From: a phage
Sequence record: PZ476263.1
DNA length: 64,000 nt
Reading direction: 5' to 3' (one strand)
The position numbers and the translations under genes were made by a program. Numbering within the stretch: the first letter of the stretch is position 1; the number at the start of each line of letters is the position of its first letter. Under the pieces are notes generated by a model, which had not been told where the DNA came from, made no database searches, and saw only the letters and a list, made by a program, of their open reading frames with translations. Shown here one piece after another: positions 1 through 64,000 of the stretch.

Positions 1-1
1 A

Positions 2-1729
2 AAAGGCGATATTGGTAGTGGCCTTATTGCTCGTGGAACTGTTGAAACATCTGTGCAATTGCCTAGTGACGCTGCAATCGGTGATTTTTACGTTGTAACT
101 TCCGAAGGTATTGGCTATGCTTGGGACGGTTCTGATTGGGTAGCCACAGGATTAGCACAAGGACCTATAGGTCCTGCTGGAGCTGATGGTGCCAAGGGTG
201 AAAAAGGCGACAAAGGAGATCAAGGAGAAAAAGGCGACGCTGGTACAGGTCTGACTCCGAAAGGTCTTGTTGACACATCTTCTGACTTACCTTCTTCTGC
301 TGAAGTTGGTGATTTCTACGTAGCTGCTGACACTGGTATTGGTTATGCTTGGGACGGCACTTCTTTTGTAGAGTCCGGCACTGTACGTGGACCACAAGGT
401 GAAGCGGGTCCTCAGGGCGAAGCAGGTCCAGAAGGTCCGCAAGGCCCTCAGGGTGGAATAGGTCCCGTTGGACCAGAAGGTCCGCAAGGTATCGCTGGCC
501 CTAAAGGGGATAAAGGTGACGTTGGTAGTGGTTTAATCCCTCGTGGAACAATCCCGACTATGGCAGACCTTCCTTTGACTGGTGAAGTTGGTGACTTTTA
601 CGTAGCCAATGATACGGGAATCGGCTATGCCTTTAACGGGACTGCTTTTATAGAGTCTGGGGTTGCTCGCGGCCCTCAGGGCGAGAAGGGTGAAACTGGT
701 GCAGTTGGACCGCAGGGTCCGGTTGGTGCTACTGGTGCAATTGGACCGCAGGGTCCTCAGGGTGCTCAAGGTGAACAGGGCATTCAAGGTGAACGAGGAG
801 AAATCGGTCCTCAGGGTGAGAAAGGTGACACTGGAGAGCAGGGTCCTCAAGGGGATATCGGTCCAGGGGTTGAGATCATCGGTAAATTCGATAACTCTTC
901 CGAACTTCCTTCTACTGGTCAATTAGGTCAAGGTTATCTGATCCAAGGTGATTTCTGGGGATGGACAGGTACTGCTTATGAAAACTTAGGTCGTATTCAA
1001 GGTCCTGTAGGCCCTGTAGGTCCGACTGGTAACCAAGGTCCACAAGGTCCTGTCGGTGTTAAAGGGGATAAAGGTGACCAAGGTACTTTGTGGATTGTAT
1101 TCGCAAGGGATCCTTTGGTAAGTGATGGTCGTGTCAACGACTTCTTCCTGAACTCTTCTACTTTGGAATACTTCCGTAAAACGTCTGCAACTAACTGGGC
1201 TTCCCTCGGATACTTGGGTGGTGGTAACGTTTATGATGCACCTGGGGATGGTAAAGCTTACGTCCGTCAAGATCAGGGCTGGTCTGAATTAACTTACCCT
1301 GTCAATGAAGCACCTACCGATGGCGGTGATTATGTTCGTAAGAATGGTACTTGGAGCACTCTGGTTATTCCGGTAACGGAAGCTCCGCTGGAAGGTGGAT
1401 TCTACGTCCGTGAAAACGGTGAGTGGGTGAAACTCGACAAATACGACTTGCGTGTAATTGCTTCTACTGGTGTGGTTGATGCATCTCAGGCCAACAGCTG
1501 GACTTTGGACGGAACAACCAGTAAGTCCTTGGTGATTAATAACCTTCCCGAAGGCCGAGCAATGACTCTTGTACTGAGATTCACTGGTAACGGTGGAAAC
1601 ATTACTTGGGACTCTAAGATCGCATGGTCTAATGGTACAGCACCTGTGCTGGGAGTTACCCGTACTATCCTGACTCTGTTCTGGGATGGTGAGTTCCTTA
1701 CTGGTACTCAAGCAATGACTGTTGGTTAA
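2..1729 (+). CDS. collagen-like fibre protein, 5' end outside window
   Basis: Frame open from window start. Gly-X-Y tracts (GPQGEAGPQG...) alternate with at least three copies of a module 'GSGLIxRGT..DLP..EVGDFYVA.DTGIGYAWDG'. C-terminal three-fold 'DG.YVR.NG.W' repeat. Confidence 0.6.
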   Translation, partial: KGDIGSGLIARGTVETSVQLPSDAAIGDFYVVTSEGIGYAWDGSDWVATGLAQGPIGPAGADGAKGEKGDKGDQGEKGDAGTGLTPKGLVDTSSDLPSSAEVGDFYVAADTGIGYAWDGTSFVESGTVRGPQGEAGPQGEAGPEGPQGPQGGIGPVGPEGPQGIAGPKGDKGDVGSGLIPRGTIPTMADLPLTGEVGDFYVANDTGIGYAFNGTAFIESGVARGPQGEKGETGAVGPQGPVGATGAIGPQGPQGAQGEQGIQGERGEIGPQGEKGDTGEQGPQGDIGPGVEIIGKFDNSSELPSTGQLGQGYLIQGDFWGWTGTAYENLGRIQGPVGPVGPTGNQGPQGPVGVKGDKGDQGTLWIVFARDPLVSDGRVNDFFLNSSTLEYFRKTSATNWASLGYLGGGNVYDAPGDGKAYVRQDQGWSELTYPVNEAPTDGGDYVRKNGTWSTLVIPVTEAPLEGGFYVRENGEWVKLDKYDLRVIASTGVVDASQANSWTLDGTTSKSLVINNLPEGRAMTLVLRFTGNGGNITWDSKIAWSNGTAPVLGVTRTILTLFWDGEFLTGTQAMTVG

Positions 1730-1739
1730 TTTTCAATAA

Positions 1740-1760
1740 GGGGGCTTCGGCCCCCATTTT
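1740..1760 (+). terminator. rho-independent terminator
   Basis: GGGGGC-TTCG-GCCCCC hairpin followed by ATTTT. Confidence 0.55.
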
Positions 1761-1771
1761 AAGGAGAAGTA

Positions 1772-2407
1772 ATGAGTATTAAAATTTATGGCTGGGTTCC
1801 AATGATTCGTATGTCCGACATGCGTTATCCTGTTTACCTTTCCGACTTTAAAGCTGAATATACCAACGTATCTACCGGAAGCTTCGTCTATGAAGAGGGT
1901 ATGGCTGAATTTGGTTATTACCCTGTTCTTGATGTTGATATTCCGCAAGGTGATGTAGTTACCGAAGGAGCACCAGTTCAAGGTGAGGATGGCAAATGGT
2001 ATAAATCTTGGAACTCTCGTGACTACACCGAAGAAGAGATCGCTGATAACCTTCGTCGTCAAAAAGAACAATTAATCTACTCTGCCAAATCTAATTTCGA
2101 AAATGAAAACATGGGGGGTGTAGAAGTTGATGGTAGTTTCTATTCTGTAGATTCAAATTCACTCTCTCTTTATCATTCTATTCTCTCTGTTGCAGAAATG
2201 TCTGAAGACGACAAATTGTTCAGTCTGTTAACTTACGACAATAAGGTTATCGAACATCTCCGTTTAGATGCAATCGAACTTATTGAAGAAATAATTTCCG
2301 TGTATGTAGAAAGCTACAATAATATGACGGCTTTCATTAAAGAAGTGAATGTTGCAAAAAATATGGAAGAATTACCTTCCGTACCTGAGTCTTTCCGCAT
2401 TGCTTAA
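1772..2407 (+). CDS. hypothetical protein, possible fibre-associated chaperone
   Basis: 211-aa ORF with SD AAGGAG, sitting between fibre genes. No motif recognised. Confidence 0.4.
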   Translation: MSIKIYGWVPMIRMSDMRYPVYLSDFKAEYTNVSTGSFVYEEGMAEFGYYPVLDVDIPQGDVVTEGAPVQGEDGKWYKSWNSRDYTEEEIADNLRRQKEQLIYSAKSNFENENMGGVEVDGSFYSVDSNSLSLYHSILSVAEMSEDDKLFSLLTYDNKVIEHLRLDAIELIEEIISVYVESYNNMTAFIKEVNVAKNMEELPSVPESFRIA

Positions 2408-2419
2408 TCGAGGTAATAT

Positions 2420-4036
<1,617 letters not shown>

Positions 4037-4074
4037 TTTAATTATAATTCACAGGGACGTGATTAGGAGATAAT

Positions 4075-5658
4075 ATGACGAATTCTGTAGTAGGTATGGC
4101 AGGTCACAATAATGGTGTATTTTATGGATACTCTCTTTATGACTTGGAGCAAAAAAGAAAGATAGCCTTTAAAGATTTAACTAAGGGTGACTCAGGGGCG
4201 AAGGGCGATAAGGGTGATCCTGGTCCAGAAGGTCCACAAGGTGATAAAGGAGATACCGGAGAGCAAGGCCCTGTAGGACCTCAAGGTCCTGCTGGTGCAC
4301 CAGGGCAACAAGGTGTGCCTGGTGAAAGAGGACCTCAAGGTCCCGAAGGCCCACAAGGCCCTCAAGGCCCAATTGGTCCCGAAGGACCAGTAGGACCAAT
4401 CGGCTCCCAAGGTCCCGAAGGTCCTAAAGGAGAGCAAGGTGAACAAGGCCCTTCTGGATCTCAAGGTCCTCAAGGATTAAAAGGGGATACAGGGGCACAA
4501 GGACCTCAAGGTCCCGTTGGACCCAGAGGAGAGACAGGTGCAACAGGACCTGTTGGACCTAAAGGGGACACAGGCCCAACAGGTCCAAAAGGAGAAACGG
4601 GTGAACAGGGACCCATTGGTCCGCAAGGACCTAAGGGTGATACAGGTCCCGTGGGTCCTGCAAGCTTAACCTTCAGAGGTTTCTATGAACCTCTTGAAGA
4701 ATACAACGAAAAGGATACAGTAGCTTATAATGGTTCTACTTATTTTGCGTTAAGAACCAGTACAGGAGCAACACCGGATATTTCTCCCGATGACTGGGCA
4801 TTACTTGCAGCTGAAGGTGCAGTTGGACCACAAGGACCTATGGGACCAGAGGGTCCGCAAGGTATCGCTGGTGCTCAAGGTCAGGAAGGCCCTATAGGAC
4901 CGCAAGGTGAACAGGGTCCGGTTGGACCTGTTGGCCCACAAGGCCCACAAGGTCCTGCGGGTCAGGAAGGAATAGAAGGCCCTCAGGGACCTCAAGGAGA
5001 AGAAGGCCCTATGGGACCTCAGGGACCACAAGGGATTGTAGGACCAACAGGTCCACAAGGCCCTCAAGGCCCCAAAGGGGACACTGGTGCAGTTGGACCA
5101 CAAGGTCCTCAAGGCCAACAAGGTCTTGATGGTCCACAAGGCCCTGCTGGTCCGCAAGGCGAAAGAGGTGTTACTGGACTAACCGGACCCCAAGGTCCCA
5201 AGGGTGATATCGGCCCTGTGGGTCCGGCTGGCCCTCAAGGTAAGGATGGTAATTCTTACACTATCTACAACTGGGGCAACATATCAACGGGCTATGGTGA
5301 GATGGTAATACCTGGTGTTACTAACACAGTATTCAGAGTGAGACGAGTAGGAACCACATTAGAATACAGTGTACTTAGTAAAGGTGGTGCGAATAGATAC
5401 CTTGACTTCCATACCATAATTCCAGCCCCCTCTACAGGGGGCGCTGTAATTATCCAATCAGGAAATACAACATTGACATCCTCCAGCTCTTTAAATGTTG
5501 TTACATCTGCACCTCCTGGTCTTGGTTTTCGACCAATATTCATCTCTTTAAAAGAGTGGGGAGATAGGGCAATAGTAACCATAGAGGTTTTCCACACAGG
5601 TAGAAGTGGAGATTCCAGTTACCCAATACATGTTCGTATGCTAACGACGAAGTATTGA
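4075..5658 (+). CDS. collagen-like fibre protein, paralog of 2420-4036
   Basis: Same N-terminal motif ('[22 protein letters not shown]') and Gly-X-Y architecture, different C-terminal domain. Confidence 0.65.
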
Positions 5659-5662
5659 CATG

Positions 5663-5691
5663 AAAGCCACCTTCGGGTGGCTTTATTTTTA
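5663..5691 (+). terminator. rho-independent terminator
   Basis: AAAGCCACC-TTCG-GGTGGCTTT hairpin followed by a T-run. Confidence 0.6.
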
Positions 5692-5748
5692 TACAAATGA
5701 CTTTCTTTTAATTTTGTGATAACATGTTTTAATACACTGGAGGATAAT

Positions 5749-6273
5749 ATGACTGATGCAGAAGTAGTACAGCTTGTTCGTAACTTTTTAGGCGGACTTA
5801 CTGAAGATGAAATGCCTGATAGCATGATTCTGTTTTTCTATAATAAATGGAAGGTTTGTTACGACTTAGAAAACAGGCCAGATCAATTTTCAATTATTCT
5901 GTACAATACCGTGCTTGATTGCGTACGTTGGCTTATTGTTCAGGAAGTTTCAAGTGGAGCTTCTGCAATTCGTGAACGATTCGAAAAAGTCGGTGATGAA
6001 ACCATATCCGTTAAATACGGGTCTAACTCTGGAAACTGGCAAGACTTCCTCGACTGGTTGACCGAACATCCTGAATATATTGATCCCTGCCTTAAGGATA
6101 ATGCCGTAGGTTCTGGGCTTGGTCTAATTATTATCGGTGGAACAAGAAAGGGGGAATTTGCAAGAGTTAAAAGAAATCGTGATTCTTTCAATGGCTTTAT
6201 GGAACCAGGTATTTTCCCTGCTGCGGGTACAAGAACTGGTGTCAAAAAGCGTAATCCTTGGATGGTCAACTAA
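5749..6273 (+). CDS. hypothetical structural protein, neck region
   Basis: ATG with SD GGAGGA; the ORF-track start at 5716 lacks an SD. Position between fibre and sheath genes. Confidence 0.4.
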   Translation: MTDAEVVQLVRNFLGGLTEDEMPDSMILFFYNKWKVCYDLENRPDQFSIILYNTVLDCVRWLIVQEVSSGASAIRERFEKVGDETISVKYGSNSGNWQDFLDWLTEHPEYIDPCLKDNAVGSGLGLIIIGGTRKGEFARVKRNRDSFNGFMEPGIFPAAGTRTGVKKRNPWMVN

Positions 6274-6335
6274 AGCTTTGACTTTGTTGCTTTTGCTCAT
6301 CTATTGTGGTAAAATAACTTTCATGGAGAATAACC

Positions 6336-6797
6336 GTGAAGAAAGTATCAACAATTGATTTTTCCGTCATGGACCACTATTACGACCAAATAACTGAATT
6401 GGAAGGCAAAGAAATAGAAGTAGGATTCTTTGACGAGCCTCACTATTCAGGTCTTAATATGGCAACTCTCGCCGCTATTCATGAAAACGGCTGGCACAAT
6501 CTCCCTGAACGTAATTTCATGCTTTCTACCGCTGTTCATTACAGGGGTGGACTCTATAAGAATCTTGCAAAACTTCATTCGGATATTCTCAAGCGTAAAC
6601 CTTATACTGTCGCTCTTAATAAGATCGGCAAGGATTATGCAGATAGTATCCGATTCACTATCGACCAAGGGACATTTACCAATAACCGAGTATCCTCGGA
6701 ATGGGCCAGTGTTAAGGGTTTCAGTGATGCAATGATTCACTACGGAGATCTTTACAGTTCAGCGAAGTTTAAGATTGTTGCACTAACGAAAGACTAA
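6336..6797 (+). CDS. hypothetical structural protein
   Basis: GTG start with SD GGAGA, 153 aa. Confidence 0.35.
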   Translation: MKKVSTIDFSVMDHYYDQITELEGKEIEVGFFDEPHYSGLNMATLAAIHENGWHNLPERNFMLSTAVHYRGGLYKNLAKLHSDILKRKPYTVALNKIGKDYADSIRFTIDQGTFTNNRVSSEWASVKGFSDAMIHYGDLYSSAKFKIVALTKD

Positions 6798-6806
6798 GGG
6801 GGCTGA

Positions 6807-7247
6807 ATGTCTCGCGGATATGCATTGCTGAGGGGACGTAACCAGCTTATTCCTCGTATAGAGGTTGAAGGTCGTCGCCGTACATATAAAAAAGTAGATT
6901 TAGATGACCCGTTCGACAATGGTGGTGTGGAAATTGAATACACACCAATAACCGCTGTAGAATGTGTCATCCAACCAATCAGGGGTAAGGCTTTACGTGA
7001 TCAAAACAACCAGCTAACTGCTGCGGGTGAAGAAGATTACGATTCTTACACTGTTTATTCAGAAACTGTGCTTTATCGAGCACAGGAAGGTACGGATAAA
7101 TTATCTGATCAGTTATGGCTTCCTAACTCTGTTGGGGAGCATAGTTGGTTTACCGTTATGAAAGCTGACCCTTATCCGAGTTCAGGTACGATGCGTTATC
7201 GCTACTATCTGATTGCTGTTCCTGTAGGAACGGAGGGTGGATTATAA
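6807..7247 (+). CDS. hypothetical protein, possible head-tail joining
   Basis: 146 aa, SD AGGGGG, stop overlaps next start. Function inferred from position only. Confidence 0.35.
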   Translation: MSRGYALLRGRNQLIPRIEVEGRRRTYKKVDLDDPFDNGGVEIEYTPITAVECVIQPIRGKALRDQNNQLTAAGEEDYDSYTVYSETVLYRAQEGTDKLSDQLWLPNSVGEHSWFTVMKADPYPSSGTMRYRYYLIAVPVGTEGGL

Positions 7248-7897
7248 TGGATCAACTTCCTAATGAGTTTACCAACTCCGACGAGATTATGGGTAATCTT
7301 ACAAAGACCATCGGTCGTCTATTGAAAGACGTAACCACCTATCGTGTGGTTGAAGCTAATGAAACAATCCCTAAAGTTGAGGGACCTTTCATTCTCGTAG
7401 ATCTTACAGATTTGACCCCTCTCGATTGGGAAACAAATAGTATTGTTGAAGATGGTGTTACCCACACTGTTCACAACTACACCGCAACATATAACCTTAC
7501 GGCATATCGTGGAAAACCTCACTGGGCGTTAACTCGATTCCATCAAGCGTTAAGTTTGGCTTGGATAAGAGATAAATACTTTCCAGTTGGTTCTCCTTTT
7601 GCCTATTCGTCATCTTCATCTATTGCAAGATTAAGAATACCTCTTAATGAACAATATTATGAAAACAGGGCGAGACTGCTTGTTACATTTAACGTTACGT
7701 TCGTTGAAAGTGACTTCGGTCAGTTTGAGGACATTGAAACTATCATCATTAGCACAACGACTGACCCTGAGGGGATCGAGAACGATGCGGTTGTTGATAT
7801 CAATTTTCCACCTGGAGGTGATGTCCCTATGTTGCCACCACAACCTGAACACGAATTAACTTACATCGACACTATCGTCACTGTCAATGAAAAGTAA
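7247..7897 (+). CDS. hypothetical structural protein
   Basis: 216 aa, start overlaps upstream stop (TAATG). Confidence 0.4.
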   Translation: MDQLPNEFTNSDEIMGNLTKTIGRLLKDVTTYRVVEANETIPKVEGPFILVDLTDLTPLDWETNSIVEDGVTHTVHNYTATYNLTAYRGKPHWALTRFHQALSLAWIRDKYFPVGSPFAYSSSSSIARLRIPLNEQYYENRARLLVTFNVTFVESDFGQFEDIETIIISTTTDPEGIENDAVVDINFPPGGDVPMLPPQPEHELTYIDTIVTVNEK

Positions 7898-7937
7898 ATC
7901 CGGTTATTGATAGGCACTTGCTTATCAGTGACAAATG

Positions 7938-7953
7938 AGGGGCTTCGGCCCCT
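7938..7953 (+). terminator. GC hairpin with UUCG loop, no U-tract
   Basis: AGGGGC-TTCG-GCCCCT; no T-run follows, so could be an RNA stability or processing element. Confidence 0.3.
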
Positions 7954-8007
7954 AATCAATTGGCACTTCCGTGCTAGTCAATAATCGTCTAGAAGCAGAG
8001 GATAAAC

Positions 8008-9423
8008 ATGGCTTATGAAGATAAGGTAGTTGACGTCGAGGTAACTCTTGGTACTCAGCCTATTGATACCGTAGGGTTCGAAACCCCGATGTTCTTAGCA
8101 GTTCATAATAACTTCCCAGAACGTGTACGTTTTTATGGATCATTGGAAAGTCTGGTAGGTGATGGTTTTGCAGTTGGTTCAGCTGCTTATCAGTTTGCCT
8201 CGAACGTATTTGCAGGTTCTTTTGCTGCAAGTCTGGTAGGTATCGGACGTATGTCTCTGGCAAGTTCTCGTGTAGATTTTACCGGAACAGTCAATGAAGA
8301 ACGCGTCGTTGTAAATATTACCATCAATGGTACTATTAAAGCAGTAACTATTTCGCTGCAAGTTGGAAACACCCCAGGTCAAGTTGCTACCGCTCTTGCA
8401 ACTGGTATTAATGATGATGTAGACCTCGCAGGTCGAGTTGTTGCTACTGTAGAAAACAGCACTGTTGTAGTGATCCAGTCTGCTGAGAAAGTTAGCATCG
8501 GGAAAGGTGAGGGCACTTATAAGATCGTAAACACCTCTGCTGAAACTGTTGCTACTGTATTGCCTCAGGTTCTGGCTGAAAACCACAACTGGTACTTCCT
8601 GTCCCATGAACAGCGTTCTGATGCAGATATCGTTGCTGCTGCCGAATTTGCTCAGGCAAACTACAAACTGCACGTTTATAACTCCAGCGATTCTGATGCA
8701 CTGGCGGCTGCTAACCAAAGCACCTCTGTCTTTGACACGCTGAAATCTTTGGGTTATAACTCCCTCGGGACCTACGACAAAGATGCAGATGTGGAATATA
8801 CCGAAGGTTCTGTAATCGGTGCAATGGCTGCAAACGATCCTTCTTACGGTGACTCTATCCACCTGAAGACAATGCCTGGTATGGCTCCTTCTACCATCTC
8901 TGAAACTCAGCGTATGAACGCATGGGGACGTAACGCAAACATTTATCGTGCAATGTACGGTACTAACAGCTATATCGAAGGTCGTACTTCCAGCGGTCAG
9001 TATGTTGACGTTATTCGCTTCTCCCACTGGCTGAAGTTCCGTATGGAAGAATCTGTATTTGGTTACATGAAGCGTCGTTCTGATCAAGGTCAGTCCATGA
9101 AGATGAGTGATGAAGATCTTCCGGTTCTGCGTTCTATCCTGTTTAACAACCCAATCAACATCGGTATTCGTAACGGTGGTATCTTGACGGGTTATGACAG
9201 TGTGAACCGTGTAAGCTACGATCCGATTATCACCATCCCACGTCGTGCTGAAATCCCGACTAACGATTTAGCTAACCGTATCCTGCGTGATGTTAAAGTT
9301 GAAGTAGTTTACAACAACTCTCTGCATTACGTCAAAATCCGCGCTGCTGTGGTTCTTGATCGTCCGGCAAATACGACTCAGAGCACCCAAGCTCCTTTCT
9401 CTAACTCTTCTGTAGGGGTGTAA
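8008..9423 (+). CDS. putative tail sheath protein
   Basis: 471 aa, immediately upstream of a 160-aa tube-like gene and a tape measure gene. Called from gene order and size. Confidence 0.5.
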   Translation: MAYEDKVVDVEVTLGTQPIDTVGFETPMFLAVHNNFPERVRFYGSLESLVGDGFAVGSAAYQFASNVFAGSFAASLVGIGRMSLASSRVDFTGTVNEERVVVNITINGTIKAVTISLQVGNTPGQVATALATGINDDVDLAGRVVATVENSTVVVIQSAEKVSIGKGEGTYKIVNTSAETVATVLPQVLAENHNWYFLSHEQRSDADIVAAAEFAQANYKLHVYNSSDSDALAAANQSTSVFDTLKSLGYNSLGTYDKDADVEYTEGSVIGAMAANDPSYGDSIHLKTMPGMAPSTISETQRMNAWGRNANIYRAMYGTNSYIEGRTSSGQYVDVIRFSHWLKFRMEESVFGYMKRRSDQGQSMKMSDEDLPVLRSILFNNPINIGIRNGGILTGYDSVNRVSYDPIITIPRRAEIPTNDLANRILRDVKVEVVYNNSLHYVKIRAAVVLDRPANTTQSTQAPFSNSSVGV

Positions 9424-9426
9424 TAA

Positions 9427-9909
9427 ATGGCTTCGAATCCTAAGTTAATTAGTCTCCAGGCGTATGACCCAGCGAAAGTTCTGATCTTTATTGGTGGACA
9501 ACGTGTTTCTGGATTTGCTGCCGATACCAAGGTCGTAATTTCTCGTAACAACGACAACATCACTCCGCTGTCTGGTGTGGATGGGGAGATCAGTTCTGCA
9601 ATTGTTCGTGATAACTCTGGTGTCGTAACTATTTCTCTCCAGAACACTTCCGTTTGGAATGGTTATCTGGCACAATGGCAGTTGCAAGCTCGTGTCACCG
9701 GACTCGTGTACTTCCCAATCCAGATTGAAGGTTCTCAGGGTCTGTCTCTGAACACCTTTGGATGGGTACAACGTCAACCGGACTTGACATATGGCTCAGA
9801 AGTTGGTCAAATGGACTGGGAAATCGGTGTTGTCGATGCTCAACTGTCCGCTGATCAGATTCAGGGAGTTGCAGCTGGCATTACTGGTATTCTTGGTTTA
9901 GATCAGTAA
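9427..9909 (+). CDS. putative tail tube protein
   Basis: 160 aa directly after the sheath candidate. Synteny-based. Confidence 0.5.
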   Translation: MASNPKLISLQAYDPAKVLIFIGGQRVSGFAADTKVVISRNNDNITPLSGVDGEISSAIVRDNSGVVTISLQNTSVWNGYLAQWQLQARVTGLVYFPIQIEGSQGLSLNTFGWVQRQPDLTYGSEVGQMDWEIGVVDAQLSADQIQGVAAGITGILGLDQ

Positions 9910-9984
9910 TTACGTGAGCCTCAGGGATGAGGCCCTTATTCACGGTATGGAAAATATTAACTAAGTGGACACAGGAGTGTAAAC

Positions 9985-10458
9985 GTGCAAGGTTTTAAAA
10001 TTAAAAAGAGTACAGATATTATCCTTTGCGGTGGTAAACGATTCACTATTTATCATTGGTCACCTACTCAAGTGATCCGTAACATGCCTAAGATTGGTAA
10101 ACTTGTTGCTGTTCCTCTGGGAACTATGGCAGGCTCTGCAATCTCTGGTGGGCAAGATTTTCAAGACGCTGTACCAACAGCAATCCTTTACATTCTGGAT
10201 CGTATCGATGAAGGCGGTCTGGATATAATCAACCTTCTTTTAGATGGTGTTGAAGTAGATAGTATGGGTGGCCCAATCGATATCGATGAAGTGTTCGATG
10301 GTCACGTTGAAGATTTGTTTAAATTACTGGCTGAAATTATTCAAGTGAACTACGGCTGTTTTTTCGGGAAGAGCGGTTTCGGGACAATCGAAAATCTCCT
10401 TCAGAAATTTGGTCTGGTTCGGAAGGTGAACGAGCTGGATCAGACGGAAGAAGCCTGA
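9985..10458 (+). CDS. putative tail assembly chaperone
   Basis: 157 aa acidic protein between tube and tape measure, GTG start with SD AGGAG. Confidence 0.4.
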   Translation: MQGFKIKKSTDIILCGGKRFTIYHWSPTQVIRNMPKIGKLVAVPLGTMAGSAISGGQDFQDAVPTAILYILDRIDEGGLDIINLLLDGVEVDSMGGPIDIDEVFDGHVEDLFKLLAEIIQVNYGCFFGKSGFGTIENLLQKFGLVRKVNELDQTEEA

Positions 10459-10484
10459 GGCCGCTTAGTACCGTAGAGAGGGCT

Positions 10485-10727
10485 TTGGACTACGCCAGAA
10501 GAAATTCCAGCTTGAAATGGTATGACTATCTTTATTTCCGTGTCATGGAACGCTTTAAGGGCGTTAATGAGTTATCTATCGAAAGTGGTGACATGGAGGA
10601 TCTTCTTAAAAAGAATGAATATCTTGATATTCAGGATTATCTGGAAGGTGCACAAGAGAAAGAGAAGGAATACGAGCGGCAACGTCAAGAACAAGAAGCC
10701 CTGTTAAAACGGAGAAGAGGTAAATAA
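10485..10727 (+). CDS. hypothetical protein
   Basis: 80-aa ORF with TTG start, charged and helical C-terminus. Existence uncertain. Confidence 0.25.
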   Translation: MDYARRNSSLKWYDYLYFRVMERFKGVNELSIESGDMEDLLKKNEYLDIQDYLEGAQEKEKEYERQRQEQEALLKRRRGK

Positions 10728-10780
10728 AAAGGGCTGGGGTCGAGAGACTCCGGCCTTTATTTTTATTATGAGGAGTTAAA

Positions 10781-13213
10781 ATGGCTGTAGAAGTAATTGC
10801 TACAACAAAGAACCGTGTCATATTTGAAACTGACAAAGGGTCTTATAAAAAGGCTCGTGATGAGATAAAGAAACTCTCTAACGAGTGGAAGAAGGCATCT
10901 ACGGAAGCCACCACCACATCTAGAAACTCTCCATCTGAGGTTTACAAGAAGTCTGCAAGAGAGATGCGACTTGTAAGTAAAAGATTGGCGGAGACTAGAA
11001 AACGGGAAGAGAAGCGAGAATCGGATTACAGGATCGCACTTGCCAAAAAGGAAGCGAAAGCAAAAGAGGCGGTAGCCAAAATATCTGCTTCGAGAATAAA
11101 ACAGCAGGTAAAAAGCTTAACTGCTGCAAGCCCTGGTTCAGCAGAGATGAGAAGATTCTACCAGCAGCAAGAAAAGGCTGCAAGAGCTGCATCGCGTTCT
11201 GCAAATAGGGCTGCTACGCCATTGCCACCTTTTAATGTTCAACGTGTGGAAGCTGCAAACCAGTTACTTTCCCGTGGACAACAACAGGCAGGTTCTGGTA
11301 TTGTTGGAGATCCAAATAGTCGTTTCCGCCCTGAACTGATTGCTGCACAGAACCGAGCTATGCAACAAAGTTCTCGTAATCAGGAAAAGTTACGTAAACA
11401 GCAAACAAGGGAAGAAGAAAGGCAGAAGATCAATGCTGCAAGGGCTGCTGCAAGGGTAGATGATGTTTCTGCACAACAGCGTATTCGATTAAGTTCTAAA
11501 TATGGAAGAGGCTACGCAGGTGCTTTGGGTAAAGATTCCGAAGGAAGGGGGATTGAGGATCTTAACAGACAATTCCGCGCTGGGACATTAACATCGGGTC
11601 AATACAGACAGAGCATCCAAGCATTAGAAAGACAGTTTAGAAGTGCCCAAGCAAGTGCAGGATCGTTTTCCTCTACTTTGGGGGATATTCGTTCTGGTCT
11701 TGTAAGTGCAACAGCAGCATATAGCGTATTCGCCGCAGGTGCTTCTGTTACTAGACAAGGACAATTCTTTGAAGGTATAAACGCCACCAGTTTACTTATT
11801 TCTGACTCTGCGGAAGAAGCAGGTCAAAGGGTTAAATTTGTAAGAGAAGAAGCTTATCGTTTAGGTCTTAACTTAAAAGAGGCATCTCAAGGCTTCACTC
11901 AGTTAGCGATTTCTGCCGAAGGTCAGATTTCAAAATCTGAAACCAATGAATTGTTCAGTGCATTCTCCGAATACTCAACGGCCTTGCAGGTTGATCCTGT
12001 TAGATATCAACGTGGTATTACAGCTATCCAACAGATCCTTGGTAAAGGCCAGGTAATGGCTGAAGAACTTAAAGGTCAGTTGTCGGAAGCGATACCTGGT
12101 TCTCTTCAGGTATTCTTAAAAGCAACTCAAGAGGCTTTTAATGATTCCTCTATAGATGTTGCTAAATTCCTGAAGTTAATGGAAGATGGTGAATTAAAAG
12201 CTTCTAAAATTATACCTCTTGTTGGTAAATATTATGCTGAGGCTGCTAGAAGGGGCGGTGCTCTTGATAAAGCTCTTGAAAGCAACCGAGTAGCTTATCA
12301 ACGTCTAAACCAGACTTTTGCAGAGTTCCAGAACAGAATATTCCAGGGTGGATTTGGAGAACAATTAACCCGAGTTTTCAACAATTTAGCCACTATTTTG
12401 TCAAGTAACGGTAATGTTGCAACAACTATCGGAAGATTCTTTGGTAATGTAATCGAAGGTTTTACCGACATGGTTCTCGAAGTCCATGACAACCTGGTTC
12501 TTCTTGATCGTGTCGTTACTTACTACTTCAAGAAGATTGGTGTAGAAGGTGATACCTTGAGACAGGTTTTCGACTGGGGTTCTTATCTACTCGGTATCGG
12601 CCTGTTTATCGGGGGTCTGACTAAGGTGTTTAACATCTTAGCGAAGATCGCAGGATTGAAAGGGGCCTTAAAAGAAATCCGTGGAACTCTCGGTGGTGAC
12701 CTTGCTACTGGTGGGAAAACCGGAACAGGTGCTAACACAACGGCTTCCGGCGGCGCAGGTACTGGTGGTACTACAGGAAAAACCAGTGTCGCAGGTAGAT
12801 TCAGCCAGTTGGGCAAACTCGGTAAGTTATTTGGCCTTGGTACGCTTTATTCCGCAGGATCAGAGATTAATGACCGCTTTATTCAGAGTGGTGAAAATCG
12901 TCTTGCAAATGCTGGGGTTGATACAGAAGCTTTCAAAAACACCTATGGCGTGACTCCGCAACCTGTAGGGCTTACGGATGTATTCAGAGAACTATTTGGC
13001 GGTTCTAAGAATATCACTGTAGATACTAATGCGATAAGCACCCCATCGGGAATAAGACCTTCTGGATTCCCTCTGACCGCTCCGCAAGAGCCACCTGAAG
13101 GTAAGATCACTGTTGAGATTAAGGCTGGCGAAATTCGTCAGTACATCAAAGCAGTTGTTGATGAAGAAAATAGATTCAATATCAACTTACTTACTCAGGG
13201 CGGTAACCAATAA
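10781..13213 (+). CDS. tail tape measure protein
   Basis: 810 aa, long helical Ala/Gln/Arg-rich N-terminal half, Gly/Thr-rich linker, position after tube and chaperone. Confidence 0.7.
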   Translation: MAVEVIATTKNRVIFETDKGSYKKARDEIKKLSNEWKKASTEATTTSRNSPSEVYKKSAREMRLVSKRLAETRKREEKRESDYRIALAKKEAKAKEAVAKISASRIKQQVKSLTAASPGSAEMRRFYQQQEKAARAASRSANRAATPLPPFNVQRVEAANQLLSRGQQQAGSGIVGDPNSRFRPELIAAQNRAMQQSSRNQEKLRKQQTREEERQKINAARAAARVDDVSAQQRIRLSSKYGRGYAGALGKDSEGRGIEDLNRQFRAGTLTSGQYRQSIQALERQFRSAQASAGSFSSTLGDIRSGLVSATAAYSVFAAGASVTRQGQFFEGINATSLLISDSAEEAGQRVKFVREEAYRLGLNLKEASQGFTQLAISAEGQISKSETNELFSAFSEYSTALQVDPVRYQRGITAIQQILGKGQVMAEELKGQLSEAIPGSLQVFLKATQEAFNDSSIDVAKFLKLMEDGELKASKIIPLVGKYYAEAARRGGALDKALESNRVAYQRLNQTFAEFQNRIFQGGFGEQLTRVFNNLATILSSNGNVATTIGRFFGNVIEGFTDMVLEVHDNLVLLDRVVTYYFKKIGVEGDTLRQVFDWGSYLLGIGLFIGGLTKVFNILAKIAGLKGALKEIRGTLGGDLATGGKTGTGANTTASGGAGTGGTTGKTSVAGRFSQLGKLGKLFGLGTLYSAGSEINDRFIQSGENRLANAGVDTEAFKNTYGVTPQPVGLTDVFRELFGGSKNITVDTNAISTPSGIRPSGFPLTAPQEPPEGKITVEIKAGEIRQYIKAVVDEENRFNINLLTQGGNQ

Positions 13214-13217
13214 TTCA

Positions 13218-13241
13218 AGAGGGCTTCGGCCCTCTTTTTTA
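13218..13241 (+). terminator. rho-independent terminator
   Basis: AGAGGGC-TTCG-GCCCTCT followed by TTTTTT. Confidence 0.6.
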
Positions 13242-13281
13242 TTGCTCGTATTCGTGTTAAAATACTGAAAGGAGGAAACTT

Positions 13282-14157
13282 ATGGCTACTGATTTAAAAC
13301 CTGGTACGTATCAAATGGGGACATTCTCCCCTCAGCAAATTGAAGCGATAGATAAAGCTTATCGCGAAACTCAGGCCGAAGAGGCAAGACAGAAGCAAAC
13401 TGTTGATAATGCCAAACTAAGGGGTGATGTACAGTATACTCTTTTCGCTTCGGGATTGAATACCGGAAGAGCTTCTTTGCTCGAAGGTAAAAATCAGACA
13501 AACGACATTGCAGTTTTGTTTGACGTTGTGACGAGACACACCTATACAAAGGATTATAACAAAACCAGTTATGCAGTTGAGTCAAAGGCGAAAGCTTCTG
13601 ATCATGTTGTAACTCAAGACGGTAAGTTTAGCTTCTCTGCAATCATAACTGATTCTCCTCTTGTCATCAATGAGAGAAACTATATTGATGCGGATACGGA
13701 CAAAGATGCTCCTCTCCAATCCAAGCGTCCAGCAAAGGCTGTTGAAATTCTCCGTCAGATGGCAGACAATCATCAATTGGTAACTCTGGTAACGGAAGAA
13801 GACATTCTCACAAACTATGTGATAACAAACTTTACTGTTGTTCGTGAGACTGGTCAAGGGGGCAGTGTTGCAATAGATATGAGCTTAGAAGAATTCCGCT
13901 TCAAGAATATATCTAAAACAGTCCTCGGAAGAACAACCGCAGATCCTAAGAAAGCGAAGAACGTTAACTCTGGTACGAAGCAGACTGCTGAAAACGGTGC
14001 TGTATCTGATAACGCACAAGGAAAGAGACAAACACCTTACCTCGGTAAGAATGCCGCTGCAAAGGAACGTATAGAGAATGCCTTGACGGGAACTACAGAT
14101 TTCTCTGGAGAAGCAGGCAAGAAATATGAATTCGATCCTTCATCTCTGAAGAGGTAA
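13282..14157 (+). CDS. hypothetical tail/baseplate-associated protein
   Basis: 291 aa after the tape measure gene. Confidence 0.4.
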   Translation: MATDLKPGTYQMGTFSPQQIEAIDKAYRETQAEEARQKQTVDNAKLRGDVQYTLFASGLNTGRASLLEGKNQTNDIAVLFDVVTRHTYTKDYNKTSYAVESKAKASDHVVTQDGKFSFSAIITDSPLVINERNYIDADTDKDAPLQSKRPAKAVEILRQMADNHQLVTLVTEEDILTNYVITNFTVVRETGQGGSVAIDMSLEEFRFKNISKTVLGRTTADPKKAKNVNSGTKQTAENGAVSDNAQGKRQTPYLGKNAAAKERIENALTGTTDFSGEAGKKYEFDPSSLKR

Positions 14158-14159
14158 AA

Positions 14160-14528
14160 ATGATTGACTTAGATAAGAAATACGTTAGAACTTTCGATTT
14201 TGAATTGAGTGGTTACCCTGACGAAACATTCCGTGTGGTATTGGACTCTGTAACATATGAAGTGAGATTTACTTGGAATGAAAGGGATGAATCTTGGTTC
14301 TTCTCTCTTGGAGATATCGGTGTCCCACCGACAATAACAACTAAACTCACATGTTATTCCGATATCATAGGCCCTTATCGTTATTTAGATAATGTGCCTG
14401 ATGGTAACCTTTACCTCTTTCCACTGAGAAACATTGAAACTCGTGTGGGAAGGTATAATGTTGGCCCACTTGCGGGTGTTCAAATGATCTATGCCTCGCA
14501 AGAAGAAGATGTGGAGACTATATTCTAA
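14160..14528 (+). CDS. hypothetical tail/baseplate protein
   Basis: 122 aa, tightly packed (3-nt gap; stop overlaps next start). Confidence 0.4.
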   Translation: MIDLDKKYVRTFDFELSGYPDETFRVVLDSVTYEVRFTWNERDESWFFSLGDIGVPPTITTKLTCYSDIIGPYRYLDNVPDGNLYLFPLRNIETRVGRYNVGPLAGVQMIYASQEEDVETIF

Positions 14529-15484
14529 TGAGAGCATTGGAAAGGACATATACTTTAGTTATCGGAAGACCTGTTTACATTGGTGAAAAGCCCGTCAATA
14601 TCGAGAGATATGCGAGTAACACTAACCAAGGTGAGGCATACAAGATTACAGATCTTCATATGACCTTTGAGTTGAAAAAAGATAACTCGAAGGAACCGAA
14701 TAAGGGATTTGTTAGTGTATTCAACCTTTCCGATGAAGTAGTTAACTACCTGTCTATCAACCAAAGAGAATCCTTGGCGGTTCTCTTATACGCAGGCTAC
14801 AATGGGGATGAGAAATTAATATTCTCGGGAACTATTGAATGGGTTCAAGATACCTTCAAAGACGAGACACGAGAAACAAAATTCATATTTGGAGATGGAA
14901 CTTTAAATTTAACTACTGCAACAACTGCCCGTTCTTATCGTAAAGGTACACCGACAAATCAGGTATTAAATGATCTTATTTCAGACCTGAAATTACCAAA
15001 AGGTAGAGTGGTAGATTTCGGTAATCAAACTATTCAAAACTCTATGGCTTTTACAGGATCTGCGTCTCAAAATCTTGATAACCTGGCAAAGAATACCGGA
15101 TCTACTTTCTCTGTTCAAGATGGGGCTGTGTACTGGACGAAAGAAGGCTCTCGATTCGCTAATGTAATGTTTGAAATATCTGAAGACGGTGGAATGGTTG
15201 GTGTCCCAACATTAAAACAGCCTGCGGTTTCTAAAAAGAAGAAGAAAAAGGATACTAAAGAGTCCGCGAAGACAAAAGAGAAGAATGTTAAAGAGGATGT
15301 TGGTCTTACGGTAACCACATTACTTAACGGTGCAATTCTTCCTGAGTCAACTGTGTACTTAAATACAAAGTACATAAAAGGATTTTATAAGGTGATTGAG
15401 TTAACCCATCGCGGAGGTTATGAGGGCGGCGACTGGACAACTGAATTAGGATTGGCAGAAACACGAGGGGAGTTGATAAGATAA
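14528..15484 (+). CDS. putative baseplate hub/assembly protein
   Basis: 318 aa, position in baseplate cluster. Has a Lys-rich stretch (KKKKKKD). Confidence 0.35.
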   Translation: MRALERTYTLVIGRPVYIGEKPVNIERYASNTNQGEAYKITDLHMTFELKKDNSKEPNKGFVSVFNLSDEVVNYLSINQRESLAVLLYAGYNGDEKLIFSGTIEWVQDTFKDETRETKFIFGDGTLNLTTATTARSYRKGTPTNQVLNDLISDLKLPKGRVVDFGNQTIQNSMAFTGSASQNLDNLAKNTGSTFSVQDGAVYWTKEGSRFANVMFEISEDGGMVGVPTLKQPAVSKKKKKKDTKESAKTKEKNVKEDVGLTVTTLLNGAILPESTVYLNTKYIKGFYKVIELTHRGGYEGGDWTTELGLAETRGELIR

Positions 15485-15487
15485 ATT

Positions 15488-16228
15488 ATGGCTTATGTAG
15501 ATCGCTACGATGCTGCACTTTCTGTATTCTTTTCCAGACATATGAGAAACGTGCATACAAATATCCGAGGGAGAGTTGTAGGCGTTAACTATGCAGTACC
15601 TTCCGTAGATGTTCAACCTATGGCACAAACTCAATTTGAGAATGGTACTGTGGATAAATTCCCTGTTCTTTATGATGTGCCTATAAACTTTCCTTCAGGT
15701 GCGGGTGGAAAGGCAAGATTGACTATGCCGATCAAAGTGGGGGATATGGTCGGCGTATCTTTTTCAGAAAGAAATGAATCAGATTTTAATGATGTTACCA
15801 CCCATCAATTATTCCCAGGGTGGGCAGTCACCCAAATATTTACAGACGGAAACTCTAAGGCTTCTCACCCAGACAACGTTGTGCTTGAAAATGATAAAGG
15901 ATCATTAACTTTCACGCCCGAGGGTAAAACAACATTGAAAAACGATGTTGCTACTTTTGACGTTTCTGAAACAGGTAAGCTTAACTATACAAATGGTCCC
16001 GCCAATCTTGAAATAGACGAATCGGGAAAAATGACATTCAGCAATGGGTCTGCGAACATAATAGCAAACCCTGGTGGATTGGTAACTGTAAACGGTTGTC
16101 AAATAACCCCTTCGGGGAACGTGATAACTGCATCCGGTATTGACTTAGAGCAATTCTACAGCGAATACAGAATCCATAAACACGGTGGTGTCGAAAGAGG
16201 TGGTGATATTAGTGGAGAACCAGTATAA
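15488..16228 (+). CDS. putative baseplate spike/plug protein
   Basis: 246 aa, position-based call. Confidence 0.3.
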   Translation: MAYVDRYDAALSVFFSRHMRNVHTNIRGRVVGVNYAVPSVDVQPMAQTQFENGTVDKFPVLYDVPINFPSGAGGKARLTMPIKVGDMVGVSFSERNESDFNDVTTHQLFPGWAVTQIFTDGNSKASHPDNVVLENDKGSLTFTPEGKTTLKNDVATFDVSETGKLNYTNGPANLEIDESGKMTFSNGSANIIANPGGLVTVNGCQITPSGNVITASGIDLEQFYSEYRIHKHGGVERGGDISGEPV

Positions 16229-16752
16229 TGGCAACAGTATTTAAAGATTTTCTTTTAAATCCGACAACTGGGGATCTTGATTTTAGTTCTCGAACCCTTG
16301 AGGTTGTCACATCTAACCAGATGAGCTTAAGACAAAGGCTTTATATCCGTTTTGGTATCTGGCAAGGAACTTGGTATTTCGATGAAGGTATTGGATTTCC
16401 TTACGGAATGTTTATCGCTAAGAAAACCTCTAAAACAGTTCTGGACAACAGGATAAAACAAGAAGTAAGACAAGAGCCAGATGTTATCGCAATAGAAGGC
16501 TTTACTTCTTCAATTGACGTGACTAGCAGAAGTTACAAATGCTTTTTTACGGTTGTTACTTCAGAAGGGGAAGAAATAAACTTTGCATTCTTAGGGGAGG
16601 ATGCTTTCGAATACCCTACCCCGCCAGAAGGTAACGTTGAATTGTGTGGTGATGTTGGTTCATTAATCGAATTTAAGAACAAGCTTTACTATCTTATCAA
16701 CTTCAGATTACCTAAATATGGTGATTCCACTTGGGTAAATAACTGGAAATAA
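16228..16752 (+). CDS. putative baseplate wedge protein (gpW/gp25/XkdS-like position)
   Basis: 174 aa immediately upstream of a J-like-sized gene; start overlaps upstream stop. Confidence 0.35.
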   Translation: MATVFKDFLLNPTTGDLDFSSRTLEVVTSNQMSLRQRLYIRFGIWQGTWYFDEGIGFPYGMFIAKKTSKTVLDNRIKQEVRQEPDVIAIEGFTSSIDVTSRSYKCFFTVVTSEGEEINFAFLGEDAFEYPTPPEGNVELCGDVGSLIEFKNKLYYLINFRLPKYGDSTWVNNWK

Positions 16753-16755
16753 CAC

Positions 16756-16780
16756 AAGGGAGCCTAGCGCTCCCTTTTCT
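16756..16780 (+). terminator. rho-independent terminator
   Basis: GGGAGC-CTAGC-GCTCCC followed by TTTTCTTTT. Confidence 0.5.
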
Positions 16781-16842
16781 TTTAATTCTCGGAATATTAT
16801 GATAAAATACGCTTATCGTCTAATTTTGGAGCAGGAGGAACA

Positions 16843-18327
16843 ATGGCGTCCAATTACGGTCTAACGGGTAGTGGATTTAACCTCCCGCCGATGGAAGACT
16901 TAGTTCAGGAAACGAAGAAAACCTTTAAGAATGAATTTGGTGAGGACTTCAATACTGAAAGCAACTCCGTCGCAGACAAACTAATTTCTATTTTCAACGA
17001 ACGTGAATACCAACTTTGGCTTTTGATGGGTTCTGTATATTACGCTCAGACAATGCAAGGTGCGGAAGGTATTTACCTTGATGATCTTCTATCTAAACGC
17101 GGTATCTATCGTAACGGCAAGACTCGAAGCACAGGTCAGGTACAAATGACCATTGGGTCAACTGTTCCTTACAATATGATCTATTCCGCGACGGCTTATA
17201 CCATTGACAATGATTATCGTCTTTCTAACGATGTACAGGTAGCAGGGAACATCTTTGCTCAAGTCATTAAAGGAACTGATCTTTCTGTTGGTAGTTATCG
17301 TCTACAGATCCAGAATATTAATGATCAATCCATAAAGGTCATGACTTATCAACTAACAGCCACTTCCGGTGCGCCTGTTATCGCATTCTTCTCAGCAATC
17401 AAAGAATTTATCGTCGAAAACACGATCCTTTCCAATACGGATAAGATCATCATCGACTCTGTGGAAAATGCAATCTACATTGGTTATGATACTAACAAGA
17501 ATCTTACAGGGTTGTCAAGTCGTATCGACTTCAGAACTCAACCCATTGCAGGTAACCGAACGATAACTTTAGATGTTCGTGCAACAGAGCCTGGTCCAAT
17601 ATCTCGTGATGCTTACAGTGTACGAGGTATAAGTCCTGTCCCTGCCGACTTCCTCGATCTTACAAACCTTGTGGCGTTCACGCCTGGTTCAGATGTAGAA
17701 TCTGATAACGAATATCGACTTCGTGCAATCGATGCAGTTAATACCGGAAAGGCAACAAGAACCGCGATCTTGGCTGCATTGCTGAACAAGGTTGAAGGTA
17801 TTGAAAAGGTAAGGATCTTCGCAAACAACACTGACAAGACTAATGCACTTGGTGTCCCTCCTTACTCGTTTATGCCAGTTGTTTATGGTGGTAACACCGC
17901 AGAGATTAGTCAAGTCCTTTACGACACAATCGCAGGTTCCAATAACACTTCGGGAACTACCTTCTACAACATCACGACTGAAGATGACCAGGTGGAAACT
18001 ATTTGGCATACAAAAGCTCAGGCAAGAAGATTGAGCTTACGTATCAGCTATCGTGGAAGACCTCTTTCTGTTGTTGAAGAAACAACGATATCAAATAGCT
18101 TGATTACTGCGATAAATGGAACTATGATAGCCGGAACACTGTATAACGTACAGCTCGTGGGTACTGTTATCAGTTCTACCGCATCCTCCCGCTTTACTCA
18201 AGTTTTTGTAGAGATAAAGAACGTAGAAGAACCTGAATCTTCCTACGTGGGAACGGATGTGTCTGCGGCAGTGACAGAAGTTTTTGCATTGTCGGCAGAA
18301 AATATTGAATTCCGTCAAATAGTTTAA
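16843..18327 (+). CDS. putative baseplate J-like protein
   Basis: 494 aa, typical size and position for baseplate J in contractile-tail modules. Confidence 0.45.
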   Translation: MASNYGLTGSGFNLPPMEDLVQETKKTFKNEFGEDFNTESNSVADKLISIFNEREYQLWLLMGSVYYAQTMQGAEGIYLDDLLSKRGIYRNGKTRSTGQVQMTIGSTVPYNMIYSATAYTIDNDYRLSNDVQVAGNIFAQVIKGTDLSVGSYRLQIQNINDQSIKVMTYQLTATSGAPVIAFFSAIKEFIVENTILSNTDKIIIDSVENAIYIGYDTNKNLTGLSSRIDFRTQPIAGNRTITLDVRATEPGPISRDAYSVRGISPVPADFLDLTNLVAFTPGSDVESDNEYRLRAIDAVNTGKATRTAILAALLNKVEGIEKVRIFANNTDKTNALGVPPYSFMPVVYGGNTAEISQVLYDTIAGSNNTSGTTFYNITTEDDQVETIWHTKAQARRLSLRISYRGRPLSVVEETTISNSLITAINGTMIAGTLYNVQLVGTVISSTASSRFTQVFVEIKNVEEPESSYVGTDVSAAVTEVFALSAENIEFRQIV

Positions 18328-18337
18328 GGAGTTAATT

Positions 18338-18979
18338 GTGGCAGAGAACGTAGAGAAAAAAGATGTTAACCACATCCATCCTCTGCCCGATTTCGTAAAA
18401 GGCGGTATAGATTACTTACCGCCCGAGATCTTTGAAAACAAAGATAACTTGCAGAAGGTCCTTGAGATCTTTCTGAAACGTCTTGAACTCATTGATCAAA
18501 AAGCTGTTGAACTTGCAGAGATGAGAACAATAATCAATGCGGAAGGTGAGACGCTTGACGAGATCGGAAGACAAAATGGGATATTCCGTAATGGACTCAA
18601 TGACCCTGAATATCGCGCGGTAATCATCATCCTAACGGGTGTTGGTTCTAAGAGCGGCACAAGGTCAGAAATAATATCCACACTGAAGCAGCTTTTCGGT
18701 GACGAAGGTGTTACTACCTATAAGGGTAAGAACTACCGAATGGATATTAACATATTTAACACATGTGTTGAAGTTGAACTTATTCTTGACCAGATCCTCG
18801 ATATGCTTCCTTTGGTTACTCACTTGAGACTTGTGGAGCATCAAGGGTATCCCTTTGGATTTGAGGGTGACCAACAAGCTTTCGGGTGGGCATCTGTCTA
18901 TGACAGTGAAAGAACTGGTGCAGGTGGATTATCAACTTTAGTTTATGTATCTGACGAAGAAGACCCTTGGAGCTTCTAA
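18338..18979 (+). CDS. putative baseplate/tail-fibre connector protein
   Basis: 213 aa, GTG start with SD AGGAG, between J-like and fibre genes. Confidence 0.35.
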   Translation: MAENVEKKDVNHIHPLPDFVKGGIDYLPPEIFENKDNLQKVLEIFLKRLELIDQKAVELAEMRTIINAEGETLDEIGRQNGIFRNGLNDPEYRAVIIILTGVGSKSGTRSEIISTLKQLFGDEGVTTYKGKNYRMDINIFNTCVEVELILDQILDMLPLVTHLRLVEHQGYPFGFEGDQQAFGWASVYDSERTGAGGLSTLVYVSDEEDPWSF

Positions 18980-18991
18980 TAGGAGAATTTA

Positions 18992-20626
18992 ATGGCTATA
19001 CCAACTACGCCGATTGTTGTTTTTGCGGCACAAGATGTTAACCTTCCTGGTACTGGAAGACCAAACAAATCAAAACCTATTGATGATCTGTTGGCGAAAG
19101 GTTATGACAAGGGCCAGAAACCTGCGGCGGAAGAATTTAACTATATCCTCCACCAATCTGGAGCTTGGCTTTCTTATATCATCAATGAGAAGTTCCCCGA
19201 GGTAGAAGAGGAATATCGCAGACTAATCAACGAGCTTGAAAATCGTATTAACGAACAGATCACTATTATTCGTCAAGACGTTGCTGCGGTAAGGCAAAAC
19301 GTAATTGAATTACGTCAATACTTGGATCAACAGGTGGCGAATCTTCGTCGTGAGATTACTGCGGTTGACCAACGGGTTACTCGTTTATCTCAAGACTTGG
19401 ATGCGGCTGTTGCTAACCTTACTTCACGTATAGATGCATTGGAGCCTCGTTTAGTTCCAATTGGTGCAATCCTTACATGGGCAGGACAAACCCCGCCTGC
19501 GGGTTATTTAGAGTGTAATGGTCAGGTATACAATACGAACCAAAACCCGAAACTCTATCAAGTTTTAGGAAGAAACGTAGTTCCTGATTATCGTGGTTTG
19601 TTCCTTCGTGGATGGGCGCATGGGTCTAACGCATACGATCCTGATTCTGGTCGTGCATTGGGATCTATTCAGGGCGATGCAATCCGAAACATTACGGGCG
19701 CAATGGGATATGAAAGTATCCGTACTGACCACGGTTATCGTGAAACTGGTGCACTTTATACTCAGTACAATTCCAACAGTGGTCCAGACCATGACCGTAA
19801 AAACCCTGCGGGTGATGTACGGTTTGATGCGAGCCGTGTAGTTCCTACCGCTCCTGAGAACAGACCAAAAAACGCCGCAGTTATGTATATCATAAAAACT
19901 GATCAGGCTCAGGGTACGGGAAGTCTTTCTCCTACGTCCTTGATTACTACACCTGATACGATAACTAACCGTGTTGGATTTACTCAAGGGATTAGTGCTC
20001 AAGTTCTTCCTGCAAACTTAGCTAGTCAGTATCCGGTAACTTGGACATCACAAAACGGTAATGTTGCAACCGTGGATAGTGCAGGTAACGTAAGATTGAC
20101 CGGACCTGGTGAGACGAATATTATTGCCTCTATATCTACGGGATTGTCGGCGCAGGTTAGAATTGTATCCTATACCGCACTAACAAGTATTAGTATTGGC
20201 ACTATTCCAACCATAGAAGTTAACGGGTCTGAAGTTGTACCTATTAACAGAGTACCTGCAAACTCCAATGAACCTCTGGTTTATTCAACCAGTAATGCAA
20301 ACGTGGCAGTAGTTACCCAAGGTGGTTATGTTTCAGGTGTTGCTCCAGGGACAGCTGTTATTACTGTGCGTGGCTCTATTTCTGGCGCTCAAGCTACAAG
20401 ACAGGTAACTGTAATTCCTGCGACTGTTGTTCAAACTATCGAAGATGTTCGTTTAGGTATTGAACAGCAAACCACTATGAACGGTGACAACTACACGAGT
20501 CCAGTTCGTGCTCCGGCAGGTTGTGTTATCACAGGTGTTGTTTCTGCGGGTCTTGGTCTTAACCAAGGTTATTATAAACCAATCCAGAAGCTTATGTCCG
20601 GCGTTTGGGTGACAGTTCAAGGATAA
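18992..20626 (+). CDS. tail fibre protein with collar domain
   Basis: Coiled-coil heptads, then the phage tail-collar signature 'PIGAILTWAGQTPPAGYLECNGQVYN...NPKLYQVLG', then Ig-like beta-rich C-terminal region. Confidence 0.65.
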   Translation: MAIPTTPIVVFAAQDVNLPGTGRPNKSKPIDDLLAKGYDKGQKPAAEEFNYILHQSGAWLSYIINEKFPEVEEEYRRLINELENRINEQITIIRQDVAAVRQNVIELRQYLDQQVANLRREITAVDQRVTRLSQDLDAAVANLTSRIDALEPRLVPIGAILTWAGQTPPAGYLECNGQVYNTNQNPKLYQVLGRNVVPDYRGLFLRGWAHGSNAYDPDSGRALGSIQGDAIRNITGAMGYESIRTDHGYRETGALYTQYNSNSGPDHDRKNPAGDVRFDASRVVPTAPENRPKNAAVMYIIKTDQAQGTGSLSPTSLITTPDTITNRVGFTQGISAQVLPANLASQYPVTWTSQNGNVATVDSAGNVRLTGPGETNIIASISTGLSAQVRIVSYTALTSISIGTIPTIEVNGSEVVPINRVPANSNEPLVYSTSNANVAVVTQGGYVSGVAPGTAVITVRGSISGAQATRQVTVIPATVVQTIEDVRLGIEQQTTMNGDNYTSPVRAPAGCVITGVVSAGLGLNQGYYKPIQKLMSGVWVTVQG

Positions 20627-20631
20627 TAATC

Positions 20632-21144
20632 ATGAGAATGAATAATTTTAAAGTATACTCGCCAGAGGTTAAAGCTTTTGGTGAAGGAGTTCAATATTTT
20701 CAAGATGAAAAGGGAAGGGACTTCTATGAATCTCGTGGACTATTCAAAAAGAAATATGTAGTTTTCTTTGATGAGCACAATATAGTTCGTGGATGGGCAA
20801 AAAGTGAAGAAGTTACCCGTCTTCACCCAGGTGGTTTATCCGTTGTCGACCTGAATACCTTGCCGAAAGAATTTTCTTTACAGGATGGTGTGTGGTCATT
20901 CAATGGGAAACAGGTCGTTAAAGCCGACTATGATCCGGTATTTACCACGGAAGTAAGAAAGGCAGGTATTTTGCAAGTAATTGGGTCTGTTATCGCCCCA
21001 CTTCAAGATGCTGTTGAATTAGGAGAGGCTACGGAAGAAGAGACTGAAAAATACAATCATCTCCGCAGGATGAGAGTTAAAGTCATGCGTATTCCAGATA
21101 GCACTTGCCCCGCCGATATAGACTGGTCAGAGTTTACTGTCTAA
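20632..21144 (+). CDS. tail fibre assembly protein
   Basis: Directly follows the fibre gene. Resembles Tfa-type fibre assembly proteins by position and C-terminal region. Start moved to the ATG after the upstream stop. Confidence 0.5.
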   Translation: MRMNNFKVYSPEVKAFGEGVQYFQDEKGRDFYESRGLFKKKYVVFFDEHNIVRGWAKSEEVTRLHPGGLSVVDLNTLPKEFSLQDGVWSFNGKQVVKADYDPVFTTEVRKAGILQVIGSVIAPLQDAVELGEATEEETEKYNHLRRMRVKVMRIPDSTCPADIDWSEFTV

Positions 21145-21156
21145 TCTTACATTTAT

Positions 21157-21174
21157 GTCGGGCTTCGGCCCGAC
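21157..21174 (+). terminator. GC hairpin with UUCG loop, no U-tract
   Basis: GTCGGGC-TTCG-GCCCGAC with no T-run after it. Confidence 0.3.
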
Positions 21175-21186
21175 TGTGGAGAATCT

Positions 21187-21519
21187 ATGATTGTTGATTT
21201 AATGGCAGTATTAAAAGCACTATGGGGCCTATTAACATTCATTCTTTTAGGTGCACTTAAGATATTTTATTCCGACTTCAAAAAATTGGAGTCCCGTCAA
21301 AGTGAACTTGAAAAGGATGTTCTGCGACTTAAAGAATCTGCGGTCACTAAGGATAGTATTGATGCGATCCTTGACCGAAAAATAAAACATATTACTGATA
21401 CCATTCAAGATATCCGCGAAGATATCACCGACATGAGAAGGGAGGCTAAGGAAGAGAACCATGCTCTTCAGCGTGATATTCGCGAATTGTTGAATAAGAT
21501 CATAGAGGGTCGTAAATGA
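21187..21519 (+). CDS. membrane-anchored coiled-coil protein (holin- or spanin-like)
   Basis: N-terminal hydrophobic helix then a charged coiled coil. Confidence 0.35.
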   Translation: MIVDLMAVLKALWGLLTFILLGALKIFYSDFKKLESRQSELEKDVLRLKESAVTKDSIDAILDRKIKHITDTIQDIREDITDMRREAKEENHALQRDIRELLNKIIEGRK

Positions 21520-21974
21520 TTACAGCCATAATATATGGCCTTTGTTTTGTAATCCTTGCAACCCGAAAAGAGAGTGGCACGAAGATGGTGGCGGGGATTT
21601 GCCTCGCCTACCTGATTATCGAAAATATAATTTTGTATTATTTCAGCGGTATGATCGTCTTTGACATTTCTCTTTATTTTAATGTCCTCTGGGCATTGGA
21701 TTCGATACTGCTTTTCACTTTAGGTTGCACAGTGAAAGGATTAAGACAAAAGCTAATAGTCGGACTCAGTATACCTTTTATGCTTGTCCAAGTGTTTGCA
21801 ATCCAATACCCAGAACTTTTCCCTCTTTGGGTGTATGAATTCGCTTTCAAGGATGCCCACAAATATTTCATAGAGGTATTTGTGTTTGTATTTTCTTGGA
21901 AGGATAATACAGTCCCTGAGTGGATCAGAACAGCCATAGTAATATTTCTGGTCTTGATTGCTCATTTGGTCTGA
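21516..21974 (+). CDS. polytopic membrane protein
   Basis: About four hydrophobic segments; ATGA overlap with upstream gene. Confidence 0.4.
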   Translation: MITAIIYGLCFVILATRKESGTKMVAGICLAYLIIENIILYYFSGMIVFDISLYFNVLWALDSILLFTLGCTVKGLRQKLIVGLSIPFMLVQVFAIQYPELFPLWVYEFAFKDAHKYFIEVFVFVFSWKDNTVPEWIRTAIVIFLVLIAHLV

Positions 21975-21996
21975 ACATTGATAATGAAGGTGATCC

Positions 21997-22257
21997 ATGT
22001 TAAAATTTCTGAAAGACCTAGTAACCTCCGCAATAGAACCAGATAAGGCTTCACATACGAAGTTTTGGTCCAATGTGGGTATGGCAGCTATGACTGCTGT
22101 CTTTTTATGGTATGGGTTTAATAATACATTACCAGAGTGGTACGTTTGGTTGTATGCCCCAACCGTGGTTGCTCCGCACCTGTTGAGTGACCTAATTAAC
22201 CTTCGCTGGGGATTATCTCTTAAAAAGGATAAAGACCCTTCAGACGAAAACAAGTAA
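21997..22257 (+). CDS. small membrane protein, holin-like
   Basis: 86 aa, two hydrophobic segments, charged C-terminus. Confidence 0.35.
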   Translation: MLKFLKDLVTSAIEPDKASHTKFWSNVGMAAMTAVFLWYGFNNTLPEWYVWLYAPTVVAPHLLSDLINLRWGLSLKKDKDPSDENK

Positions 22258-22269
22258 GAGGAGACAACT

Positions 22270-25200
22270 GTGTCGTCTAATACCGATATTTTAGCTTTGC
22301 TTAATACGGAAGCGGATCAAGCTGTGGACCAAATCATTGAAGACTCTAGAAGACTTCACTTGGTGGTCAATGGTACAGGAACAGAACAAGTAGTTACTGA
22401 AGATGGTAGCCTGATTCCTACAATCCGTAAAGCAATTATTGATAATTTTTATTTCAAAACTCCACCTTTACCTTGGAGAAATGGAGGATCGGTTGTTGAG
22501 TTTAACCAACTGTATGCTTTCACCGATCTGAATGGGAATGTATCTTGGTGGTATGCTCCTGGTGCGACGAGTGCTTCTCCTGTTGTGATGAGAGATAGCC
22601 CAATCAATGATGGTAAGTTTAGACCATTCTTTGATAAAGGTAATATTCAAGACACTTACGCTCCGCTTCTTTCTCCGGCTTTCCGTGGAAACCCTACAGT
22701 ACCACTCCCTCCTGAGGGAGATTCTTCCTTTACCATTGCACCAACTGCATGGGTATCTCGCGAAATTGAAAAGGTCCGTGGTGAAATAGTTGAAGAATCT
22801 CGCGGTGAATTTCAAAACATTATTGTAAGGGACGATGCATCTCTTAAAGACCTCTACGTAAGTGGGGAAGCGATCTTTACAAGTGAGAGAATTGCTGCAT
22901 TGGATTCCGAGCTGTCGCTTAAGCGCTTAAGAATGGCAGGTCCACAAGCGGAGATGGCTTTTGAGCAAAATGGATCCTCCCCTGCTGCGGGACTTACCAA
23001 AAAGACAAATATAAAGCCTTATGAAATAACCACTGGCAGGTTCATTTCCAATACTGTGCAGGCTGACGAGATTAAAGTTGGTGATACCTCTCGTTCAGTA
23101 AACAGTTTGGATGTTGAAGGTTACATGCAGGCTGATTATTTACATCTGGAAGGTAATGCCAATAACGATGCGGAAAGACCTCAGTTAATTGTTGACGGCA
23201 TCGCAGAGATTAAAACTCTTCGCGTTATAGATACAATTGAAGGGTTGAAAGCTGACGTTGAAGGTCTAGATATTAACCCCAATAGTGTCGTAGTTGAAAG
23301 AACTTCAAGGGTAAAAGGTGCAGCAACTTTTGATTCTACCGTAAATGTATCCGGCACAACGACTTTAAATAATGTGGTTATTGAAGGTACGCTAACGGGC
23401 GCAGGGATCGGTGTTGACGGAAAAGATATTGCTCCTCGTTCAGTAAATGCGACTTCTGTAACTGTTGCACAAAATCTTAACGTAACTGGTGAGACTTTTG
23501 CAGCTGGGGATATGACTGTAAATAACCTTAGGGTTAACGGTGCACTCATCGCAGATATCGATATTGAGGGAAGTGATCTTAACTTCACCAACATTAACGT
23601 CTCAGAAAAAGCCACAATAAAAGACCTTGAAGTGACAGGAACTGTAACCGGATTTACTGTAAGTGTTGACGGAGAGGATATTTCTCCTGCAACGGTAACA
23701 ACCTCCGGCAATGTAACTGTTGGAAATAACCTTCGTGTCTCTGGCGATCTTACTGTAGATGGTGAACTGGCAATACCTGCCTTAGATACAGGAGAGATCA
23801 CTGCGGGAGATATTTCAGGTAATTCTTTAACCCTCGACGGCGATCTTACCACAGGTCCAGAGTCTACCACTCGTCTTCATAATCTCGTTGTCACAGGAAC
23901 GACCACAGGCCTCACTGTAACAGCGAATGTAGATGGACAAGACATTCTCCCATCCAGTGTCGCTACAGGCAATCTGGATGCATCTGGAGAGGTTTCAGCG
24001 GCATCTCTGTCGGTTACTGGGGCAACGCAAGTAAAAGACCTGAATATTACAGGGACTGTTACCGGATTACAGATCGATCTTTCTGACGAGGCGGTATCTG
24101 TTGATTCAATAACGGCAAGAAGAACTTCCAACTTCGCAGATATTAGTACGACAAATATCACAAATGCTGAAAAGATTACAACTCAGGATTTACAAATCCT
24201 CGGTGATCTTACAGATGCTGACGGTAACCCATTCTATGCCAATGTGACTGGTCAAGACATCTTACCTAACAGTGTTCAATCTGCAACATCTGTCCGAACT
24301 AAAACTTTACGTGTTGAAGAAACATCTCTTCTTGAAGGAACAGTTACTTTAAATAACGGATTGATTGTTACTGACGGGGACATAACTTCAACGCAAGGTA
24401 TTGCAAAGTTTAACGATGTTCAGATATTTGGTTCTTTAACAGATGCGAATGGTAATGGTATTGGCACTGTTGAAAGTATCCAAGGAAGAGATATTGCCCC
24501 TCGAAGTGTTGTGGCTCAAGTTGATGTTCAGGCCGCAGCCTTAGAAATAACAGGGCAGGCACATGTAGGTTCTTTGATTGTTGATGGAGAAACTACAACG
24601 AGCAGCATAAACATTTCAGGTATTGCAACTGCTAATGAAGTTATTGTTGACACGGTAAGGTCTGGTCAGATAACTTCAGGAAACGTAGTAATAACAAGAA
24701 CTGTAGGCTCTTCTGATCCGGCACTTGAAGTACGTGGCCCAGGGCAGATTCAAGGCGATCTCAGTGTTACTGGAACAATCTCTGGAAACATTGACCTGTC
24801 TGCCAAAGATATCAGTGTAAACTCTTTAACCTCAGCAGGAGCTATAACCGGAATATCTGTTTCTTCCAGCACTTCTGTAACTGGATTGTCTGCTACTTTT
24901 GGTGAAGATTACCCTGAAGCACCTGCCTACGGGATTACATCTTTATCTGGTGCAAACATTAATAAAAACCTTCGTGTTGGTGGTAATTTAACTGTTGTTG
25001 GGAACATCTCTGGAAACATTGATCTTAGTGGGAAGACTATCTCTCCGCAAGAGGTTGATGCAACCACGATTGGAGCTACAAATGCCAATCTGACCAACCT
25101 TACAGTTACCGGAAACCTGACTTTACCTTCAGTACCTTTGACTTCTCAAAGTCTTACGGCGGAGGGTCTTGTTAGTGCAGCTAAGTTTAGCACAACTCCA

Positions 25201-25503
25201 AAAGAAAATACAACCAGTTCTTCTACCTACATCCCTGACGGAACTACAAGCGTTTATAACGTTAACGTAGTAAACGATGTGGAAGTAAGAGCACCGTTGA
25301 ATTTGCTTACAAGTGCTAAAGGAGAATCAATTTTCCTGTTCTTCGAACAAGACTCCATCGGAGGTCATGCTGTAACCTTCGGTTCTGATTTTGTTATTCA
25401 TGGAAGTGAAACCATCAACACGGATCCTAGTTCAATAACTGTGGTAAACATGGTTTATCGTGGTAAAGGTCCTTTGATTGACGTTTTCATCACCCGTCGC
25501 TAA
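22270..25503 (+). CDS. large tail fibre/spike protein with tandem beta-repeats
   Basis: 1077 aa, GTG start with SD AGAGGAG. About eight imperfect repeats of '..TG.(V/L)TG..V.VDG(K/E/Q)DI(A/S/L)P.SV..'. Confidence 0.6.
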   Translation: MSSNTDILALLNTEADQAVDQIIEDSRRLHLVVNGTGTEQVVTEDGSLIPTIRKAIIDNFYFKTPPLPWRNGGSVVEFNQLYAFTDLNGNVSWWYAPGATSASPVVMRDSPINDGKFRPFFDKGNIQDTYAPLLSPAFRGNPTVPLPPEGDSSFTIAPTAWVSREIEKVRGEIVEESRGEFQNIIVRDDASLKDLYVSGEAIFTSERIAALDSELSLKRLRMAGPQAEMAFEQNGSSPAAGLTKKTNIKPYEITTGRFISNTVQADEIKVGDTSRSVNSLDVEGYMQADYLHLEGNANNDAERPQLIVDGIAEIKTLRVIDTIEGLKADVEGLDINPNSVVVERTSRVKGAATFDSTVNVSGTTTLNNVVIEGTLTGAGIGVDGKDIAPRSVNATSVTVAQNLNVTGETFAAGDMTVNNLRVNGALIADIDIEGSDLNFTNINVSEKATIKDLEVTGTVTGFTVSVDGEDISPATVTTSGNVTVGNNLRVSGDLTVDGELAIPALDTGEITAGDISGNSLTLDGDLTTGPESTTRLHNLVVTGTTTGLTVTANVDGQDILPSSVATGNLDASGEVSAASLSVTGATQVKDLNITGTVTGLQIDLSDEAVSVDSITARRTSNFADISTTNITNAEKITTQDLQILGDLTDADGNPFYANVTGQDILPNSVQSATSVRTKTLRVEETSLLEGTVTLNNGLIVTDGDITSTQGIAKFNDVQIFGSLTDANGNGIGTVESIQGRDIAPRSVVAQVDVQAAALEITGQAHVGSLIVDGETTTSSINISGIATANEVIVDTVRSGQITSGNVVITRTVGSSDPALEVRGPGQIQGDLSVTGTISGNIDLSAKDISVNSLTSAGAITGISVSSSTSVTGLSATFGEDYPEAPAYGITSLSGANINKNLRVGGNLTVVGNISGNIDLSGKTISPQEVDATTIGATNANLTNLTVTGNLTLPSVPLTSQSLTAEGLVSAAKFSTTPKENTTSSSTYIPDGTTSVYNVNVVNDVEVRAPLNLLTSAKGESIFLFFEQDSIGGHAVTFGSDFVIHGSETINTDPSSITVVNMVYRGKGPLIDVFITRR

Positions 25504-25504
25504 T

Positions 25505-25530
25505 AAAGGCCCTTCGGGGCCTTTTCTTTT
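25505..25530 (+). terminator. rho-independent terminator
   Basis: AAAGGCCC-TTCG-GGGCCTTT followed by TCTTTT. Confidence 0.55.
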
Positions 25531-25541
25531 AAGGAGATAAC

Positions 25542-26774
25542 ATGATCCCTTTTCCAATTATAAACTTCGGTGCAGGACCTGTAATTCCGGCTGGGGTGAA
25601 AATTAAAAATATTCTTAATAATGTTTCTGGCGGAATCTATCTTTTGCTAACAAATGGTGATCTCTATGTTGTTGGTAATCAGGGCGGAAACGGTCTAGGA
25701 AAGAACGGAACAGCAAATATATTACCTTCTGGGTGGACCCTTACAAACACAGGTGTTGAGGAAGTCTATCCTGCAAGTATTACATATGGTTCTGGTGTGT
25801 GGGTTAAGAAGAATAATAATCTTTATGAGTATACGTCATCTTCAGTATTCCCTGCCGTAGCTACTGAACTAAATAACTCCTGGAACGTATTGCCTGCATC
25901 TTATTACACAATAGGAGGGGTTAATATACTGTCCTCCGCTGTCCAGATAACTAAAAACTACGCTATTCAACCTGACGGCACAGTTTACCAATTCAAAGCC
26001 ACAGGTCCTGAAGTGGCATGGCCCGAGAAGACTAAATACATTTTCGAAAATACCTTTAACCAAGTAAGGGTTGATGTTGACGGAAGTTTAAGATACAACG
26101 GTCCCAACGGGTACGACAGGATAGATGGCACTGTTTCTGGGGCAACTACCACATTGACTTGGAAAACAATAGGCGATTCCACAGTAAGATACGTGAAGGC
26201 AAAATGTTCGAGAGGTCAAATAAGAGATCCTTCCGGCGGGACTGGTGCGGTCCCTATAGTTGCTGTCTTTGCTCAAAGAGAAGATGGAGTTTGGGAAGGA
26301 TGCGGATCTACAGGTAGAGCAGGTTCCTCGCTTGGCAATTTACAAGGACCTACCTTGGGTGTAATGACCGACGTACCTGTGGGTAGTGACCTCTATACAG
26401 GTCAGGTATCCAGTTACAGAGAGGCGAGCTTAGGTGTGAGGACTGCCCTTCAAACATATATTGTAGATAGGGTTACCAATACGTACCTTTCCTCTGGCGG
26501 ACAAGGTGGTGAAACATACTCCCTGTACAGAAACTTACCTATCGCCACAAACTCTACCACTTATGCATCTATGGATCAACAGATAATTGATGATGGTGGT
26601 GTTCTGACGATTGCGGAAGGATTTGGAGATACCTTTGGACTACTTGCTACAAATAATGGGAGTCTTTATTGGGTTGGTAAGGGTTACAGTGGTACTAACT
26701 GGCCTTCTGACTTTAATAACACCTCTACTTATTTAAGTAAGTTCAATCTTGAAGGGATAGTGATTCCTGAATAA
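25542..26774 (+). CDS. putative tail fibre/receptor-binding protein
   Basis: 410 aa, Gly/Thr/Ser-rich beta-type composition, last gene of the late operon. Confidence 0.4.
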   Translation: MIPFPIINFGAGPVIPAGVKIKNILNNVSGGIYLLLTNGDLYVVGNQGGNGLGKNGTANILPSGWTLTNTGVEEVYPASITYGSGVWVKKNNNLYEYTSSSVFPAVATELNNSWNVLPASYYTIGGVNILSSAVQITKNYAIQPDGTVYQFKATGPEVAWPEKTKYIFENTFNQVRVDVDGSLRYNGPNGYDRIDGTVSGATTTLTWKTIGDSTVRYVKAKCSRGQIRDPSGGTGAVPIVAVFAQREDGVWEGCGSTGRAGSSLGNLQGPTLGVMTDVPVGSDLYTGQVSSYREASLGVRTALQTYIVDRVTNTYLSSGGQGGETYSLYRNLPIATNSTTYASMDQQIIDDGGVLTIAEGFGDTFGLLATNNGSLYWVGKGYSGTNWPSDFNNTSTYLSKFNLEGIVIPE

Positions 26775-26775
26775 T

Positions 26776-26810
26776 AAAAAAGGCTCCCAAAAGGGAGCCT
26801 TTATTTTTAT
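26776..26810. terminator. bidirectional terminator between convergent late and early units
   Basis: AAAAAGGCTCCC-AAAA-GGGAGCCTTTATTTTTAT, with T/A runs on both sides. Confidence 0.6.
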
Positions 26811-26819
26811 CCTTGAATA

Positions 26820-27977
26820 TTAGAATGGAATTTCATCATCGAAATCCATCATTCCGTCTGCAACCGACATATCGATGTGACCATCTGAAATCGTAGATTG
26901 AGGAGCATCTTCTTCACTAGGCTTCAGATCCTGCTGTTTTACAGGATCCTCTACCTTGCCACCATTTCGAATCTTATCTTCCAGAGAATTAATGAATCGG
27001 AATGTTTCTTCTGTTTTCTGAATAAATGCATCAATACTTTCATTTCCCCAACGAGCAGAAAGAATACCGGACTGACCTAAACGTGCACCAAATGCATAAT
27101 CATCTAAAGATTTAAATTCATCACGTAGCTTGGCTTTAACAGAATCCATAGCTTGAAGGATCTGTTCTACGATAACACCTTTTTCCAAAACTGATTGTTC
27201 AGGGAACATAGCTTCAGAAATTGAAAGGGCATTTCCGAGGCGAATAGGTAGATCATCTTTCTTACTGCCGCCGGACTTATTGCCTGTTGAGCCGCCTGAA
27301 TTTTTAGGACCATACGCTTTAAAGTTAGTTACTTTACCTTCACCATCCCGCAGACCTGCAATTCGACCATCTTTAGCAATTTGAGCCAACTGATCATTAG
27401 AAAGAACGACAAAAACTTCTTCACCACTTTCCACTTTCACAACCACACGATTCCCATCTACCGATGTAATATCACCATAGATTTTAGTTGCCGTTGCAGA
27501 AGACGTTTGCTGGCCTTGCTGTGCTGACTGTTGGCGAGCCTCTCGTGCACCGGAAGCGTCCGTAACCTTAATCTTAGATTTCTTACCTTCAATTGATTCA
27601 CCTTGCTCACCATTAGCACGAGTAAAGACTTTCTTTGAAACAGGTAGACGAATCTTCATACCCTCTTTCAGATCAACGTAGCCACCTTCAGGATTCTTAA
27701 TCTGGAACTGATTTTCATACTTCAGATTCTTAACTTCACCTTCACCAAAAGAAATCCAAGCCTGATCTTCACCTTCTTTCAACAGAACAGAATATCGATG
27801 AGTATTGTTAATGCTCTTTTGTTGGCCTGTGCTCTTATCCTTGAATGTCGTAACTCGTGGACTGCCGTCTTCATTAATACGTTTGATAACGATTCGCTCA
27901 ATAGTACCCGCAGCGATAGAAACAGTAACATCGTTAACAGCATCGTATACAGAATTAATAACTTTAACTTCAGACAT
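26820..27977 (-). CDS. single-stranded DNA-binding protein-like, acidic C-terminal tip
   Basis: 385 aa, Gln/Ser-rich linker, C-terminus '...MDFDDEIPF' closely matching the E. coli SSB tip (DFDDDIPF). Strong SD. Confidence 0.5.
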   Translation of the reverse strand: MSEVKVINSVYDAVNDVTVSIAAGTIERIVIKRINEDGSPRVTTFKDKSTGQQKSINNTHRYSVLLKEGEDQAWISFGEGEVKNLKYENQFQIKNPEGGYVDLKEGMKIRLPVSKKVFTRANGEQGESIEGKKSKIKVTDASGAREARQQSAQQGQQTSSATATKIYGDITSVDGNRVVVKVESGEEVFVVLSNDQLAQIAKDGRIAGLRDGEGKVTNFKAYGPKNSGGSTGNKSGGSKKDDLPIRLGNALSISEAMFPEQSVLEKGVIVEQILQAMDSVKAKLRDEFKSLDDYAFGARLGQSGILSARWGNESIDAFIQKTEETFRFINSLEDKIRNGGKVEDPVKQQDLKPSEEDAPQSTISDGHIDMSVADGMMDFDDEIPF

Positions 27978-28019
27978 TCAAACTCTCCTTTATTGATTAC
28001 CCTTTCGGGAACAGAAACT

Positions 28020-28048
28020 ATATTACTACTTCAAAACTTCAATTGCAA
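28020..28048 (-). promoter_or_regulatory. sigma70-like promoter
   Basis: Minus strand TTGCAA-N17-TAATAT upstream of the SSB-like gene. Confidence 0.4.
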
Positions 28049-28055
28049 CTACTTT

Positions 28056-28442
28056 TTACAAATAAACACGTTTAGTTTTAGAATCCACACCCTCAAAAAG
28101 TTCATTGATAATGTTTAAATCTTTGATAAAGCGAACAGTAAAGTCCTCATCTTTCAATGCTCGTAAACGGTCACGTTTTACAATCTTAGGTTCACCGTCA
28201 TCATAATTCAAAACATCAGTTAGATCAAAGAGAGTGATCGTAATTTTTGCGTAAGTTTCCTTATCTATTTTTTGGTTCTTGTCAATCCCATAGACTGACG
28301 CAATTTCAAGTTCGTCTGTATCTTTACTGTATACAATGTTGGTATTCATTGCATACTCTACATCAGTCCATTTTGTGATATTACGAGTTGCAGATTTAAT
28401 TTTCCAACTATCGTCTAATTCGTATTTATCAAAAACGCTCAT
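28056..28442 (-). CDS. hypothetical protein
   Basis: 128-aa acidic protein. Confidence 0.4.
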   Translation of the reverse strand: MSVFDKYELDDSWKIKSATRNITKWTDVEYAMNTNIVYSKDTDELEIASVYGIDKNQKIDKETYAKITITLFDLTDVLNYDDGEPKIVKRDRLRALKDEDFTVRFIKDLNIINELFEGVDSKTKRVYL

Positions 28443-28473
28443 CTTTATCTCCTTCGTTTAGGTTGAGGTAATC

Positions 28474-28502
28474 ATCTTACCCCAACCTTTATTACCTGTC
28501 AA
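28474..28502 (-). promoter_or_regulatory. sigma70-like promoter
   Basis: TTGACA-N17-TAAGAT on minus strand. Confidence 0.45.
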
Positions 28503-28942
28503 TACTCTGCGCGAGGTTTAACTACACCAGCTTTAGAAATTGGAAGCTCATCTGCATCTTTACCACGAAGACTATTGATCCATTCCCGTTCTGTCATGAC
28601 ATATTCGTGGTTGTCCTCTTTTGCTAGGCGAACATAAATTTCATAAGCTGACTCTCCGACGGGTCCCATATTACCTCGATCACCTTGTGGACCAGATAAA
28701 ATCTTTTCTACCTGTGCTTTTTCAACGACAGGTTTTGATTTGTATAGCGACCAAATCAGCAGGCCAGTCCAAATAGCCAGACCCGCAAAAGGGTAAATCG
28801 ACAATACAAGTCCCAACAAAGAAAGGATTAAAATAATGTGTTTGTTAAGATGGTCCCGCTTATAAGCGATAACTACAGGAACAAACCAGATCGCCAATAC
28901 AATTAAAGACAGAAAAAGAAAAATTACTATTGCAACATCCAT
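28499..28942 (-). CDS. membrane protein, superinfection-immunity-like N-terminus fused to fibre-like motif
   Basis: Two to three hydrophobic helices ('PVVIAYKRDHLNKHIILILSLLGLV...GLLIWSLY'), then 'GPQGDRGNMGPVGESAYEIYVRLAKED...EREWINSLRG'. Confidence 0.4.
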   Translation of the reverse strand: MDVAIVIFLFLSLIVLAIWFVPVVIAYKRDHLNKHIILILSLLGLVLSIYPFAGLAIWTGLLIWSLYKSKPVVEKAQVEKILSGPQGDRGNMGPVGESAYEIYVRLAKEDNHEYVMTEREWINSLRGKDADELPISKAGVVKPRAEY

Positions 28943-28957
28943 AATGACCTCCTCAGA

Positions 28958-29161
28958 TTAATCGCTTAAAGTAACAGTATCGAAAAACACATCCCGCATC
29001 CACTCTTCAGCGGGACGAATGTAATAACCAGTTTTACCTAGAGATTGGTAATATTTTAAAATCTCTTTGGCAATATCTTTAGTCAAACCTGCCGCTACAA
29101 TACAGCCACCAGGTCCAGAGACTACATGTGTTTTGTATTTATCATTTTTGTTTTTGCTCAT
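28958..29161 (-). CDS. hypothetical protein
   Basis: 67-aa ORF. Confidence 0.3.
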   Translation of the reverse strand: MSKNKNDKYKTHVVSGPGGCIVAAGLTKDIAKEILKYYQSLGKTGYYIRPAEEWMRDVFFDTVTLSD

Positions 29162-29450
29162 TATTCTCTCCCTCTAATTTTTGTTTAAGTTTTTCTGCAT
29201 CCCAACTGTATGAGCTTGGAAGCCCCATTTTAACGTCACTATCTGTAAATGTACATAAAACACCTTTTGCGTCCTGACCCCGTTTAATTATAGAACTATT
29301 ATTATAGTTCGGTTGACTTTTACAAAATTTGTGCAGACTAATAATTTCACTTGGGGTTAAGGATGGTAATTTAGAATAAGAATCTGGTTTTTCATCTTTT
29401 AAATCACAACCTGCAAGAAGAAAAATAAAAGCAACGATTAATTTTTTCAA
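29142..29450 (-). CDS. putative lipoprotein
   Basis: Signal peptide with lipobox (MKKLIVAFIFLLAGC), TTG start with SD GGAGGA. Confidence 0.4.
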   Translation of the reverse strand: MKKLIVAFIFLLAGCDLKDEKPDSYSKLPSLTPSEIISLHKFCKSQPNYNNSSIIKRGQDAKGVLCTFTDSDVKMGLPSSYSWDAEKLKQKLEGENNEQKQK

Positions 29451-29451
29451 T

Positions 29452-29601
29452 TCACGATCCTCCCCAATACTTAAACAATTCTACACATGCGATTGTTGAC
29501 AGTATGAACCATATGGCACTTACAACATTTACATACAGGAATCTACAACCTGCCATAGAAACCATTATAAAGAGGCAGACAAAAGTTTTATAATCAATCA
29601 T
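29452..29601 (-). CDS. small hydrophobic protein (49 aa), not in ORF track
   Basis: ATG overlaps upstream stop (ATGA); product MIDYKTFVCLFIMVSMAGCRF... has two hydrophobic segments. Confidence 0.25.
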   Translation of the reverse strand: MIDYKTFVCLFIMVSMAGCRFLYVNVVSAIWFILSTIACVELFKYWGGS

Positions 29602-30002
29602 TTCTTACTCTCCTTTTTTGATTTTTCGTCTGCATCTACCTGATCTTCCGCCAGACTAATTATCTGATAAACTGTTTCAGGGTTTTGAAGAAACTCTGTA
29701 TATTTCTTGATCCGAACTACGAGTTTTGAACGAACTTTTCTTTCTCTTTCTACTTGCTTGAAGTAATGACCCTTCTGAGTATAAGTCCACGCATAGTAAA
29801 CTGTTTTTGCACGATGGCGGGTTGATTTTAATTTCTCCGCCAGCTCCGTATACGGGTCATTATCTGTGGGACCAAAAAGAAAAATTTGTGCAAAATTCTC
29901 TTTCATAATTTGAGATTCTTCAGGTGTCAGTCGTGGACACTCTTCGGAACCGTACTTAGGACCTTTTACCATTGGTTTTTTAGGATAAACTTTACTATTC
30001 AT
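29598..30002 (-). CDS. hypothetical protein
   Basis: 134-aa basic protein. Confidence 0.4.
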   Translation of the reverse strand: MNSKVYPKKPMVKGPKYGSEECPRLTPEESQIMKENFAQIFLFGPTDNDPYTELAEKLKSTRHRAKTVYYAWTYTQKGHYFKQVERERKVRSKLVVRIKKYTEFLQNPETVYQIISLAEDQVDADEKSKKESKK

Positions 30003-30077
30003 ATTAATACCTCACTCCCGTTATGTTACTTTTACTCCGATGTAAGAGGGGTATTATAACCCCTCTCGATTTATTTA

Positions 30078-30707
30078 TCAATCACAACTTGAAGAACTTG
30101 AACCGCTATCATAAGAGCTACTGTCATAAGAGCTGGATGAACTCTCATAAGATGATGAAGAAGAACTTGAAGAACAAGATCGACTAGGTTCATCGCTCGC
30201 CATAACAGCGGCATACGTTCCAATACCTCCTAAAACACCTGCTGTTAATGGTACGTCATTGTTGCTGTTGACTTGAGTTGTTCCAGATCGAGATGTCGAA
30301 TTATGGGCCTCTTTAATAAATTTACGTTTAGCCTTTGGCGGCAGTTTCTTACCTTGTGCATAAACAGGAAGGTCAACTTCTTTCAATTTCTCATCTAAAG
30401 GTTTAGCCTTTTTAGGTGGAACTTTTTCAAGCTTAGAAACTTTAACAGTTTTCTTGTCGATGTTAACTCCAACGACGACTTCATTTTCTTCCAGATCGGT
30501 TTCAAATTTTTGAATCTTCGGCTTAGTGAAACGAACACTTTCAGACTTAACATTTAAACCAACAGCTTCAACATATTCTTTTACCTTTTGGGGAGCCTGA
30601 ACATTGTTCACATACTTCCGAGAATTAATATACTCATCAACTTTTGAAGTTTCGATCTTGACAGGTACAAAAATAGATTTCACCCAAGAAAATAATTTTT
30701 TAAACAT
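30078..30707 (-). CDS. hypothetical protein with Ser-rich C-terminal tail
   Basis: 209 aa, Lys-rich middle, one hydrophobic segment, C-terminal 'SCSSSSSSSSYESSSSSYDSSSYDSGSSSSSCD' from repetitive DNA. Confidence 0.4.
   Translation of the reverse strand: MFKKLFSWVKSIFVPVKIETSKVDEYINSRKYVNNVQAPQKVKEYVEAVGLNVKSESVRFTKPKIQKFETDLEENEVVVGVNIDKKTVKVSKLEKVPPKKAKPLDEKLKEVDLPVYAQGKKLPPKAKRKFIKEAHNSTSRSGTTQVNSNNDVPLTAGVLGGIGTYAAVMASDEPSRSCSSSSSSSSYESSSSSYDSSSYDSGSSSSSCD
30080..30180 (-). repeat. simple-sequence (Ser-codon) repeat inside CDS
   Basis: Reiterated short units (tcataagagct and gaagaacttgaa variants) on the plus strand. Confidence 0.4.
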
Positions 30708-30739
30708 AACTTCCTCCTTTCAATTTTTAATTCGAGGCT

Positions 30740-30768
30740 ATTGTAATTCAATAGCCTTTGCTTGTCAA
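30740..30768 (-). promoter_or_regulatory. sigma70-like promoter with -10 inside an inverted repeat
   Basis: TTGACA-N17-TACAAT; 9-bp inverted repeat AGGCTATTG/CAATAGCCT spans the -10. Confidence 0.5.
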
Positions 30769-30774
30769 TAAAAT

Positions 30775-31077
30775 TTAAATACCTTCTTCATCTTTTGGTC
30801 GACATTTCTTTTCCATAGCTTTTAGATTCTTATCAGTTTCTTCTGCGAGATCACGAAGTTTTTTAGCAAGAGGTTCACCAACAACGAACCATTTCTTTAC
30901 CGCAATCTTTGTCAACTTCGATAACCAATCGGCGAAATCTTCCATACGCCAAGCTACCCAACTGATAATCGCTGCAAAAATGTTTACAAACATCAACATA
31001 AATCGATGTGGGTTAATAATGCAAAGAATAACGATAAGGGAAAACATTTTTACAAAGTTAAATACAATTTTACTCAT
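30775..31077 (-). CDS. small membrane protein
   Basis: 100 aa, two hydrophobic helices. Confidence 0.35.
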   Translation of the reverse strand: MSKIVFNFVKMFSLIVILCIINPHRFMLMFVNIFAAIISWVAWRMEDFADWLSKLTKIAVKKWFVVGEPLAKKLRDLAEETDKNLKAMEKKCRPKDEEGI

Positions 31078-31481
31078 TTATTAATAGTCTCCTTAACAGT
31101 GTTTTGAATATTCTCATCCCATATTTCAAGGTCAAAGAATTCTAAAGGGCAATCGCCAATATCGTATGAGTTTGCAGTGCAAGGTGAAACCCAATAGCCT
31201 TCAGCAACTATTGATTGTACGCCTTCTGAACTAACAACATACTCAGTTATATAGGGAACCAAGATCGGTTCTACATCACCACAACCACATCCACAACAAA
31301 AATATTGACCATTTTTCAACTCATAGAGTTTATGTGGTGGTTTGATTATCACCTCTGCTAAAGGATATTCAGAGATGATTGCATCATTATACTGTTGGCC
31401 TCGGAACTTTGCAATAAATTTTAAAAAGTTTTGCGTATGTTTTTCTTGAGCTTCGTATTTACGTAAATTATCAATATTCAT
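31074..31481 (-). CDS. hypothetical Cys-rich protein
   Basis: 135 aa with 'YFCCGCGCGD' cluster; ATGA overlap. Confidence 0.35.
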   Translation of the reverse strand: MNIDNLRKYEAQEKHTQNFLKFIAKFRGQQYNDAIISEYPLAEVIIKPPHKLYELKNGQYFCCGCGCGDVEPILVPYITEYVVSSEGVQSIVAEGYWVSPCTANSYDIGDCPLEFFDLEIWDENIQNTVKETINK

Positions 31482-31714
31482 TTTTCTTCCTCTTTCCCTC
31501 CAAAGATACTAAAAGCTTTACTGTAGTCAATATGACCATCCACATAATGCTGTTCTTTCAACAGGCATTTCTTGCAAATACGGGATACTCTTGTCATATT
31601 GTCGGGATCATCTATGTACCGTCCTCTTATCGTGGTGTGCATATTTTCTGTTATGACCCACTCATGATTGCAAATAGTTTGAGGGTGTTCTTTTTTCTTT
31701 TTAAAAGGCCACAT
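31478..31714 (-). CDS. hypothetical Zn-finger-like protein
   Basis: Start taken at the internal ATG next to the upstream stop; C..H...C..C pattern. Confidence 0.3.
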   Translation of the reverse strand: MWPFKKKKEHPQTICNHEWVITENMHTTIRGRYIDDPDNMTRVSRICKKCLLKEQHYVDGHIDYSKAFSIFGGKEEEK

Positions 31715-31715
31715 G

Positions 31716-31913
31716 TTATTTTCCTTTCTTTGTAATGATGAGTTTAAATTTACCATACACTGAATCAGAAAACAAGACATCAACTAAAGAATTATCGTCC
31801 GCTTTAACTTTAAGAAAGTTGCGATTGCCACATTGATTAATGACTTCATACTCCTTACCTTCACTAAAAAGACCCCAACCCTTAAAATTACTTTTCTCAC
31901 AGAGTAGCTTCAT
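31716..31913 (-). CDS. hypothetical protein
   Basis: 65-aa ORF. Confidence 0.3.
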   Translation of the reverse strand: MKLLCEKSNFKGWGLFSEGKEYEVINQCGNRNFLKVKADDNSLVDVLFSDSVYGKFKLIITKKGK

Positions 31914-31945
31914 ATTTTATCCCCTTCTCGTCATTTGATGTAGAG

Positions 31946-31975
31946 ATTATAGTTCATAAAGTATGGACCTGTCAA
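31946..31975 (-). promoter_or_regulatory. sigma70-like promoter
   Basis: TTGACA-N18-TATAAT on minus strand. Confidence 0.45.
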
Positions 31976-31984
31976 CATATTTAT

Positions 31985-32010
31985 ATAAATAAAAAGGCCA
32001 CCCGAAGGTG
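31985..32010 (-). terminator. rho-independent terminator (minus strand)
   Basis: On minus-strand RNA: GGUCACC-UUCG-GGUGGCC followed by UUUUUAUUU. Confidence 0.55.
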
Positions 32011-32021
32011 ACCTTAATAAA

Positions 32022-32432
32022 TTAATCTTCCAGTGCTGCCAGTGCTGCCAGTTCCGCACGAAGTTCTTCTGGCGTTTTGTTCTTCAGTTCACGAAGTTCT
32101 GCATCTGCAAGCTGATCAATCAGGATCTGACGTTTACGCTTGATTTCTGCACGTTTTGCTGCTTCATCTTCTTCAGCTTTACGGATTTTAATTACCTCTT
32201 TAACAACGGCAAGAGCGAGATCCAGTTTCTTATCTTCTTGAGGTTTATCGTCCACAAAAGAAACTCCACCGAGGCTTTTAATTTCATCATCCAGGTCAAC
32301 AGCAATTCGGTTCAAAGAAAGTTCTGGACCACGAAGATGCAGTGTAAACAGGTCTTCAGTTGTGATATTGCCACGTACAGTTTTAAAACGCAGGTGCTGA
32401 CGAATAGCCTGTTCAAATACATTGTTACTCAT
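32022..32432 (-). CDS. hypothetical protein
   Basis: 136 aa with charged helical C-terminus. Confidence 0.4.
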   Translation of the reverse strand: MSNNVFEQAIRQHLRFKTVRGNITTEDLFTLHLRGPELSLNRIAVDLDDEIKSLGGVSFVDDKPQEDKKLDLALAVVKEVIKIRKAEEDEAAKRAEIKRKRQILIDQLADAELRELKNKTPEELRAELAALAALED

Positions 32433-32458
32433 GATAATCTCCTCTGTTATTTATTAAA

Positions 32459-32734
32459 TTATTCTTTTTCGAAAGGGCCGCCAAGGGACACTTTAAGATC
32501 AAAAGATTTTGATAAAATAAAATCAGCGTCCTCATTAAAGAAGTCAAACTGAATAAAACATTCGTTTAGGCTCACACAAACCCCAACCGATTTTACACCG
32601 TTGACATCTTTCATCAGATATTCATATTCAGGTAATAATTTTACATCATAAAAATAAAAGACTCCAGAATCAATTTCGTCCCAACCATCCCAAGATTTAA
32701 CAAATTTACCTTCAATACCTTTTAAGTCGCTCAT
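32459..32734 (-). CDS. hypothetical protein
   Basis: 91-aa acidic protein. Confidence 0.35.
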   Translation of the reverse strand: MSDLKGIEGKFVKSWDGWDEIDSGVFYFYDVKLLPEYEYLMKDVNGVKSVGVCVSLNECFIQFDFFNEDADFILSKSFDLKVSLGGPFEKE

Positions 32735-32763
32735 TCTAATCTCCTCTCGTTGTTGATGTGATG

Positions 32764-32792
32764 ATTATAGGCTTCCTTGCCCAATGTGTCAA
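32764..32792 (-). promoter_or_regulatory. sigma70-like promoter
   Basis: TTGACA-N17-TATAAT (consensus hexamers). Confidence 0.5.
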
Positions 32793-34805
32793 TTAAAAAG
32801 TTACTTCAATTACACGATTAAATTTACCAGCTACTTTCAGAATCACAGATTTGCCAGAGGTTTCTGAGAAACCGATACCTGCCAGTTGCTGATCAGATGG
32901 TGCAACTTTCATCTTCTCTGCCAGAACTTCAAATACCTTCTTATGTTTGTTCAGCTCTGGGCGAAGGTATTCATTATAGAATCCACGAGTACCTTCTGGA
33001 TTTGCACAACCTTCCAACATAAAGAAGTAGTGGCGCAGGCCAGTTTTGTTGTTATCCCAATGGTTAGGTGAATTCATAATTACAGAGACTTTCTTAAAGT
33101 TTTCTGTGTTGATTCCCCATACCTTTTTGGAGACTGGTGCAGCCGCCTTCATTTTGCCAGTAATCTTTTCCACCTTACCATTAACAATCTTCACAGAGGC
33201 CACCTGAATTTTGTTGCCATCCTGCGGATTGTTCTCGGCACTCATGTTGTAAATTTCCCCGTTCACCTCCACTTGGATAGAGAAACCTGAACGAGTATTT
33301 GAACGACGACGATAGTTGTGAACAAAGATACCATAAACCCCATCAACGAGATCAGAATAGTAAATATTCTCAACTGGATCCACATCATTCCCAATTCCGC
33401 CTGCATTCATATCTACATCCAATTGACCACCCATTGGAGATCGACGATTACGGTTACCGAAGTAAACTGTGTAATTGCCTGGTTCAACAACAGACAGATC
33501 AAGGTCATCCCCGTTTGACCAAGACAAAGATACACGGAAAGGTGAATCTGTATTGCCGCCTGCTGCTTTAACGCGCTCTTTAATAGAGTCGGTTACTTCA
33601 CCATTGTACGACCAAGAGAAGTTGTTGTCCCACTTAAGCATGTTTGTAGCATCTGCATGTACAGGTGCGATCAGGGATACAAAGTTACCCGCCAGATTGT
33701 TACCAACAAACGCATCAATTCGTTCAGCCGATGGAAGAATATTCTTAAAGAAGTGCTCAGCACTTACCTTTTCCACCTTGTTCAGACTACGAGATGAACC
33801 TTTTGCAGACTCCTCTGAAAGCTCCTCAAACACATTGAACAGCTTCTTAGCTTCACGGTTAGCAAAGAGTACATTGTTAATCGTAATGTCTTCAATCGTC
33901 GCATATCGACGTGCAAGAGAGTCTTCCATACCCAACTCTGCAACTGTTTTCTGAGCCTGTTCAATCATACCTTTGGTGATCAAAGACGTTGGGCGCTTAT
34001 AGTTTGTCGGAGCCATAACTTTTTCCCAAGCTTTAACCGCAGCTTCCAGATCCATATCGTTAGATAAGTTTTCAAGCAACGTTCCTAAAGCTGTGTTACG
34101 GAATTTAAGAACATAGTTATGTTCAACTGCCATCGTCCACAAGAAACCTTGTTTCTCTGAAATGGAGCGACGATCATATTCCTTTTTCAGTTTAATAAAC
34201 AGGTCTACTAAACCACGGAATTCATTACCGCGATACAGAGAGCCTTGAGCAGTCAGTTCTTTGATCGTCTCAGCTGCATCAAGAGTAAGTTCTTTCATGC
34301 TGCGCTCAAAAACTTGAACAATACCACGGATATCGTTCTGCTTGGTTGGGATCACACCTTTATCATACACAACATTGCTCGGAAGAACTGCATAAAAGTG
34401 ATTATAAGTTACAACCTGCCCATTTTCAATAACGTTGTTTTTCTCTAAGCCAACACGGCGTTCATGATGGAAAAACTGATCAACAACATTGCTATTACGA
34501 ACTTTGTTGGCAAGAGAATCAACCACGGCCTGATAGTAGCCAGGGACAGTGATATCCCACACGGACACGATCTCATTGTCGACAAAAGTAACTACACGAC
34601 CAACGTCACGAATAAAGTTTTTGCAGCAATTGCAATCGTACTCACGACGCTCACGGTATACATTGTTAGTCCCTTCAGGGAAAGAATCAAGGTAAAGGTT
34701 GTAAAATTCATCTTTATCAATATCGACAACGAACAGTCCGGTTTTAGACATTTTAGCCAGTTGTTTCTGAATCTCGGTTACGAAAGCGTGGTAGTTGTTA
34801 GACAT
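32793..34805 (-). CDS. large early protein of unknown function
   Basis: 670 aa, N-terminal Cys cluster 'YDCNCCKNF'. No ligase KxDG or P-loop motif seen. Confidence 0.5.
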   Translation of the reverse strand: MSNNYHAFVTEIQKQLAKMSKTGLFVVDIDKDEFYNLYLDSFPEGTNNVYRERREYDCNCCKNFIRDVGRVVTFVDNEIVSVWDITVPGYYQAVVDSLANKVRNSNVVDQFFHHERRVGLEKNNVIENGQVVTYNHFYAVLPSNVVYDKGVIPTKQNDIRGIVQVFERSMKELTLDAAETIKELTAQGSLYRGNEFRGLVDLFIKLKKEYDRRSISEKQGFLWTMAVEHNYVLKFRNTALGTLLENLSNDMDLEAAVKAWEKVMAPTNYKRPTSLITKGMIEQAQKTVAELGMEDSLARRYATIEDITINNVLFANREAKKLFNVFEELSEESAKGSSRSLNKVEKVSAEHFFKNILPSAERIDAFVGNNLAGNFVSLIAPVHADATNMLKWDNNFSWSYNGEVTDSIKERVKAAGGNTDSPFRVSLSWSNGDDLDLSVVEPGNYTVYFGNRNRRSPMGGQLDVDMNAGGIGNDVDPVENIYYSDLVDGVYGIFVHNYRRRSNTRSGFSIQVEVNGEIYNMSAENNPQDGNKIQVASVKIVNGKVEKITGKMKAAAPVSKKVWGINTENFKKVSVIMNSPNHWDNNKTGLRHYFFMLEGCANPEGTRGFYNEYLRPELNKHKKVFEVLAEKMKVAPSDQQLAGIGFSETSGKSVILKVAGKFNRVIEVTF

Positions 34806-34836
34806 TTAATATTCTCCTTTGTGTTTTGATGTGGTA

Positions 34837-34865
34837 ATACTACTTACTTTTCTTTTTGTTGTCAA
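34837..34865 (-). promoter_or_regulatory. sigma70-like promoter
   Basis: TTGACA-N17-TAGTAT upstream of the 670-aa gene. Confidence 0.45.
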
Positions 34866-35010
34866 CCTCTTTGTAGAATTCTTTTAAAAATTCTTCGGGA
34901 GGGACTCCCTTTTTATAGTAAGGTAAGCAATCAGAGATCACAAACCACCTGTGTGTTTTCATAGACCAAACGATCTTCTCACACTCGGCAATATACTGGA
35001 TAAAGGTCAT
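34840..35010 (-). CDS. small protein (56 aa), not in ORF track
   Basis: ATG overlaps upstream stop (TAATG); overlaps the downstream promoter. Confidence 0.2.
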   Translation of the reverse strand: MTFIQYIAECEKIVWSMKTHRWFVISDCLPYYKKGVPPEEFLKEFYKEVDNKKKSK

Positions 35011-35216
35011 TAATCCTTTTTCCCATAAGAAAGAGATTCAAACTGAGATGAATCATTTTCAAAGGACACTTGCTTAGAGTCTTGTTGAGTCTGCTTGTCG
35101 ATCTGGATCAGGCATGTTTCAATCACCGACCCTAAAGGCATTCTCATGCTTTTGCTATAGGCAAGTAAAAACTTAAGTGCTTCTGCTTCTTCTTTTGACA
35201 TGTTTAGTGTAATCAT
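35010..35216 (-). CDS. hypothetical small protein
   Basis: Start at the internal ATG with SD AAGAGAG. Confidence 0.3.
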   Translation of the reverse strand: MITLNMSKEEAEALKFLLAYSKSMRMPLGSVIETCLIQIDKQTQQDSKQVSFENDSSQFESLSYGKKD

Positions 35217-35235
35217 TGTTTTCTCTCTTTTAGTA

Positions 35236-35421
35236 TTATACGTGAACAACAAACCAGACTTGATTTTTATTATTGTAAACTTCATAAGATTTTAGTATGG
35301 AGTAACAATATTTTTGAAATCCTTTTACTAAGATCGTTGTTTTCTCTTCAGGGATTTCTGAAATATCTACATCAAATATTTCCATAACTACCTCACCGCT
35401 TTCAATTATGCGAATATTCAT
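35236..35421 (-). CDS. hypothetical small protein
   Basis: 61-aa ORF. Confidence 0.25.
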   Translation of the reverse strand: MNIRIIESGEVVMEIFDVDISEIPEEKTTILVKGFQKYCYSILKSYEVYNNKNQVWFVVHV

Positions 35422-35431
35422 ATCAGTACCA

Positions 35432-35806
35432 CTATTTAAGTTTTTTCATCTTTTTGATCTGTGATGGCAAAATATAAGTTACTTCATTGAAGATTTCAAG
35501 ATCTTCTTTTTCAACCCATACTCGGCCCGTGTCTGGACAGAAAGTATGACCAACGAGGACAGTCATTGTGTTCTCTTCCCCGATCCCGTAGCAGGGTTGA
35601 CCATCACCATAGTTACTGAAAACAAAGTTTTCATTAGGTTTAAGTGCTTCACCTTGGACAAAGATAACGTAACCAGCTTCTTTCATCGCTTGGATTTCTT
35701 TTGCTCGTTCAAAGCCTTTCATGAAACGAGTGTAAGAGTGTTTATTGGCGAAATCTTTAATTTTGATCTCTTCTAACTTGATGTGGCGGATGTTCAAATG
35801 AGACAT
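35432..35806 (-). CDS. hypothetical protein
   Basis: 124-aa ORF. Confidence 0.4.
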   Translation of the reverse strand: MSHLNIRHIKLEEIKIKDFANKHSYTRFMKGFERAKEIQAMKEAGYVIFVQGEALKPNENFVFSNYGDGQPCYGIGEENTMTVLVGHTFCPDTGRVWVEKEDLEIFNEVTYILPSQIKKMKKLK

Positions 35807-35818
35807 TTTGTTTTCCTC

Positions 35819-35995
35819 TTATTTGTTAATGAATTGGCTAAGGATTTCGATAAGATCTTTAGCTTGTTTCTTGTCGAGAATCACGCTGTCTCCTGCGTGG
35901 AGGATTTCAATAACATCCTCTTCTGCATGATATTCAACTTCCTTTGCATGAAAATCTTCAGTTTCTTTAATCACTTTTACAATGCGCTGTGTCAT
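35819..35995 (-). CDS. small acidic protein (58 aa), not in ORF track
   Basis: ATG with SD AAGGAGAG; the 108-aa plus-strand ORF here is antisense to it. Confidence 0.3.
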   Translation of the reverse strand: MTQRIVKVIKETEDFHAKEVEYHAEEDVIEILHAGDSVILDKKQAKDLIEILSQFINK

Positions 35996-36105
35996 CTTGT
36001 TTCTCTCCTTTTCTCTCTTTCATCGTTTAGTTTCGATAAGGTGATAGTACATCAACTAACCAATTATTATTTAGCAATTAGTGCTAAACGCCATAATCAA
36101 TCTTA

Positions 36106-36348
36106 TTAATTTTCATTTAATACCCTTAGTGATTTCTTTTCACAAATATCCCTGAGCCTGACTACCTCTCCTATTAGATAGGAAATAGCCTTAGCTTGTA
36201 CTGGTTCATCGTAATCCCCAACTGTCCCAAACACTTCATCGAGAGATAGGAAGAACCCTGAAGAGTAAATACTGTTTTGATCTTCTATAGCACGGTCTGC
36301 ATTAAATTTAATATCTTCCAGGGTGCTATTACTGATATTCATAGTCAA
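36106..36348 (-). CDS. hypothetical protein
   Basis: 80-aa ORF, ATGA overlap with downstream gene. Confidence 0.3.
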   Translation of the reverse strand: MTMNISNSTLEDIKFNADRAIEDQNSIYSSGFFLSLDEVFGTVGDYDEPVQAKAISYLIGEVVRLRDICEKKSLRVLNEN

Positions 36349-36725
36349 ACTCCATAATCTATCTTAACAAGCTTCCCTTTGTAGTATCCAAAGTTTTTAG
36401 GAAATGCGTCGTACTCGAAGAAATCTCGGTCAAGGGTTCTATCTTTATCGTTATCAATCTCATCATAAAGTTTTTGTAGATCAGCTTTAAATAATTCCTC
36501 ATTTTCTACTGGTTTAGCCTTGTGCATCACAACCATAAGTCCGAACCTGTTTGAGTGAGCTATTGGGCACAGATGCGGGTTATTATACCCTTTCCACTGA
36601 CCCTCTGTCATATTGCTGAGCATTCCTTGAACAAACGCCTTCCATGAATTAAATCTTGGGAACTTAATCGCATACTTGTTTGTGATTATGACAATTCTCG
36701 TCCCGCCACTCCTGTTTATCTGCAT
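36345..36725 (-). CDS. hypothetical protein
   Basis: Start set at the internal ATG with SD GGAG, because the ORF-track start lies inside the promoter -10. Confidence 0.35.
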   Translation of the reverse strand: MQINRSGGTRIVIITNKYAIKFPRFNSWKAFVQGMLSNMTEGQWKGYNNPHLCPIAHSNRFGLMVVMHKAKPVENEELFKADLQKLYDEIDNDKDRTLDRDFFEYDAFPKNFGYYKGKLVKIDYGV

Positions 36726-36765
36726 CTTAATATCTCCAGACCTCGTTACTTGTTTCGATGAGGGC

Positions 36766-36793
36766 ATCATACCAGAATGAATCTGTGTGTCAA
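36766..36793 (-). promoter_or_regulatory. sigma70-like promoter
   Basis: TTGACA-N16-TATGAT on minus strand. Confidence 0.4.
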
Positions 36794-36807
36794 CACTTTT
36801 TATTCAG

Positions 36808-36834
36808 GCAATAAAAAACCACCCCGAAGGGTGG
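36808..36834 (-). terminator. rho-independent terminator (minus strand)
   Basis: On minus-strand RNA: CCACCC-UUCG-GGGUGG followed by UUUUUUAUU, just downstream of the polymerase 3' exon. Confidence 0.55.
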
Positions 36835-36852
36835 CTTAAGATTAAAGTTTCA

Positions 36853-37755
36853 TTAGTGACAATCTCCCCAGCTGTATCCACACAAGTATTCCCCTGTGAT
36901 ATGCACTGGTGATTTCATCATCTTAGCTGCTTGTTCGACACAACGAACAACCATCTCTCCTACAGGGCAGTATGTAATAGTGAAGATACCATTTTCATCT
37001 GGATCACACTTAAACTTACCTTCCTTGACACAATGGCCTTCGAGGACCATCTTCTTAGCAAGACATGCCTCAACAAAAGCTTTTGCATCAGCTTCGTTAT
37101 CAAACTTCCATACCTTTTTGAACTTCTCCGGCACTTCAAGCTGGTACTCGTCATGGTAATAAATTGTACGACGTACACCTTGATCATACCAACCTTTTTT
37201 AACCAGCTGCCAATGCAACAGGATACCTACCAAGTCAAACATGGCAGCACCACCGTTCTGTTGGAAAGCGTTAAGCAATGAGTGTTTGGATCGGGTATAG
37301 ATCTTACGACCATCAAGACCATAAATGAATCGTTTACCGTTGGCTTCCCAAAACTTCTCAAGTGCTTCTTTACGACCTTTCAAACCTAAGTTGCTATCCC
37401 AAAATGCATCGATTACTGCTTGTGCTTTCTCCAATGAAATTCCAAGCATGGATGCAATCTTAGCTGCTTGAGCACCGTACATAATTCCATAGGTGATCCC
37501 CTTTCCTTCCCCACGAGATACTTTCTTACCCGCTGCCTTGGTATATGCTTCTGCGTTTCGACTATGAGCATCACCACTTTCCATAATTCGGAGGTAAGCA
37601 CCACCATCGAATTCATAACTTCCCCATGCAGCGACCATACCCTCTAAGTTAGAACCGTCTATACCTACCTGATACTTACCCTCGGGTACAGTGAAAAGGT
37701 CACGCATTTCTTTACCTAGAAGAACCTTAGGATCAGGCTTCGGCACGTTAGCACA
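36853..37755 (-). CDS. DNA polymerase (family A), 3' exon
   Basis: Contains motif A-like 'VGIDGSNLEGM', motif B-like 'ITYGIMYGAQAAKIA' and motif C 'YHDEYQLEV'. Frame stays open upstream of the GTG ('..ANVPKP', cf. PNLxNIP). Confidence 0.75.
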   Translation of the reverse strand, partial: CANVPKPDPKVLLGKEMRDLFTVPEGKYQVGIDGSNLEGMVAAWGSYEFDGGAYLRIMESGDAHSRNAEAYTKAAGKKVSRGEGKGITYGIMYGAQAAKIASMLGISLEKAQAVIDAFWDSNLGLKGRKEALEKFWEANGKRFIYGLDGRKIYTRSKHSLLNAFQQNGGAAMFDLVGILLHWQLVKKGWYDQGVRRTIYYHDEYQLEVPEKFKKVWKFDNEADAKAFVEACLAKKMVLEGHCVKEGKFKCDPDENGIFTITYCPVGEMVVRCVEQAAKMMKSPVHITGEYLCGYSWGDCH

Positions 37756-38959
37756 ATATGTTCGTTAAAGGTCGCAACTCTTTAACCGGGATCGTATACA
37801 CCTGAAGAAATATCTCTTCACACTTTCGAGTACGATTCCTGTTTCTTTTGCTACGTCACAGAAATCTTTCCCATCAAGTATCATTTTTGTTATCTCTAGT
37901 TCCAACTCTTCTTTAGTTTTGTTTCTTAACTTACTGACCCCAAAAGTTTTATCTTCGGCAAATTTACCGATAAAAAATCTAACTGTCGGTTTCTCTAAGT
38001 TTAGGATCTCACAAATCTTTAAAAGAGTCGCACCTTTCCACCATAAAGATCTTGCTTCTTCTGCAAGATGTTTCTTTTCTTCCACTTCAGAAACACATTT
38101 CCCCATGTCGAAAGTTTTTAAGTATCTTGCTGCAAAGTGCCTTTCTTGTCCAAGGTCCAGAGAGATTTTTGCATACGAATCACCTGCCAGATATCTTTTA
38201 TGGATGTGCAGATACATCTCTCCATAGTTATCAAAGCCGGATTGTTTTGCTCTATTATCTCTTTTTGCCATTGAACTTCTTTCAGATGCGATAGTTTTTA
38301 TGGACTCACCAAAAGAGTTTCCAATTGCATCTGGACTAGGACTCACCGCTGAAAAAGTATTATTAGTCATGTTATAGAATTCTGTATTGTTGGCTGCATC
38401 ATTCTCTAAAAGAACTTTTTCTTCGATTTCACGAAGGAGATCTCTTTTGTCTACAACTTCCAACACCTCAGCTACAAATCTATGACCACTTTTTAAATCC
38501 TTTTTCATATCTGGATTGGAAGAGGACCCAAGATAAGGTTTTCCACTCTTAATCGAGATTATTGTGGGGATTCCATCCACATCTATCACTTTGCATTCAC
38601 TTTTACTTCCGATATATTTGTTCGGGTATTCTTCTTTATCGATGTTTTTCAAGAGATAAACAATGTTCATGTATACGTCCTCCGCTGTATCTTTCAACAC
38701 AGTTCAGACTATATCTTTGACACACTAAAGGATAGCTGAACCAATCTACCCCTAATGTATCACAAACCACTTCGATTGTCTACGCTTACAATCTACGCCT
38801 TCCGGCTAGTCGTTGAACCTTCTACCTGTCTGGTAGCTTGGCTGCTGATTGCCCAATCCTTTAACTTTTTAAACCTTCGCTTTGTATTCCTACTCGCAGT
38901 GGTATAAAGGCTCTAAGGGGTTCCCAGCAATTCAATTTGTTTTATACTGAGGCAGCTTT
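37756..38959 (-). mobile_element. group I intron (with homing endonuclease ORF) in the DNA polymerase gene
   Basis: Minus-strand RNA carries the conserved elements in order: P-like AAUUGCUGGGAAC (38920-38931), Q-like AAUCAGCAGCC (38840-38850), R-like GUUCAACGACUAG (38806-38818), S-like AAGAUAUAGUC (38707-38717). Boundaries approximate. Confidence 0.7.
37765..38670 (-). CDS. GIY-YIG family homing endonuclease (intron-encoded)
   Basis: Starts 'MNIVYLLKNIDKEEYPNKYIGSK...' (IVY...YIGS, cf. I-TevI GIY...YVGS); SD GGAGGA; ORF lies 3' of the intron core. Confidence 0.6.
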   Translation of the reverse strand: MNIVYLLKNIDKEEYPNKYIGSKSECKVIDVDGIPTIISIKSGKPYLGSSSNPDMKKDLKSGHRFVAEVLEVVDKRDLLREIEEKVLLENDAANNTEFYNMTNNTFSAVSPSPDAIGNSFGESIKTIASERSSMAKRDNRAKQSGFDNYGEMYLHIHKRYLAGDSYAKISLDLGQERHFAARYLKTFDMGKCVSEVEEKKHLAEEARSLWWKGATLLKICEILNLEKPTVRFFIGKFAEDKTFGVSKLRNKTKEELELEITKMILDGKDFCDVAKETGIVLESVKRYFFRCIRSRLKSCDL

Positions 38960-40694
38960 AGTTTACCACAGTGTGTTTACGACGGCCTGTATTCGTTATT
39001 CCAGTATAACGTGCAGGTAATTTACCGTCCACCGCAAGTCGAGGATGGTTTAACCAACCTGTATCTACTTTATCCTCTTTCAAAGGATCAAGAACACTTC
39101 GACGGTTACGAAGAGATAGCCATTTTACAATCTGCTTTGCCATATCACCATCGACTCGCTCAAGGTTAGGACAAAGGCCCTGCTGATCCTTAAGCTGCGG
39201 TGATGTTGGTAATGCTCTTGCCTTCTTCCTGAAGAACTTATACATCTTCTCTTTATCTTGCCACTGCTTACCACTGATACCTAAACTTTTCAGAATCAGA
39301 TCGCGATATTCAGTCTGGTCAAGATCATCAATGTATTGACGAACAATGATATCGACTTCGTTATCGGGACGTTGTTTCTTAAACTGGTCCTTCGTCGCAT
39401 CTTTGGTTCGCCACAATGTTGGGACCCAACCCGCATCACGAATAAGGAATTTTTTAACGTCATCCTGATTACCAATACGCATCGGAATCATAATATCCGG
39501 CATCTTTTGATCTTTGATATCCATCAATGCACGGGCCATGTCTTCCGGTGGCAAAGGTACAAGATTTTCCTTTTTCACATTTTGAGAACGAATAAATTCA
39601 GCCATTTTGGATTCATCTTCTACACCATGCTCTACACAATACTTAATTGCAGCAGATGTGAGTGAACCATCGCCCTTAAACGGCTTACTTGGAGCGCCTT
39701 TAAATTCAAGAGCTTCCCAATTCACATTGTAACCTAACTTCTCTAACCATTTCCAGCCCGTACCAGAAAGAGATCCATCTCCTTTAAACGGCTTAGACGG
39801 GAAAGTAGGCTGTGCTGACTTGGACATCTCTTTCTTCGGCAGCTTTGGTTCAACCTCTTCTTCAATTTCTTTCATCATCGTATCAATACGATCACGCAAA
39901 GCTAAACCTTTCTCCACGTCGAAAGTAACACCCTGAATTTCTTGCTCAACCATCAAATAGTCGGTAAGCATACCTCGACGCAAGGCATTCTTCCAATTGA
40001 TGAGCTTCATCTTCTTCGGATCTTTGTCCGATTCATCTTTGTACATGAAACGTTTATCATCCGGCATAGAGTCACATGAAATTTCTTTCATGAGGGCATC
40101 CCATACCATTTCGTTGATGATTACGTCTTCAATAATACGATCACAATATTTCCACAAAGGGAGTCCACGCCAATCTTCGATTGCTACCTTCTGGTTTGCT
40201 ACTCGCATACCCCAAGCTTCAAGTCCATGAGGGCCTACAGGCTTCATTTTACCTGTAACTGGGTTCTTTACCATCTCGGGACAACCGCGCGGCAGAGGGC
40301 GATCTGGATACAGTGTACGGGACATTGAAAGGGTATCGAAGATGTTAACTTGTTTACCATTGATAGTCCCCATGCAACCAGGGTCTGCAAACATATCGTA
40401 TGTTGTTCCAAACATCTTTTTAAACAGCTGTAAGTCATAGCCGAAGATATTATGGATAGCAACAGCTTTTGGTTCAGTCACAAACCACTCATTAAGTTCT
40501 TCCAACTTACGGATCTTAAAGTTCTTACCTTTGGATTGAATAAACTTAACCGCTTGCTCGTAGCCTTCGCGGTTCGGATCGATAAAAATATTCCAATTGT
40601 CCTTTTTGTACTCTTTAAAAAGAACACAGTGAACAAGATCAACTTCTGTCAACAGGCCGTTAGCCTCTGCATCTCCAATAAACAAACCTTTCAT
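38958..40694 (-). CDS. DNA polymerase (family A), 5' exon with 3'-5' exonuclease domain
   Basis: N-terminus 'MKGLFIGDAEANGLL' matches the T7-type Exo I motif; ends '...YTGITNTGRR' (cf. TGR..PNL.NIP) before running into intron sequence. Confidence 0.75.
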   Translation of the reverse strand: MKGLFIGDAEANGLLTEVDLVHCVLFKEYKKDNWNIFIDPNREGYEQAVKFIQSKGKNFKIRKLEELNEWFVTEPKAVAIHNIFGYDLQLFKKMFGTTYDMFADPGCMGTINGKQVNIFDTLSMSRTLYPDRPLPRGCPEMVKNPVTGKMKPVGPHGLEAWGMRVANQKVAIEDWRGLPLWKYCDRIIEDVIINEMVWDALMKEISCDSMPDDKRFMYKDESDKDPKKMKLINWKNALRRGMLTDYLMVEQEIQGVTFDVEKGLALRDRIDTMMKEIEEEVEPKLPKKEMSKSAQPTFPSKPFKGDGSLSGTGWKWLEKLGYNVNWEALEFKGAPSKPFKGDGSLTSAAIKYCVEHGVEDESKMAEFIRSQNVKKENLVPLPPEDMARALMDIKDQKMPDIMIPMRIGNQDDVKKFLIRDAGWVPTLWRTKDATKDQFKKQRPDNEVDIIVRQYIDDLDQTEYRDLILKSLGISGKQWQDKEKMYKFFRKKARALPTSPQLKDQQGLCPNLERVDGDMAKQIVKWLSLRNRRSVLDPLKEDKVDTGWLNHPRLAVDGKLPARYTGITNTGRRKHTVVN

Positions 40695-40778
40695 GTTCTA
40701 AAACCCTCCTCATCTTCTCTTTACCTTTGACCATATGACCGACTAACTATCTTACACATGATCAAAGAGAAAGACAAC

Positions 40779-41012
40779 TTAATCTTCAATCAATTCGAAT
40801 TCTGGAGCGAAGAGAACTATATTTTGGTCCTCTTCACCTGCCCAGATCCTTGCTGTACAAGGCTTGCCGCTTTTACAACAAAAGTAAACATCGGCCTCGT
40901 AGATATCTCCTACAGAAATTCCATAAGAAGAAAGACTAACGCCATTGGTATCGGGAATGTCGTTCTTTCTGATCTTTATCGAAATTTCTTTTTCTACATA
41001 TGTATTTCTCAA
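40779..41012 (-). CDS. hypothetical small protein, possibly distant array relative
   Basis: 77 aa, 'GDIYEA' and acidic end 'LFAPEFELIED'. Confidence 0.3.
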   Translation of the reverse strand: MRNTYVEKEISIKIRKNDIPDTNGVSLSSYGISVGDIYEADVYFCCKSGKPCTARIWAGEEDQNIVLFAPEFELIED

Positions 41013-41452
41013 CGTTCAATCTCCTTCTTTTTGGACATAGTGATGAAATAGTTCTGACCTTTCTTGCACTGGTTAAACCAGCCAACAAGATATCCATCTT
41101 CGATACGAATATCATACTCAGGGTATTCGCCCGTTCCACTGATTATATGGAAAAGTTTACCGAAGTCAATAAAGGTCAGATTATACTGAAAGTTTTCCTC
41201 GTCCTGGAAGATTGCAACAGCAGAGCTTCGGCCCTTTGACGTAGTAATAAACTTAAGTTTAAGTTCACGATGCTCATGATCGACAATGTTAACTTTTCTC
41301 TCAAGCAAGTAATTTGGGTCAACACGGGGCCAATGAGCTTTAAATCTTTCAGCGCCTTCTTCAGTAAAGGCATCACCATCGTAACCAGTAAACCATTTAC
41401 CATTATCTTTTACGTAGCCATGATAACTACGCTTACCTTTTACTTTAATCAT
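41009..41452 (-). CDS. hypothetical protein
   Basis: 147-aa ORF, ATGA overlap. Confidence 0.4.
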   Translation of the reverse strand: MIKVKGKRSYHGYVKDNGKWFTGYDGDAFTEEGAERFKAHWPRVDPNYLLERKVNIVDHEHRELKLKFITTSKGRSSAVAIFQDEENFQYNLTFIDFGKLFHIISGTGEYPEYDIRIEDGYLVGWFNQCKKGQNYFITMSKKKEIER

Positions 41453-41652
41453 TCCGTTATCTCCTCTTGTTCTGGATCTTCGATCATTGAGCTTTTAACT
41501 CTTGACCCGTATGTGGTCATTTCACCCGACCTACTCGAACCCTCAGGTGCTCTTATGACAGCATGACCTCTTAATAGTGTTCCTTCGTAGGTTTGTCCAA
41601 CTACAAAACCCATTTGGGAAACACCATTATCTCTATAACAAAGTAAATTCAT
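41449..41652 (-). CDS. tandem small-protein family, member 11 (divergent)
   Basis: 'VVGQTYEG' ... 'IEDPEQEEITE'. Start uncertain. Confidence 0.35.
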   Translation of the reverse strand: MNLLCYRDNGVSQMGFVVGQTYEGTLLRGHAVIRAPEGSSRSGEMTTYGSRVKSSMIEDPEQEEITE

Positions 41653-41863
41653 CGTTCTCTATTTTAATTTCCTCTGTGATTTTATTTTCGGGATCAAGAA
41701 TAAGGCATGACTTTTTACACGGCACGGAATAAAACAACCCCCGCTCGTTTGGACAGATAATTAAAATATTTCGACCTCCCATATCTTTACCCTCGTAAGA
41801 CTCTCCTACCATTACCCCTTTGTCCCTCAGGAAACTATCCTCTTTTATGTAGATATACCTCAT
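41633..41863 (-). CDS. tandem small-protein family, member 10
   Basis: 'MRYIYIKED...VGESYEG...CLILDPENK'; pairs with member 4. Confidence 0.45.
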   Translation of the reverse strand: MRYIYIKEDSFLRDKGVMVGESYEGKDMGGRNILIICPNERGLFYSVPCKKSCLILDPENKITEEIKIENDEFTLL

Positions 41864-42060
41864 AGGCTGTTTTCCTCAGGGTCAAGAATAAAATGTTTAT
41901 CTTCGCAAAATCCCCAGTTATTTTCTCGTCCTAATGGATAGATACAGAGAATATTTTTCTTTATACTTGCATATTTCCCTTCATAAGTACAGCCTATTTC
42001 TACATGTTTCCAAGTAGGAACACTTAAGCATATGTATTTTTTAAATGTTTCTTCATTCAT
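41860..42060 (-). CDS. tandem small-protein family, member 9
   Basis: 'KKYICLS...GCTYEG...LCIYP...FILDPEENSL'. Confidence 0.45.
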   Translation of the reverse strand: MNEETFKKYICLSVPTWKHVEIGCTYEGKYASIKKNILCIYPLGRENNWGFCEDKHFILDPEENSL

Positions 42061-42256
42061 TTTGGTCCTCCCCCTCAGGGTCAATAACGAAGTGTATAGA
42101 ATTTAAATATCTTATCCCACCATCCAACCCTGTCGGGTAGATACAAAGATAGTGAAGCATTACGCTATCTTCACATCCATAATAAGTCGATCCTAAAGAA
42201 ACTTGACTGCTTGCTTTATCTGATAAGCAGATGTACTTTTTTAAATCCTGTTTCAT
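42053..42256 (-). CDS. tandem small-protein family, member 8
   Basis: 'KKYICLS...GSTYYG...LCIYP...FVIDPEGEDQNE'. Confidence 0.45.
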   Translation of the reverse strand: MKQDLKKYICLSDKASSQVSLGSTYYGCEDSVMLHYLCIYPTGLDGGIRYLNSIHFVIDPEGEDQNE

Positions 42257-42459
42257 TCATTAACCTCCTCAGGGTCGAGAATGAAATCATTAAAATCGCA
42301 AATTATCCAATCAGCAGACCAAGGGTGATGACCATCAGGGAAAATATATAGAACACCAGGTATCATTCCCCCTATAAAACCTGTATATGTCTCGCCTATT
42401 TTGACAAGATCCTCGTTACTTTTTATACAGAGGAACTTTTTAGTGTTTTTATCTCTCAT
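42253..42459 (-). CDS. tandem small-protein family, member 7
   Basis: 'KKFLCIKS...GETYTG...LYIFP...FILDPEEVNE'. Confidence 0.45.
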   Translation of the reverse strand: MRDKNTKKFLCIKSNEDLVKIGETYTGFIGGMIPGVLYIFPDGHHPWSADWIICDFNDFILDPEEVNE

Positions 42460-42662
42460 TTTTTAATATCCTCTGGTTCCTTTGCAAAACTCTTAGTGCC
42501 TATATATACCCATCCACTACCTATTCCATGAGGATATATACAAAGTGCATCCGACATTGTACTGTCGAATCCTGAATAAGTCTCCCCCAAATTAAGATTT
42601 GAGCATCCTTTGGTGCTTATGCATATGTAATTTTGAATATACATTTCAGGTTTTTGTTTCAT
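42456..42662 (-). CDS. tandem small-protein family, member 6
   Basis: Start at the ATG with SD GAGGAG: 'MKQKPEMYIQNYICIS...GETYSG...LCIYP...AKEPEDIKK'. Confidence 0.45.
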   Translation of the reverse strand: MKQKPEMYIQNYICISTKGCSNLNLGETYSGFDSTMSDALCIYPHGIGSGWVYIGTKSFAKEPEDIKK

Positions 42663-42666
42663 TTTA

Positions 42667-42864
42667 TTACTCCTCGTGCTCGGGGTCAAGAACGAAGTCC
42701 GCAGAATGATAGTACACACCATAAGTTTCTATCCCTTTCGGAAAAATATGAAGATAGTTGCTCATTAAAATATCTTTACGACCATAATAGGTCAATCCTT
42801 GAGAGATTGCTGTACCTGCCTCATCAGATATGCAAAGATACTTTTTAAATCCTATTTCACTCAT
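42667..42864 (-). CDS. tandem small-protein family, member 5
   Basis: 'KKYLCIS...GLTYYG...LHIFP...FVLDPEHEE'. Confidence 0.45.
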   Translation of the reverse strand: MSEIGFKKYLCISDEAGTAISQGLTYYGRKDILMSNYLHIFPKGIETYGVYYHSADFVLDPEHEE

Positions 42865-43053
42865 TTAATCTCCTTCCGGATCAGCCGCTAAGCAAGATCC
42901 CTTACAAGGTGCTGACCTGAGCCAACCCTCATCGTTTAAATAGTAAATGATAATAACAGCATCTCCTATACCCTCAGTGCCTTCGTAAGATTCTCCTATT
43001 ATCAACGGGTAGTCTTCCAAAAGGCGATCTTCTTTTATGTAGATATATTTCAT
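42865..43053 (-). CDS. tandem small-protein family, member 4
   Basis: 'MKYIYIKED...IGESYEG...CLAADPEGD'. Confidence 0.45.
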   Translation of the reverse strand: MKYIYIKEDRLLEDYPLIIGESYEGTEGIGDAVIIIYYLNDEGWLRSAPCKGSCLAADPEGD

Positions 43054-43245
43054 TTATTCATCGCCTTCGGGATCTTCGACAAAATTATCTAACTTTACAG
43101 GCATAGATAAATTATCAGTCACCTTCACTGTGATGTAAATACTTTGAAAAGATTTAAATTTATTCTCTTCCCGATAAGTCTCGCCAACTACCAAGAGTTT
43201 AGAGTCCTTATTTTGTATGCATAGATAATTTGTCATTGTTTTCAC
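43054..43245 (-). CDS. tandem small-protein family, member 3
   Basis: 'NYLCIQN...VGETY...FVEDPEGDE'. Confidence 0.45.
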   Translation of the reverse strand: MKTMTNYLCIQNKDSKLLVVGETYREENKFKSFQSIYITVKVTDNLSMPVKLDNFVEDPEGDE

Positions 43246-43445
43246 CTGTATTCAGGGTCTTCCGTGAAACTCTCCTTATTGAAAAATAGAGTAGTATCTT
43301 CATTTGGGAACGTTATAGGTATGTACTTACCCCGAGGAATACTATCGTTTATAAAGTAAGTCATACCTAATTGAAGTTTAGTGCTGTGTATGTTACTTAT
43401 ACATATAACCCCGACAAATCTTTCACCCTTCCTCTCCTTCTTCAT
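43242..43445 (-). CDS. tandem small-protein family, member 2
   Basis: 'VGVICIS...LGMTYF...FTEDPEYR'. Confidence 0.4.
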   Translation of the reverse strand: MKKERKGERFVGVICISNIHSTKLQLGMTYFINDSIPRGKYIPITFPNEDTTLFFNKESFTEDPEYR

Positions 43446-43632
43446 ATATTTCAGGATCCTCTACAAAATCAGATTTCTTAAGCCATAGTTCCAAAGTATC
43501 ACTTACCCTTACGGATATCTGCCCACCAAATATTTTAGATGGTCTTACATAGTAAGTTTCTCCGATTACAAGTTTGTAAGTAGACCTATTGCTAACGCAG
43601 AGAAACTTAACATATTTTTGCTGTATACTCAT
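43423..43632 (-). CDS. tandem small-protein family, member 1
   Basis: 'VKFLCVS...IGETYY...FVEDPEIYEEGEEG'. Confidence 0.45.
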   Translation of the reverse strand: MSIQQKYVKFLCVSNRSTYKLVIGETYYVRPSKIFGGQISVRVSDTLELWLKKSDFVEDPEIYEEGEEG

Positions 43633-43949
43633 GCAAGGCTTCGAACATACTCAAAGACTTTTTCATAATCTTCACCAAAGGAAACATAACCACTTCCCTT
43701 CGGATTGTCTAAACCATATGAATCGTCTTCAAATTTTTCCAGAATGATCCCGCCAGTGTATTCGATATACATCAAATCTCGTACTTTTGTCCACTTACCT
43801 ATACCAAAGGAAGCGAGATCTTTTTTGCAAATTTTAACATGCATATCTTTCTCTCCAGTATGATAGATATAAACATCCCCACTTTGGAGCTGTTCAACAA
43901 TGACCTCTGGAAAGATACCGCTTTGTGATTTACCGAATACCTTTTTCAT
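43629..43949 (-). CDS. hypothetical protein
   Basis: 106-aa ORF immediately upstream of the array, ATGA overlap. Confidence 0.4.
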   Translation of the reverse strand: MKKVFGKSQSGIFPEVIVEQLQSGDVYIYHTGEKDMHVKICKKDLASFGIGKWTKVRDLMYIEYTGGIILEKFEDDSYGLDNPKGSGYVSFGEDYEKVFEYVRSLA

Positions 43950-43963
43950 TTTACCCCCAATAA

Positions 43964-44644
43964 TTAGTGATTGAATTTAAAAACTGCCCGTGCAAAACCT
44001 TCTGGTGTTAGTGATCGCAATTGTTTTGTCCGATCAGACTTTCCACCTAAATACCGCCATCCCCAAAAACATCCAATATGTTCAACAGGTTTCTTTTCAG
44101 GCATTATAAACCCATTTCCTGACCAAAGGCAAGTCTTTTTAGTGTAGGCATTCTGTAAAGGCATCTGAGGATGATAAGAACCTTCGTGTGGTTCCAGATA
44201 ACCCCCATACTCATACGGATCAAAGTAATGGTCAGGTTTTCGCCATAGGGTACTCATCTTTCCTACAGGATTCTCCACAAACCAAGGACAATTAAATGTA
44301 TTCGCAATCCGCTCTACCATTTTTGCATTGATGATTGACTCCATCAACTGATCATTAGTCCTCTCATGTTTTGCACCCGCTACCGTTAAGTTTGTGCAAG
44401 AAGGGAAAGAGAAGATGATATCTGGCTTTGGGATACCCGCTTTGGCTGCAAAGGCTTCAAAATTATCATCAATCCAACAATTCACATACTCAATATTTGG
44501 ATGCTCTTTACGCATCTTGTACTGACCGTGATCCGCCGTATCGGCATTGAAGCAATAAACTTTCCAACCTGCCTTTGCATACTCATAGCCCATAAAGCCA
44601 CTACCGTCAAAAAGCGACCAAACCACTTTAAAAATATTAATCAT
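43964..44644 (-). CDS. methyltransferase-like protein with C5-cytosine-MTase-type motifs
   Basis: 'SLFDGSGFMG' (motif I-like F.G.G), 'FPSCTNLTVAG' (Pro-Cys motif IV-like), 'FVENPVG' (ENV-like motif VI). Only 226 aa, no obvious target-recognition domain. Confidence 0.35.
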   Translation of the reverse strand: MINIFKVVWSLFDGSGFMGYEYAKAGWKVYCFNADTADHGQYKMRKEHPNIEYVNCWIDDNFEAFAAKAGIPKPDIIFSFPSCTNLTVAGAKHERTNDQLMESIINAKMVERIANTFNCPWFVENPVGKMSTLWRKPDHYFDPYEYGGYLEPHEGSYHPQMPLQNAYTKKTCLWSGNGFIMPEKKPVEHIGCFWGWRYLGGKSDRTKQLRSLTPEGFARAVFKFNH

Positions 44645-44645
44645 A

Positions 44646-44975
44646 TTATCCTCGGATTGAAAGTTTCGCCAAATAAAATATAACCAGGTACAAGCCGTAT
44701 GCTAACGCAACCGAACTCAGTATTGTAATTGTGACAGGCAAGGCCCATAAAAGAACGATAATCATCATCGTTAAACCGAATGCTCCACCAAAACACTCTA
44801 AAAAAGCTTCACTTCCGAACTTAATGGGGTCCAAAGATTTCTTTATCTTGTCCCTTAGGAAAAGAAAAGACATAATAACAAATATTGCGATCCCCAGCAA
44901 GACCCATTGGGTAACAGAGGTGTTTTGTCGGATAAAATGATACCATGCATCATAAATTACTGTCAAGTTTTCCAT
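44646..44975 (-). CDS. membrane protein
   Basis: 109 aa, three hydrophobic helices. Confidence 0.4.
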   Translation of the reverse strand: MENLTVIYDAWYHFIRQNTSVTQWVLLGIAIFVIMSFLFLRDKIKKSLDPIKFGSEAFLECFGGAFGLTMMIIVLLWALPVTITILSSVALAYGLYLVIFYLAKLSIRG

Positions 44976-45301
44976 TAGGTCCTCACTGATAGTTTAACAA
45001 GGATTTCAATAATTTTTACAAGTACAAAGATTAAGACTGCAAAAATAGACACAAAAATAATCAAAGGTAAAAGGTATATTGTCCCTGTGATCAATGCTGA
45101 AATAAGTAAGGAAAAGAAAATCTCCGGTACACCATCCCAACACCACAGTTGCTTACTCTTTTTGTATTGATACCTTAAAATACCAAATAAAGATACAATT
45201 GAAAAAGATATGAAAATGATAAATGGTGTTTCCTTCGAGATCAAGAAACTTATTACATCATTAAACCAAAATATTACGACTCTCTGTGCGAATTCAATCA
45301 T
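44975..45301 (-). CDS. membrane protein
   Basis: Start at the ATG overlapping the upstream stop; three hydrophobic helices. Confidence 0.35.
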   Translation of the reverse strand: MIEFAQRVVIFWFNDVISFLISKETPFIIFISFSIVSLFGILRYQYKKSKQLWCWDGVPEIFFSLLISALITGTIYLLPLIIFVSIFAVLIFVLVKIIEILVKLSVRT

Positions 45302-45507
45302 TTCTTTTTCCTCTCTTTCTTCTCTGGTTTTACATCGCAAATTTTGGCTTCATATGCAATTGGTGTTACATAGCGCCAAGTCTTTTTGTAATGGTCGAGG
45401 AGTTCTCTCATATTCTCCTCGTCCTTTGCCCAACCACAAACGTGAGGTATTTCATCAACAGACATTTGACACTTAATATACCAACGCGTTTCTGTGTTTT
45501 TATTCAT
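45298..45507 (-). CDS. hypothetical small protein
   Basis: Start at the ATG overlapping the upstream stop; basic C-terminus. Confidence 0.3.
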   Translation of the reverse strand: MNKNTETRWYIKCQMSVDEIPHVCGWAKDEENMRELLDHYKKTWRYVTPIAYEAKICDVKPEKKERKKK

Positions 45508-45740
45508 GATTTTTTCACCAGTTCGTAAATCTCGAAGTCGGATTTCTTTACACACGCTCGCCAACCTGAAGATAAGCAACGAGCAACAACAAAGTCGTCT
45601 GGTAAAGAGGGTGTATTGTTTTCAACCATCAACACATCGCCTTTGAAAACATTAATTTCTATGCTTGTATTATCCCAACATACGTAAGAATAATTATCAT
45701 TTTTGGCAACTAAGAACATTTTAATATTTTTAATTGTCAT
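45504..45740 (-). CDS. hypothetical protein
   Basis: 78-aa ORF. Confidence 0.35.
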   Translation of the reverse strand: MTIKNIKMFLVAKNDNYSYVCWDNTSIEINVFKGDVLMVENNTPSLPDDFVVARCLSSGWRACVKKSDFEIYELVKKS

Positions 45741-46021
45741 TTTACCAACCCCAATTCATATGCCGAGTATAAATCATTTCCTTCGTACCCGTCAACAATA
45801 ATTTTCACATTTTTATCGCGACGCTCATCAACAACCATTCGAGATCCTGCGCCGGATTTAACAAGGTAGGTGTCCTTATTAACCCTTACCGTTTGTGTTC
45901 TTCTTGCAGAAACAATCTCAACCTGTGTATTTTTAGGAACAAATTTAACAATCTCCACCATAGTACCTTCGGTCCCCATTTCCATAAGGTCATACTTAAT
46001 AGCTTTCATTAATGTAGTCAT
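45737..46021 (-). CDS. hypothetical protein
   Basis: 94-aa ORF. Confidence 0.4.
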   Translation of the reverse strand: MTTLMKAIKYDLMEMGTEGTMVEIVKFVPKNTQVEIVSARRTQTVRVNKDTYLVKSGAGSRMVVDERRDKNVKIIVDGYEGNDLYSAYELGLVK

Positions 46022-46191
46022 TGTGCATTCTCCTCTGAAGGGCCTTCTTTAGCCTTTGCAATTGCGTTAATAGTGATTATATAGCTATCTTGTAAGTTTT
46101 CAAGCTCTTTCTTAGTGTCAAAAGGATACCATCCATCTTTAGACATCTTGGCTATGGTTTCGTAATCATCAAATTTCACATCTGAAGGCAT
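46018..46191 (-). CDS. small protein (57 aa), not in ORF track
   Basis: ATG overlaps upstream stop (TAATG) and its stop overlaps the next ATG (ATGA); product MPSDVKFDDYETIAKMSKDGWYPFD... Confidence 0.3.
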   Translation of the reverse strand: MPSDVKFDDYETIAKMSKDGWYPFDTKKELENLQDSYIITINAIAKAKEGPSEENAQ

Positions 46192-46568
46192 TAGCATAAT
46201 TTTACCTCTTTGTTCAGAAAGTCTTTGGCAATAAGACGGATAATTTCTTCTGCGTTTTCAGAATTTACCACACCATAGTTCTTGAAAGGTAAAATGGTGT
46301 CTTCACAAACTTCTTCGAAGAATTTAAATTCGTCATCACATATTTCAAAATATTCGTCACCATTCTCCAGGCAAGTTAACTTTTTTCCATTTATACACAA
46401 AGCCTCTTCAATAAAATAAACCTCATTGAAAAGTCCAATTTTCGTAGGACAAAACACACCACCATTAGAATTAAGTAAATTTACCATTGGGGTGTTGGAA
46501 CGAGGATTATCCTCGACAAACTCAGAGACACGAGATTCTTTTAATTTGTACCATTTACCTAATTCCAT
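46191..46568 (-). CDS. hypothetical protein
   Basis: 125-aa ORF. Confidence 0.4.
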   Translation of the reverse strand: MELGKWYKLKESRVSEFVEDNPRSNTPMVNLLNSNGGVFCPTKIGLFNEVYFIEEALCINGKKLTCLENGDEYFEICDDEFKFFEEVCEDTILPFKNYGVVNSENAEEIIRLIAKDFLNKEVKLC

Positions 46569-46601
46569 CTTCTTTTCCTCTTTTATTGTGTTGATGAGAT
46601 A

Positions 46602-46630
46602 AGTATAAGGATATTTTAGGTGGCTGTCAA
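46602..46630 (-). promoter_or_regulatory. sigma70-like promoter
   Basis: TTGACA-N17-TATACT on minus strand. Confidence 0.45.
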
Positions 46631-46635
46631 TAGAA

Positions 46636-46662
46636 AAACCACCCCGAAGGGTGGTTTATTTT
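46636..46662 (-). terminator. rho-independent terminator after primase-helicase gene
   Basis: AAACCACCCC-GAA-GGGGTGGTTT with T-runs. Confidence 0.5.
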
Positions 46663-46670
46663 GAAAAATA

Positions 46671-48713
46671 TCAGAAAGGTGCTTCCTCGTCGAAATCCAC
46701 ATCTTCAACTTCCGGTACGTCTGGAATGTTTGCTGCCGCTTCGACAATATCTTGTTGCTCCCAAATCTCTTCCATAGGTTGTCCAAGTTCTTCCATTACT
46801 TCCTTCATCTCTTGCTTCTGAGCTTCAAGGAAGTTTTCATCCGGATCTGGAATGTCCTCTTCTGTGATATCCGAACGGGTAAGGTCCGAATTACTTTCCG
46901 ACAGAGGCTGGATTTCAGCTGCCTTTGGCTTAAAGTCTGGAGAACGATGATCATCTTCTGGATGTGCTGCATACCATTCCCGAAGAGTCTCATATGGACT
47001 GTCCAAAAAGCCTTCTGGCGGCTCAAGGTAATCACCCGTGTCAATGTCATAGAACACAGGGAATTTACCAGCACGACCGTGTTTACGGTCATCCAGAATA
47101 ACAAACCATGAAGTATTTCGTTGCTTCATAGGTAGTTCTGGATCTTTGTTACGCTCAATACCCCACATGTAATACGTGTTACGCATCATTGCACGACTAC
47201 CAGCAAACTGAGCTGATTGAACTTGACCACCAAACTCGTGTGGCTTACCTGCATCTGGCTTATTGAGGTGGCAGAAGCAATAATAAGTAAAACCAAGTTC
47301 TTTAGCCAGCTTGGAGATCTCATCAGAGAACCGCTCAAGTTCCTGGTTAGCCTCTGACGCACTCATACCCTGAACAAGTCGAGTGATCGGGTCAATAAAG
47401 ATATCTTCACACCCTTCTACGATTACAGCATGGCGGATAGCACCTTTCAGTTCATCCCATACTGCACGACCATAGTTGTTATAGTAAATTACACTATCAC
47501 CAACTTCATCTGTCGCCTTGATCAGCTCTTCCTGCTTAAAGTATCCACGTTGACCTTCAAAAACTTCATTGCCCCAAATGTCACGGTAAGTCCCGTCAGG
47601 TTGCGGAAGCATTACTTTTTCTGCGTTAACGAAGTCTTTATGATATCGCTTACCTGCAATCTTCTTACAGGTGATTTCGTTCTCTTCTTCAAACTTAAAT
47701 ACCGCTGCTTTTGCTTTCTCTACGCCAGTGATATGTTCAACCAGCTGGTTAAGCAATTCACTCTTACCCATTTTTACACCCGCACCAATGAAGTAACCTT
47801 CACCGAGGCGACGGCCCAAAGTAAGTTTTGTCAGTGTAGGCCAAGGGAATTTTTTACCCAGCTTAGGGATTTCATGAGCCTTTTCACGGAATTGTGAATA
47901 AGTTGAAAAACCGTCCGGTACATATTCCTTTGGTTTCATTGCTGCCCAAAACAACTGATCAGCAAGACCTTTGTTATACATGTCACAAGGGTCCATATCT
48001 TCAGGGATATCGACCACCTTCATTTGAGGAATAACAGAGTAAACTGCGGCAACCGCATCTTTACCCTTCATAATTCCTTTTGCTTTTTCTGCTTCAGTTG
48101 CCCGATCCGCATCGAAAGCTACAATAATCTCATCAAACTTACTTAACAGCTTATAGTTGTTCTTTTGTGACAAGTTCTGAACAGCGTTAGAAGTTCCGTT
48201 AGAGATGGAAACAACTGTGAAGTTCGGTTTACGTGTCGCACCATCTTTGGGTTTATACTTTTCACGAAGAACTTGCCAAAGAACGGCAGCATCGTATTCA
48301 CCCTCAGTGATAAAGATCATTCGTTTGGAGGATTTATTAGCACCTTCAAGACCAAACAGATCACAAGCTACCGATTGAAAACCGATAGTTGTAAAATGAC
48401 CTTTCTGCTGTTTTGGGATTGTAAGATCACGCTTCTTAAAACCTACAATCTTCCCATCCAAAGTATACGGAAAGTAATGTGCTTCTGCCGAAAGACCGTC
48501 TTTTGCGGAAAGCTTAGTACGAATACCAAAACGCTCTGCTGTCTTTTCATCGATACCACGCTCAGGGATTGCTTTGAACGGATAAGTCATTACATCTGCA
48601 ACTGTTTCTTCTACTCGCGAAGAACTGCTACCAAAACTACGTTGAACACTGGCCTTTGGATTCTTATGCCCAAATTTGTAACCGCCAAACAAACTTTCTC
48701 CGATGGTACTCAT
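46671..48713 (-). CDS. primase-helicase (TOPRIM plus DnaB/gp4-like helicase)
   Basis: TOPRIM-like 'IFITEGEYDAAV', helicase Walker A 'GAGVKMGKSE', acidic C-terminus '...DVDFDEEAPF'. No N-terminal Cys4 zinc ribbon seen. Confidence 0.7.
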   Translation of the reverse strand: MSTIGESLFGGYKFGHKNPKASVQRSFGSSSSRVEETVADVMTYPFKAIPERGIDEKTAERFGIRTKLSAKDGLSAEAHYFPYTLDGKIVGFKKRDLTIPKQQKGHFTTIGFQSVACDLFGLEGANKSSKRMIFITEGEYDAAVLWQVLREKYKPKDGATRKPNFTVVSISNGTSNAVQNLSQKNNYKLLSKFDEIIVAFDADRATEAEKAKGIMKGKDAVAAVYSVIPQMKVVDIPEDMDPCDMYNKGLADQLFWAAMKPKEYVPDGFSTYSQFREKAHEIPKLGKKFPWPTLTKLTLGRRLGEGYFIGAGVKMGKSELLNQLVEHITGVEKAKAAVFKFEEENEITCKKIAGKRYHKDFVNAEKVMLPQPDGTYRDIWGNEVFEGQRGYFKQEELIKATDEVGDSVIYYNNYGRAVWDELKGAIRHAVIVEGCEDIFIDPITRLVQGMSASEANQELERFSDEISKLAKELGFTYYCFCHLNKPDAGKPHEFGGQVQSAQFAGSRAMMRNTYYMWGIERNKDPELPMKQRNTSWFVILDDRKHGRAGKFPVFYDIDTGDYLEPPEGFLDSPYETLREWYAAHPEDDHRSPDFKPKAAEIQPLSESNSDLTRSDITEEDIPDPDENFLEAQKQEMKEVMEELGQPMEEIWEQQDIVEAAANIPDVPEVEDVDFDEEAPF

Positions 48714-48870
48714 TCCTTCTCCTTAATCATTGTCGCCAAATAAATTGTGTTGCCATTACTATTTACACCTATAGTTACTGATCCTACAAGATGATAACCA
48801 TGACCATAGCACTTCCCTATGATATTTTCAAGAATCGCTAAATTGGTATAACATAATAATTTAACCTCCA

Positions 48871-49146
48871 TTAAAAACCTCCAGTTTCTTCATTGAATGC
48901 TCGTTCGAGTTGAGCATTACGAACCTGATTTTCAATGTTACGATACACTACAGAGTAAGGAATATCAAGAGCAACTTCTTCACCATCTTCATAAACAGTT
49001 ACCGACCAAATGTCCATATAATCACTTGCGTCCCAGTCACTTGCGGCTTCTTCAATACCTTTGGTAAGGATAACTTCAGCCTCAACAACAACTTCTTTAC
49101 CAATTTCTTCGTTAAACATGGTGAATTCGATATTTACTGTACGCAT
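48871..49146 (-). CDS. hypothetical acidic protein
   Basis: 91-aa ORF. Confidence 0.4.
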   Translation of the reverse strand: MRTVNIEFTMFNEEIGKEVVVEAEVILTKGIEEAASDWDASDYMDIWSVTVYEDGEEVALDIPYSVVYRNIENQVRNAQLERAFNEETGGF

Positions 49147-49180
49147 TTATTGTCTCCTGATATTTTATATTTATTCTATA

Positions 49181-49375
49181 TTACTTTTGAGAAGTGATCT
49201 GATCTTCTCTAACCTGAACCTTAGTTCCGTCTGGCATTTCAACAAGATATGCGTTGCATGTCAAGTATTCTTGTTGGAGAAGAATTTTACCTTCTCCGTT
49301 GTAATCCCATTTTTGACTACCTTGCTCAAAATTAACCGAATCGTTGATCTCGTACTTGAAGGTCGTACTCTTCAC
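49181..49375 (-). CDS. hypothetical small protein
   Basis: 64-aa ORF. Confidence 0.3.
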   Translation of the reverse strand: MKSTTFKYEINDSVNFEQGSQKWDYNGEGKILLQQEYLTCNAYLVEMPDGTKVQVREDQITSQK

Positions 49376-49571
49376 TTGTCAATACCTCCCCAATCTTTTC
49401 AAAGTTGTCTTTATTCAGATAAAAGTTCATAGTACCTTTATCTACCGGAAGAATCAACCACATTTCATCTTTTTCACAACCATAGTAATTAATTCCGTAC
49501 CCTAAATCACAGGCCCGATCAAAGTCACCTTGGCCTTTTACAACTTTACAACGGCATTCGTTTCTCATCAT
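49332..49571 (-). CDS. hypothetical Cys-rich small protein
   Basis: 79 aa, 'CRCK...C...GC'. Confidence 0.3.
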   Translation of the reverse strand: MMRNECRCKVVKGQGDFDRACDLGYGINYYGCEKDEMWLILPVDKGTMNFYLNKDNFEKIGEVLTSEEYDLQVRDQRFG

Positions 49572-49837
49572 TTACCTCTCGTATGTGGATGGTCAGGAAC
49601 AACATATTTAGAAATAACCTTCGAGATCTGCGTCCGACATTGTTGTGTGTTACCATATTTCTCTGTTGTTTCCATAATCTCGATGATCAACTTATTATAA
49701 AGATCAGGACGAATACGGGGAACTTTGTCTTCAGTCTTTAAAAGCTCCTCAATCGCATCATAAGCGATGCTTTTCATTTGCTGAGCGTTTCCATGATCAG
49801 CTTCGTCAAACCTTTCCCACAAGCGTTCTGGAGTCAT
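49568..49837 (-). CDS. hypothetical protein
   Basis: 89-aa ORF, ATGA overlap. Confidence 0.4.
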   Translation of the reverse strand: MTPERLWERFDEADHGNAQQMKSIAYDAIEELLKTEDKVPRIRPDLYNKLIIEIMETTEKYGNTQQCRTQISKVISKYVVPDHPHTRGK

Positions 49838-50067
49838 TAATCGTCACTCCCGATAACCTTTAGACCACCATCCATTTCATAGATGACGTGTTCTTTATTT
49901 TCGATCTCTTCTAATCGAGCAATAACGGCATCAAGAAAATTTTGTTCGTCTTTAATTTGTGCCTTAAGACGCTGTAAATTTTGAGAGCTAATGTCACGCA
50001 AGCTTAAGATCTGTGCCTTGTTCAGTTTTGAAAGGTCTTTGCTGTAATCAACAACTTCTAATTTCAT
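49837..50067 (-). CDS. hypothetical coiled-coil protein
   Basis: 76-aa ORF. Confidence 0.4.
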   Translation of the reverse strand: MKLEVVDYSKDLSKLNKAQILSLRDISSQNLQRLKAQIKDEQNFLDAVIARLEEIENKEHVIYEMDGGLKVIGSDD

Positions 50068-50149
50068 TTGTTATCTCCTGTTCTTAAGTATGTGTGTACT
50101 CTATCATAAGTTTTGAAAGGTGCAAGTGTTAATTACACCTTTCTTAAAA

Positions 50150-51502
50150 TTATTGAAAAATTGTCGGGAACTTTTCCTTATAGAAAGCCACAACATCTTG
50201 ATCAACGATAACATCCTTTACTCGCAAACGCTTAAGTAAGCGAAGACCGCTAGTATCTGTCGCACGAGAAAGCATAACGTAAGCCTGACCAGGTGAGAAT
50301 GTCCCATATCCTAGATCAATGTTAACTTTACCAAGTGTAAGACCCTGTGCTTTGTGTCCGGTGATCGCATATCCCAACTTAAATGGATACTGAATATATT
50401 CACCAATTGACTTATCAACCAAAACTGTTTTCTCTACCATCTTCTTAATGGTCTTCTTAGTCCCATCCGGCATATCAATCTCTACGTCTTCGAGAACATT
50501 TTTCTTTTCAGGGACTTGTGTAATATTGTTCCAAGTGAACGGTGCAATCGGGACCATTTTACCATCGATCTCTACAACAACGAAAGTTTTAGCGATACGT
50601 CGAATAATTCCAACAGTACCATTCACATAATCAGGGGTCTTTTTCTTCTGATCATTGTCATTAACGACAATCATAACCTTAAGACCTTCTTTGAGCATTA
50701 ATTTTTCATTAACAGGACGCTCAGTAAATTCACCTGTGATACGTGCATTGAATTCATGAGGTTCTGCCTTAATTTTAGAAAATTCTTTATTGTTAATCTC
50801 TTCCGCGAGCTTGTTTGTTGTTGTAAGAGTTACAGCACCCTCTAAAGAAGGCCCATAGCATTTACTGTTAAAGTAATTCACCGCATCAGGAATGTTTTTA
50901 CCGATACGAATATTATTGAGATGTTCAGCAAATTCTGGATCTGTTTGGCGATGAACCTTAGGCAAGTAAGCATAAGTCATATCCAAGGATTCCCAAGCCT
51001 CACAACCAAAAGGGATTTCTTTACCGTGAAGTTCACGGAATGTTGGAACTTCTTCTTTTTTAAGGACAGGCTTGATCTGGAAGCCATCACCAAACATGAT
51101 TACCTGCAAGCCACCGAAAGGCTCATTAACTTTACGATGATAACGCAGCTTCATATCGATCTCTTTAAGCTTGTCACTACGTGTCATGCCGATCTCATCG
51201 AATACGATTGCATCCAATGCTTCAGATGCCATAAGCATAGCGGGTTTCTTTGATTTAGCTTTATAATCTTCGCTTGTGGTTACTCCAAAGGTGAGTCCAA
51301 AAGCTTTATGAGTCGTCACACCACGGATATTCAATGAAGCTACGCCAGTTGGTGCGACAAAAAGAAAACTGTCAGCAAAGAATTCACGCAGAGAAGCGAT
51401 CATCATACTTTTACCACTACCACCAGGGCCTGTAACGAAAACATTCTTCCCTGCCATAATCTCTGCCATAGCCGCTTCTGTACCGATAACATAATTACTC
51501 AT
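50150..51502 (-). CDS. Dda/Pif1/RecD-like superfamily 1 DNA helicase
   Basis: Walker A 'VTGPGGSGKS', 'FVAPTGVAS', Walker B 'IVFDEIGM'. Confidence 0.65.
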   Translation of the reverse strand: MSNYVIGTEAAMAEIMAGKNVFVTGPGGSGKSMMIASLREFFADSFLFVAPTGVASLNIRGVTTHKAFGLTFGVTTSEDYKAKSKKPAMLMASEALDAIVFDEIGMTRSDKLKEIDMKLRYHRKVNEPFGGLQVIMFGDGFQIKPVLKKEEVPTFRELHGKEIPFGCEAWESLDMTYAYLPKVHRQTDPEFAEHLNNIRIGKNIPDAVNYFNSKCYGPSLEGAVTLTTTNKLAEEINNKEFSKIKAEPHEFNARITGEFTERPVNEKLMLKEGLKVMIVVNDNDQKKKTPDYVNGTVGIIRRIAKTFVVVEIDGKMVPIAPFTWNNITQVPEKKNVLEDVEIDMPDGTKKTIKKMVEKTVLVDKSIGEYIQYPFKLGYAITGHKAQGLTLGKVNIDLGYGTFSPGQAYVMLSRATDTSGLRLLKRLRVKDVIVDQDVVAFYKEKFPTIFQ

Positions 51503-51692
51503 TAATGTATTCTCCTACTTCTTCAGGATAAAGGACGTATGATTTACCATCTTTAAGGCTCTGTGCATAATAACAGAATACACTACCATCGGAAACAACT
51601 TCATCATACTCGATGTCTAAAACTTTAAAAATATCATTTGCTTTTGGATGATCGTCTCGGTCGCTGTAATCAGCCTTTAAAAAGATTTTCAC
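51495..51692 (-). CDS. hypothetical small protein
   Basis: GTG start with SD GAGGAG overlapping the hydrolase stop; the 90-aa track ORF would overlap the hydrolase C-terminal frame. Confidence 0.3.
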   Translation of the reverse strand: MKIFLKADYSDRDDHPKANDIFKVLDIEYDEVVSDGSVFCYYAQSLKDGKSYVLYPEEVGEYINE

Positions 51693-52205
51693 TTTTTCTT
51701 CTCCTCTTTGTCTTTGTAAAAAACATGATTTTCTATTGTAACCGTACGCTTGAGAAGTTTTCTCCAAATTGGTTTAACCTTCTTCGTATGATAGTACAGA
51801 GATCCGTATGTCGGGTCAAGTCTTTTATAAAGTAATTCATTATCTTTTATTTTGTGAACAAACTTAGATATGTTTATCGCAACTTCCCATGAATCTTTAT
51901 CAGTGATTCGATAATCAGATTTAACAAGTGTCCATGAAAATTGTGAAGACTGGTAAAAACACCCCCTTCATGGTGGTAGGGAACTTATCATGTTTCATTC
52001 TGTTCATGGTCACAAAAGCAACAGCCATCTGACCATTAACTGTCTCACCTCTCGCCTCCATATAGACATTACAGGCAAGAGATTTTACAGAATTATCCTT
52101 CTTACTGCATTTATGGATAACCTTCTGTGCTCTCTCTTTGGCATAAGTAAAGCCTGGTGCCAGAGACAGAGTACAAACTAAAACACCTAAAACAATATTT
52201 CTCAT
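51689..52205 (-). pseudogene. SleB-type cell-wall hydrolase with signal peptide, frameshifted
   Basis: N-terminal frame: signal peptide plus 'YMEARGE...MAVAFVTMNRMK...FPTTMKGV'. The continuation 'QSSQFSWT...YYHTKKVKPIWR' is in the +1 frame, with the break in an A5/C5 homopolymer near 51956-51966. Confidence 0.5.
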
Positions 52206-52226
52206 CTTTCCTCCAATTGAGGACCC

Positions 52227-52255
52227 AGTTTATCACTGGGTCGCTCTCTTGTCAA
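52227..52255 (-). promoter_or_regulatory. sigma70-like promoter with -10 inside an inverted repeat
   Basis: TTGACA-N17-TAAACT; 8-bp inverted repeat GACCCAGT/ACTGGGTC spans the -10. Confidence 0.45.
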
Positions 52256-52635
52256 TTCCCTTTTTTACTTACAATCTGATCAGCGATCCCTTTCCACAGA
52301 TCATTTAAGAAAGGATTGCTGGTGATAACTTCACCCAACCAAGGACCATACAGACGATAAACATAATCATCTGTTATCGCATACAAAGAACCTTGACGTA
52401 CTGCAAGTCCACGAACAAGGGAAGTTGTTACTCGTCTACCATAATCCCCTGTTTCTTTTGCAACGGATTCTTTGTTTTCAATATAACCAACAAGATTTAC
52501 GAGTTTATCAATACCATCGATCTTGAATCCACACTTACTTTCAAGATCTTCTTGCAAAGTACTAAAACCTTCCAAGCATAAATTGCCACCGAATTTTAAA
52601 CCATACTTAGCTGCAAATTTATCTTGTGAATTCAT
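52252..52635 (-). CDS. hypothetical protein
   Basis: 127-aa ORF. Confidence 0.4.
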   Translation of the reverse strand: MNSQDKFAAKYGLKFGGNLCLEGFSTLQEDLESKCGFKIDGIDKLVNLVGYIENKESVAKETGDYGRRVTTSLVRGLAVRQGSLYAITDDYVYRLYGPWLGEVITSNPFLNDLWKGIADQIVSKKGN

Positions 52636-52838
52636 CAGTATTTCCCTGTTTGGATTTTTCGGGTCTGTTCAGCAATATTTTCAACAGTTTGCTTAACTTT
52701 AATAATCGCTCCATCCACTAAAGTAACTTCAACATGATTACCGTATAGTTCGTTATAACGCTCACGAAAATACAAGACAGATTCTGCACGAACACCGATT
52801 TTAGTATCATCACCACAAATTTCTAATTCTACAAACAT
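52635..52838 (-). CDS. hypothetical small protein
   Basis: Start at the internal ATG with SD AAGGAGG; the longer track ORF overlaps the upstream gene. Confidence 0.35.
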   Translation of the reverse strand: MFVELEICGDDTKIGVRAESVLYFRERYNELYGNHVEVTLVDGAIIKVKQTVENIAEQTRKIQTGKY

Positions 52839-52839
52839 A

Positions 52840-53103
52840 TCATTCCTCCTTTTCTGCTTCATAACGACGAAGAACAGCTTCACAAATGCCAAGAAATTCT
52901 TGAGTGGAGATATCTTTACCTGCCATACCGATTGTATTGAATAAAACTTCAAGGTCAATAGCTTTTGTATCTTTCTTGAGTTTCAGGGAACCATCTTTAT
53001 TGTACTTCAATTTTTCCAAGAAGAGCATTTGTGGATGTTTACCATTCGGATCAGTGGTTGCAAGATAATCCATAATGTCTTCACGAGGTTCAACGATATT
53101 CAT
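52840..53103 (-). CDS. hypothetical protein
   Basis: 87-aa ORF. Confidence 0.4.
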   Translation of the reverse strand: MNIVEPREDIMDYLATTDPNGKHPQMLFLEKLKYNKDGSLKLKKDTKAIDLEVLFNTIGMAGKDISTQEFLGICEAVLRRYEAEKEE

Positions 53104-53104
53104 A

Positions 53105-53548
53105 TTATTCTCCTGTTAAGTTAAGCTTTGTACCTTTACGAGATTCTAAGAAATTTTTCAAATCTCCGAACTTACCCTTGGGTTTTTCTAAATAAGATGG
53201 TGCTTTATTATAATCCCACTCTTCCTTGGTCTTGTCAATGTCTTTTACACGATCCTCTATGAGTTTTCGAAAAGTGTAAGCTGAATAACCAGAGCGAATA
53301 ACTTTTGGAGGTACGTAGCGCATAAGTCCTGCATCTATCGCCCTTTTGGACAGCCTCAGCTTTTGGTTGTGCATCTTTATACATTTTAAAACATATTGAG
53401 AAAATTCTTCTTTGAATGCTGGATGAATCAATGATTCAGGTGCACCAAACTGAACCTTATTGTAATTTCCATTTCCATCATTAAAGTAACATACTTCTGG
53501 ACGACCTGCAATCACTTCAACATTAAATTCTTCAACTGTGAACTTCAT
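53105..53548 (-). CDS. hypothetical protein
   Basis: 147-aa ORF. Confidence 0.4.
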   Translation of the reverse strand: MKFTVEEFNVEVIAGRPEVCYFNDGNGNYNKVQFGAPESLIHPAFKEEFSQYVLKCIKMHNQKLRLSKRAIDAGLMRYVPPKVIRSGYSAYTFRKLIEDRVKDIDKTKEEWDYNKAPSYLEKPKGKFGDLKNFLESRKGTKLNLTGE

Positions 53549-53581
53549 AATAAAAATGCCCTCACTGTTTCCAATAAGGGC

Positions 53582-53610
53582 ATATTAATATAATTTTAAC
53601 TACCTGTCAA
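53582..53610 (-). promoter_or_regulatory. sigma70-like promoter
   Basis: TTGACA-N17-TAATAT; a 7-bp hairpin (ATGCCCT...AGGGCAT) follows in the leader. Confidence 0.45.
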
Positions 53611-53615
53611 TCACT

Positions 53616-54023
53616 TTAAGAGACAAATACAAAATCTTCGAACTTCTCTTTAACCACTCTCCATTTCCACAGGTGACCATCAAGAGGTAACTCTTCCCCT
53701 TTTTCCCAACCACCACCATTTTTGAAAGATTTGTCCTGAGTTAAACGAAACCTTTTATTATCTACAAAAACCCCTTTAACTTTTTCACCAAGTGAAATAG
53801 TGGAACTCTTAGATGCAATGCATTCAAAAACAAGAGATTCAACATCTAAAGAGTCACGATGCATCTCTTCAAAATTTATCTCTAAAACCTTGGCGACAAC
53901 GGGAAGACCCGCTTCAATCTTTTCTTTAGCTTTCAACAGGAATTCCAGATCATCAGAGTCTTTTTCAAATTTGAACTCTTCATCATTATTCCATTTTGTC
54001 CACAATTGGTATTTCTTGATCAT
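53616..54023 (-). CDS. hypothetical protein
   Basis: 135-aa ORF. Confidence 0.4.
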   Translation of the reverse strand: MIKKYQLWTKWNNDEEFKFEKDSDDLEFLLKAKEKIEAGLPVVAKVLEINFEEMHRDSLDVESLVFECIASKSSTISLGEKVKGVFVDNKRFRLTQDKSFKNGGGWEKGEELPLDGHLWKWRVVKEKFEDFVFVS

Positions 54024-54037
54024 CTTTTAATCCTTCT

Positions 54038-54358
54038 TTAATTGAGTAGTTGGATTTTTGGAGTTGTGTCTGCTTTAGCTTCATCACGGAGTCGTTGACG
54101 AACATACAGTTCAATATCTGTTGGTCGCCACAGTTCAACAATAACGACTTCAAATCGGTTAGGATGAGCACCTAGTTGGCTGTTCATATGCTCTGCCATA
54201 AGATCTGCACTGGTTTTGTCTGCAAATACTGCCTTCGCGACAATATTTTTACCGTCTGCCGTCTGGCCCATGCTCATCGATGGGATGTTGTGACCCGCAT
54301 CGTTATCACGAATAGCGAATACCAGTGTAGTGCTTGCATCTTTTAGTAAATCAGTCAT
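54038..54358 (-). CDS. hypothetical protein
   Basis: Start at the ATG with SD GGTGGAG overlapping the upstream stop. Confidence 0.35.
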   Translation of the reverse strand: MTDLLKDASTTLVFAIRDNDAGHNIPSMSMGQTADGKNIVAKAVFADKTSADLMAEHMNSQLGAHPNRFEVVIVELWRPTDIELYVRQRLRDEAKADTTPKIQLLN

Positions 54359-54563
54359 TAATAATCTCCACCTTGTCTGTAATTGAACCCATGTAACACA
54401 AACCCTCAGGACCGCCAAACGGGACCAGTATCTTATTTTTGTACTCCATAGCATCATCCGATGCTTCAAAGATCATACTGTATACTGGCTTACCGAATAA
54501 GTCACAGTCTGTAATATAACGGAACTTATCTCCCTTTACAATATCTTTCGCAAGTTTATTCAT
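54351..54563 (-). CDS. hypothetical small protein
   Basis: 70-aa ORF, start overlaps upstream stop. Confidence 0.35.
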   Translation of the reverse strand: MNKLAKDIVKGDKFRYITDCDLFGKPVYSMIFEASDDAMEYKNKILVPFGGPEGLCYMGSITDKVEIIND

Positions 54564-55254
54564 TTTCTTTATTCTCCAGGGTGATTGGTGATATACCTAA
54601 ACCTTCCATACCCTTATTTAAGATTACACGGTGTACACTAGCTTCAAACTCAGCCTGTGCTTGTGCCTTGATCACTTCGGTATTCTCCTCGAACATACGG
54701 ACAGCAAAATCTGTAGTTTCAGGCAGTTTTCGATGAATCTCTGTCAGTTTGGAGTAAGCTATCGCAAGTTTTCCTTTGGTCACTTTACCACTCGTAATCA
54801 TATTTTCAATATCTGAAAGACCATCTTCATAGTCTTTGAGCATCTTTTGTAAATCCTTTTTAATGTCTACACCAGATAATTCAGATGTACTCTTTTGACC
54901 GACAATACGCGGGATCGGGCCTTCACCTTTTACATGACGTAAAGTAGCCGGAACACCTTGACCACTATGGCAAGACACGAGACTGGCCCATTGGTAAGCG
55001 GTCATTTCAACTTCAACAATACGCTGGCGAGATTTTTCATAATATGTTGGGATACCTGAAGTAACATCCTGATAGCCTTGACTAATCCGTAAACAAACAC
55101 GCTGGTTATGTGTGGTATCTGATCCAAACATTTCCATGTCACCACCCTGAGGATGAGTAATAGTCACCATCCCATAAGCAGGGTGTTCTTGAATAAGACG
55201 GTCCATCGAACCTACTTGCTGAACTTTAACTTCTGGTTTTTGTTTGTTGCTCAT
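54556..55254 (-). CDS. hypothetical protein
   Basis: 232-aa ORF. Confidence 0.45.
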   Translation of the reverse strand: MSNKQKPEVKVQQVGSMDRLIQEHPAYGMVTITHPQGGDMEMFGSDTTHNQRVCLRISQGYQDVTSGIPTYYEKSRQRIVEVEMTAYQWASLVSCHSGQGVPATLRHVKGEGPIPRIVGQKSTSELSGVDIKKDLQKMLKDYEDGLSDIENMITSGKVTKGKLAIAYSKLTEIHRKLPETTDFAVRMFEENTEVIKAQAQAEFEASVHRVILNKGMEGLGISPITLENKENE

Positions 55255-55258
55255 ATGA

Positions 55259-55564
55259 TCACTCCTTCAAAGATTCAATGCATTCTTCCAAAATCTGTTT
55301 TGCATGTTTAAGTTTAATGTTGTTTTGACTTTGTTTTTGTTTTTCACGAATTTCTTCAAAGAAAAGATGATCAGCCAAGTTCATAAGTTCTGTTGCTAAT
55401 TCACGGGCCTCTTCACGAGACAAACGGATGCCTGCCGCTGCTGATTTGCCACTTGCAATCTGCGTCATGTTGGTTTCAATAACAATCTTACCCCTTTCAA
55501 TCTCGGAGGGAGAGATACACAAAGAACCTTCATATTGTGAACTTTTTTCTTTATACAATTTCAT
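55259..55564 (-). CDS. hypothetical protein
   Basis: 101-aa ORF. Confidence 0.4.
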   Translation of the reverse strand: MKLYKEKSSQYEGSLCISPSEIERGKIVIETNMTQIASGKSAAAGIRLSREEARELATELMNLADHLFFEEIREKQKQSQNNIKLKHAKQILEECIESLKE

Positions 55565-55574
55565 ACTTTTCTCC

Positions 55575-56117
55575 TTATTTACGTTTAAATTTGTTATGGC
55601 CTTTTCCTTTCTTCAATTTCGATTGTTTCCAATCTGAAGTATTTGAATTTCCAATTTCAATCGGGCTTGCAAACCAACTTGTAAGATCTTTCTTAGTGAT
55701 ATGCTTCCCAATAGTAGGACATGCACCAAGTAATACAGCTTTAGATTTAATTTCTACAACAGCTTCATTAACTTCATCTTTAAAAGAATCCATAAATTTA
55801 CCAGTTGTCTCAATATCGTAATTACTGTATGAATGAACATAAAGCATAGTTTTAAGCTCATGACGGTTACTTACAACAACTTTAAAACCAGTGTAAGTCC
55901 TCAATCTTGAAAAGATTTCCTGAATGTCATCTGCATCTACAACCGAATCTTTGTCAAGAGACTGAATCAATAAGTATTTAAAATCGAATTTGTAGTCAGA
56001 TTTTGGATTCTTGATTGTTTCAACATACTCTTCAAGACGTTCCCACTCAGTAGGATCATTAATAAGGTCTTCAATACGAAAGATAAAGGGATGCTTGCGA
56101 TTTTGTTGAACTGTCAT
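55575..56117 (-). CDS. hypothetical protein with basic C-terminus
   Basis: 180-aa ORF. Confidence 0.4.
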   Translation of the reverse strand: MTVQQNRKHPFIFRIEDLINDPTEWERLEEYVETIKNPKSDYKFDFKYLLIQSLDKDSVVDADDIQEIFSRLRTYTGFKVVVSNRHELKTMLYVHSYSNYDIETTGKFMDSFKDEVNEAVVEIKSKAVLLGACPTIGKHITKKDLTSWFASPIEIGNSNTSDWKQSKLKKGKGHNKFKRK

Positions 56118-56147
56118 TTTATTATCCTCTTTTGTTTAAGTAGGGTC

Positions 56148-56175
56148 ATTATACATGACCCTTATTGTGTGTCAA
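56148..56175 (-). promoter_or_regulatory. sigma70-like promoter with -10 inside an inverted repeat
   Basis: TTGACA-N16-TATAAT; 7-bp inverted repeat GGGTCAT/ATGACCC spans the -10. Confidence 0.5.
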
Positions 56176-56423
56176 GCAAAAATTAAAGAAAGTACCTTAA
56201 CAACGACCTGTGGGAACAGGATGATATAATAAACCCCTAAAAGTAAGAAAGGGATAATCAATAACTTTGACTTTACACTGAAAGTTTTATTGAACAAAGA
56301 TTTAATCTGTTCGTAAGTATTGATGATTGTCTGATAATAGGCGGCAGATCCTGAAAAAATACCGATAAGAATCAGAACCATTACACTCGCATTTTCAGAA
56401 ATTGTAAAAATTGCATCGATCAT
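56172..56423 (-). CDS. small membrane protein
   Basis: 83 aa, two hydrophobic helices. Confidence 0.35.
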   Translation of the reverse strand: MIDAIFTISENASVMVLILIGIFSGSAAYYQTIINTYEQIKSLFNKTFSVKSKLLIIPFLLLGVYYIILFPQVVVKVLSLIFA

Positions 56424-56425
56424 TT

Positions 56426-56674
56426 TTATTCTCCTTGGTTAATGGTGGAAACTGAAATACGGGTTTTACCTGTGCTGTAAGATGTACTTACCTGTGCACT
56501 TGGACAATAGATTGCACGTAGTGCAGGACCTTGACCACGTACAACGTAAATCTCACAACCTTTTGCCACAAGCTCTGGAGGAAGAACATAGCTATCTGAT
56601 ACTTTTTCCGTTTGTCGGTCGTCACATGCACTAATCATAAACACTAATGCGATTACTGTCAACAACTTTTTCAT
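56426..56674 (-). CDS. putative lipoprotein
   Basis: Signal peptide with lipobox (MKKLLTVIALVFMISAC). Confidence 0.4.
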   Translation of the reverse strand: MKKLLTVIALVFMISACDDRQTEKVSDSYVLPPELVAKGCEIYVVRGQGPALRAIYCPSAQVSTSYSTGKTRISVSTINQGE

Positions 56675-57034
56675 TTAATCAACCCTCTTAAAGTAAACCC
56701 TAACCTTAACGACATCAAGAATCTTATTGCTATTCCCGCCGCAATTTTGTAGTCGACGACGTTTATCATCGGCTTCACTGTAGTCCCCAAATAAGTAAAA
56801 ATCTTTTCCAATTGTGGGGATATTATCCTGACCACGAATGGCTAATGCATATTTAATGCCGTCGCCTTCGATAAGTCCACGACTTACTTGTTTACTTACC
56901 CATTTCTCAAACTCCTTTGGTGTGGTGTCTTCAATCTCTTTGTAACCTTCCATTCCCCAAAGCTTATCCCAAAACTTGTCTTCAATCAAGATAATTTTAT
57001 CTTTTAATTTCTTAATGCTATTTTTAATCTTCAT
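56675..57034 (-). CDS. hypothetical protein
   Basis: 119-aa ORF. Confidence 0.4.
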   Translation of the reverse strand: MKIKNSIKKLKDKIILIEDKFWDKLWGMEGYKEIEDTTPKEFEKWVSKQVSRGLIEGDGIKYALAIRGQDNIPTIGKDFYLFGDYSEADDKRRRLQNCGGNSNKILDVVKVRVYFKRVD

Positions 57035-57491
57035 CTATAATTTTCATCCAACTTGGTTTAGAGAATCCCATCGCAAGAGTATCAATCTCTTGCTTAGCCT
57101 TTTGTTCTATTACATTTTGCAATACGATTTCGTTTGCCTCTGGTAAACTAGAATACGCTTCTCTGATTACCCTGTCAAACTTTTCCTTCATCTTTTTAAC
57201 TTCAACCTTAATTTCTACTTCGTCCATTGCATCTTTACAAACACAACAATGACCCTTAAAGTTTAATGTTGACCTGTCTTGTATTGGGAGTGCCACTCTC
57301 CCACAATAAGCACATACGGGAGTACCATAATCACCGATCATCACTGTTTTTGTGGGACGCAAACCAGTTTTAGTAGGGTTCCAGTCAGAAACCCAACCAT
57401 CTTTTCCATAAAGAGTGGAAAAGAAAGGGTATGCTCTTTCATCTACATGATCTTCATCTTTATTTTTCGTCTTTCCTAAGAATTTTATCAT
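57024..57491 (-). CDS. hypothetical Cys-rich (Zn-ribbon-like) protein
   Basis: 'CAYCGR...CCVCKD'; start set at the ATG with SD GAGGA, since the track start is a TTG inside the promoter. Confidence 0.4.
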   Translation of the reverse strand: MIKFLGKTKNKDEDHVDERAYPFFSTLYGKDGWVSDWNPTKTGLRPTKTVMIGDYGTPVCAYCGRVALPIQDRSTLNFKGHCCVCKDAMDEVEIKVEVKKMKEKFDRVIREAYSSLPEANEIVLQNVIEQKAKQEIDTLAMGFSKPSWMKIIDED

Positions 57492-57520
57492 CTTCGTATC
57501 CTCGTCGTTTTGATGATTCA

Positions 57521-57549
57521 AATTTACGAGAACTTGAGGGAGAAGTCAA
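57521..57549 (-). promoter_or_regulatory. sigma70-like promoter, first of the leftward early unit
   Basis: TTGACT-N17-TAAATT on minus strand, in the divergent intergenic region. Confidence 0.4.
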
Positions 57550-57612
57550 TACTTGATTTTCATTTATTTTGTGATATTCTTCTCTCAACTTAAACGAGAA
57601 GGAGAGTAATAG

Positions 57613-58143
57613 ATGAAAAAAGATAAAGAGCTTGCAATTGCAATCAGTCTTGCAGCACATCACCACGTTGATCAAACAGATAAAGGAGGTAACGTATACA
57701 TCCTTCACCCTTTGGAAGTTATGAATACTCTAGCAAGTCGTGGTGATTATCATCTTATGGCTGCTGGTGTTCTTCACGACATTCTGGAGGATTGCCCTGT
57801 TACTGAACAAGATTTATTGGACGCAGGGATTAGTATAAAGACAGTAAGAACAGTGAAGAAAGTTACAAAGGTTAAGGGTCAGAAACCTCGGGACTATCTC
57901 TTAGGTATCTTGTATGACATTAACGCTTCAAAAGTTAAGTTGGCAGATCTTAAGCATAACTTGGATCTTCTACGTGTTCGTGAAATCGACGAGAAAGCAG
58001 TAAAAAGAATTAAAAAATATGTTGACATGTATACCGTAATAGAGCAATCTATTGCCTGGCAACAAAAGAACTTTGAAGATTCGGATTCTTACTATAATGC
58101 AAGAGATGAGTATCTGGAGGAGTTAATCAAAATACTGAAATAA
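57613..58143 (+). CDS. HD-domain protein of the RelA/SpoT hydrolase type (putative small alarmone hydrolase)
   Basis: 'LAAHHHVDQTDKGGNVYILHPLEV...AAGVLHDILEDCPV' matches the (p)ppGpp-hydrolase HD signature. Confidence 0.55.
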   Translation: MKKDKELAIAISLAAHHHVDQTDKGGNVYILHPLEVMNTLASRGDYHLMAAGVLHDILEDCPVTEQDLLDAGISIKTVRTVKKVTKVKGQKPRDYLLGILYDINASKVKLADLKHNLDLLRVREIDEKAVKRIKKYVDMYTVIEQSIAWQQKNFEDSDSYYNARDEYLEELIKILK

Positions 58144-58159
58144 ATTATTAAAAAAGTTA

Positions 58160-58188
58160 TTGACACGATAAACAAAACGCTCCATAAT
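58160..58188 (+). promoter_or_regulatory. sigma70-like promoter
   Basis: TTGACA-N17-CATAAT upstream of the AAA+ gene. Confidence 0.5.
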
Positions 58189-58220
58189 GAGCACATCAAC
58201 TAAACGAAAGGAGAAACAAA

Positions 58221-59450
58221 ATGCAAGCAACTTATCAACGTATGGACCAGAGCATGTTCAAAAAACGTATCAGCATTCGTCATATGGAAGCGCTTATTCG
58301 CTTGGGTGCATCGATTGGTAAAACTGTGTTCTTTTATGGCGGCGCTGGTCTGGGTAAATCCGAGAAAGTTCGTCAGATCGCAGACGCAATGTTCCCAAAT
58401 CGCGTAGGTAATAACCTCTGTGATGTTCGTCTGTCCGATAAAGAACCACAAGACGTTGCAGGTATTCCGATCCCTGTTACCTTGATTGATGAGAAAACTG
58501 GTAAAGAAGTTACTCGTACCGTTTATGCTGTACCAAACTTCTGGCCTACCGATCCTGATTGGCAGGGTATTGTTTTCCTTGATGAACTGCCTAACGCCCC
58601 GCTGGGTACTCAGCACTCGGCATATCAGGTAATTCTGGATCACGTTGCAGGTGAGCATAAATTCCCTGAAGGCTGCGTGTTTGTAGGTGCGGGTAACCGT
58701 GATACCGATGGTGCAGGTACTACCACAATGCCAGGTCCATTGGTTAACCGTATGATCTTGGCAGAAATTGATTATAACTTGGATGTTTGGATTGAAGATT
58801 ATGCGATTCCTTATCGTTTACATCCGAACGTAATTGGTTTCCTCAAGCAATTCCCTGAACATTTTTACACAGGGGATGTTGAGAACCGAAGCACTCAGGT
58901 ATTCGCTTCGCCTCGCCAATGGAAAACTGTTTCAGATATCCTTTATAAATATGATCAAGGAACTATGTCTGAATTTATCGCAGAGGTGGCGATTGCAGGT
59001 ACAGTTGGCGAAGGTCTTGAAGTTCAAGTATTGGCTTATCATATGCGTACTAAAGAACTTCCGGCGATTGAAGACATTTTCAGCGGTAAAACTAAAGAGC
59101 ATAAGTTGGATCGTAGTAAAAACGACCTGGTTTATGTATTGGCACAGACTGGTCTTCGTAAGATGGAAGATGAAGTCATGGATAATGAGATTAAGGATGA
59201 AGATTTCCTGGAGCGTTCAGGTAACTTCTTAACCTTTATGTACAATAACTATTACGATAACAACAAGGATACTCTGATTGCGATGATCTTGGGTGTATTC
59301 CGTGGTCCAAATGACAAGCCGTCCATTTTGACTGTTAACCCTCGTCGTCAGAAGATGATCCCGATGATGCGTAAGACTTGTCCGACCATCTCAGCTGTTG
59401 TTATGGAGTACATGACTCGTTATGGTCAACTGATTAAAGATTTTGAATAA
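58221..59450 (+). CDS. AAA+ ATPase, MoxR/CobS-like
   Basis: Walker A 'GGAGLGKSE', Walker B 'IVFLDELPNA'; followed by a VWA-domain gene. Confidence 0.55.
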   Translation: MQATYQRMDQSMFKKRISIRHMEALIRLGASIGKTVFFYGGAGLGKSEKVRQIADAMFPNRVGNNLCDVRLSDKEPQDVAGIPIPVTLIDEKTGKEVTRTVYAVPNFWPTDPDWQGIVFLDELPNAPLGTQHSAYQVILDHVAGEHKFPEGCVFVGAGNRDTDGAGTTTMPGPLVNRMILAEIDYNLDVWIEDYAIPYRLHPNVIGFLKQFPEHFYTGDVENRSTQVFASPRQWKTVSDILYKYDQGTMSEFIAEVAIAGTVGEGLEVQVLAYHMRTKELPAIEDIFSGKTKEHKLDRSKNDLVYVLAQTGLRKMEDEVMDNEIKDEDFLERSGNFLTFMYNNYYDNNKDTLIAMILGVFRGPNDKPSILTVNPRRQKMIPMMRKTCPTISAVVMEYMTRYGQLIKDFE

Positions 59451-59455
59451 AATCG

Positions 59456-59484
59456 TTGACAACAAAATCTAACTGACTTATTAT
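59456..59484 (+). promoter_or_regulatory. sigma70-like promoter
   Basis: TTGACA-N17-TATTAT. Confidence 0.5.
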
Positions 59485-59496
59485 AGGGGCATCTCG

Positions 59497-59517
59497 AAAG
59501 GGGTGTCCCTTTTTAAT
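59497..59517 (+). terminator. terminator-like hairpin between promoter and start codon
   Basis: AAAGGG-GTGT-CCCTTT followed by TTT, located between the -10 and the SD of the VWA gene. Confidence 0.35.
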
Positions 59518-59532
59518 ACCGGAGGATATGTA

Positions 59533-61050
59533 ATGATTGACCAAAAAGAAAAAGATATGATTCAACAACAAGACTCAGAAGCTGTTCGTATTATCGAGGC
59601 AGCAAGCCTTCAGTTGATGCGATTTAAACCGTTTTACGGAGTCATGCTGTCATCCATGCCCGTTAAGAACGGTACTTCATGGTGCTCCACAATGGCAACT
59701 GATGGTCGTAACCTCTATTATCATCCAGAATTTATCGCAGGGATGACAGATGAGCGTAAACAGTTAGTTCTTTCACGCCTGAAAGCTTCTGTGAGCGATC
59801 CTCAGCGCCTTAAAGAACTTACCCTGTACATCGAGTCATTTTATCGTCGTAAGACCGCCAGAGAGGTCGCTCTTATCCTTGAGCACGAATGTGACCACGT
59901 AGTTTCTGATCACGCCAGTCGTGGGAAAGGTTTTAATCACGAGCTTTACAATATTGCTGCGGATCATCGTATCAATACAACGGCAGTCCTGATCCATCAA
60001 AAAGGTGATGCATTAGGTAAGGCTTGGTTCCCTCAGGGTGAAAAGACAGTATTTGATCCGTTGCAAGAGTTTGGTTTTATGCATTGGGCTTATTGTGATT
60101 TCAAATTCAAAGATATGTATACAGAGCAGATCTATGAAATTTTGAACAAAGAAGAAAATGAGAAAGATAAATCTGATGGGAAAGGAAATGGATCGGGTAA
60201 CGGTGGGCCGGATGGCGATCTGAAAGGTGTTGACCAACACACAGATGAAAACGGTGATCCTGATGATGGTAATAATGATGTTGAAGATGCATTAGGTATC
60301 GACAAGAAAAGCAAACCAAAGCAGACAGCCGAAGAGCGTCAATATAACGATGGTGTAATGCGTCGAGCTATTGAGAATGCTGTTCAGGCGGCGGGTTCTG
60401 GTGCGCCGGAAGATGCTCGTCTCTTTGTTGAAGCTGACGGTAAGCCAAAGATTAACTACCTTCGTTTGCTTCGTCGTACTATTGAGCGTTTATTTAAACA
60501 GGATGTGTCTTATCGTCGTTTATCTCGTCGTAGTCACTCTTTGACTCGTACATTGCGTGGTGCTGGTTATATTAGTTCTCGACAAACTGTTGGTTTACCT
60601 TCTCACAACAAGCAGAAGACTATTCGTGCGGGTGTTTTCTTTGATGTGTCGGGTTCTTTTAACGATGAACTTCTTAAGCCAACAATGCGAGAGATCAGGG
60701 GTCTTTGTAATCTTTATGATGAGTTTGAAGTTACAATGGCCTGTTGGTCAACTAAGGTTGGTAACATAGAAACTTACACCAAAAAGAATATTAAGGACAT
60801 GGCTAACTATAAGATTAAGACTACTTTTGGTACGGACGTATCTTGTGTCTTTGAAGAGCTAGATAAGATGGAAAATCCTATGGATCAGATCATTATCTAT
60901 ACGGATGGTTACTTCTCTGATGTTTCTCAAACAAAAGATTGGGCCAAAAAGTATGGTAAGAATGTTCTTTGGATCATCCTTGGTCGTGGAGGAAATTCTT
61001 TCAAACCTCCATTCGGCAACGCGATTGATTTTGATAAGTACGTTAAGTAA
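59533..61050 (+). CDS. VWA-domain protein with N-terminal HExxH motif
   Basis: ATG with SD GGAGGA. 'LEHECDHVV' (HExxH), acidic Gly/Asp-rich linker, MIDAS-like 'FFDVSGSF'. Confidence 0.55.
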   Translation: MIDQKEKDMIQQQDSEAVRIIEAASLQLMRFKPFYGVMLSSMPVKNGTSWCSTMATDGRNLYYHPEFIAGMTDERKQLVLSRLKASVSDPQRLKELTLYIESFYRRKTAREVALILEHECDHVVSDHASRGKGFNHELYNIAADHRINTTAVLIHQKGDALGKAWFPQGEKTVFDPLQEFGFMHWAYCDFKFKDMYTEQIYEILNKEENEKDKSDGKGNGSGNGGPDGDLKGVDQHTDENGDPDDGNNDVEDALGIDKKSKPKQTAEERQYNDGVMRRAIENAVQAAGSGAPEDARLFVEADGKPKINYLRLLRRTIERLFKQDVSYRRLSRRSHSLTRTLRGAGYISSRQTVGLPSHNKQKTIRAGVFFDVSGSFNDELLKPTMREIRGLCNLYDEFEVTMACWSTKVGNIETYTKKNIKDMANYKIKTTFGTDVSCVFEELDKMENPMDQIIIYTDGYFSDVSQTKDWAKKYGKNVLWIILGRGGNSFKPPFGNAIDFDKYVK

Positions 61051-61059
61051 GGAGGTATC

Positions 61060-61431
61060 TTGGACCAGTACGGTACTAAACACAGTATCCTTCGTAAAGG
61101 AGGACACCTCACTGTGTTCTCTATGGATCCCAAAGGGAATTTTAAATCAGAATGGATAATAACTTACAACGGCAAGGGTTTTAAAATGACAAGGTACACT
61201 TACCCTAGTTTTATTAGAAAAGATATTGTCAGCGAAGATACATTCTTGTATCCTGATAAGCTTAAGGATGAGGATATTGATTTTATCGAGGCACTCTTAG
61301 GGACACTAACTGATCAAGAGAGATCTTTGATTAAGCTTTGTTCCTTACTTGTTGCAAAATGGGCGGCGGGTCATTCAGAAGAAGATTTGTTAACAACGAC
61401 TAACAACGTAGTTAAGAGTTGGTCTAACTAA
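61060..61431 (+). CDS. hypothetical protein
   Basis: TTG start with SD AAGGAGG right after the VWA gene stop. Confidence 0.4.
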   Translation: MDQYGTKHSILRKGGHLTVFSMDPKGNFKSEWIITYNGKGFKMTRYTYPSFIRKDIVSEDTFLYPDKLKDEDIDFIEALLGTLTDQERSLIKLCSLLVAKWAAGHSEEDLLTTTNNVVKSWSN

Positions 61432-61530
61432 CAACATTCTCTTTATGCCCGTTTAGGCATACAATACTATATTAGATAATAAAACCCCTCGCTACGCTCA
61501 CCATTCTGGCCCTGGGGTTTTATATATCTA

Positions 61531-61577
61531 TTAAAAAATTAACCACACTCACATCCGTTCGGTACTTAATTTTTTAA
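61531..61577. repeat. 12-bp perfect AT-rich inverted repeat
   Basis: TTAAAAAATTAA ... TTAATTTTTTAA flanking a 23-bp core, upstream of the promoter at 61595. Confidence 0.45.
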
Positions 61578-61594
61578 GTTTTCCCAAAATTGTG

Positions 61595-61623
61595 TTGACA
61601 CACAAACATACTGAAGATATAGT
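61595..61623 (+). promoter_or_regulatory. sigma70-like promoter
   Basis: TTGACA-N17-TATAGT. Confidence 0.5.
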
Positions 61624-61640
61624 GAGTTAAAGGAAAAGAT

Positions 61641-61775
61641 ATGAATGTTAATGATTTATATAGTAAACTATCCAAAAGGTTCTTTACTTTCTATGGATTG
61701 ATGTTGATTGGTTTAGTTATGTTCTTAGTTGGATCTGTAGGTAAGTTGATCTTAAAATTGTTGGAGGTAATATGA
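61641..61775 (+). CDS. small membrane protein (44 aa), not in ORF track
   Basis: ATG after SD AAAGGAAAAG; one hydrophobic helix; ATGA overlap with next ORF. Confidence 0.3.
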   Translation: MNVNDLYSKLSKRFFTFYGLMLIGLVMFLVGSVGKLILKLLEVI

Positions 61776-61891
61776 TCACAGTTACAAACATGAAGTGGTG
61801 GGCATTAGCTCAAGTGGCTAATGATCAAGATGGTGGTGATGGTAAACGTGCAGTGGCACAGATCTATGTGTATGGTAAAGGAGGTAACTGA
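61772..61891 (+). CDS. small protein (39 aa), not in ORF track
   Basis: SD GGAGGT; stop overlaps next ATG (TGATG). Confidence 0.25.
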   Translation: MITVTNMKWWALAQVANDQDGGDGKRAVAQIYVYGKGGN

Positions 61892-62262
61892 TGTTGGAAT
61901 TTATTAATAATCTTGATTGGTATTTAGTAGCTTTAGTGGTTGTATACCTTATTTGTGTACCTTTGGTGTTATTCAACTTTGTGGACCTACTGGCCCTAGA
62001 TGATAAATCTGAAACTGCCACTTTTGGTGATCATCTAATGGCGATAGTTTGTGTATTGTCTGCACCCTTGGCACTGCTGTGCTTCTATTTTGTGGCCTTT
62101 GCTTTCTATTTCCCAAAAAGCAAATATGGGAAAAAGTACATTGCATGGAAGATTGAACGAAAACTACGTCGTAAGAAGATTATTAGTCCACTTGATTGGG
62201 CAGTGACCAAACGCCGCATTAGCCGAAAGGAGAAGAGAGATGAAACAGATAACCAAGTTTAA
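61891..62262 (+). CDS. membrane protein
   Basis: 123 aa, two hydrophobic helices, basic C-terminus. Confidence 0.4.
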   Translation: MLEFINNLDWYLVALVVVYLICVPLVLFNFVDLLALDDKSETATFGDHLMAIVCVLSAPLALLCFYFVAFAFYFPKSKYGKKYIAWKIERKLRRKKIISPLDWAVTKRRISRKEKRDETDNQV

Positions 62263-62392
62263 GTGGAAGTTTTGGGAGTACACTCTGATCATTGCTGGTT
62301 GGTTATTTGGCTATGGTCATGAAGTGTATTACAATGTGAAACATAAGAGAAATATGGCTTACATTCGTCATGTCTTCCACAAAAGAGGTTAA
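62240..62392 (+). CDS. small membrane protein (50 aa), not in ORF track
   Basis: ATG inside the upstream gene's 3' end; one hydrophobic helix. Confidence 0.25.
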   Translation: MKQITKFKWKFWEYTLIIAGWLFGYGHEVYYNVKHKRNMAYIRHVFHKRG

Positions 62393-62393
62393 G

Positions 62394-62921
62394 ATGAAAA
62401 TTGAAAGATCAATGGTTGAGAAGATTACCATCATGGGTCTTAAGAATTACACACCTATCACGGTGATTGTTGAAAATGGAGAGACGGAAGAGCAAGCGAA
62501 CATTAAAATATCTTGCTTTGGTGAAACTTGGTCACACTATTGGGGCAGTATGGGGTCATCGATTGGGGACTTCTTTAATCGTTGCGATAACGATTATCTG
62601 ATCTCTAAGTTAACCAATATCCCTCAAAAAGAAGAGGACTTGTTCCTTGATTGGAAAGTTATGCGTGATATTGTGCTAAAGGCAAGACGTAGACGAGAAA
62701 TTTCAGAGACAGATGCAAGACAGGCTTATTACTACATTTTATTTTATAAACCTGATCGTCATGAATTTGGAAATGGGTTGCCAGACGACCTTCAGCCTAT
62801 TGAAGAGTTGAGAGAATACTGGTATATTGACTGGCCTATGCGAGATAACCCGAAGTACAACTACATTTATGGGATCATTGATGCAGTACGAATTGCATTG
62901 AATACTGAAAAAGGTTGTTGA
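62394..62921 (+). CDS. hypothetical protein
   Basis: Start at the ATG with SD AAGAGG; the track start at 62370 lacks an SD. Confidence 0.4.
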   Translation: MKIERSMVEKITIMGLKNYTPITVIVENGETEEQANIKISCFGETWSHYWGSMGSSIGDFFNRCDNDYLISKLTNIPQKEEDLFLDWKVMRDIVLKARRRREISETDARQAYYYILFYKPDRHEFGNGLPDDLQPIEELREYWYIDWPMRDNPKYNYIYGIIDAVRIALNTEKGC

Positions 62922-62946
62922 CAACACCACATGGGTGCAGTAAGAT
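62918..62946 (+). promoter_or_regulatory. sigma70-like promoter with -10 inside an inverted repeat
   Basis: TTGACA-N17-TAAGAT; ATGGGT ... ACCCAT flanks the -10. Confidence 0.45.
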
Positions 62947-62976
62947 GTACCCATCAAGACAGAAGAGGGAAACAAA

Positions 62977-63657
62977 ATGAGTCATCTTATCGCAAAAATT
63001 AAACCAAACAAACTGGAAGAATTTCTTAAACGTGATTCTGCAAATAAATCTATTTATCATTCTTTGGGTGATAAATTTAAAATTAAACCTGCCAATTCAA
63101 GATGCCGAACAGCGGCCCCTGTACTTTTACCTCAGTATGGGTTCAGTGCAGAAGAAATTGAATATTTCATGAATGTAGTCCCAGATGAAAAATGTGAAGG
63201 GTTTGAATTTAAAGTTGTGTACACTGGAAATAAGGAACGGATGTCTTCTTACCTTGGAAGTTTGTTTGACGGAAAAGAGTTGGATTTTGAATTCACTGTT
63301 GAATTGAAATCCCTGAAATATGGCAGTACAGGAGAATTGGCTTGGTATTTTAAAGACCATCGGATTGACTTTTGTTTAAGTCATGGAGCATTTATTAAAG
63401 ATTTTTCCTTGACTTTAGATTCTGTTTTGGCATACTTAAAACATGTTCAAGAGAAACAAGACGCGGCAAATAAGAAACTAGAGGAGAGTCGAATGAATCC
63501 TAAGAATATTGCATCTCAACGCTACAACGGTTCTACAGTGCAGAGCATCCCTCTTGAGCTAGTAGTGGAAAAGAAAGTTGTAATCCATGATCTTGAAATC
63601 ACTAAACAAAACATTCAAGAAGTTTTTAAGAAAATCTCAAAAATGTTGGAGGACTGA
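62977..63657 (+). CDS. hypothetical protein
   Basis: 226-aa ORF. Confidence 0.45.
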   Translation: MSHLIAKIKPNKLEEFLKRDSANKSIYHSLGDKFKIKPANSRCRTAAPVLLPQYGFSAEEIEYFMNVVPDEKCEGFEFKVVYTGNKERMSSYLGSLFDGKELDFEFTVELKSLKYGSTGELAWYFKDHRIDFCLSHGAFIKDFSLTLDSVLAYLKHVQEKQDAANKKLEESRMNPKNIASQRYNGSTVQSIPLELVVEKKVVIHDLEITKQNIQEVFKKISKMLED

Positions 63658-63659
63658 TT

Positions 63660-63962
63660 ATGAACATTGATGTAGATATTGAAAAACTTTCTCAGGTATT
63701 TGCTGTTCGTGAAAAAATTGCGGTTGACTTTGAGTTTGAAGAAGATGGTCATAAAGACCTTGATTGGTCAAAACTGGAAAAGGATTTCTTAGATGATTTT
63801 CATGACCAAAGTTTTTCAGAGTTTGTTGAAATTACAGGGGATGATTCGGTATGGATGACCTTCTATATGGAAGCTGAAATTGATAATAAGTCTCACTTCC
63901 TTCAAGCACTGGCTTGGATCGAGGCTTACCAACAAGTTATTAATTTAAATATCGTTCGATAA
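63660..63962 (+). CDS. hypothetical acidic protein
   Basis: 100-aa ORF. Confidence 0.4.
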   Translation: MNIDVDIEKLSQVFAVREKIAVDFEFEEDGHKDLDWSKLEKDFLDDFHDQSFSEFVEITGDDSVWMTFYMEAEIDNKSHFLQALAWIEAYQQVINLNIVR

Positions 63963-63972
63963 GGGGGCTTAT

Positions 63973-63999
63973 ATGAGTACGAAGGACGTAAAATTTTAT
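63973..63999 (+). CDS. hypothetical protein, 5' end only
   Basis: ATG after SD AAGGGGG; runs off the window. Confidence 0.2.
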
Positions 64000-64000
64000 A

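Follow-up and report, generated by a model that had tools for sequence, protein, structure and literature searches.

Three small membrane-protein genes, here called A, B and C, lie between the tail-fibre genes of an rV5-like phage, and we lean towards the reading that their products are non-virion inner-membrane proteins on the membrane side of a lysis system with dispersed genes, with C as its holin. Judging from its sequence and relatives, C is probably the holin that sets the time of lysis in rV5-like phages and that their annotators have repeatedly missed. It would represent a new candidate holin family within a known kind of dispersed lysis system.

Three membrane-protein genes in a baseplate/tail-fibre operon

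The DNA analysed (the window) is the whole 64,000-nucleotide stretch of sequence record PZ476263.1. It comes from a Vequintavirinae (rV5-like) myophage and holds less than half of the ∼141-kb genome. Three packed plus-strand ORFs at 21187–22257, at exactly the coordinates of an earlier sequence-only reading, are A (21187–21519, 110 aa), B (21516–21974, 152 aa) and C (21997–22257, 86 aa). A Shine-Dalgarno-like sequence stands ahead of each, and A and B share an ATGA overlap. Transmembrane (TM) segments were called by a Wimley-White octanol scan, with 11 structural proteins of the window as the soluble reference; the most hydrophobic 19-residue stretch in that set scored −5.7. By this measure TM segments in the 27-kb late structural region of the plus strand are confined to A, B and C. 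The earlier description of all three as membrane proteins was borne out, with one TM segment and a coiled-coil-like tail in A, four TM segments in B and two hydrophobic helices in C.

Their position between a fibre-assembly gene and a giant fibre gene was likewise correct. Upstream is the gene for a tail-fibre assembly protein (Caudo_TAP, 20632–21144, plus strand), the invariant upstream neighbour of A across lineages, and before it the short tail fibre gene (18992–20626, plus strand), whose product is a homologue of the phiTE STF (PDB 9cuy chain c, E = 3e-200). Downstream of C comes the long tail fibre gene (22270–25503, plus strand), encoding a 1077-aa homologue of the phiTE LTF (PF26208/PF26209); its N-terminal 503 residues match the LTF in PDB 9cuy (E = 9e-235).

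The transcription unit that holds the three genes begins at a terminator-like hairpin (16756–16776, plus strand) and ends at a strong one (25505–25524, plus strand) directly after the long tail fibre gene. Between them, over 16.8–25.5 kb, we found neither another terminator of this kind nor a convincing promoter within the unit. A promoter-like match at 21978–22006 was rejected as C's own promoter: it overlaps the start codon, and counts of promoter-like matches were not above those in shuffled sequences. Late expression of C is read from its place in this terminator-bounded baseplate/fibre operon (16756–25505). Ratios of dN/dS, computed against phage UPEC06, were 0.014 for C and 0.098 for B, with 0.038 for the baseplate wedge gene; for A, dN was 0.056 and dS was saturated. 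A, B and C are real genes, all under strong purifying selection.

None of the three matched a PDB chain, while the neighbouring wedge, STF and LTF do match phiTE models (9cuy/9mjn), the wedge also matching phi92 (21vq). Mass spectrometry (MS), which small hydrophobic proteins can escape, gave no evidence of their homologues in rV5 virions, and they are not among the 26 virion proteins of CB7. We infer that A, B and C are non-virion proteins, since the phiTE and phi92 models hold their neighbours and neither MS list holds them, and we rejected them as virion components. Detection in virions, which the sequence-only reading had named as evidence against a lysis role, was thus negative in four relatives: phiTE, phi92, rV5 and CB7.

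C is a candidate class II-type holin

C, characterized by ORF, PHROG match, alignment, AlphaFold and TM scan, is a candidate class II-type holin. It consists of an N-terminal amphipathic helix, a conserved SHTKFWSN motif, two hydrophobic helices with a short turn between them, and a variable hydrophilic C-tail. The hydrophobic segments span residues 23–41 (−8.2) and 35–53 (−9.6), against the soluble-protein minimum of −5.7, and on the Kyte-Doolittle scale the helices are only marginally hydrophobic. AlphaFold placed helices at residues 20–41 and 47–71, in a model of low confidence (pLDDT 60.7). Across the family the tail has a net charge of about zero or below, being mixed or acidic. C is similar to the class II holins S68 of phage 21 and gp17.5 of T7 in its small size, two weakly hydrophobic helices with polar residues, short periplasmic turn, predicted N-in/C-in topology and hydrophilic C-tail. 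It differs from them in matching no curated holin family, in its non-basic tail, in lacking a dual-start motif, and in having an unusually conserved aromatic-rich core together with the N-terminal amphipathic helix and its SHTK-x-WSN motif.

No significant match to A, B or C came from searches of Pfam, NCBIfam and PDB sequences, the local Pfam copy being one without PF26221. C matches phrog_1322 (E = 1.3e-29), as do 141 of 143 sampled members of its superfamily, which totals 296 cluster representatives at 50% identity. The superfamily is weakly linked to Pfam DUF2644, matched by nine of the 143 (best E = 6e-7) and not by the C of the window itself. Curated holin families in Pfam and NCBIfam matched neither C nor any of the 143 relatives. 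A scan of genome contigs for a prophage or bacterial origin of C returned a single phage-like MAG contig, and we rejected such an origin. Our literature search found no mention of DUF2644 or PF26221. Existing labels for the family vary: PHROGs files phrog_1322 as 'membrane protein' in the category 'moron/host takeover', the rV5 annotators did not flag the C homologue gp29 as a membrane protein, and the ESCO5 homologue is annotated 'structural protein'.

The PHROG category would fit a reading in which A, B and C are superinfection-exclusion or host-takeover 'moron' proteins that block DNA entry or the receptor of competing phages. A also has a weak match (E = 9e-4) to a PHROG labelled 'bacteriocin production or immunity', and the three genes lie beside fibre genes, much as exclusion genes in other phages often lie beside receptor-binding genes (llp and cor of T5, for example). 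Yet they belong to a late operon and lack a promoter of their own, they are core rather than accessory genes, and their conservation extends over phages whose receptors differ (flagella, LPS, capsule). Neither Imm_superinfect nor any related family matched them, and homologues are found in a lysis-cassette context. We consider exclusion very improbable.

Homologues of C occupy lysis cassettes of small phages

The C family aligned with a protein family from small contigs (hhalign probability 99.6%, E = 1.6e-24 over 78 columns), and reciprocal tblastn agreed. The genes of the Mu-like Pseudomonas phage Bise run in the order Mor, a Peptidase_M15_4 endolysin, the C-like gene, the spanins, a protein with an N-terminal TM segment and a coiled coil, and the terminase. 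The start of the C-like gene overlaps the endolysin stop, and the i-spanin gene has a lipobox o-spanin embedded within it. This order recurs in Ralstonia phage YO098_1, except that the upstream gene encodes a 160-aa product with no Pfam match. In both phages that upstream gene has no TM or signal segment, and the C-like protein is the only non-spanin membrane protein that the two cassettes share.

We took a census of C-like loci in IMG/VR contigs no longer than 70 kb, which are small and often Mu-like. Of 21 distinct upstream neighbours, 14 are peptidoglycan hydrolases: VanY/M15_4 in eight cases, M15_3 in three and Amidase_2 in three. TM segments were absent from 19 of 20 upstream neighbours. 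An o-spanin-like ORF lay within 2.6 kb downstream of the C-like gene at 31 of 51 loci, compared with 4/50 in the upstream control, 1/51 on the reverse strand and 0/48 in tiles of the window. Linkage to endolysin and spanin, absent in the window, where the hydrolase is 30 kb off, is therefore present for the homologues. Some of the cassettes also carry a protein near the threshold for DUF2730, as in contig L036 (E = 1e-4, 22.7 bits against a 24.9-bit cut-off).

Because its homologues sit between endolysin and spanin genes, C is most likely a holin that moved into the fibre operon. The earlier reading had left two possibilities, that lysis timing is separated from the hydrolase or that these are not lysis proteins at all; for C, the homologues in the endolysin–spanin slot favour the first.

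The same Mu-like slot would also suit an antiholin or another accessory. C might then act in lysis without forming the hole, for example as an antiholin, as a depolariser of the pinholin type or by helping to release a SAR or secreted hydrolase such as the SleB-like enzyme, with the holin elsewhere, for instance of the rV5 gp129 type. The atypical, non-basic tail and very high sequence conservation are consistent with this, and the Mu lysis cassette does hold non-holin membrane proteins. For relatives, other proteins have been put forward as the holin, and the SleB-like hydrolase described below has an export signal and would have no need of large holes. Several of the cassette findings speak against an accessory role: the upstream genes of Bise and YO098_1 lack TM or signal segments, as nearly all census neighbours lack TM segments, and only the C-like protein is left as a shared membrane protein besides the spanins. 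We judge the accessory role unlikely, though not strongly so.

In each of three phage groups C keeps to the baseplate/fibre operon. Among Vequintavirinae the long-fibre gene comes straight after it, and in phi92-like phages the 3' end of C runs into the start of the wedge gene. This constant place and the baseplate-like rate of conservation would also fit a morphogenetic role, in which A, possibly with C, is a membrane-tethered anchor for fibre/baseplate assembly or a chaperone of the LTF, and has no part in lysis. The position of A, always after the tail-fibre assembly gene and before a fibre gene in five lineages, also fits, as does the 'structural protein' annotation in ESCO5. On the other side, the C homologues of small phages are in lysis cassettes by terminase genes, not in tail modules, and C has no soluble domain with which to bind a fibre. 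That virion models and proteomes include none of the three also counts against assembly, although a chaperone would be missing as well. All told, we hold a purely morphogenetic role to be unlikely.

A is a tethered helical protein and B a lineage-restricted polytopic protein

On the evidence of its ORF, TM scan and PHROG match, A is a helical protein tethered to the membrane. An N-tail of 10 residues leads into one TM segment (residues 11–29, −9.2 kcal/mol), followed by a basic juxtamembrane FKK and then a charged, helical, coiled-coil-like tail of 81 residues. It belongs to phrog_5345 (E = 2e-35) and has no significant Pfam or NCBIfam match. Its homologues directly follow the tail-fibre assembly gene in every case: rV5 gp31, PVP-SE1 gp44, phiTE_238, Aeromonas 2L372X_075 and those of phi92-like phages. 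The phi92-like homologues are mis-annotated as 'lipoprotein'.

An i-spanin has a similar outline, and we searched for an o-spanin partner. No lipobox or Pro-rich ORF was found in any frame of 21100–24900, and relatives have a separate spanin pair adjoining the large terminase gene. With no partner here and the spanins of relatives elsewhere, A was rejected as an i-spanin.

In layout A resembles the Mu releasin gp25 (DUF2730; PMC9239132). Both are proteins of ∼100 aa with one TM domain, a very short N-tail of 4–11 residues (acidic, with at most one K/R), a basic cluster of 3–5 K/R just past the TM segment, and a near-neutral helical tail of 67–90 residues predicted to be cytoplasmic. Across the A family, as in gp25, there are 0–1 K/R before the TM segment and 3–5 in the 15 residues after it, a rule that i-spanins break; from these counts we infer an N-out/C-in topology for A. 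Membership of DUF2730 by sequence was rejected, as five A-family members had no match at E up to 10 in a search that returned Mu gp25 itself at 2.5e-13, and hhalign of A with gp25 gave a probability of 4.6%. Releasin genes are placed within about five genes downstream of the endolysin, whereas A is in the fibre operon with no endolysin inside 30 kb. The resemblance of A to a known lysis protein is thus one of architecture only.

B is a polytopic protein with four strong TM segments. Its family is phrog_7451 and Pfam PF26221 (Phage_phiTE_239); the PF26221 call was precomputed, for a protein 99% identical to B and for its counterparts in sibling contigs. The GenBank record of PVP-SE1 annotates the homologue gp43 with four TM domains. 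We found the family in 107 phage records, and it is absent from Vequintavirus (rV5), Stephanstirmvirinae and the Aeromonas relatives. We propose that B is an accessory protein of some lineages.

In the lysis cassette of P2, Y is the holin, LysA a 4-TM antiholin-like protein and LysB the i-spanin, and their genes flank the endolysin gene K. C, B and A are alike in outline to these three, as a small candidate holin, a protein with four TM segments that may be a modulator, and a coiled-coil protein with an N-terminal TM segment. Unlike LysB, A has no o-spanin partner.

The hydrolases lie elsewhere

That no endolysin adjoins A, B and C was correct, the nearest hydrolase being 30 kb away. This is a SleB-like (Hydrolase_2) peptidoglycan hydrolase at 51689–52205 on the minus strand, with a hydrophobic N-terminal leader and a break at ∼51955–51966 caused by a local indel plus substitution. 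A sibling contig from another sample encodes an intact 171-aa protein, and the ∼800 aligned bases are identical except at the break; a pattern scan of viral contigs for the frameshift site gave no match. The frameshift is private to this assembly. Within the window, then, the description of a sole murein hydrolase, distant, on the other strand, secreted and frameshifted, was accurate. Beyond the window it does not hold: the sibling gene is intact, and published relatives have a separate cytoplasmic endolysin (rV5 gp89, CB7_190) in a region outside the window. Relatives also annotate a gp25-like baseplate gene (16228–16752 in the window) as 'tail lysozyme'.

The SleB-like hydrolase is probably not the main endolysin. 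As a weaker variant of the quite unlikely checkpoint scheme set out below, A could be a sequence-divergent releasin for this exported hydrolase. A specific partnership of the two is not supported, the hydrolase family being widespread (1358 phage records of many kinds). In at least five papers on these phages the holin is either not identified or given as mutually inconsistent candidates; one of these, the CB7-type 2-TM candidate beside the SleB gene, is deleted in this lineage and was set aside. CRISPRi-ART fitness data for the rV5-like phage EdH4 cover only MCP and rII as targets.

A proposed dispersed lysis system

In the lysis reading that we favour, A, B and C would be made late from the baseplate/tail-fibre operon. 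C, a two-helix protein whose N and C termini would both face the cytoplasm, would build up in the inner membrane as the late genes are expressed and permeabilise it at a set time. The cytoplasmic endolysin, whose gene is in another part of the genome, would gain access to the wall through the holes. Spanins, whose genes adjoin the large terminase gene in relatives, would then disrupt the outer membrane. A and B may modulate the timing of C or the release of endolysin, as antiholin-like or releasin-like partners.

An isolated holin gene beside tail-fibre genes is not unusual, a point to be corrected in the sequence-only reading. The T4 holin gene t follows gene 38 and the T7 holin gene 17.5 follows gene 17, both far from their endolysin genes. 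C would share with them a late holin gene beside tail-fibre or fibre-assembly genes, with the endolysin tens of kb away, and the T7 spanin genes lie near a terminase gene, as reported for rV5-like phages. C has no sequence relationship to either holin, T4 T having one TM domain and a large periplasmic domain. Also unlike t and 17.5, C is in the middle of a fibre cluster, accompanied by one or two extra membrane-protein genes.

An elaboration of this scheme has A, C and, where present, B as one complex that couples fibre/baseplate assembly to the lysis clock, with the cytoplasmic coiled coil of A sensing or binding the adjacent fibre-assembly machinery and gating the C holin. Such a morphogenesis checkpoint would explain why C is kept in the baseplate/fibre operon of three phage groups and conserved at baseplate-like rates; we think it quite unlikely.

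Both the rV5-like phages (Vequintavirinae) and the phi92-like ones (Stephanstirmvirinae) are in wide use as candidates for therapy and biocontrol. If C-type proteins are holins, their assignment through phrog_1322 and DUF2644-type matches would close an annotation gap in these phages, and some 300 cluster representatives (50% identity) now filed as 'membrane protein/moron' would be relabelled. A, for its part, points to releasin-like tethered helical proteins outside the transposable phages, and would widen a mechanism described only for Mu-like phages.

Three membrane-protein genes in a late transcription unit

The window matches Vequintavirinae (rV5-like) myophages, the nearest being Escherichia phages UPEC06, A7_1, A5-4, A73 and W70 at ∼81% nucleotide identity. 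Proteins identical to those of the window are encoded on contigs as long as 141 kb, obtained in several independent runs; the window is under half of the genome. On the plus strand, 1 to 26.8 kb is taken up by genes for head, tail, baseplate and fibres; on the minus strand, 26.8 to 57.7 kb carries small early and replication genes.

An ORF scan placed three small genes exactly where the sequence-only reading had them, all on the plus strand and each with a Shine-Dalgarno-like sequence: A (21187–21519, 110 aa), B (21516–21974, 152 aa, with an ATGA overlap with A) and C (21997–22257, 86 aa). As it had also said, they lie between a fibre-assembly gene (Caudo_TAP) and a long fibre gene. The first 503 residues of the 1077-aa long fibre match the phiTE long tail fibre (PDB 9cuy, E 9e-235), and the 544-aa fibre preceding the trio matches the phiTE short tail fibre. 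Strong terminator-like hairpins were found solely at 16756, 25505 and 26779, and no convincing internal promoter was found for the trio, placing it within one late baseplate/fibre transcription unit.

The mechanical start of the fibre-assembly ORF (TTG 20605, +) makes it overlap the short-fibre gene; gene calls on sibling contigs and relatives begin it at ATG 20632 (170 aa). The long fibre gene (22270–25503, +) encodes ∼8 degenerate copies of the module TG-x-VTG...DG-x-DI-x-P-x-SV, in keeping with the prediction of an extended beta-helix for the phiTE long tail fibre.

Transmembrane (TM) segments were scanned on the Wimley-White octanol scale, with eleven soluble structural proteins of the window as yardstick (none below −5.7). 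The scan agreed with the proposed one-anchor, four-helix and two-helix proteins: A has one TM segment (residues 11–29, −9.2 kcal/mol), B four strong ones, and C two adjacent hydrophobic helices (−8.2 and −9.6). A low-confidence AlphaFold model of C (pLDDT 60.7) has helices at 2–9, 20–41 and 47–71. In a census of ∼100 putative genes, these were the sole membrane proteins of the whole late plus-strand region. Relative to UPEC06, dN/dS was 0.014 for C and 0.098 for B, with 0.038 for the wedge protein and 0.055 for the short fibre; for A, dN was 0.056 and dS was saturated. These values mark all three as real, constrained genes.

The C family in lysis cassettes

Querying 1.84 billion proteins with the C-family profile returned 296 cluster representatives at 50% identity (E ≤ 1e-3). 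Among 143 sampled superfamily members, 141 matched phrog_1322, DUF2644 was the only recurring Pfam family (nine members, best E 6e-7), and none matched a Pfam holin family. Members have in common SHTK-[FL]-W-[SA]-N where helix 1 begins, and a Gly/Ala-rich helix 2 that finishes in ASKF-LS-LKYG.

Isolated small phages carry superfamily members within classical lysis cassettes. Mu-like Pseudomonas phage Bise has the order Mor, Peptidase_M15_4/VanY endolysin, C-like gene, i-spanin, 92-aa N-TM/coiled-coil protein, terminase genes; its endolysin has no TM segment and ends in a stop overlapping the C-like start, and its i-spanin gene has an embedded, Pro-rich o-spanin with a lipobox. Ralstonia phage YO098_1 keeps this order, but its upstream gene (160 aa) is unrelated and had no Pfam match. 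In a census of IMG/VR contigs of at most 70 kb, peptidoglycan hydrolases made up 14 of 21 distinct upstream neighbours (VanY/M15_4, 8; M15_3, 3; Amidase_2, 3), and TM segments were absent from 19 of 20 upstream neighbours in the census. An o-spanin-like ORF lay ≤2.6 kb downstream of the C-like gene at 31 of 51 distinct loci, against 4/50 upstream, 1/51 on the reverse strand and 0/48 in window tiles. Pairing with several unrelated cytoplasmic endolysin types, directly beside spanins, is the genomic setting in which a holin would be expected. By profile alignment the window C family is homologous to this small-phage family (hhalign 99.6%, E 1.6e-24 over 78 columns). T4-like Stenotrophomonas phages carry a solitary C-like gene on the opposite strand among replication genes; in phage Marzo, gene 037 (5908–6219 of locus L022) is a three-TM member between DNA polymerase and regA. 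No holin is reported for that group (Ps15 paper).

We think it somewhat probable that the trio forms a lysis module, and on that reading C is quite probably a lysis protein of some kind. C would build up in the inner membrane during late expression and, at a programmed time, permeabilise it, releasing a cytoplasmic endolysin encoded elsewhere; spanins would then complete lysis, with A, and B where present, tuning timing or release. Counting against this mechanism, C matches no curated holin family, lacks a dual start and has a non-basic tail. C might instead assist lysis as an accessory rather than make the hole, sharing the same cassette company, though we judge this not very likely.

The PHROGs label for the family is 'membrane protein / moron'. 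An exclusion or moron function for the trio seems very improbable beside the cassette homology of C. A better exclusion-protein candidate than the trio is a 147-aa protein (28499–28942, −): its N-terminal part has two helices that are very hydrophobic, it includes a short GPQGDRGNMGPVG segment resembling collagen, and it gives weak matches to Imm_superinfect and a 'superinfection immunity' PHROG.

Proteins A and B

The Mu releasin gp25 is a 99-aa DUF2730 protein of N-out/C-in topology: four residues are periplasmic, the junction has a basic pair, and the cytoplasmic domain is 73 aa long. It is encoded within five genes downstream of the endolysin (PMC9239132). The A family shares this layout: the N-tail is 4–11 residues long with 0–1 K/R, the first 15 residues past the TM segment include 3–5 K/R, and the near-neutral helical tail has 75–86 residues. 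Among cassettes with a C-like gene, the one at locus L036 has a near-threshold DUF2730 protein (E 1e-4, 22.7 bits vs a 24.9-bit cut-off), and others have an N-TM/coiled-coil protein of similar kind (Bise orf92, and one at locus L042). DUF2730 membership by sequence was rejected for A, with no A-family match at E up to 10 (Mu gp25, 2.5e-13); hhalign gave 4.6% with gp25 and 27% with Bise orf92. Also rejected was an i-spanin identity: no lipoprotein ORF lies in or beside A, and relatives' spanins are elsewhere. The topologies of A and B are predictions, and the positive-inside argument for A carries little weight, since i-spanins violate that rule.

B is a member of PF26221 ('Phage_phiTE_239'), which takes its name from the phiTE gene and has no known function. 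Its translation is coupled to that of A, and several lineages retain A and C but lack B, which makes it an accessory protein. P2 LysA is reportedly antiholin-like; a similar role for B is only a guess by analogy.

Distribution and virion content

C was present in 377 phage records (all Vequintavirinae, together with the phi92/phAPEC8 group (Stephanstirmvirinae) and Aeromonas Plateaulakevirus), A in 237, and B in only 107, being missing from rV5, the phi92 group and the Aeromonas phages. The fibre-assembly gene always directly precedes A. In the phi92/phAPEC8 group, the protein mis-annotated as 'lipoprotein' after the fibre-assembly gene (8969–9304 in locus L005, 8933–9274 in L009) has no lipobox and is an A-like N-TM/coiled-coil protein with the motif ELEKK...ATKAEL. 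The position of C varies: in Vequintavirinae it comes before the long fibre (in rV5 a further fibre gene separates it from A), and in the phi92 group it lies just upstream of the wedge gene, whose start meets or overlaps C's last base. In GenBank, 15–21 'Campylobacter phage' records (MG0656xx) contain rV5-type A and C genes with the same identity to the query as those of E. coli rV5-group phages, and are apparently coliphage genomes that were mislabelled or came from contamination.

Judged by C/wedge identities (98/93% UPEC06, 81/75% PcCB7V, 59/51% PVP-SE1, 49/50% rV5, 38/30% anhysbys), C equals the wedge protein in conservation. Two further points against the lysis mechanism are this conservation and the lasting place of C in the baseplate/fibre operon, both compatible with an assembly or morphogenetic role; setting the cassette homology beside them, we regard an assembly factor as unlikely.

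Full virion models are available for phiTE (PDB 9cuy/9mjn) and phi92 (21vq). The window wedge protein matches both and its two fibres match phiTE (E < 1e-200), while no PDB chain matched A, B or a profile of the C family. The phi92 structural paper makes no mention of gp144, the C homologue adjoining wedge gp145; rV5 gp29 (C) and gp31 (A) lack MS support; and CB7's 26 virion proteins include no product of the three genes between its assembly protein and fibre. Virion detection, named in the sequence-only reading as a refuting result, thus came out negative in these relatives, and A, B and C are not virion parts. PVP-SE1 gp44/43/42 are each 'membrane protein' in the GenBank record (1, 4 and 1 TMD), so the trio was already known, without assigned function.

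Hydrolase and spanin genes elsewhere

The sequence-only reading had a frameshifted minus-strand gene as the only hydrolase candidate. Within the window this stands: a Hydrolase_2/SleB-like gene (51689–52205, −), whose product has a hydrophobic leader at its N-terminus, changes frame near 51955–51966. For the lineage it does not. Contig L018 from another sample (SRR17836600; locus 1931–2446) is identical over ∼800 bases except at that site, where it has GGGGGTTGTTTACC and the window GGGGGTGTTTTTACC, a local change made up of an indel and a substitution. The SleB-like protein encoded by L018 is intact, at 171 aa, so the frameshift is probably an assembly error or private mutation. Moreover, published relatives have a separate endolysin elsewhere (rV5 gp89, Phage_lysozyme; CB7 M15 peptidase CB7_190), and with the window under half of the genome, 'only candidate' is valid for the window. 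Hydrolase_2 members were found in 1358 records from many kinds of phage.

A 65–70-aa two-TM ORF directly follows the SleB-like gene in UPEC06 (2439–2651 of locus L003) and in Certrevirus (CB7_82), where the CB7 paper proposes a class II holin; this ORF (∼200 nt) is missing at ∼51690–51700 of the window and in L018.

No endolysin of the rV5 gp89/CB7_190 type was found within the 64-kb window, nor a spanin pair, which in published relatives adjoins the large terminase gene. A lipobox/Pro-rich ORF detector found no o-spanin-like ORF on either strand of the whole 64 kb, suggesting that the pair lies beside that gene just outside the window. Two early-region pairs (29142–29601 and 56172–56674, both −) join a lipobox lipoprotein ORF (LLAGC; MISAC) to a small TM ORF; these lipoproteins are not Pro-rich and do not look like o-spanins.

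A candidate holin beside fibre genes

Precedents for a holin gene next to fibre genes, with the endolysin far off, are T4 t, which follows gene 38, and T7 17.5, which follows gene 17. The arrangement proposed for the trio is dispersed in the same way and is in itself no surprise. What appears to be new is the family assignment of C. Several papers on these phages leave the holin unidentified or give differing candidates (rV5 gp129, CB7_82, two small BME3 proteins). The putative assignment of C bears directly on this missing or inconsistently named holin, and is directly testable.

Follow-up and report, generated by a model that had tools for sequence, protein, structure and literature searches.

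Why should an SSB-like protein and a primase-helicase of one phage end in nearly the same acidic peptide, and why should that peptide resemble the C-terminal tip of the E. coli SSB? The question arises at positions 26820-27977 of the sequence of an rV5-like (Vequintavirinae) phage (PZ476263.1), within the 64,000-nucleotide stretch analysed here and called the window. A sequence-only reading had placed there an SSB-like protein ending in MDFDDEIPF, and at 46671-48713 a primase-helicase ending in DVDFDEEAPF; both endings and both pairs of coordinates are exact. In E. coli SSB (PF00436), the tip DFDDDIPF sits on an intrinsically disordered linker and is a hub for about 15-20 SSB-interacting proteins, while the T7 proteins gp2.5 and gp4 end in …EDGDF and …NDTDF, respectively. 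The acidic tails of gp4 and gp2.5 bind basic patches of the T7 polymerase gp5, and deletion of the tails lowers processivity (PMC12593628; PMC12339929).

Two acidic tails ending in Pro-Phe

The two genes and the codons for their tips are located as follows.

26820..27977, minus strand: SSB-like gene of PHROG 4477 (385 aa), closing a long minus-strand replication/early block
26823-26846, minus strand: DFDDEIPF codons of the SSB-like gene
46671..48713, minus strand: T7 gp4-type primase-helicase gene, Toprim and DnaB_C/RecA-like (680 aa)
46674-46697, minus strand: DFDEEAPF codons of the primase-helicase gene

Read from the ORF translations, the 385-aa protein ends in ...HIDMSVADGMMDFDDEIPF (MMDFDDEIPF) and the 680-aa protein in ...PEVEDVDFDEEAPF (DVDFDEEAPF). 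In the SSB-like gene the stop codon directly follows MDFDDEIPF, leaving a free C-terminal Phe, and the tail is identical to the E. coli SSB end (PMDFDDDIPF in a PDB alignment) at 8 of the last 10 and 7 of the last 8 residues. Only these two of the 295 ORFs in the window (>=50 aa) have an acidic '...PF' C-terminus. Given the window's own amino-acid frequencies, an end of the form D-F-D-[DE]-[DE]-x-P-F is expected by chance with P ~3.5e-9 per protein, and a loose end of three acidic residues plus PF occurring twice in ~95 genes has P ~5e-8. The pairing is also present in three other Vequintavirinae genera with proteins ~25-40% identical, making four lineages together with the window:

Bas52: SSB-like protein SFDDDIPF, helicase FEDDETPF
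CR3: SSB-like protein DFDDDIPF, helicase MDDDCPF
PVP-SE1: SSB-like protein DFDDDIPF plus an extension, helicase MDEDTPF

In each scanned genome segment of the four lineages, the same two ORFs are the only ones with an acidic '...PF' end or the tip motif. The likeness of the paired tails is real and no product of chance. A helicase-borne SSB tip was not found in the literature searched for phage SSB-Ct mimics, rV5 SSB and DDDIPF.

An SSB-like family with a host-type tip

The domains of the SSB-like protein and the boundary of its gene are listed below.

27558..27977, minus strand: N-terminal beta-rich OB-fold domain, presumed to bind ssDNA (residues 1-140)
27312..27488, minus strand: second, small beta-barrel domain (residues 164-222; AF2 strands, pLDDT 85-94)
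26967..27251, minus strand: four-helix domain, putative oligomerisation module (residues 243-337)
26823..26966, minus strand: disordered acidic linker and SSB-Ct tip (residues 338-385; 13 D/E, 3 K/R)
26776..26810, no strand assigned: bidirectional intrinsic terminator (hairpin GGCUCCC-UUUU-GGGAGCC, bordered by A and U runs)

The 385-aa protein matches PHROG 4477, a family labelled 'unknown function', over its whole profile (E 8.8e-76; protein residues 4-385 on positions 1-393 of 393). Its AF2 model consists of an OB-fold domain, a small beta domain, a four-helix domain (helices 243-257, 263-284, 293-308 and 315-337) and a disordered acidic tail, in which pLDDT is below 50 at residues 344-368 and reaches 57-60 at the extreme tip versus ~45 in the linker. 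The best Foldseek fold matches include solved bacterial and mitochondrial SSBs, with moderate scores, and solved bacterial SSBs are the commonest matches from the PDB. A PDB profile search with the family returned a sole match, the E. coli SSB tip (E 0.06).

The sequence matches neither of two established SSB types: the bacterial profile PF00436 is not recognised in it (no Pfam match; phmmer with E. coli SSB E = 1.2), and homology to T7 gp2.5 was rejected. Pfam (E up to 0.1) assigned no family to the 385-aa protein, giving only a sub-threshold match to the SH3-like Myosin_N, and nothing matched when ten ~280-aa family members were searched for a canonical SSB domain at the N-terminus. The weak Myosin_N match is a further basis for the small beta-barrel domain, which is the 'second OB' of bioRxiv 10.64898/2026.04.29.721553. 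This domain is missing in the ~280-aa PHROG 4477 relatives, where there is a single N-terminal beta domain. Compared with bacterial SSBs, the protein shares the modular order of predicted OB fold, disordered linker and tip, and the bacterial tip is identical in most PHROG 4477 members, the window protein differing at a single position of the eight. It differs from them in lacking a Pfam match and significant phmmer E values, in the added small beta and four-helix domains, and in a linker that is acidic rather than Gly/Gln/Pro-rich.

The four-helix domain and the tip are the part most widely kept in the family. All but one of the 90 homologues carry the tip, at identities reaching as low as about 28%, and its logo D-F-D-D-D-I-P-F reaches at least 3.8 bits at 7 of 8 positions (n = 77 + 12). 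The wider family comprises 202 representative clusters, in which newly found representatives mostly end in [IVLM]PF, and the invariant D241/G248/A250 are present at the start of the four-helix domain. Tip variants seen in the family are IPF, LPF and LPW, and members also occur beyond Vequintavirinae, in Stephanstirmvirinae and Aeromonas phages. In ~13% of the SSB-like homologues, 15-16 further residues follow IPF and would bury the terminal carboxylate that canonical SSB-Ct pocket binding requires; PVP-SE1 and SSBI34 carry such an extension (IPF plus APIGLQY...), and its motif (APIGLQY/IPFAPIG) was not found in the literature searched.

The 385-aa gene lies in the replication block with no other SSB candidate adjoining, and the terminator hairpin (-23.7 kcal/mol, z = -4.7) separates it from a convergent gene of the tail-fibre region (25542-26774, plus strand). 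With an E. coli SSB sequence as phmmer query, its last 39 residues agreeing with the PDB alignment, a canonical SSB was detected neither in the window nor in those parts of Bas52, CR3 and PVP-SE1 that were scanned; no SSB is annotated within Bas52 30-130 kb. The phage's own replication genes include a polymerase, the primase-helicase and a Dda/PIF1-like helicase, and relatives also encode a ligase and exonucleases. Several GenBank records and the Phold run of bioRxiv 10.64898/2026.04.29.721553 independently label homologues as SSB. The earlier description of the protein as SSB-like is supported by its predicted fold and architecture, and the protein is most likely the phage's replicative SSB, a putative ssDNA binder of the non-canonical family PHROG 4477.

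One family member has been studied before. Bas52_0087 (QXV84166.1, Escherichia phage RudolfGeigy/Bas52), which aligns with the 385-aa protein over its full length in BLASTP (26% identity, E 7e-21), has already been called SSB-like and credited with a C-tip of the E. coli type; it is the trigger of, and required for, the DRT10 (UG17) reverse-transcriptase defence (bioRxiv 10.64898/2026.04.29.721553). According to the same preprint, DRT10 is modulated by SbcB/ExoI, a host exonuclease that binds the SSB tip, and its escape mutations in Bas52_0087 lie in the helical domain, outside the tip. In our alignment one of these, D252V, falls on the invariant D241 of the 385-aa protein. The SSB-like fold and C-tip of PHROG 4477 had already been noted there for this homologue. 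The two proteins share family, predicted architecture and the FDDxIPF tip, but belong to different genera and are just 26% identical. The matching helicase tail is absent from the preprint's discussion; the Bas52 helicase likewise ends in ...FEDDETPF.

The helicase tail and its proposed polymerase partner

The second tail and the polymerase on which both tails may dock are encoded by these features.

46674..47000, minus strand: acidic, proline-rich C-terminal extension of the primase-helicase (residues 572-680, 109 residues)
36853..40694, minus strand: family-A DNA polymerase gene, T7 gp5 homologue, proposed docking partner
38958-40694 and 36853-37746, minus strand: ORFs of the polymerase exons (PHROG 17/8888, Pfam DNA_pol_A)
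38685-39052, minus strand: group I intron between the polymerase exons (Rfam Intron_gpI, 73.8 bits)
37765-38700: GIY-YIG homing endonuclease ORF inside the polymerase intron

The primase-helicase belongs to PHROG 239 (E 1.2e-159; Pfam DnaB_C E 4.8e-7, Toprim weak) and aligns with T7 gp4A over residues 46-528 of its 680 (26% identity, E 2e-31), including the Toprim acidic motifs EGE, DxD and D. The alignment begins past the T7 zinc-binding domain, and such a Cys4 domain was not found in the phage protein, which has no Cys in residues 1-60. Its AF2 model (pLDDT 82.7) is disordered at residues 1-32 and again at the tail tip, where pLDDT of the last 30 residues is below 50. The C-terminal extension begins past a conserved EPPEGFLD motif and holds 34 D/E and 7 K/R, for a net charge of -27; its roughly 110 residues compare with about 17 in the T7 gp4 tail.

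Among helicase homologues, a long, strongly acidic arm goes together with the PF ending: those ending in PF have a median tail of 96 aa and a charge of -23, and those ending in another residue plus F a tail of 18 aa and a charge of -2. A C-terminal Phe is present in 95 of 120 gp4 homologues among the matches listed and, judged from this comparison, is ancestral in the gp4 family, short-tailed T7-like homologues included. The tail logo conserves P-F and acidity and nothing else. The close likeness of DFDEEAPF to DFDDEIPF therefore marks the near end of a looser consensus, and the sequence-only reading's claim that the tails copy the host SSB tip stands, family-wide, for the SSB-like protein but was overstated for the helicase, whose homologues keep just PF and negative charge.

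The two polymerase exons are colinear with the uninterrupted CR3 polymerase. Spliced, the gene would join 40694-38964 to 37746-36853. The C-terminal exon is 31% identical to gp5 residues 471-658 (E 1e-21), and the N-terminal one aligns with the exonuclease domain of gp5 (E 1e-6). In T7 gp5 the tails are received by K587/K589/R590/R591 and by a patch of the thioredoxin-binding domain. In pairwise alignment, T7 'VKWKRRWIKGLDGRK' stands opposite window 'GKRFIYGLDGRK', with a 6-residue gap and two basic residues kept. The T7 front basic patch KWKRRW is thereby only partly alignable, lying against a shortened 'GKRF', so that conservation of the T7 docking site is not evident.

The earlier reading drew a parallel with T7 gp2.5 and gp4. 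Homology backs two of its three components, the helicase being a gp4 homologue and the polymerase a gp5 homologue, and in both systems the SSB and the helicase have a disordered acidic tail with a C-terminal Phe. The SSB-like protein is not gp2.5-like, being unrelated to gp2.5 in sequence and composed of three domains plus the tail. Further differences from T7 are tips of the bacterial SSB-Ct type (D-F-D-D-D-I-P-F; acidic plus PF) instead of 'DxDF', and a helicase without the zinc-binding domain. Another precedent is the SSB of phage HK620, whose C-terminal hexapeptide NDYPPF is needed to stimulate the phage annealase Sak4 (PMC5928155). There too a phage SSB with an SSB-Ct-like tail acts with a phage-encoded partner, but that protein is described as homologous to SSB, with a tail resembling the E. 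coli one, the partner is a recombinase, and a second protein with the same tail is not reported in PMC5928155.

Proposed docking on the polymerase, possible host partners and meaning

By analogy with T7, we lean towards a reading in which both tails dock on the phage polymerase and the SSB tip also fits host SSB partners. The 385-aa SSB would bring together an OB fold, a small beta barrel, a four-helix oligomerisation domain, an acidic linker and a bona fide SSB C-terminal tip, and each subunit of the presumed helicase hexamer would extend a flexible acidic arm of ~110 residues with an acidic '...PF-COOH' hook at its end. The gp5-like polymerase would offer both tails the same basic/hydrophobic site or sites, into which the terminal Phe and carboxylate fit and along which the acidic residues lie; each tail might also bind in this way to the DNA-binding groove of the other protein. 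Such docking may keep polymerases attached to the helicase, ease the passage of ssDNA from SSB to polymerase and hold leading- and lagging-strand synthesis in step. The phage SSB would also connect phage ssDNA to the interactome of the host SSB, or compete for that interactome, and the helicase tail, held to acidity and PF only, would be free to co-evolve with its phage partner. That the SSB tip stays at the DFDDDIPF of the host in proteins otherwise diverged to ~25% identity suggests an extra constraint by host SSB-interacting proteins, e.g. ExoI/SbcB.

Several points count against polymerase docking: the front basic patch of T7 is only partly alignable, the residues that follow IPF in ~13% of homologues would mask the terminal carboxylate, the DRT10 escape mutations fall in the helical domain and not in the tip, and the strict host-like tip could also be explained by host partners alone, with the polymerase playing no part. 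In a rather doubtful alternative, both tails would mainly engage host SSB-interacting proteins (candidates are ExoI, RecQ, RecJ, RecO, PriA, Pol III chi, DnaG, RNase HI and Ung) and make no essential contact with the phage polymerase, the partners being either recruited to phage DNA or titrated away from host SSB. A tip equal to that of enterobacterial SSB and frozen across ~25% identity would be easier to reconcile with constraint by many conserved host proteins than with a single phage partner evolving alongside it. The T7 primase needs its zinc-binding domain for template recognition, and a helicase missing this domain might conceivably recruit a host priming or processing factor via an SSB-like tip. 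The genetic link of Bas52_0087 to a defence tuned by SbcB/ExoI lends indirect genetic support (bioRxiv 10.64898/2026.04.29.721553). Precise mimicry of a host peptide, however, predicts something other than a helicase tail that varies except for PF and charge; the ancestral C-terminal Phe of the gp4 family serves polymerase binding in T7; and a phage with its own polymerase, primase-helicase and Dda/PIF1-like helicase, and with relatives encoding ligase and exonucleases, would have limited need for host replication partners. We consider it less probable still that the helicase tail is itself a functional SSB tip, the six arms of a hexamer posing as SSB and recruiting or sequestering host SSB-interacting proteins. 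If it were, the helicase might recruit DnaG, which would offset the missing zinc-binding domain, or ExoI, RecQ or PriA, and together with the phage SSB would take over the interactome of the host SSB from two sides, an attack sensed by defences such as DRT10.

It also seems improbable that the tails serve chiefly to fold back on the proteins' own basic DNA-binding surfaces, as the E. coli SSB C-peptide and the T7 gp2.5 tail have been shown to do, tuning ssDNA affinity, cooperativity or condensate formation, with partner docking secondary. The SSB C-peptide is known to bind its own OB domain intramolecularly (PMC3936761; discussed in PMC5928155), removal of the gp2.5 tail raises ssDNA affinity (PMC12339929), and the slight rise in pLDDT at the 385-aa tip is compatible with a predicted transient contact. 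Charge would suffice for this role, though, leaving the invariant I-P-F of the SSB family and P-F of the helicases unexplained, and in every studied system the same tails dock partners as well. Hardly credible, finally, are chance endings of acidic low-complexity tails, or a 385-aa protein that is some other OB-fold protein, structural or regulatory, happening to end in IPF. The lack of a Pfam SSB match, the 'unknown function' entry of PHROG 4477, the moderate fold scores and the commonness of OB folds in non-SSB proteins (aaRS, eIF5A, IF1) speak for such an artefact. Against it stand the very low chance probabilities of both the strict and the loose end, the pairing in four lineages, the gene's place in the replication block away from any other SSB candidate and the independent SSB labels of homologues; and chance as the source of the endings is essentially refuted by the conservation of the tip, which all but one of 90 homologues carry and which extends over 202 representative clusters.

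The best reading, by analogy, is that the phage has a replisome of the known T7 design in a conserved variant, with the docking peptide taken from the host SSB. The T7 principle of an SSB and a helicase sharing a polymerase docking peptide would thus extend to Vequintavirinae, a large group of rV5-like myoviruses of ~140 kb, and its SSB-family part to Stephanstirmvirinae and Aeromonas phages; many such phages are used or considered for phage therapy. PHROG 4477, the only SSB candidate in the scanned genome parts, would gain a likely function, and the triggering of DRT10 by a homologue a structural context. Concrete, testable variations are the 110-residue acidic helicase arm, the absence of a zinc finger and the extension that in some homologues masks IPF. 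Since the peptide common to both proteins is that of the host SSB, these phages would allow a clean test of whether a replisome makes its connections internally, to host SSB partners, or in both ways.

Paired acidic tails in one gene block

Two proteins encoded in the window, an SSB-like protein and a T7 gp4-type primase-helicase, end in acidic tails closing on Pro-Phe, as the sequence-only reading had described; its coordinates proved exact, the endings were confirmed and they lie far beyond chance. Only these two among 295 ORFs of at least 50 aa have an acidic "...PF" end, and the chance probability of a D-F-D-[DE]-[DE]-x-P-F end is ~3.5e-9 per protein under the window's own amino-acid frequencies. 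Both genes share one long minus-strand block with a family-A DNA polymerase, a DNA methyltransferase and a Dda/PIF1-like helicase; the SSB-like gene is the final gene of the block, with a strong bidirectional terminator after it (hairpin of -23.7 kcal/mol, z = -4.7).

26776-26810: bidirectional terminator following the block
26820-27977, minus strand: SSB-like protein, 385 aa, C-terminus ...GHIDMSVADGMMDFDDEIPF
36853-40694, minus strand: family-A DNA polymerase, split by an intron
~37747-38960: group I intron of the polymerase gene (Rfam match 38685-39052, minus strand)
37765-38700, minus strand: GIY-YIG (SegE-like) homing endonuclease ORF inside this intron
46671-48713, minus strand: primase-helicase, 680 aa, C-terminus ...IPDVPEVEDVDFDEEAPF
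50150-51502, same minus-strand block: Dda/PIF1-like helicase

The further claim that both tails nearly copy the host SSB tip stood for one of them: E. coli SSB ends in ...EPPMDFDDDIPF (from a PDB alignment), and the SSB-like tail is identical to its last eight residues at 7/8 positions, whereas the helicase tail agrees at 5/8 (D-F-D-x-x-x-P-F) and belongs to a class of PF-ending tails in which only P-F is invariant.

The window DNA matches E. coli myoviruses of 137-145 kb patchily at ~80% identity (A5-4, A73, W70, A7_1, vB_EcoM-LTH01 and UPEC06), including at least one, LTH01, classified in Vequintavirinae, while Certrevirus and Mydovirus-type phages are more distant DNA matches. Metagenomic contigs of 138-141 kb encode SSB-like proteins 94-97% identical to that of the window. 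Acidic "...PF" ends (in PVP-SE1, the tip motif plus an extension) occur only in these two ORFs in every genome segment sampled, and the pairing is kept despite ~25% identity of both proteins between the window and Bas52. We conclude that the paired tails are real, conserved and functionally meaningful.

C-terminal tails of the SSB-like protein and the primase-helicase in the window and related phages, with T7 for comparison
Phage; SSB-like protein; primase-helicase
This window; DFDDEIPF; DFDEEAPF
Bas52 (Vequintavirus); SFDDDIPF; FEDDETPF
CR3 (Certrevirus); DFDDDIPF; MDDDCPF
PVP-SE1 (Seunavirus); DFDDDIPF + extension; MDEDTPF
T7 (comparison); gp2.5 ...EDGDF; gp4 ...NDTDF

Two further features of this region were observed. 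The bidirectional terminator, as a 40-bp stretch (26771-26810), separates the SSB-like gene from a convergent tail-fibre-region gene and is ~95% identical to the equivalent spot in Proteus Mydo, Klebsiella BIS47 and Erwinia pEp_SNUABM_01, three distant phages in which the flanking genes have no megablast match. Additionally, positions 41449-43632 (minus strand) hold ten small paralogous genes in tandem, of 62-76 aa each and ~18-33% identical pairwise to the first copy, with a G...Y core and, near the acidic C-terminus (F-[VI]-x-D-P-E), a "DPE", both invariant.

A probable non-canonical SSB family and its tip

The 385-aa protein matched no Pfam family, but belongs over its whole length to PHROG 4477 ("unknown function", E 8.8e-76); all 90 homologues from a word-index search are hypothetical or nameless, and some recent GenBank records label homologues as ssDNA-binding protein. 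An AlphaFold2 model built from a 52-sequence alignment (mean pLDDT 82.5) places a beta-rich domain at residues 1-140, a small beta barrel at 164-222, a four-helix domain at 243-337 and a disordered tail at 338-385, with a pTM of only 0.42 that leaves the relative domain placement uncertain. PDB sequence matches of the family profile were limited to the E. coli SSB tip. Kinship with T7 gp2.5 was considered and rejected, as no relation was detectable. A phmmer search with E. coli SSB, run on the window and on sampled parts of relatives, brought up no canonical SSB, and none is annotated in the 30-130 kb region of Bas52. The protein is very probably the phage's SSB, of a non-canonical family and with putative ssDNA binding.

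In CR3 gp035 (4104-5336 of the comparison sequence), 'PVQIRKWTDNDGNER' at residues ~106-125 aligns with 'QLRTRKWTDQSGQDR' (~83-97) of E. coli SSB in a non-significant phmmer match, a hint that bacterial SSB and the first OB domain of this family could be related, very remotely, and that the latter may not be an independent OB fold.

The tip is strongly conserved: 77 homologues terminate in ...D-F-D-D-D-I-P-F with 3.8-4.3 bits at 7/8 positions, the variable one being -4 (D in 55, E, as in the window, in 13 and another residue in 9). Across 1.84 billion representative proteins, a full HMM search yielded 202 clusters, many with members of ~260-300 aa that combine a single N-terminal beta domain with the same helical domain, acidic linker and tip; an [IVLM]PF end is found in 97/141 newly found representatives, and all ten shorter members tested fall in PHROG 4477. 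This shorter form is present in phAPEC8-like phages (Stephanstirmvirinae) and Aeromonas phages. The group is modular, with a Vequintavirinae form of 375-420 aa carrying two beta domains and forms of 240-300 aa with one in Stephanstirmvirinae (phAPEC8, ESCO25 and others) and Aeromonas Plateaulakevirus; the helical domain, acidic linker and tip are retained in all forms (homologues P0224-P0351 and Aeromonas phage 2L372D). In some distant members, LPW takes the place of the final [IL]PF.

Around 13% of the homologues, including those of PVP-SE1 (gene 39, 22804-24033), SSBI34 and Aeromonas phage 2L372D (2231-2950), run on past IPF; 12 homologues (P0007, P0008, P0013, P0015, P0020, P0054, P0065, P0070, P0082 and P0086-P0088) have the eight tip residues with a conserved stretch of 15-16 more after them. 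The consensus is IPF-AP[IV]GLQY-xx-HAI-x-x-L, with the Aeromonas version APIGLQYPQLLWSM. The extension is found patchily, and relatives sharing 56% identity with the window protein, whose own gene stops immediately after IPF, are among its carriers. With it the tip becomes internal and would lose the free carboxylate that known SSB-Ct pockets use, which should prevent canonical binding through the terminal carboxylate. Full-text search returned no paper mentioning this motif.

A full-length homologue (26% identity, E 7e-21), Bas52_0087 of Vequintavirus RudolfGeigy, is the phage factor needed for activation of the DRT10 (UG17) defence system, which has been linked to SbcB, an exonuclease that binds the SSB tip (bioRxiv 10.64898/2026.04.29.721553). 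Among the escape substitutions, D252V corresponds to window D241, invariant in 53/53 aligned sequences, and a second, Y351C, to a variable position (window E333).

The primase-helicase tail and the polymerase

The primase-helicase belongs to PHROG 239 (E 1.2e-159), matches Pfam DnaB_C and, weakly, Toprim, and is 26% identical to T7 gp4A (E 2e-31) with the Toprim acidic motifs aligned and the catalytic acidic residues kept. The N-terminal Cys4 zinc-binding domain, which T7 requires for template-directed priming, is absent, with zero Cys in residues 1-60 and residues 1-32 predicted as disordered by AF2. The N-terminus of the Bas52 homologue looks similar in pairwise alignment.

Beyond a conserved EPPEGFLD motif (residues 564-571) lies a 109-residue tail with 34 D/E and 7 K/R (net charge -27), the last 30 residues having pLDDT <50. 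Among the 120 homologues listed, 36 have an acidic "...PF" end, 59 another residue plus F, and 8 "LPFD", "IPFN" or similar. Tail type correlates with tail length: in PF-ending helicases the median tail length is 96 aa (charge -23), against 18 aa (charge -2) in the short helicases (~570 aa) ending in another residue plus F. In the PF class, P-F is the sole invariant, -4 and -5 are acidic and an aromatic residue is often, though not always, present at -6 or -7. The tail can thus be described as an SSB-Ct-like hook of relaxed sequence, borne on a long arm resembling the disordered linker of SSB. It elaborates the ancestral Phe-terminated gp4 tail.

A subgroup of more distant primase-helicases (~51-57% identical; P0184, P0188-P0192, P0197 and P0201) ends in an SSB-tip-like D-[LI]-P-F plus exactly one residue (LPFD, IPFN, LPFE, LPFQ), which we read as another masked tip. 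Just upstream of the primase-helicase gene, an acidic 91-aa protein (48871-49146, minus strand; PHROG 4240, unknown function) ends in ...AFNEETGGF; its F-x-E-E-x-G-G-F end is kept in 10/10 homologues and in CR3 (LEEDGGF), and a PVP-SE1 ORF resembling it by eye ends in FHREEEF. Possibly the replication module has here a third acidic tail with a Phe end, similar in type to the "DGDF" of T7.

The polymerase gene is, by its alignments, a T7 gp5 homologue: gp5 is matched by the C-terminal exon over its residues 471-658 (31% identity, E 1e-21) and by the N-terminal exon in its exonuclease domain (E 1e-6). The group I intron (Rfam RF00028, 73.8 bits) splits it into two exons colinear with the uninterrupted CR3 polymerase, and the Bas52 CDS is also annotated as two joined pieces. 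In pairwise alignment, the T7 "front basic patch" VKWKRRW stands opposite a shortened GKRF, so that a T7-type docking site on this polymerase is putative.

Docking models and their alternatives

In T7, the acidic gp4 tails bind two basic patches of gp5, and their deletion lowers processivity from 17 kb to ~5 kb (PMC12593628); the gp2.5 tail is anchored on the same front patch, with its C-terminal Phe essential (PMC12339929 and references there). Recruitment of a phage partner by a phage SSB tail is known for HK620 SSB and Sak4 (PMC5928155). With two of three replisome components homologous to those of T7 and both tails conserved, the best supported model is one in which the two tails would dock on the phage polymerase as in T7; the tails could possibly also dock on each other's DNA-binding grooves. 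Further, the SSB tip stays fixed at the sequence of the host whereas the helicase tip is free to vary, which suggests that the former is also under constraint from conserved host SSB partners, in agreement with the SbcB link of the preprint. We hold with moderate confidence the model combining both elements.

Pure host mimicry or hijack we consider rather unlikely. Mainly autoregulatory tails seem quite improbable. Coincidence, or a protein other than an SSB, is hardly credible.

Because Bas52_0087 was described as SSB-like in the 2026 preprint, the SSB half is already in the literature as a prediction; literature searches found no description of the helicase half. Papers found in these searches do not describe the primase-helicase's SSB-like arm and tip, their conservation alongside the SSB tip across Vequintavirinae, or the assignment of PHROG 4477 to a non-canonical SSB family of modular build. 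Conceptually, the paired tails vary the T7 tail-docking replisome and add to it the SSB C-terminal tip, itself widespread.

Follow-up and report, generated by a model that had tools for sequence, protein, structure and literature searches.

Which promoters drive the early and the late genes of an rV5-like E. coli phage, and which polymerase reads them? The window (the whole stretch of DNA analysed, 64,000 nt; PZ476263.1) matched in megablast only rV5-like Vequintavirinae myoviruses at ~80% identity, among them the unclassified Escherichia phages A7_1, A5-4 and LTH01; judged by its sequence, it comes from an rV5-like (Vequintavirinae) myovirus. Its late (+) and early (-) blocks converge at a bidirectional terminator (26779-26802), the terms early and late being assigned from gene function only. 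The original prediction for this DNA held that host RNA polymerase (RNAP) serves the early genes and that the late genes depend on a phage factor.

Sigma70-type sites upstream of early genes

Nineteen sites on the correct strand had a -10 ending 18-51 nt from an early start codon, which bears out the prediction of at least 16 near-consensus sites. The rule behind that prediction (-35 with at most one mismatch, N16-18, TAnnnT) was fitted by 79 sites across the window, and the stringent ones among them are strongly non-random. Within 26.8-58.2 kb, the coding (-) strand matched sigma70 at 11/12 or better in 13 places, versus 0.50 ± 0.73 in 100 dinucleotide shuffles, and at 10/12 or better in 27, versus 6.4 expected. 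At the latter threshold the antisense strand of the early block (4 versus 6.8 expected) and the late block (3 versus 3.5 expected) were at chance, and in the late block neither strand had a match that reached 11/12. Genome-wide in A7_1, 0 of 26 strong sigma70 sites lay within the late block; its replication block, syntenic to that of the window, had five matches of at least 11/12 (13 in the window).

These sites, here called class 1, have in common an A-rich UP-like tract (AAAAnGTTG) before TTGACA, a 16-18 bp spacer followed by TAnnnT, a conserved start region, (C)ACATCAA, ~5-10 nt past the -10, and a usual distance of about 30-35 nt to the start codon. On the - strand, full 12/12 matches were TTGACA N18 TATAAT at 31946-31975 (33 nt before ATG 31913 and preceded by a terminator at 32015-31994), TTGACA N17 TATAAT at 32764-32792 (30 nt before ATG 32734) and TTGACA N16 TATAAT at 56148-56175 (31 nt before ATG 56117), the TTGACA of the last being conserved in A7_1 and LTH01. 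A perfect -35 with a variant -10 was found at 28474-28502 (TTGACA N17 TAAGAT, 32 nt before ATG 28442, with leader CCTCAACCTAAACGAAGGAG), 30740-30768 (TTGACA N17 TACAAT, 33 nt before ATG 30707), 34837-34865 (TTGACA N17 TAGTAT, 32 nt before ATG 34805 of a 670-aa product) and 53582-53610 (TTGACA N17 TAATAT, 34 nt before ATG 53548, directly followed by a hairpin with a T-run at 53583-53556). Two such sites also carried TG: TTGACA N16 TATGAT at 36766-36793 (41 nt before ATG 36725; preceded by a terminator at 36837-36816 and identical in A7_1) and TTGACA N17 TAAACT at 52227-52255 (22 nt before ATG 52205; -10 within an inverted repeat, the promoter being conserved in A7_1 and LTH01). At 46602-46630 (TTGACA N17 TATACT, 34 nt before ATG 46568, behind a terminator at 46657-46636) both hexamers were conserved in A7_1 and LTH01 over a diverged spacer. 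The -10 of TTGATA N17 TATAAT at 30053-30081 (51 nt before ATG 30002) likewise lies within an inverted repeat; in A7_1 and LTH01 its -35 is conserved and its -10 is not. TTGACG N18 TATACT at 45766-45795 (26 nt before ATG 45740) is located within the upstream gene, and TTAACA N18 TATGAT at 50103-50132 (36 nt before ATG 50067) is the least certain of the set because it is not conserved in A7_1. The gene that starts at 27977 is preceded by a weak site of 8/12, TTGCAA N17 TAATAT (28020-28048), whose -10 end, 28020, is also the coordinate at which the originally described region begins.

In the divergent region, a leftward promoter, TTGACT N17 TAAATT (57521-57549, - strand), stands 30 nt before ATG 57491 with a leader that includes CATCAAAACGACGAGG, and a candidate rightward promoter, TTGATT N16 TATTCT (57553-57580, + strand), lies upstream of the + gene 57613-58143; the latter reaches only 8/12 and draws its support from sharing the family leader CTCAACTTAAACGAGAAGGAG. 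Further + strand sites were TTGACA N17 CATAAT at 58160-58188 (33 nt before ATG 58221, the start of the phiTE MoxR ATPase orthologue by synteny and size; -35 conserved as TTGACT in A7_1 and LTH01), TTGACA N17 TATTAT at 59456-59484 (49 nt before ATG 59533; hexamers conserved, spacer diverged, and a terminator hairpin, 59485-59510, beginning right past the -10), TTGACA N17 TATAGT at 61595-61623 (18 nt before ATG 61641) and TTGACA N17 TAAGAT at 62918-62946 (31 nt before ATG 62977). In all, six early sites kept their hexamers over diverged spacers in the comparison with A7_1 and LTH01.

That the early sites are mere chance matches in AT-rich DNA is barely credible: loose 9/12 counts do lie near those of shuffles (61 versus 54.9 in 40-60 kb, 23 versus 21.8 in 56-64 kb; 69 versus 48.6 in 20-40 kb) and several strong matches fall deep within genes (34429, 36611, 41169 and 44966), but the excess at 11/12 is confined to the coding strand, the start-codon distance is fixed, flanking motifs are shared and phylogenetic footprints are present in the relatives. 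For the 19 sites as a set, chance origin is refuted by the 11/12 enrichment over shuffles; individual weak ones (28048, 50132 and 57553) could be chance matches. An early programme run by host RNAP is well supported at the sequence level, because of i) the enrichment, ii) the strand and position bias, iii) the UP/-35/-10 anatomy, iv) the hexamers conserved over diverged spacers, and v) the finding of no phage RNAP or sigma among the scanned proteins. The same conclusion has been published for Certrevirus early genes (PMC7344957).

A conserved motif upstream of late genes

The late motif had been drawn as TAAAATAC, 20-25 nt before two late starts. Its distance fits at 13258 (24 nt before the ATG) but not at 16803 (40 nt), and its boundaries were wrong: the conserved core is TGnTAAAATA, with perfect + strand copies at 6307, 13255 and 16800, all intergenic within the late module. 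Motif enrichment, proposed at the outset as a check, favoured the late core as it had the early sites, with three copies in the 876 nt of late intergenic + strand versus 0.0115 expected; none of 2000 shuffles gave two or more.

The copy TGGTAAAATA (6307-6316, + strand) stands 20 nt before GTG 6336, is identical in A7_1 and phiTE, and has TTGCTT 17 bp upstream of TAAAAT. The original prediction, which counted only two to three instances, missed this occurrence (TGGTAAAATAA at 6307), and the signal is stronger than it supposed. Overlapping the motif is a sigma70-like site, TTGACT N18 TATTGT (6278-6307), which is conserved in phiTE and lies 28 nt ahead of the 6336 start. It fits the predictor's own rule, so that the claim of no sigma70 site before the structural genes holds at 11/12 or better but not without this exception. 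The second copy, TGTTAAAATA (13255-13264, + strand), lies 18 nt before ATG 13282 and 18 nt past an intrinsic terminator (13217-13236, + strand) whose T-run fills its -35 region; in the orthologous copies of A7_1 (20700) and phiTE (L009:37237) the N base alone changes. The third, TGATAAAATA (16800-16809, + strand), lies 34 nt before ATG 16843 of a 494-aa baseplate-J-like protein and 23 nt past a terminator (16756-16776, + strand), and flanked copies of it are present in five IMG/VR contigs. Past the intrinsic terminator (5663-5684, + strand) that closes the 4075-5658 gene, TGATAACAT (5717-5725, + strand) stands 23 nt before ATG 5749 and aligns with phiTE TGATAAAAT; it is probably a degenerate late -10, the orthologous element of the phiTE sequence. 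Just downstream of it is TTTAATAC (5728-5735), whose earlier designation as a third instance is probably wrong.

At these sites, here called class 2, the distance to the start codon was 18-34 nt, and only 18-20 nt in four of the five. Most copies lacked a -35; two of the five late sites here have TTGCAA or TTGCTT at a distance of 17 bp. The motif often follows an intrinsic terminator by 18-23 nt, so the T-run occupies the -35 position. Other late hairpins lead directly into a ribosome-binding site without a promoter motif (1730-1771, 10728-10780, 21145-21186 and 25504-25541), including a strong terminator-like one (10729-10758, + strand) directly before the 810-aa gene at 10781; thus read-through certainly occurs in the late module.

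Between genera, the five copies compared with phiTE showed 0 of 45 changes at specified bases and two of five at N, versus 16-29% in the flanks, an invariance far above that seen among the class 1 -10 hexamers of this phage. Five of the six motif copies in the whole A7_1 genome, and five of six in the 100 kb of phiTE examined, occupied the same five late-gene upstream positions. Class 2 sites of the window, A7_1 and phiTE all had the hexamer TAAAAT; the sigma70 optimum, TATAAT, occurred at none of them. Across genera the middle base is free (G, T, A or C) and the TG invariant, and thus the anatomy is that of an extended -10. The two classes were cleanly segregated between gene modules in the window, A7_1 and phiTE, each examined directly. 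In rV5, with positions taken from Table S4 only, three TGnTAAAAT promoters also have a -35: P036, P051 and P074 (two from the late list, one from the sigma70 list) carry TTGAC(A/T) exactly 17 bp from TAAAAT. The existence of both motifs, their enrichment, position and conservation are thus direct observations, and a separate late promoter class is supported, as judged from sequence, more strongly than two or three instances implied.

Reading of the late motif

We put at roughly 55% the reading that the phage has no RNAP of its own and that both promoter classes are most simply read by host sigma70 RNAP. Class 1 (early and replication genes, 28-63 kb) would be a full-strength promoter with UP-like tract, -35 and -10, and class 2 (tail and baseplate genes, 1-26.8 kb) a TG extended -10 with the hexamer TAAAAT plus A, which would rely on sigma region 2/3 contacts alone and restart transcription past each terminator. 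The early-to-late shift may then come from lost UP/-35-dependent initiation or from competition, without a new sigma, as in the proposed analogues T4 AsiA and Thermus phage P23-45 gp39, which spare extended -10 promoters. That the motifs fire, in which form the polymerase reads them, and when, we infer.

The principal alternative is that a phage-encoded specificity factor that escaped recognition (either a minimal sigma of the gp55 type or a protein that takes the place of sigma) sees TAAAATA as a single -10-type element, which is the late programme originally predicted. T4 gp55 recognises TATAAATA in this manner, phiEco32 gp36 has -10-only promoters, and the sigma70 optimum is TGnTATAAT. This last sequence was never present at class 2 sites, and the nine invariant bases, including the A at hexamer position 3 and the A after the hexamer, exceed known sigma70 demand; together these hint at a narrower specificity factor. 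The invariance of the ten-base motif over paralogues and genera, the constant TAAAAT, the -35 missing from most copies and the likeness to the T4 late consensus, remarked on by the rV5 authors, point the same way. Known function is missing for most early proteins (PHROG, best 25 of 46 and best 25 of 50 families), which leaves room for an undetected factor, and Pfam is blind to fast-evolving small RNAP binders. On the other hand, no gp55, gp33, AsiA, MotA or sigma-family homologue was found among 80 window proteins and 150 A7_1 ORFs (all from outside the late module, the A7_1 ORFs being of up to 330 aa and from outside the early block that is syntenic to the window), nor gp45 among the scanned proteins; for rV5, its authors likewise reported no homologue of gp33, gp45 or gp55. 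The late motif matches TATAAATA at only 5-6 of 8 positions. A TG one base upstream of the -10 hexamer is a hallmark of sigma70 region 3 contact, and here it is invariant but in T4 late promoters absent. The three rV5 copies with consensus -35 hexamers at exactly 17 bp also speak for sigma70. Since the motif has extended -10 sigma70 anatomy, and host holoenzyme can in principle recognise this without help, dependence on a phage factor is not established, and we regard such a factor as a tentative possibility, on balance unlikely. If host holoenzyme does read class 2 unaided, the delay of the late genes is without explanation in the sequence, and none of the scanned proteins emerged as a candidate for remodelling sigma4 or the beta-flap; both points count against the preferred reading.

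That last case leads to a reading without any temporal switch, in which TGnTAAAATA does serve sigma70 as an extended -10 promoter, but as an internal one that acts constitutively and restores transcription past terminators, and late expression reflects weaker promoters and rising template copy number. Sigma70 can read the motif on sequence grounds, every copy lies just past a terminator or at an operon boundary, no switch factor was found among the scanned proteins, and the rV5 authors also raised this possibility. Were both classes used at all times, their strict segregation by module in the window, A7_1 and phiTE would be unexpected. Large lytic phages reliant on host RNAP generally reprogram it. 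This generality too counts against the absence of a switch (cf. PMC3950348), which we consider quite unlikely.

Highly unlikely, in our judgement, is that the motif acts in RNA, as a leader, translation or processing signal within read-through transcripts. In four of five sites it is so close to the start codon (18-20 nt) that any read-through mRNA would contain it, and several late hairpins are followed by a ribosome-binding site alone. Against this, a fixed TG, a free base and TAAAAT have the anatomy of DNA recognition, the motif is strand-specific and comes with neither a pairing partner nor an RNA structure, it stands behind strong terminators, where transcription has to start anew, and rV5 copies have -35 partners at 17 bp.

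Comparison with known systems

Host sigma70 RNAP reading both classes remains the preferred interpretation, and its nearest parallels differ in detail. T4 late promoters, served by gp55, gp33 and gp45, resemble class 2 in that one AT-rich element of the -10 type, unaccompanied by a -35, stands shortly before late genes, but their element is TATAAATA rather than TGnTAAAATA, TG is not required, and no gp55, gp33 or sliding-clamp homologue was found among the scanned proteins here. Extended -10 promoters share with class 2 the TG one base before a near-consensus -10, mostly without a -35; the motif here, whose function is predicted, is far more invariant, with TAAAATA preferred. Such promoters are spared by T4 AsiA and P23-45 gp39, and in P23-45 they drive middle and late genes while a small phage protein disables -35 recognition (PMC3950348); no AsiA or gp39 homologue was found among the scanned window and A7_1 proteins. 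A further activity of P23-45 gp39 is anti-termination (PMC3351154), a point of relevance for the terminator-rich late module.

Within the family, the putative early promoter published in 2020 for Certrevirus and Vequintavirinae, AAAA(N3-4)TGTTGAC(N17-19)TATAAT (Buttimer et al. 2020, PMC7344957), agrees with class 1 in its UP-like A tract, its (G)TTGAC -35 and its TATAAT-like -10. Its sites, too, cluster close to replication genes and in the blocks of small early genes, and structural genes lack them. The source phage, ~80% identical to A7_1, A5-4 and LTH01, is not a Certrevirus, and its conserved CATCAA start region and common leader are not described in that report. The late motif was published for rV5 in 2013 as TggTAaAAtA (Kropinski et al. 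2013, PMC3606486, Table S4C), the same 10-mer upstream of virion genes, often adjoining terminators; P036 (TGGTAAAATAC) precedes rV5 gene 36, a 496-aa baseplate protein taken as the counterpart of the 16843 gene by size and annotation only. Copies in rV5 are less strict, with TACAAT and TAGAAG among the variants. The rV5 authors saw a preference for G in the middle base, free here, and compared the motif with T4 TATAAATA, where we read an extended -10. Both the early and the late pattern were thus already predicted in related phages, and therefore the finding is real and largely ordinary.

Organization of the window

Megablast searches against phage genomes matched the window solely to rV5-like myoviruses (Vequintavirinae). 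The top matches were Escherichia phages A7_1, A5-4, A73, W70, UPEC06 and LTH01, with identities of ~80% across the tail module and 82-88% in parts of the replication module; the second-nearest group was Certrevirus (phiTE, CR9 and CB7-like phages; ~73-80% identity). ORF layout and GC skew divided the window into three blocks: i) virion and tail genes on the + strand (1-26.8 kb); ii) early and replication genes on the - strand (26.8-57.5 kb); and iii) a third gene block on the + strand (from 57.6 kb). A bidirectional terminator (26779-26802) lies between the first two, and a divergent promoter region is found at 57492-57612. Since a + strand gene of 176 aa with a good ribosome-binding site occupies 57613-58143, the divergent early control region is 57492-57612, not ~58.1 kb. 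Both outward promoters of this region are below the family average in strength, yet the family leader is present.

In the replication genes, a group I catalytic intron (38685-39052, - strand; Rfam RF00028, 73.8 bits, E 7e-17) was located within the family-A DNA polymerase gene, which is split into three ORFs (38958-40694, 37765-38670 and 36853-37707). Split polymerase genes with HNH endonucleases also occur in relatives.

Predicted early promoters are sigma70-type and strand-specific

Matches to the sigma70 hexamers (scored out of 12 over TTGACA and TATAAT) were strongly enriched in the early block on its coding (-) strand, where 13 sites scored 11/12 or higher versus 0.50 +/- 0.73 in dinucleotide shuffles, and 27 scored 10/12 or higher versus 6.4 expected, while counts on the antisense strand of this block and on both strands of the late block were at chance. 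At the loose threshold of 9/12, the scan stayed near its shuffles except at 20-40 kb, where it was modestly higher. The original prediction of at least 16 early sites upstream of gene starts was thus borne out, as 19 correct-strand sites were found, with the end of the -10 located 18-51 nt (typically 30-35) upstream of the start codon. By the start of the -35, these are 28048, 28502, 30081, 30768, 31975, 32792, 34865, 36793, 45795, 46630, 50132, 52255, 53610, 56175 and 57549 on the - strand and 58160, 59456, 61595 and 62918 on the + strand. Exact TTGACA is present in 14 of the 19.

The hexamers are not the sole feature that the aligned early sites have in common. An A-rich tract lies directly upstream of the -35, giving a UP-like A tract followed by (T)GTTGAC (e.g., aaaaagtgTTGACA at 36793, aaaattgtgTTGACA at 61595 and aaaaaggttgTTGACA at 62918); a (C)ACATCAA start region follows 5-10 nt downstream of the -10; and three sites carry a near-identical leader, C(A/C)TCAAC(T/C)TAAACGA(A/G)AGGAG. 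Among the nine sites with flanks alignable to A7_1 or LTH01, six (56175, 52255, 46630, 36793, 58160 and 59456; most clearly 46630 and 59456) kept both hexamers while the spacer diverged; 30081 and 50132 showed no conservation in these alignments. Moreover, the complete A7_1 genome holds 26 sites of at least 11/12, with 23 in early blocks on the coding strand and none in the ~39-kb late block. The window sites resemble the putative Vequintavirinae early promoter in the UP-like A tract, (T)GTTGAC and conserved syntenic positions: AAAA(N3-4)TGTTGAC(N17-19)TATAAT was reported in CB7, CR3, CR8 and CR9, concentrated in early regions, and these phages lack a phage RNAP (Buttimer et al. 2020, PMC7344957). 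With predicted UP, -35 and -10 elements, this class (class 1) follows the textbook layout of strong sigma70 promoters, and host holoenzyme should read it directly after DNA entry.

Several observations concern the immediate surroundings of these promoters. At three of them (56142-56162, 52222-52242 and 30045-30066) a G+C-rich inverted repeat (e.g., GGGTCATgtataATGACCC) holds the -10 hexamer in its loop or 3' arm. As the repeats are unlike one another in sequence, they are unlikely to be a shared operator, and the hairpins would form only in read-through RNA of upstream genes. At the promoters at 59456 and 53610, a terminator-like hairpin with a T-run starts directly after the -10 (59485-59510, +, and 53583-53556, -, respectively). 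The predicted start site lies inside the 5' arm of the hairpin, which therefore could halt transcripts arriving by read-through and spare those begun at the promoter itself; the hairpin at 53556 also covers a likely Shine-Dalgarno sequence (GAGGG). In five cases (28499-28502, 30078-30081, 52252-52255, 56172-56175 and 62918-62921) the -35 of a promoter (TTGACA or TTGATA) includes the TGA stop of the gene before it, a very compact packing of gene and promoter. Seven further strong matches (10-11 of 12) lie within early genes on the coding (-) strand (-35 starts at 34429, 36611, 41169, 44966, 46103, 56662 and 57178) and have neither UP-like nor CATCAA flanks; possibly these are internal promoters, or they belong to an excess tolerated by selection.

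Late genes carry a longer motif, TGnTAAAATA

When the late intergenic regions were read throughout, the common element proved longer than originally predicted and began further upstream. Three perfect copies of TGnTAAAATA, at 6307 (TGGTAAAATA), 13255 (TGTTAAAATA) and 16800 (TGATAAAATA), all on the + strand, precede virion genes on the coding strand and match the rV5-type TggTAaAAtA. Within the 876 nt of late intergenic + strand sequence these three compare with 0.0115 expected, and none of 2000 shuffles held two or more. The original late string, TAAAATAC, is indeed present at 13258 and 16803, though at 16803 the distance to the ATG is 40 nt and not 20-25. Its proposed third instance, TTTAATAC at 5728, did not hold: alignment with phiTE placed the orthologous -10 at 5717 (TGATAACAT, 5717-5725, in the window; TGATAAAAT in phiTE), and an early leader has TTTAATAC again at 59512, likewise in a GGAGGATA context. 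Thus the string reflects a ribosome-binding-site context, not a late signal. The expected lack of sigma70 sites in the late module was largely confirmed, with one exception that fits the rule used (a -35 with at most one mismatch, N16-18 and TAnnnT): TTGACT N18 TATTGT at 6278-6307, which lies 28 nt upstream of the 6336 start and is kept in phiTE.

The window contains four copies of TGnTAAAATA in all, with none on the - strand. The fourth, a perfect TGATAAAATA (32510-32519, +), is antisense within an early gene (32459-32734). With ~1.2 copies expected per window it was taken as chance, and the syntenic position of A7_1 has no perfect copy; it could still give late antisense RNA. Variants with one mismatch are spread over every module of the window and of A7_1, on either strand, so that perfect copies only are specific. 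Two other candidates were rejected, 9946 (TATGGAAAAT) because it is not conserved in phiTE, and 21998 (TGTTAAAATT, overlapping the 21997 start codon) because no gene follows it at a suitable distance.

Of the five conserved late sites, three have only a T-run at the -35 position, while in the other two TTGCAA or TTGCTT is found at 17 bp and is kept in phiTE. Three of the five are located 18-23 nt downstream of an intrinsic terminator whose T-run occupies the -35 position, and from this arrangement such sites look like re-initiation points. At four other junctions (1730-1771, 10728-10780, 21145-21186 and 25504-25541) a hairpin runs straight into a ribosome-binding site and a promoter is lacking, suggesting that the late module also relies on terminator read-through.

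The 471-aa gene at 8008 is annotated as "structural protein" in A7_1 and phiTE. Its 5' region (7958-8007) has a hairpin (TTGGCACTTCCGTGCTAG) with GTCAATAATCGT downstream of it; this element is almost invariant in both phages, and the late motif is absent upstream of the gene. The conserved TGGCAC-N-GTGCT upstream of 8008, similar to a sigma54 -24/-12 element, was considered as a sigma54 site and read as a hairpin instead, its GG-to-GC spacing being one base short.

The late motif is conserved across genera

The complete genome of A7_1 has six perfect TGnTAAAATA copies, of which five (144042, 3078, 13746, 20700 and 24198) lie 18-34 nt upstream of late genes. In phiTE, which belongs to another genus and has ~50% GC, a 50-kb late-module segment has five + strand copies, all at the five orthologous positions of A7_1, and none on the opposite strand; a sixth copy (L008:36356) was found in a 50-kb early segment. 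Comparison anchored at the five positions revealed no changes among 45 at the nine specified bases but two of five at N, while the 20 nt upstream and downstream of the motif changed at 16% and 29% respectively. Flanked copies were also found in several IMG/VR contigs of 142-153 kb. Moreover, a TGnTAATATA variant stands before the terminase gene of both A7_1 (TGGTAATATA) and phiTE (TGATAATATAC; L009:~15955), and before another upstream gene of A7_1 (A7_1 positions 144782 and 142477; L005:14782 and L005:12477). With these variants, the late class probably has at least seven members per genome, in regions beyond this window.

Both halves of this finding were already published predictions for the subfamily, in the rV5 paper and, for early promoters, in the Certrevirus paper. 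In rV5, 33 sigma70-type promoters were reported, along with eight copies of TggTAaAAtA detected by MEME in late-gene upstream regions (Table S4C entries include TGGTAAAATAC, TGGTAAAATAA and TGTTAAAATAG), one of which lies upstream of a 496-aa baseplate protein (Kropinski et al. 2013, PMC3606486). This protein is likely the counterpart of the window gene at 16843. Searching the literature for the motif itself gave unrelated primer matches only, and no transcriptomes of Vequintavirinae or Vequintavirus phages were found in the literature.

How late genes may be read

The rV5 authors likened TggTAaAAtA to the T4 late consensus and reported no gp33, gp45 or gp55 in rV5 (PMC3606486). The T4 late promoter TATAAATA occurs three times in the window, never upstream of a late gene, and matches the present motif at only 5-6 of 8 positions. 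An extended -10 promoter is defined by TG at -15/-14, one free base and a hexamer with T-12, A-11 and T-7. Each of the 13 copies compared, which come from three genomes, had the TG; N was G, T, A or C, and the hexamer was TAAAAT. In anatomy, the late class (class 2) is thus an extended -10. Three lines of evidence place TAAAAT in the sigma70 register: i) the rV5 promoters P036, P051 and P074 carry TTGAC(A/T) exactly 17 bp upstream; ii) TTGCAA or TTGCTT lies at the same distance in two of the five sites; and iii) TG is absent from most class 1 sites, so that class 1 and class 2 complement each other as -35-dependent and TG-dependent promoters do. From these sequence features we put the probability that sigma70, possibly remodelled, reads the motif as an extended -10 class at roughly 55%.

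Against sigma70, the motif is far more invariant than this factor requires and is always TAAAATA, never TATAAT. Such invariance could reflect an unrecognised phage specificity factor, which we consider unlikely though a serious competitor: no Pfam match to a sigma family was obtained among 80 window proteins or 150 A7_1 ORFs, and neither these scans nor the PHROG families listed for the window proteins yielded a gp55-like sigma, gp33 or sliding clamp, although very remote homologues or a novel small factor may lie below the reach of such scans. Neither the 80 early window proteins (PHROGs listed and Pfam) nor the 150 A7_1 ORFs (Pfam) contained an anti-sigma or RNAP-binding family, and AsiA and MotA had no Pfam matches in either set; weak matches to HTH_40 and T4_y05I_C (E ~1e-3) were the only ones. 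This lack of sigma, AsiA, MotA and RNAP families agrees with the rV5 paper. A MotA box ((a/t)(a/t)(a/t)TGCTT(t/c)A, with its centre at -30) was also considered at 6307 (TTGCTTTTG) and rejected, as TGCTTTT there lies 15 nt from the hexamer, which does not fit MotA spacing, and the other sites have no box. A further point for caution is that the sequence by itself offers no reason why unaided host holoenzyme would express these genes late. Constitutive use with no switch is less probable still than a phage specificity factor, and that the motif is an RNA-level element or chance is very improbable. The original prediction is partly supported: its assignment of early genes to host RNAP is well grounded, while dependence of late genes on a phage factor is conjectural.

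We tentatively propose, at somewhat less than even odds, that the TGnTAAAATA class marks a promoter-specificity switch uncharacterised in E. coli phages outside the T4 group. The proposal stays viable because the invariance of the motif goes well beyond the known needs of sigma70. T4 AsiA and gp39 of Thermus phage P23-45 block -35 recognition and spare extended -10 promoters (PMC3950348), and gp39 also anti-terminates (PMC3351154); they are the known precedents for the two-class design proposed here. By analogy, a small Vequintavirinae protein might remodel sigma70 region 4, the beta-flap or alpha-CTD as a functional counterpart of AsiA or gp39, possibly with anti-termination. Early promoters dependent on UP and -35 elements would then be shut off and the late promoters, dependent on the -10 only, would alone stay active. 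A second possible form of the switch is a new minimal specificity factor that requires the full 10-mer.

Implications

For annotation, the analysis provides a predicted transcription-unit map with ~19 promoters for early genes, 3-4 for late genes and the intervening terminators, and corrects the late motif to TGnTAAAATA. Its biological value is modest, since versions of both classes in relatives were predicted earlier (rV5 in 2013, Certrevirus in 2020). What is new is the cross-genus footprint (the unchanged core, the free N and the rV5 -35 partners at 17 bp), by which the "T4-like late promoter" of the rV5-like group, whose members are widely used as therapeutic and biocontrol coliphages, becomes an extended -10 class. 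The residual interest lies in the putative switch mechanism, and the question raised is which phage protein, if any, stops -35-dependent initiation.
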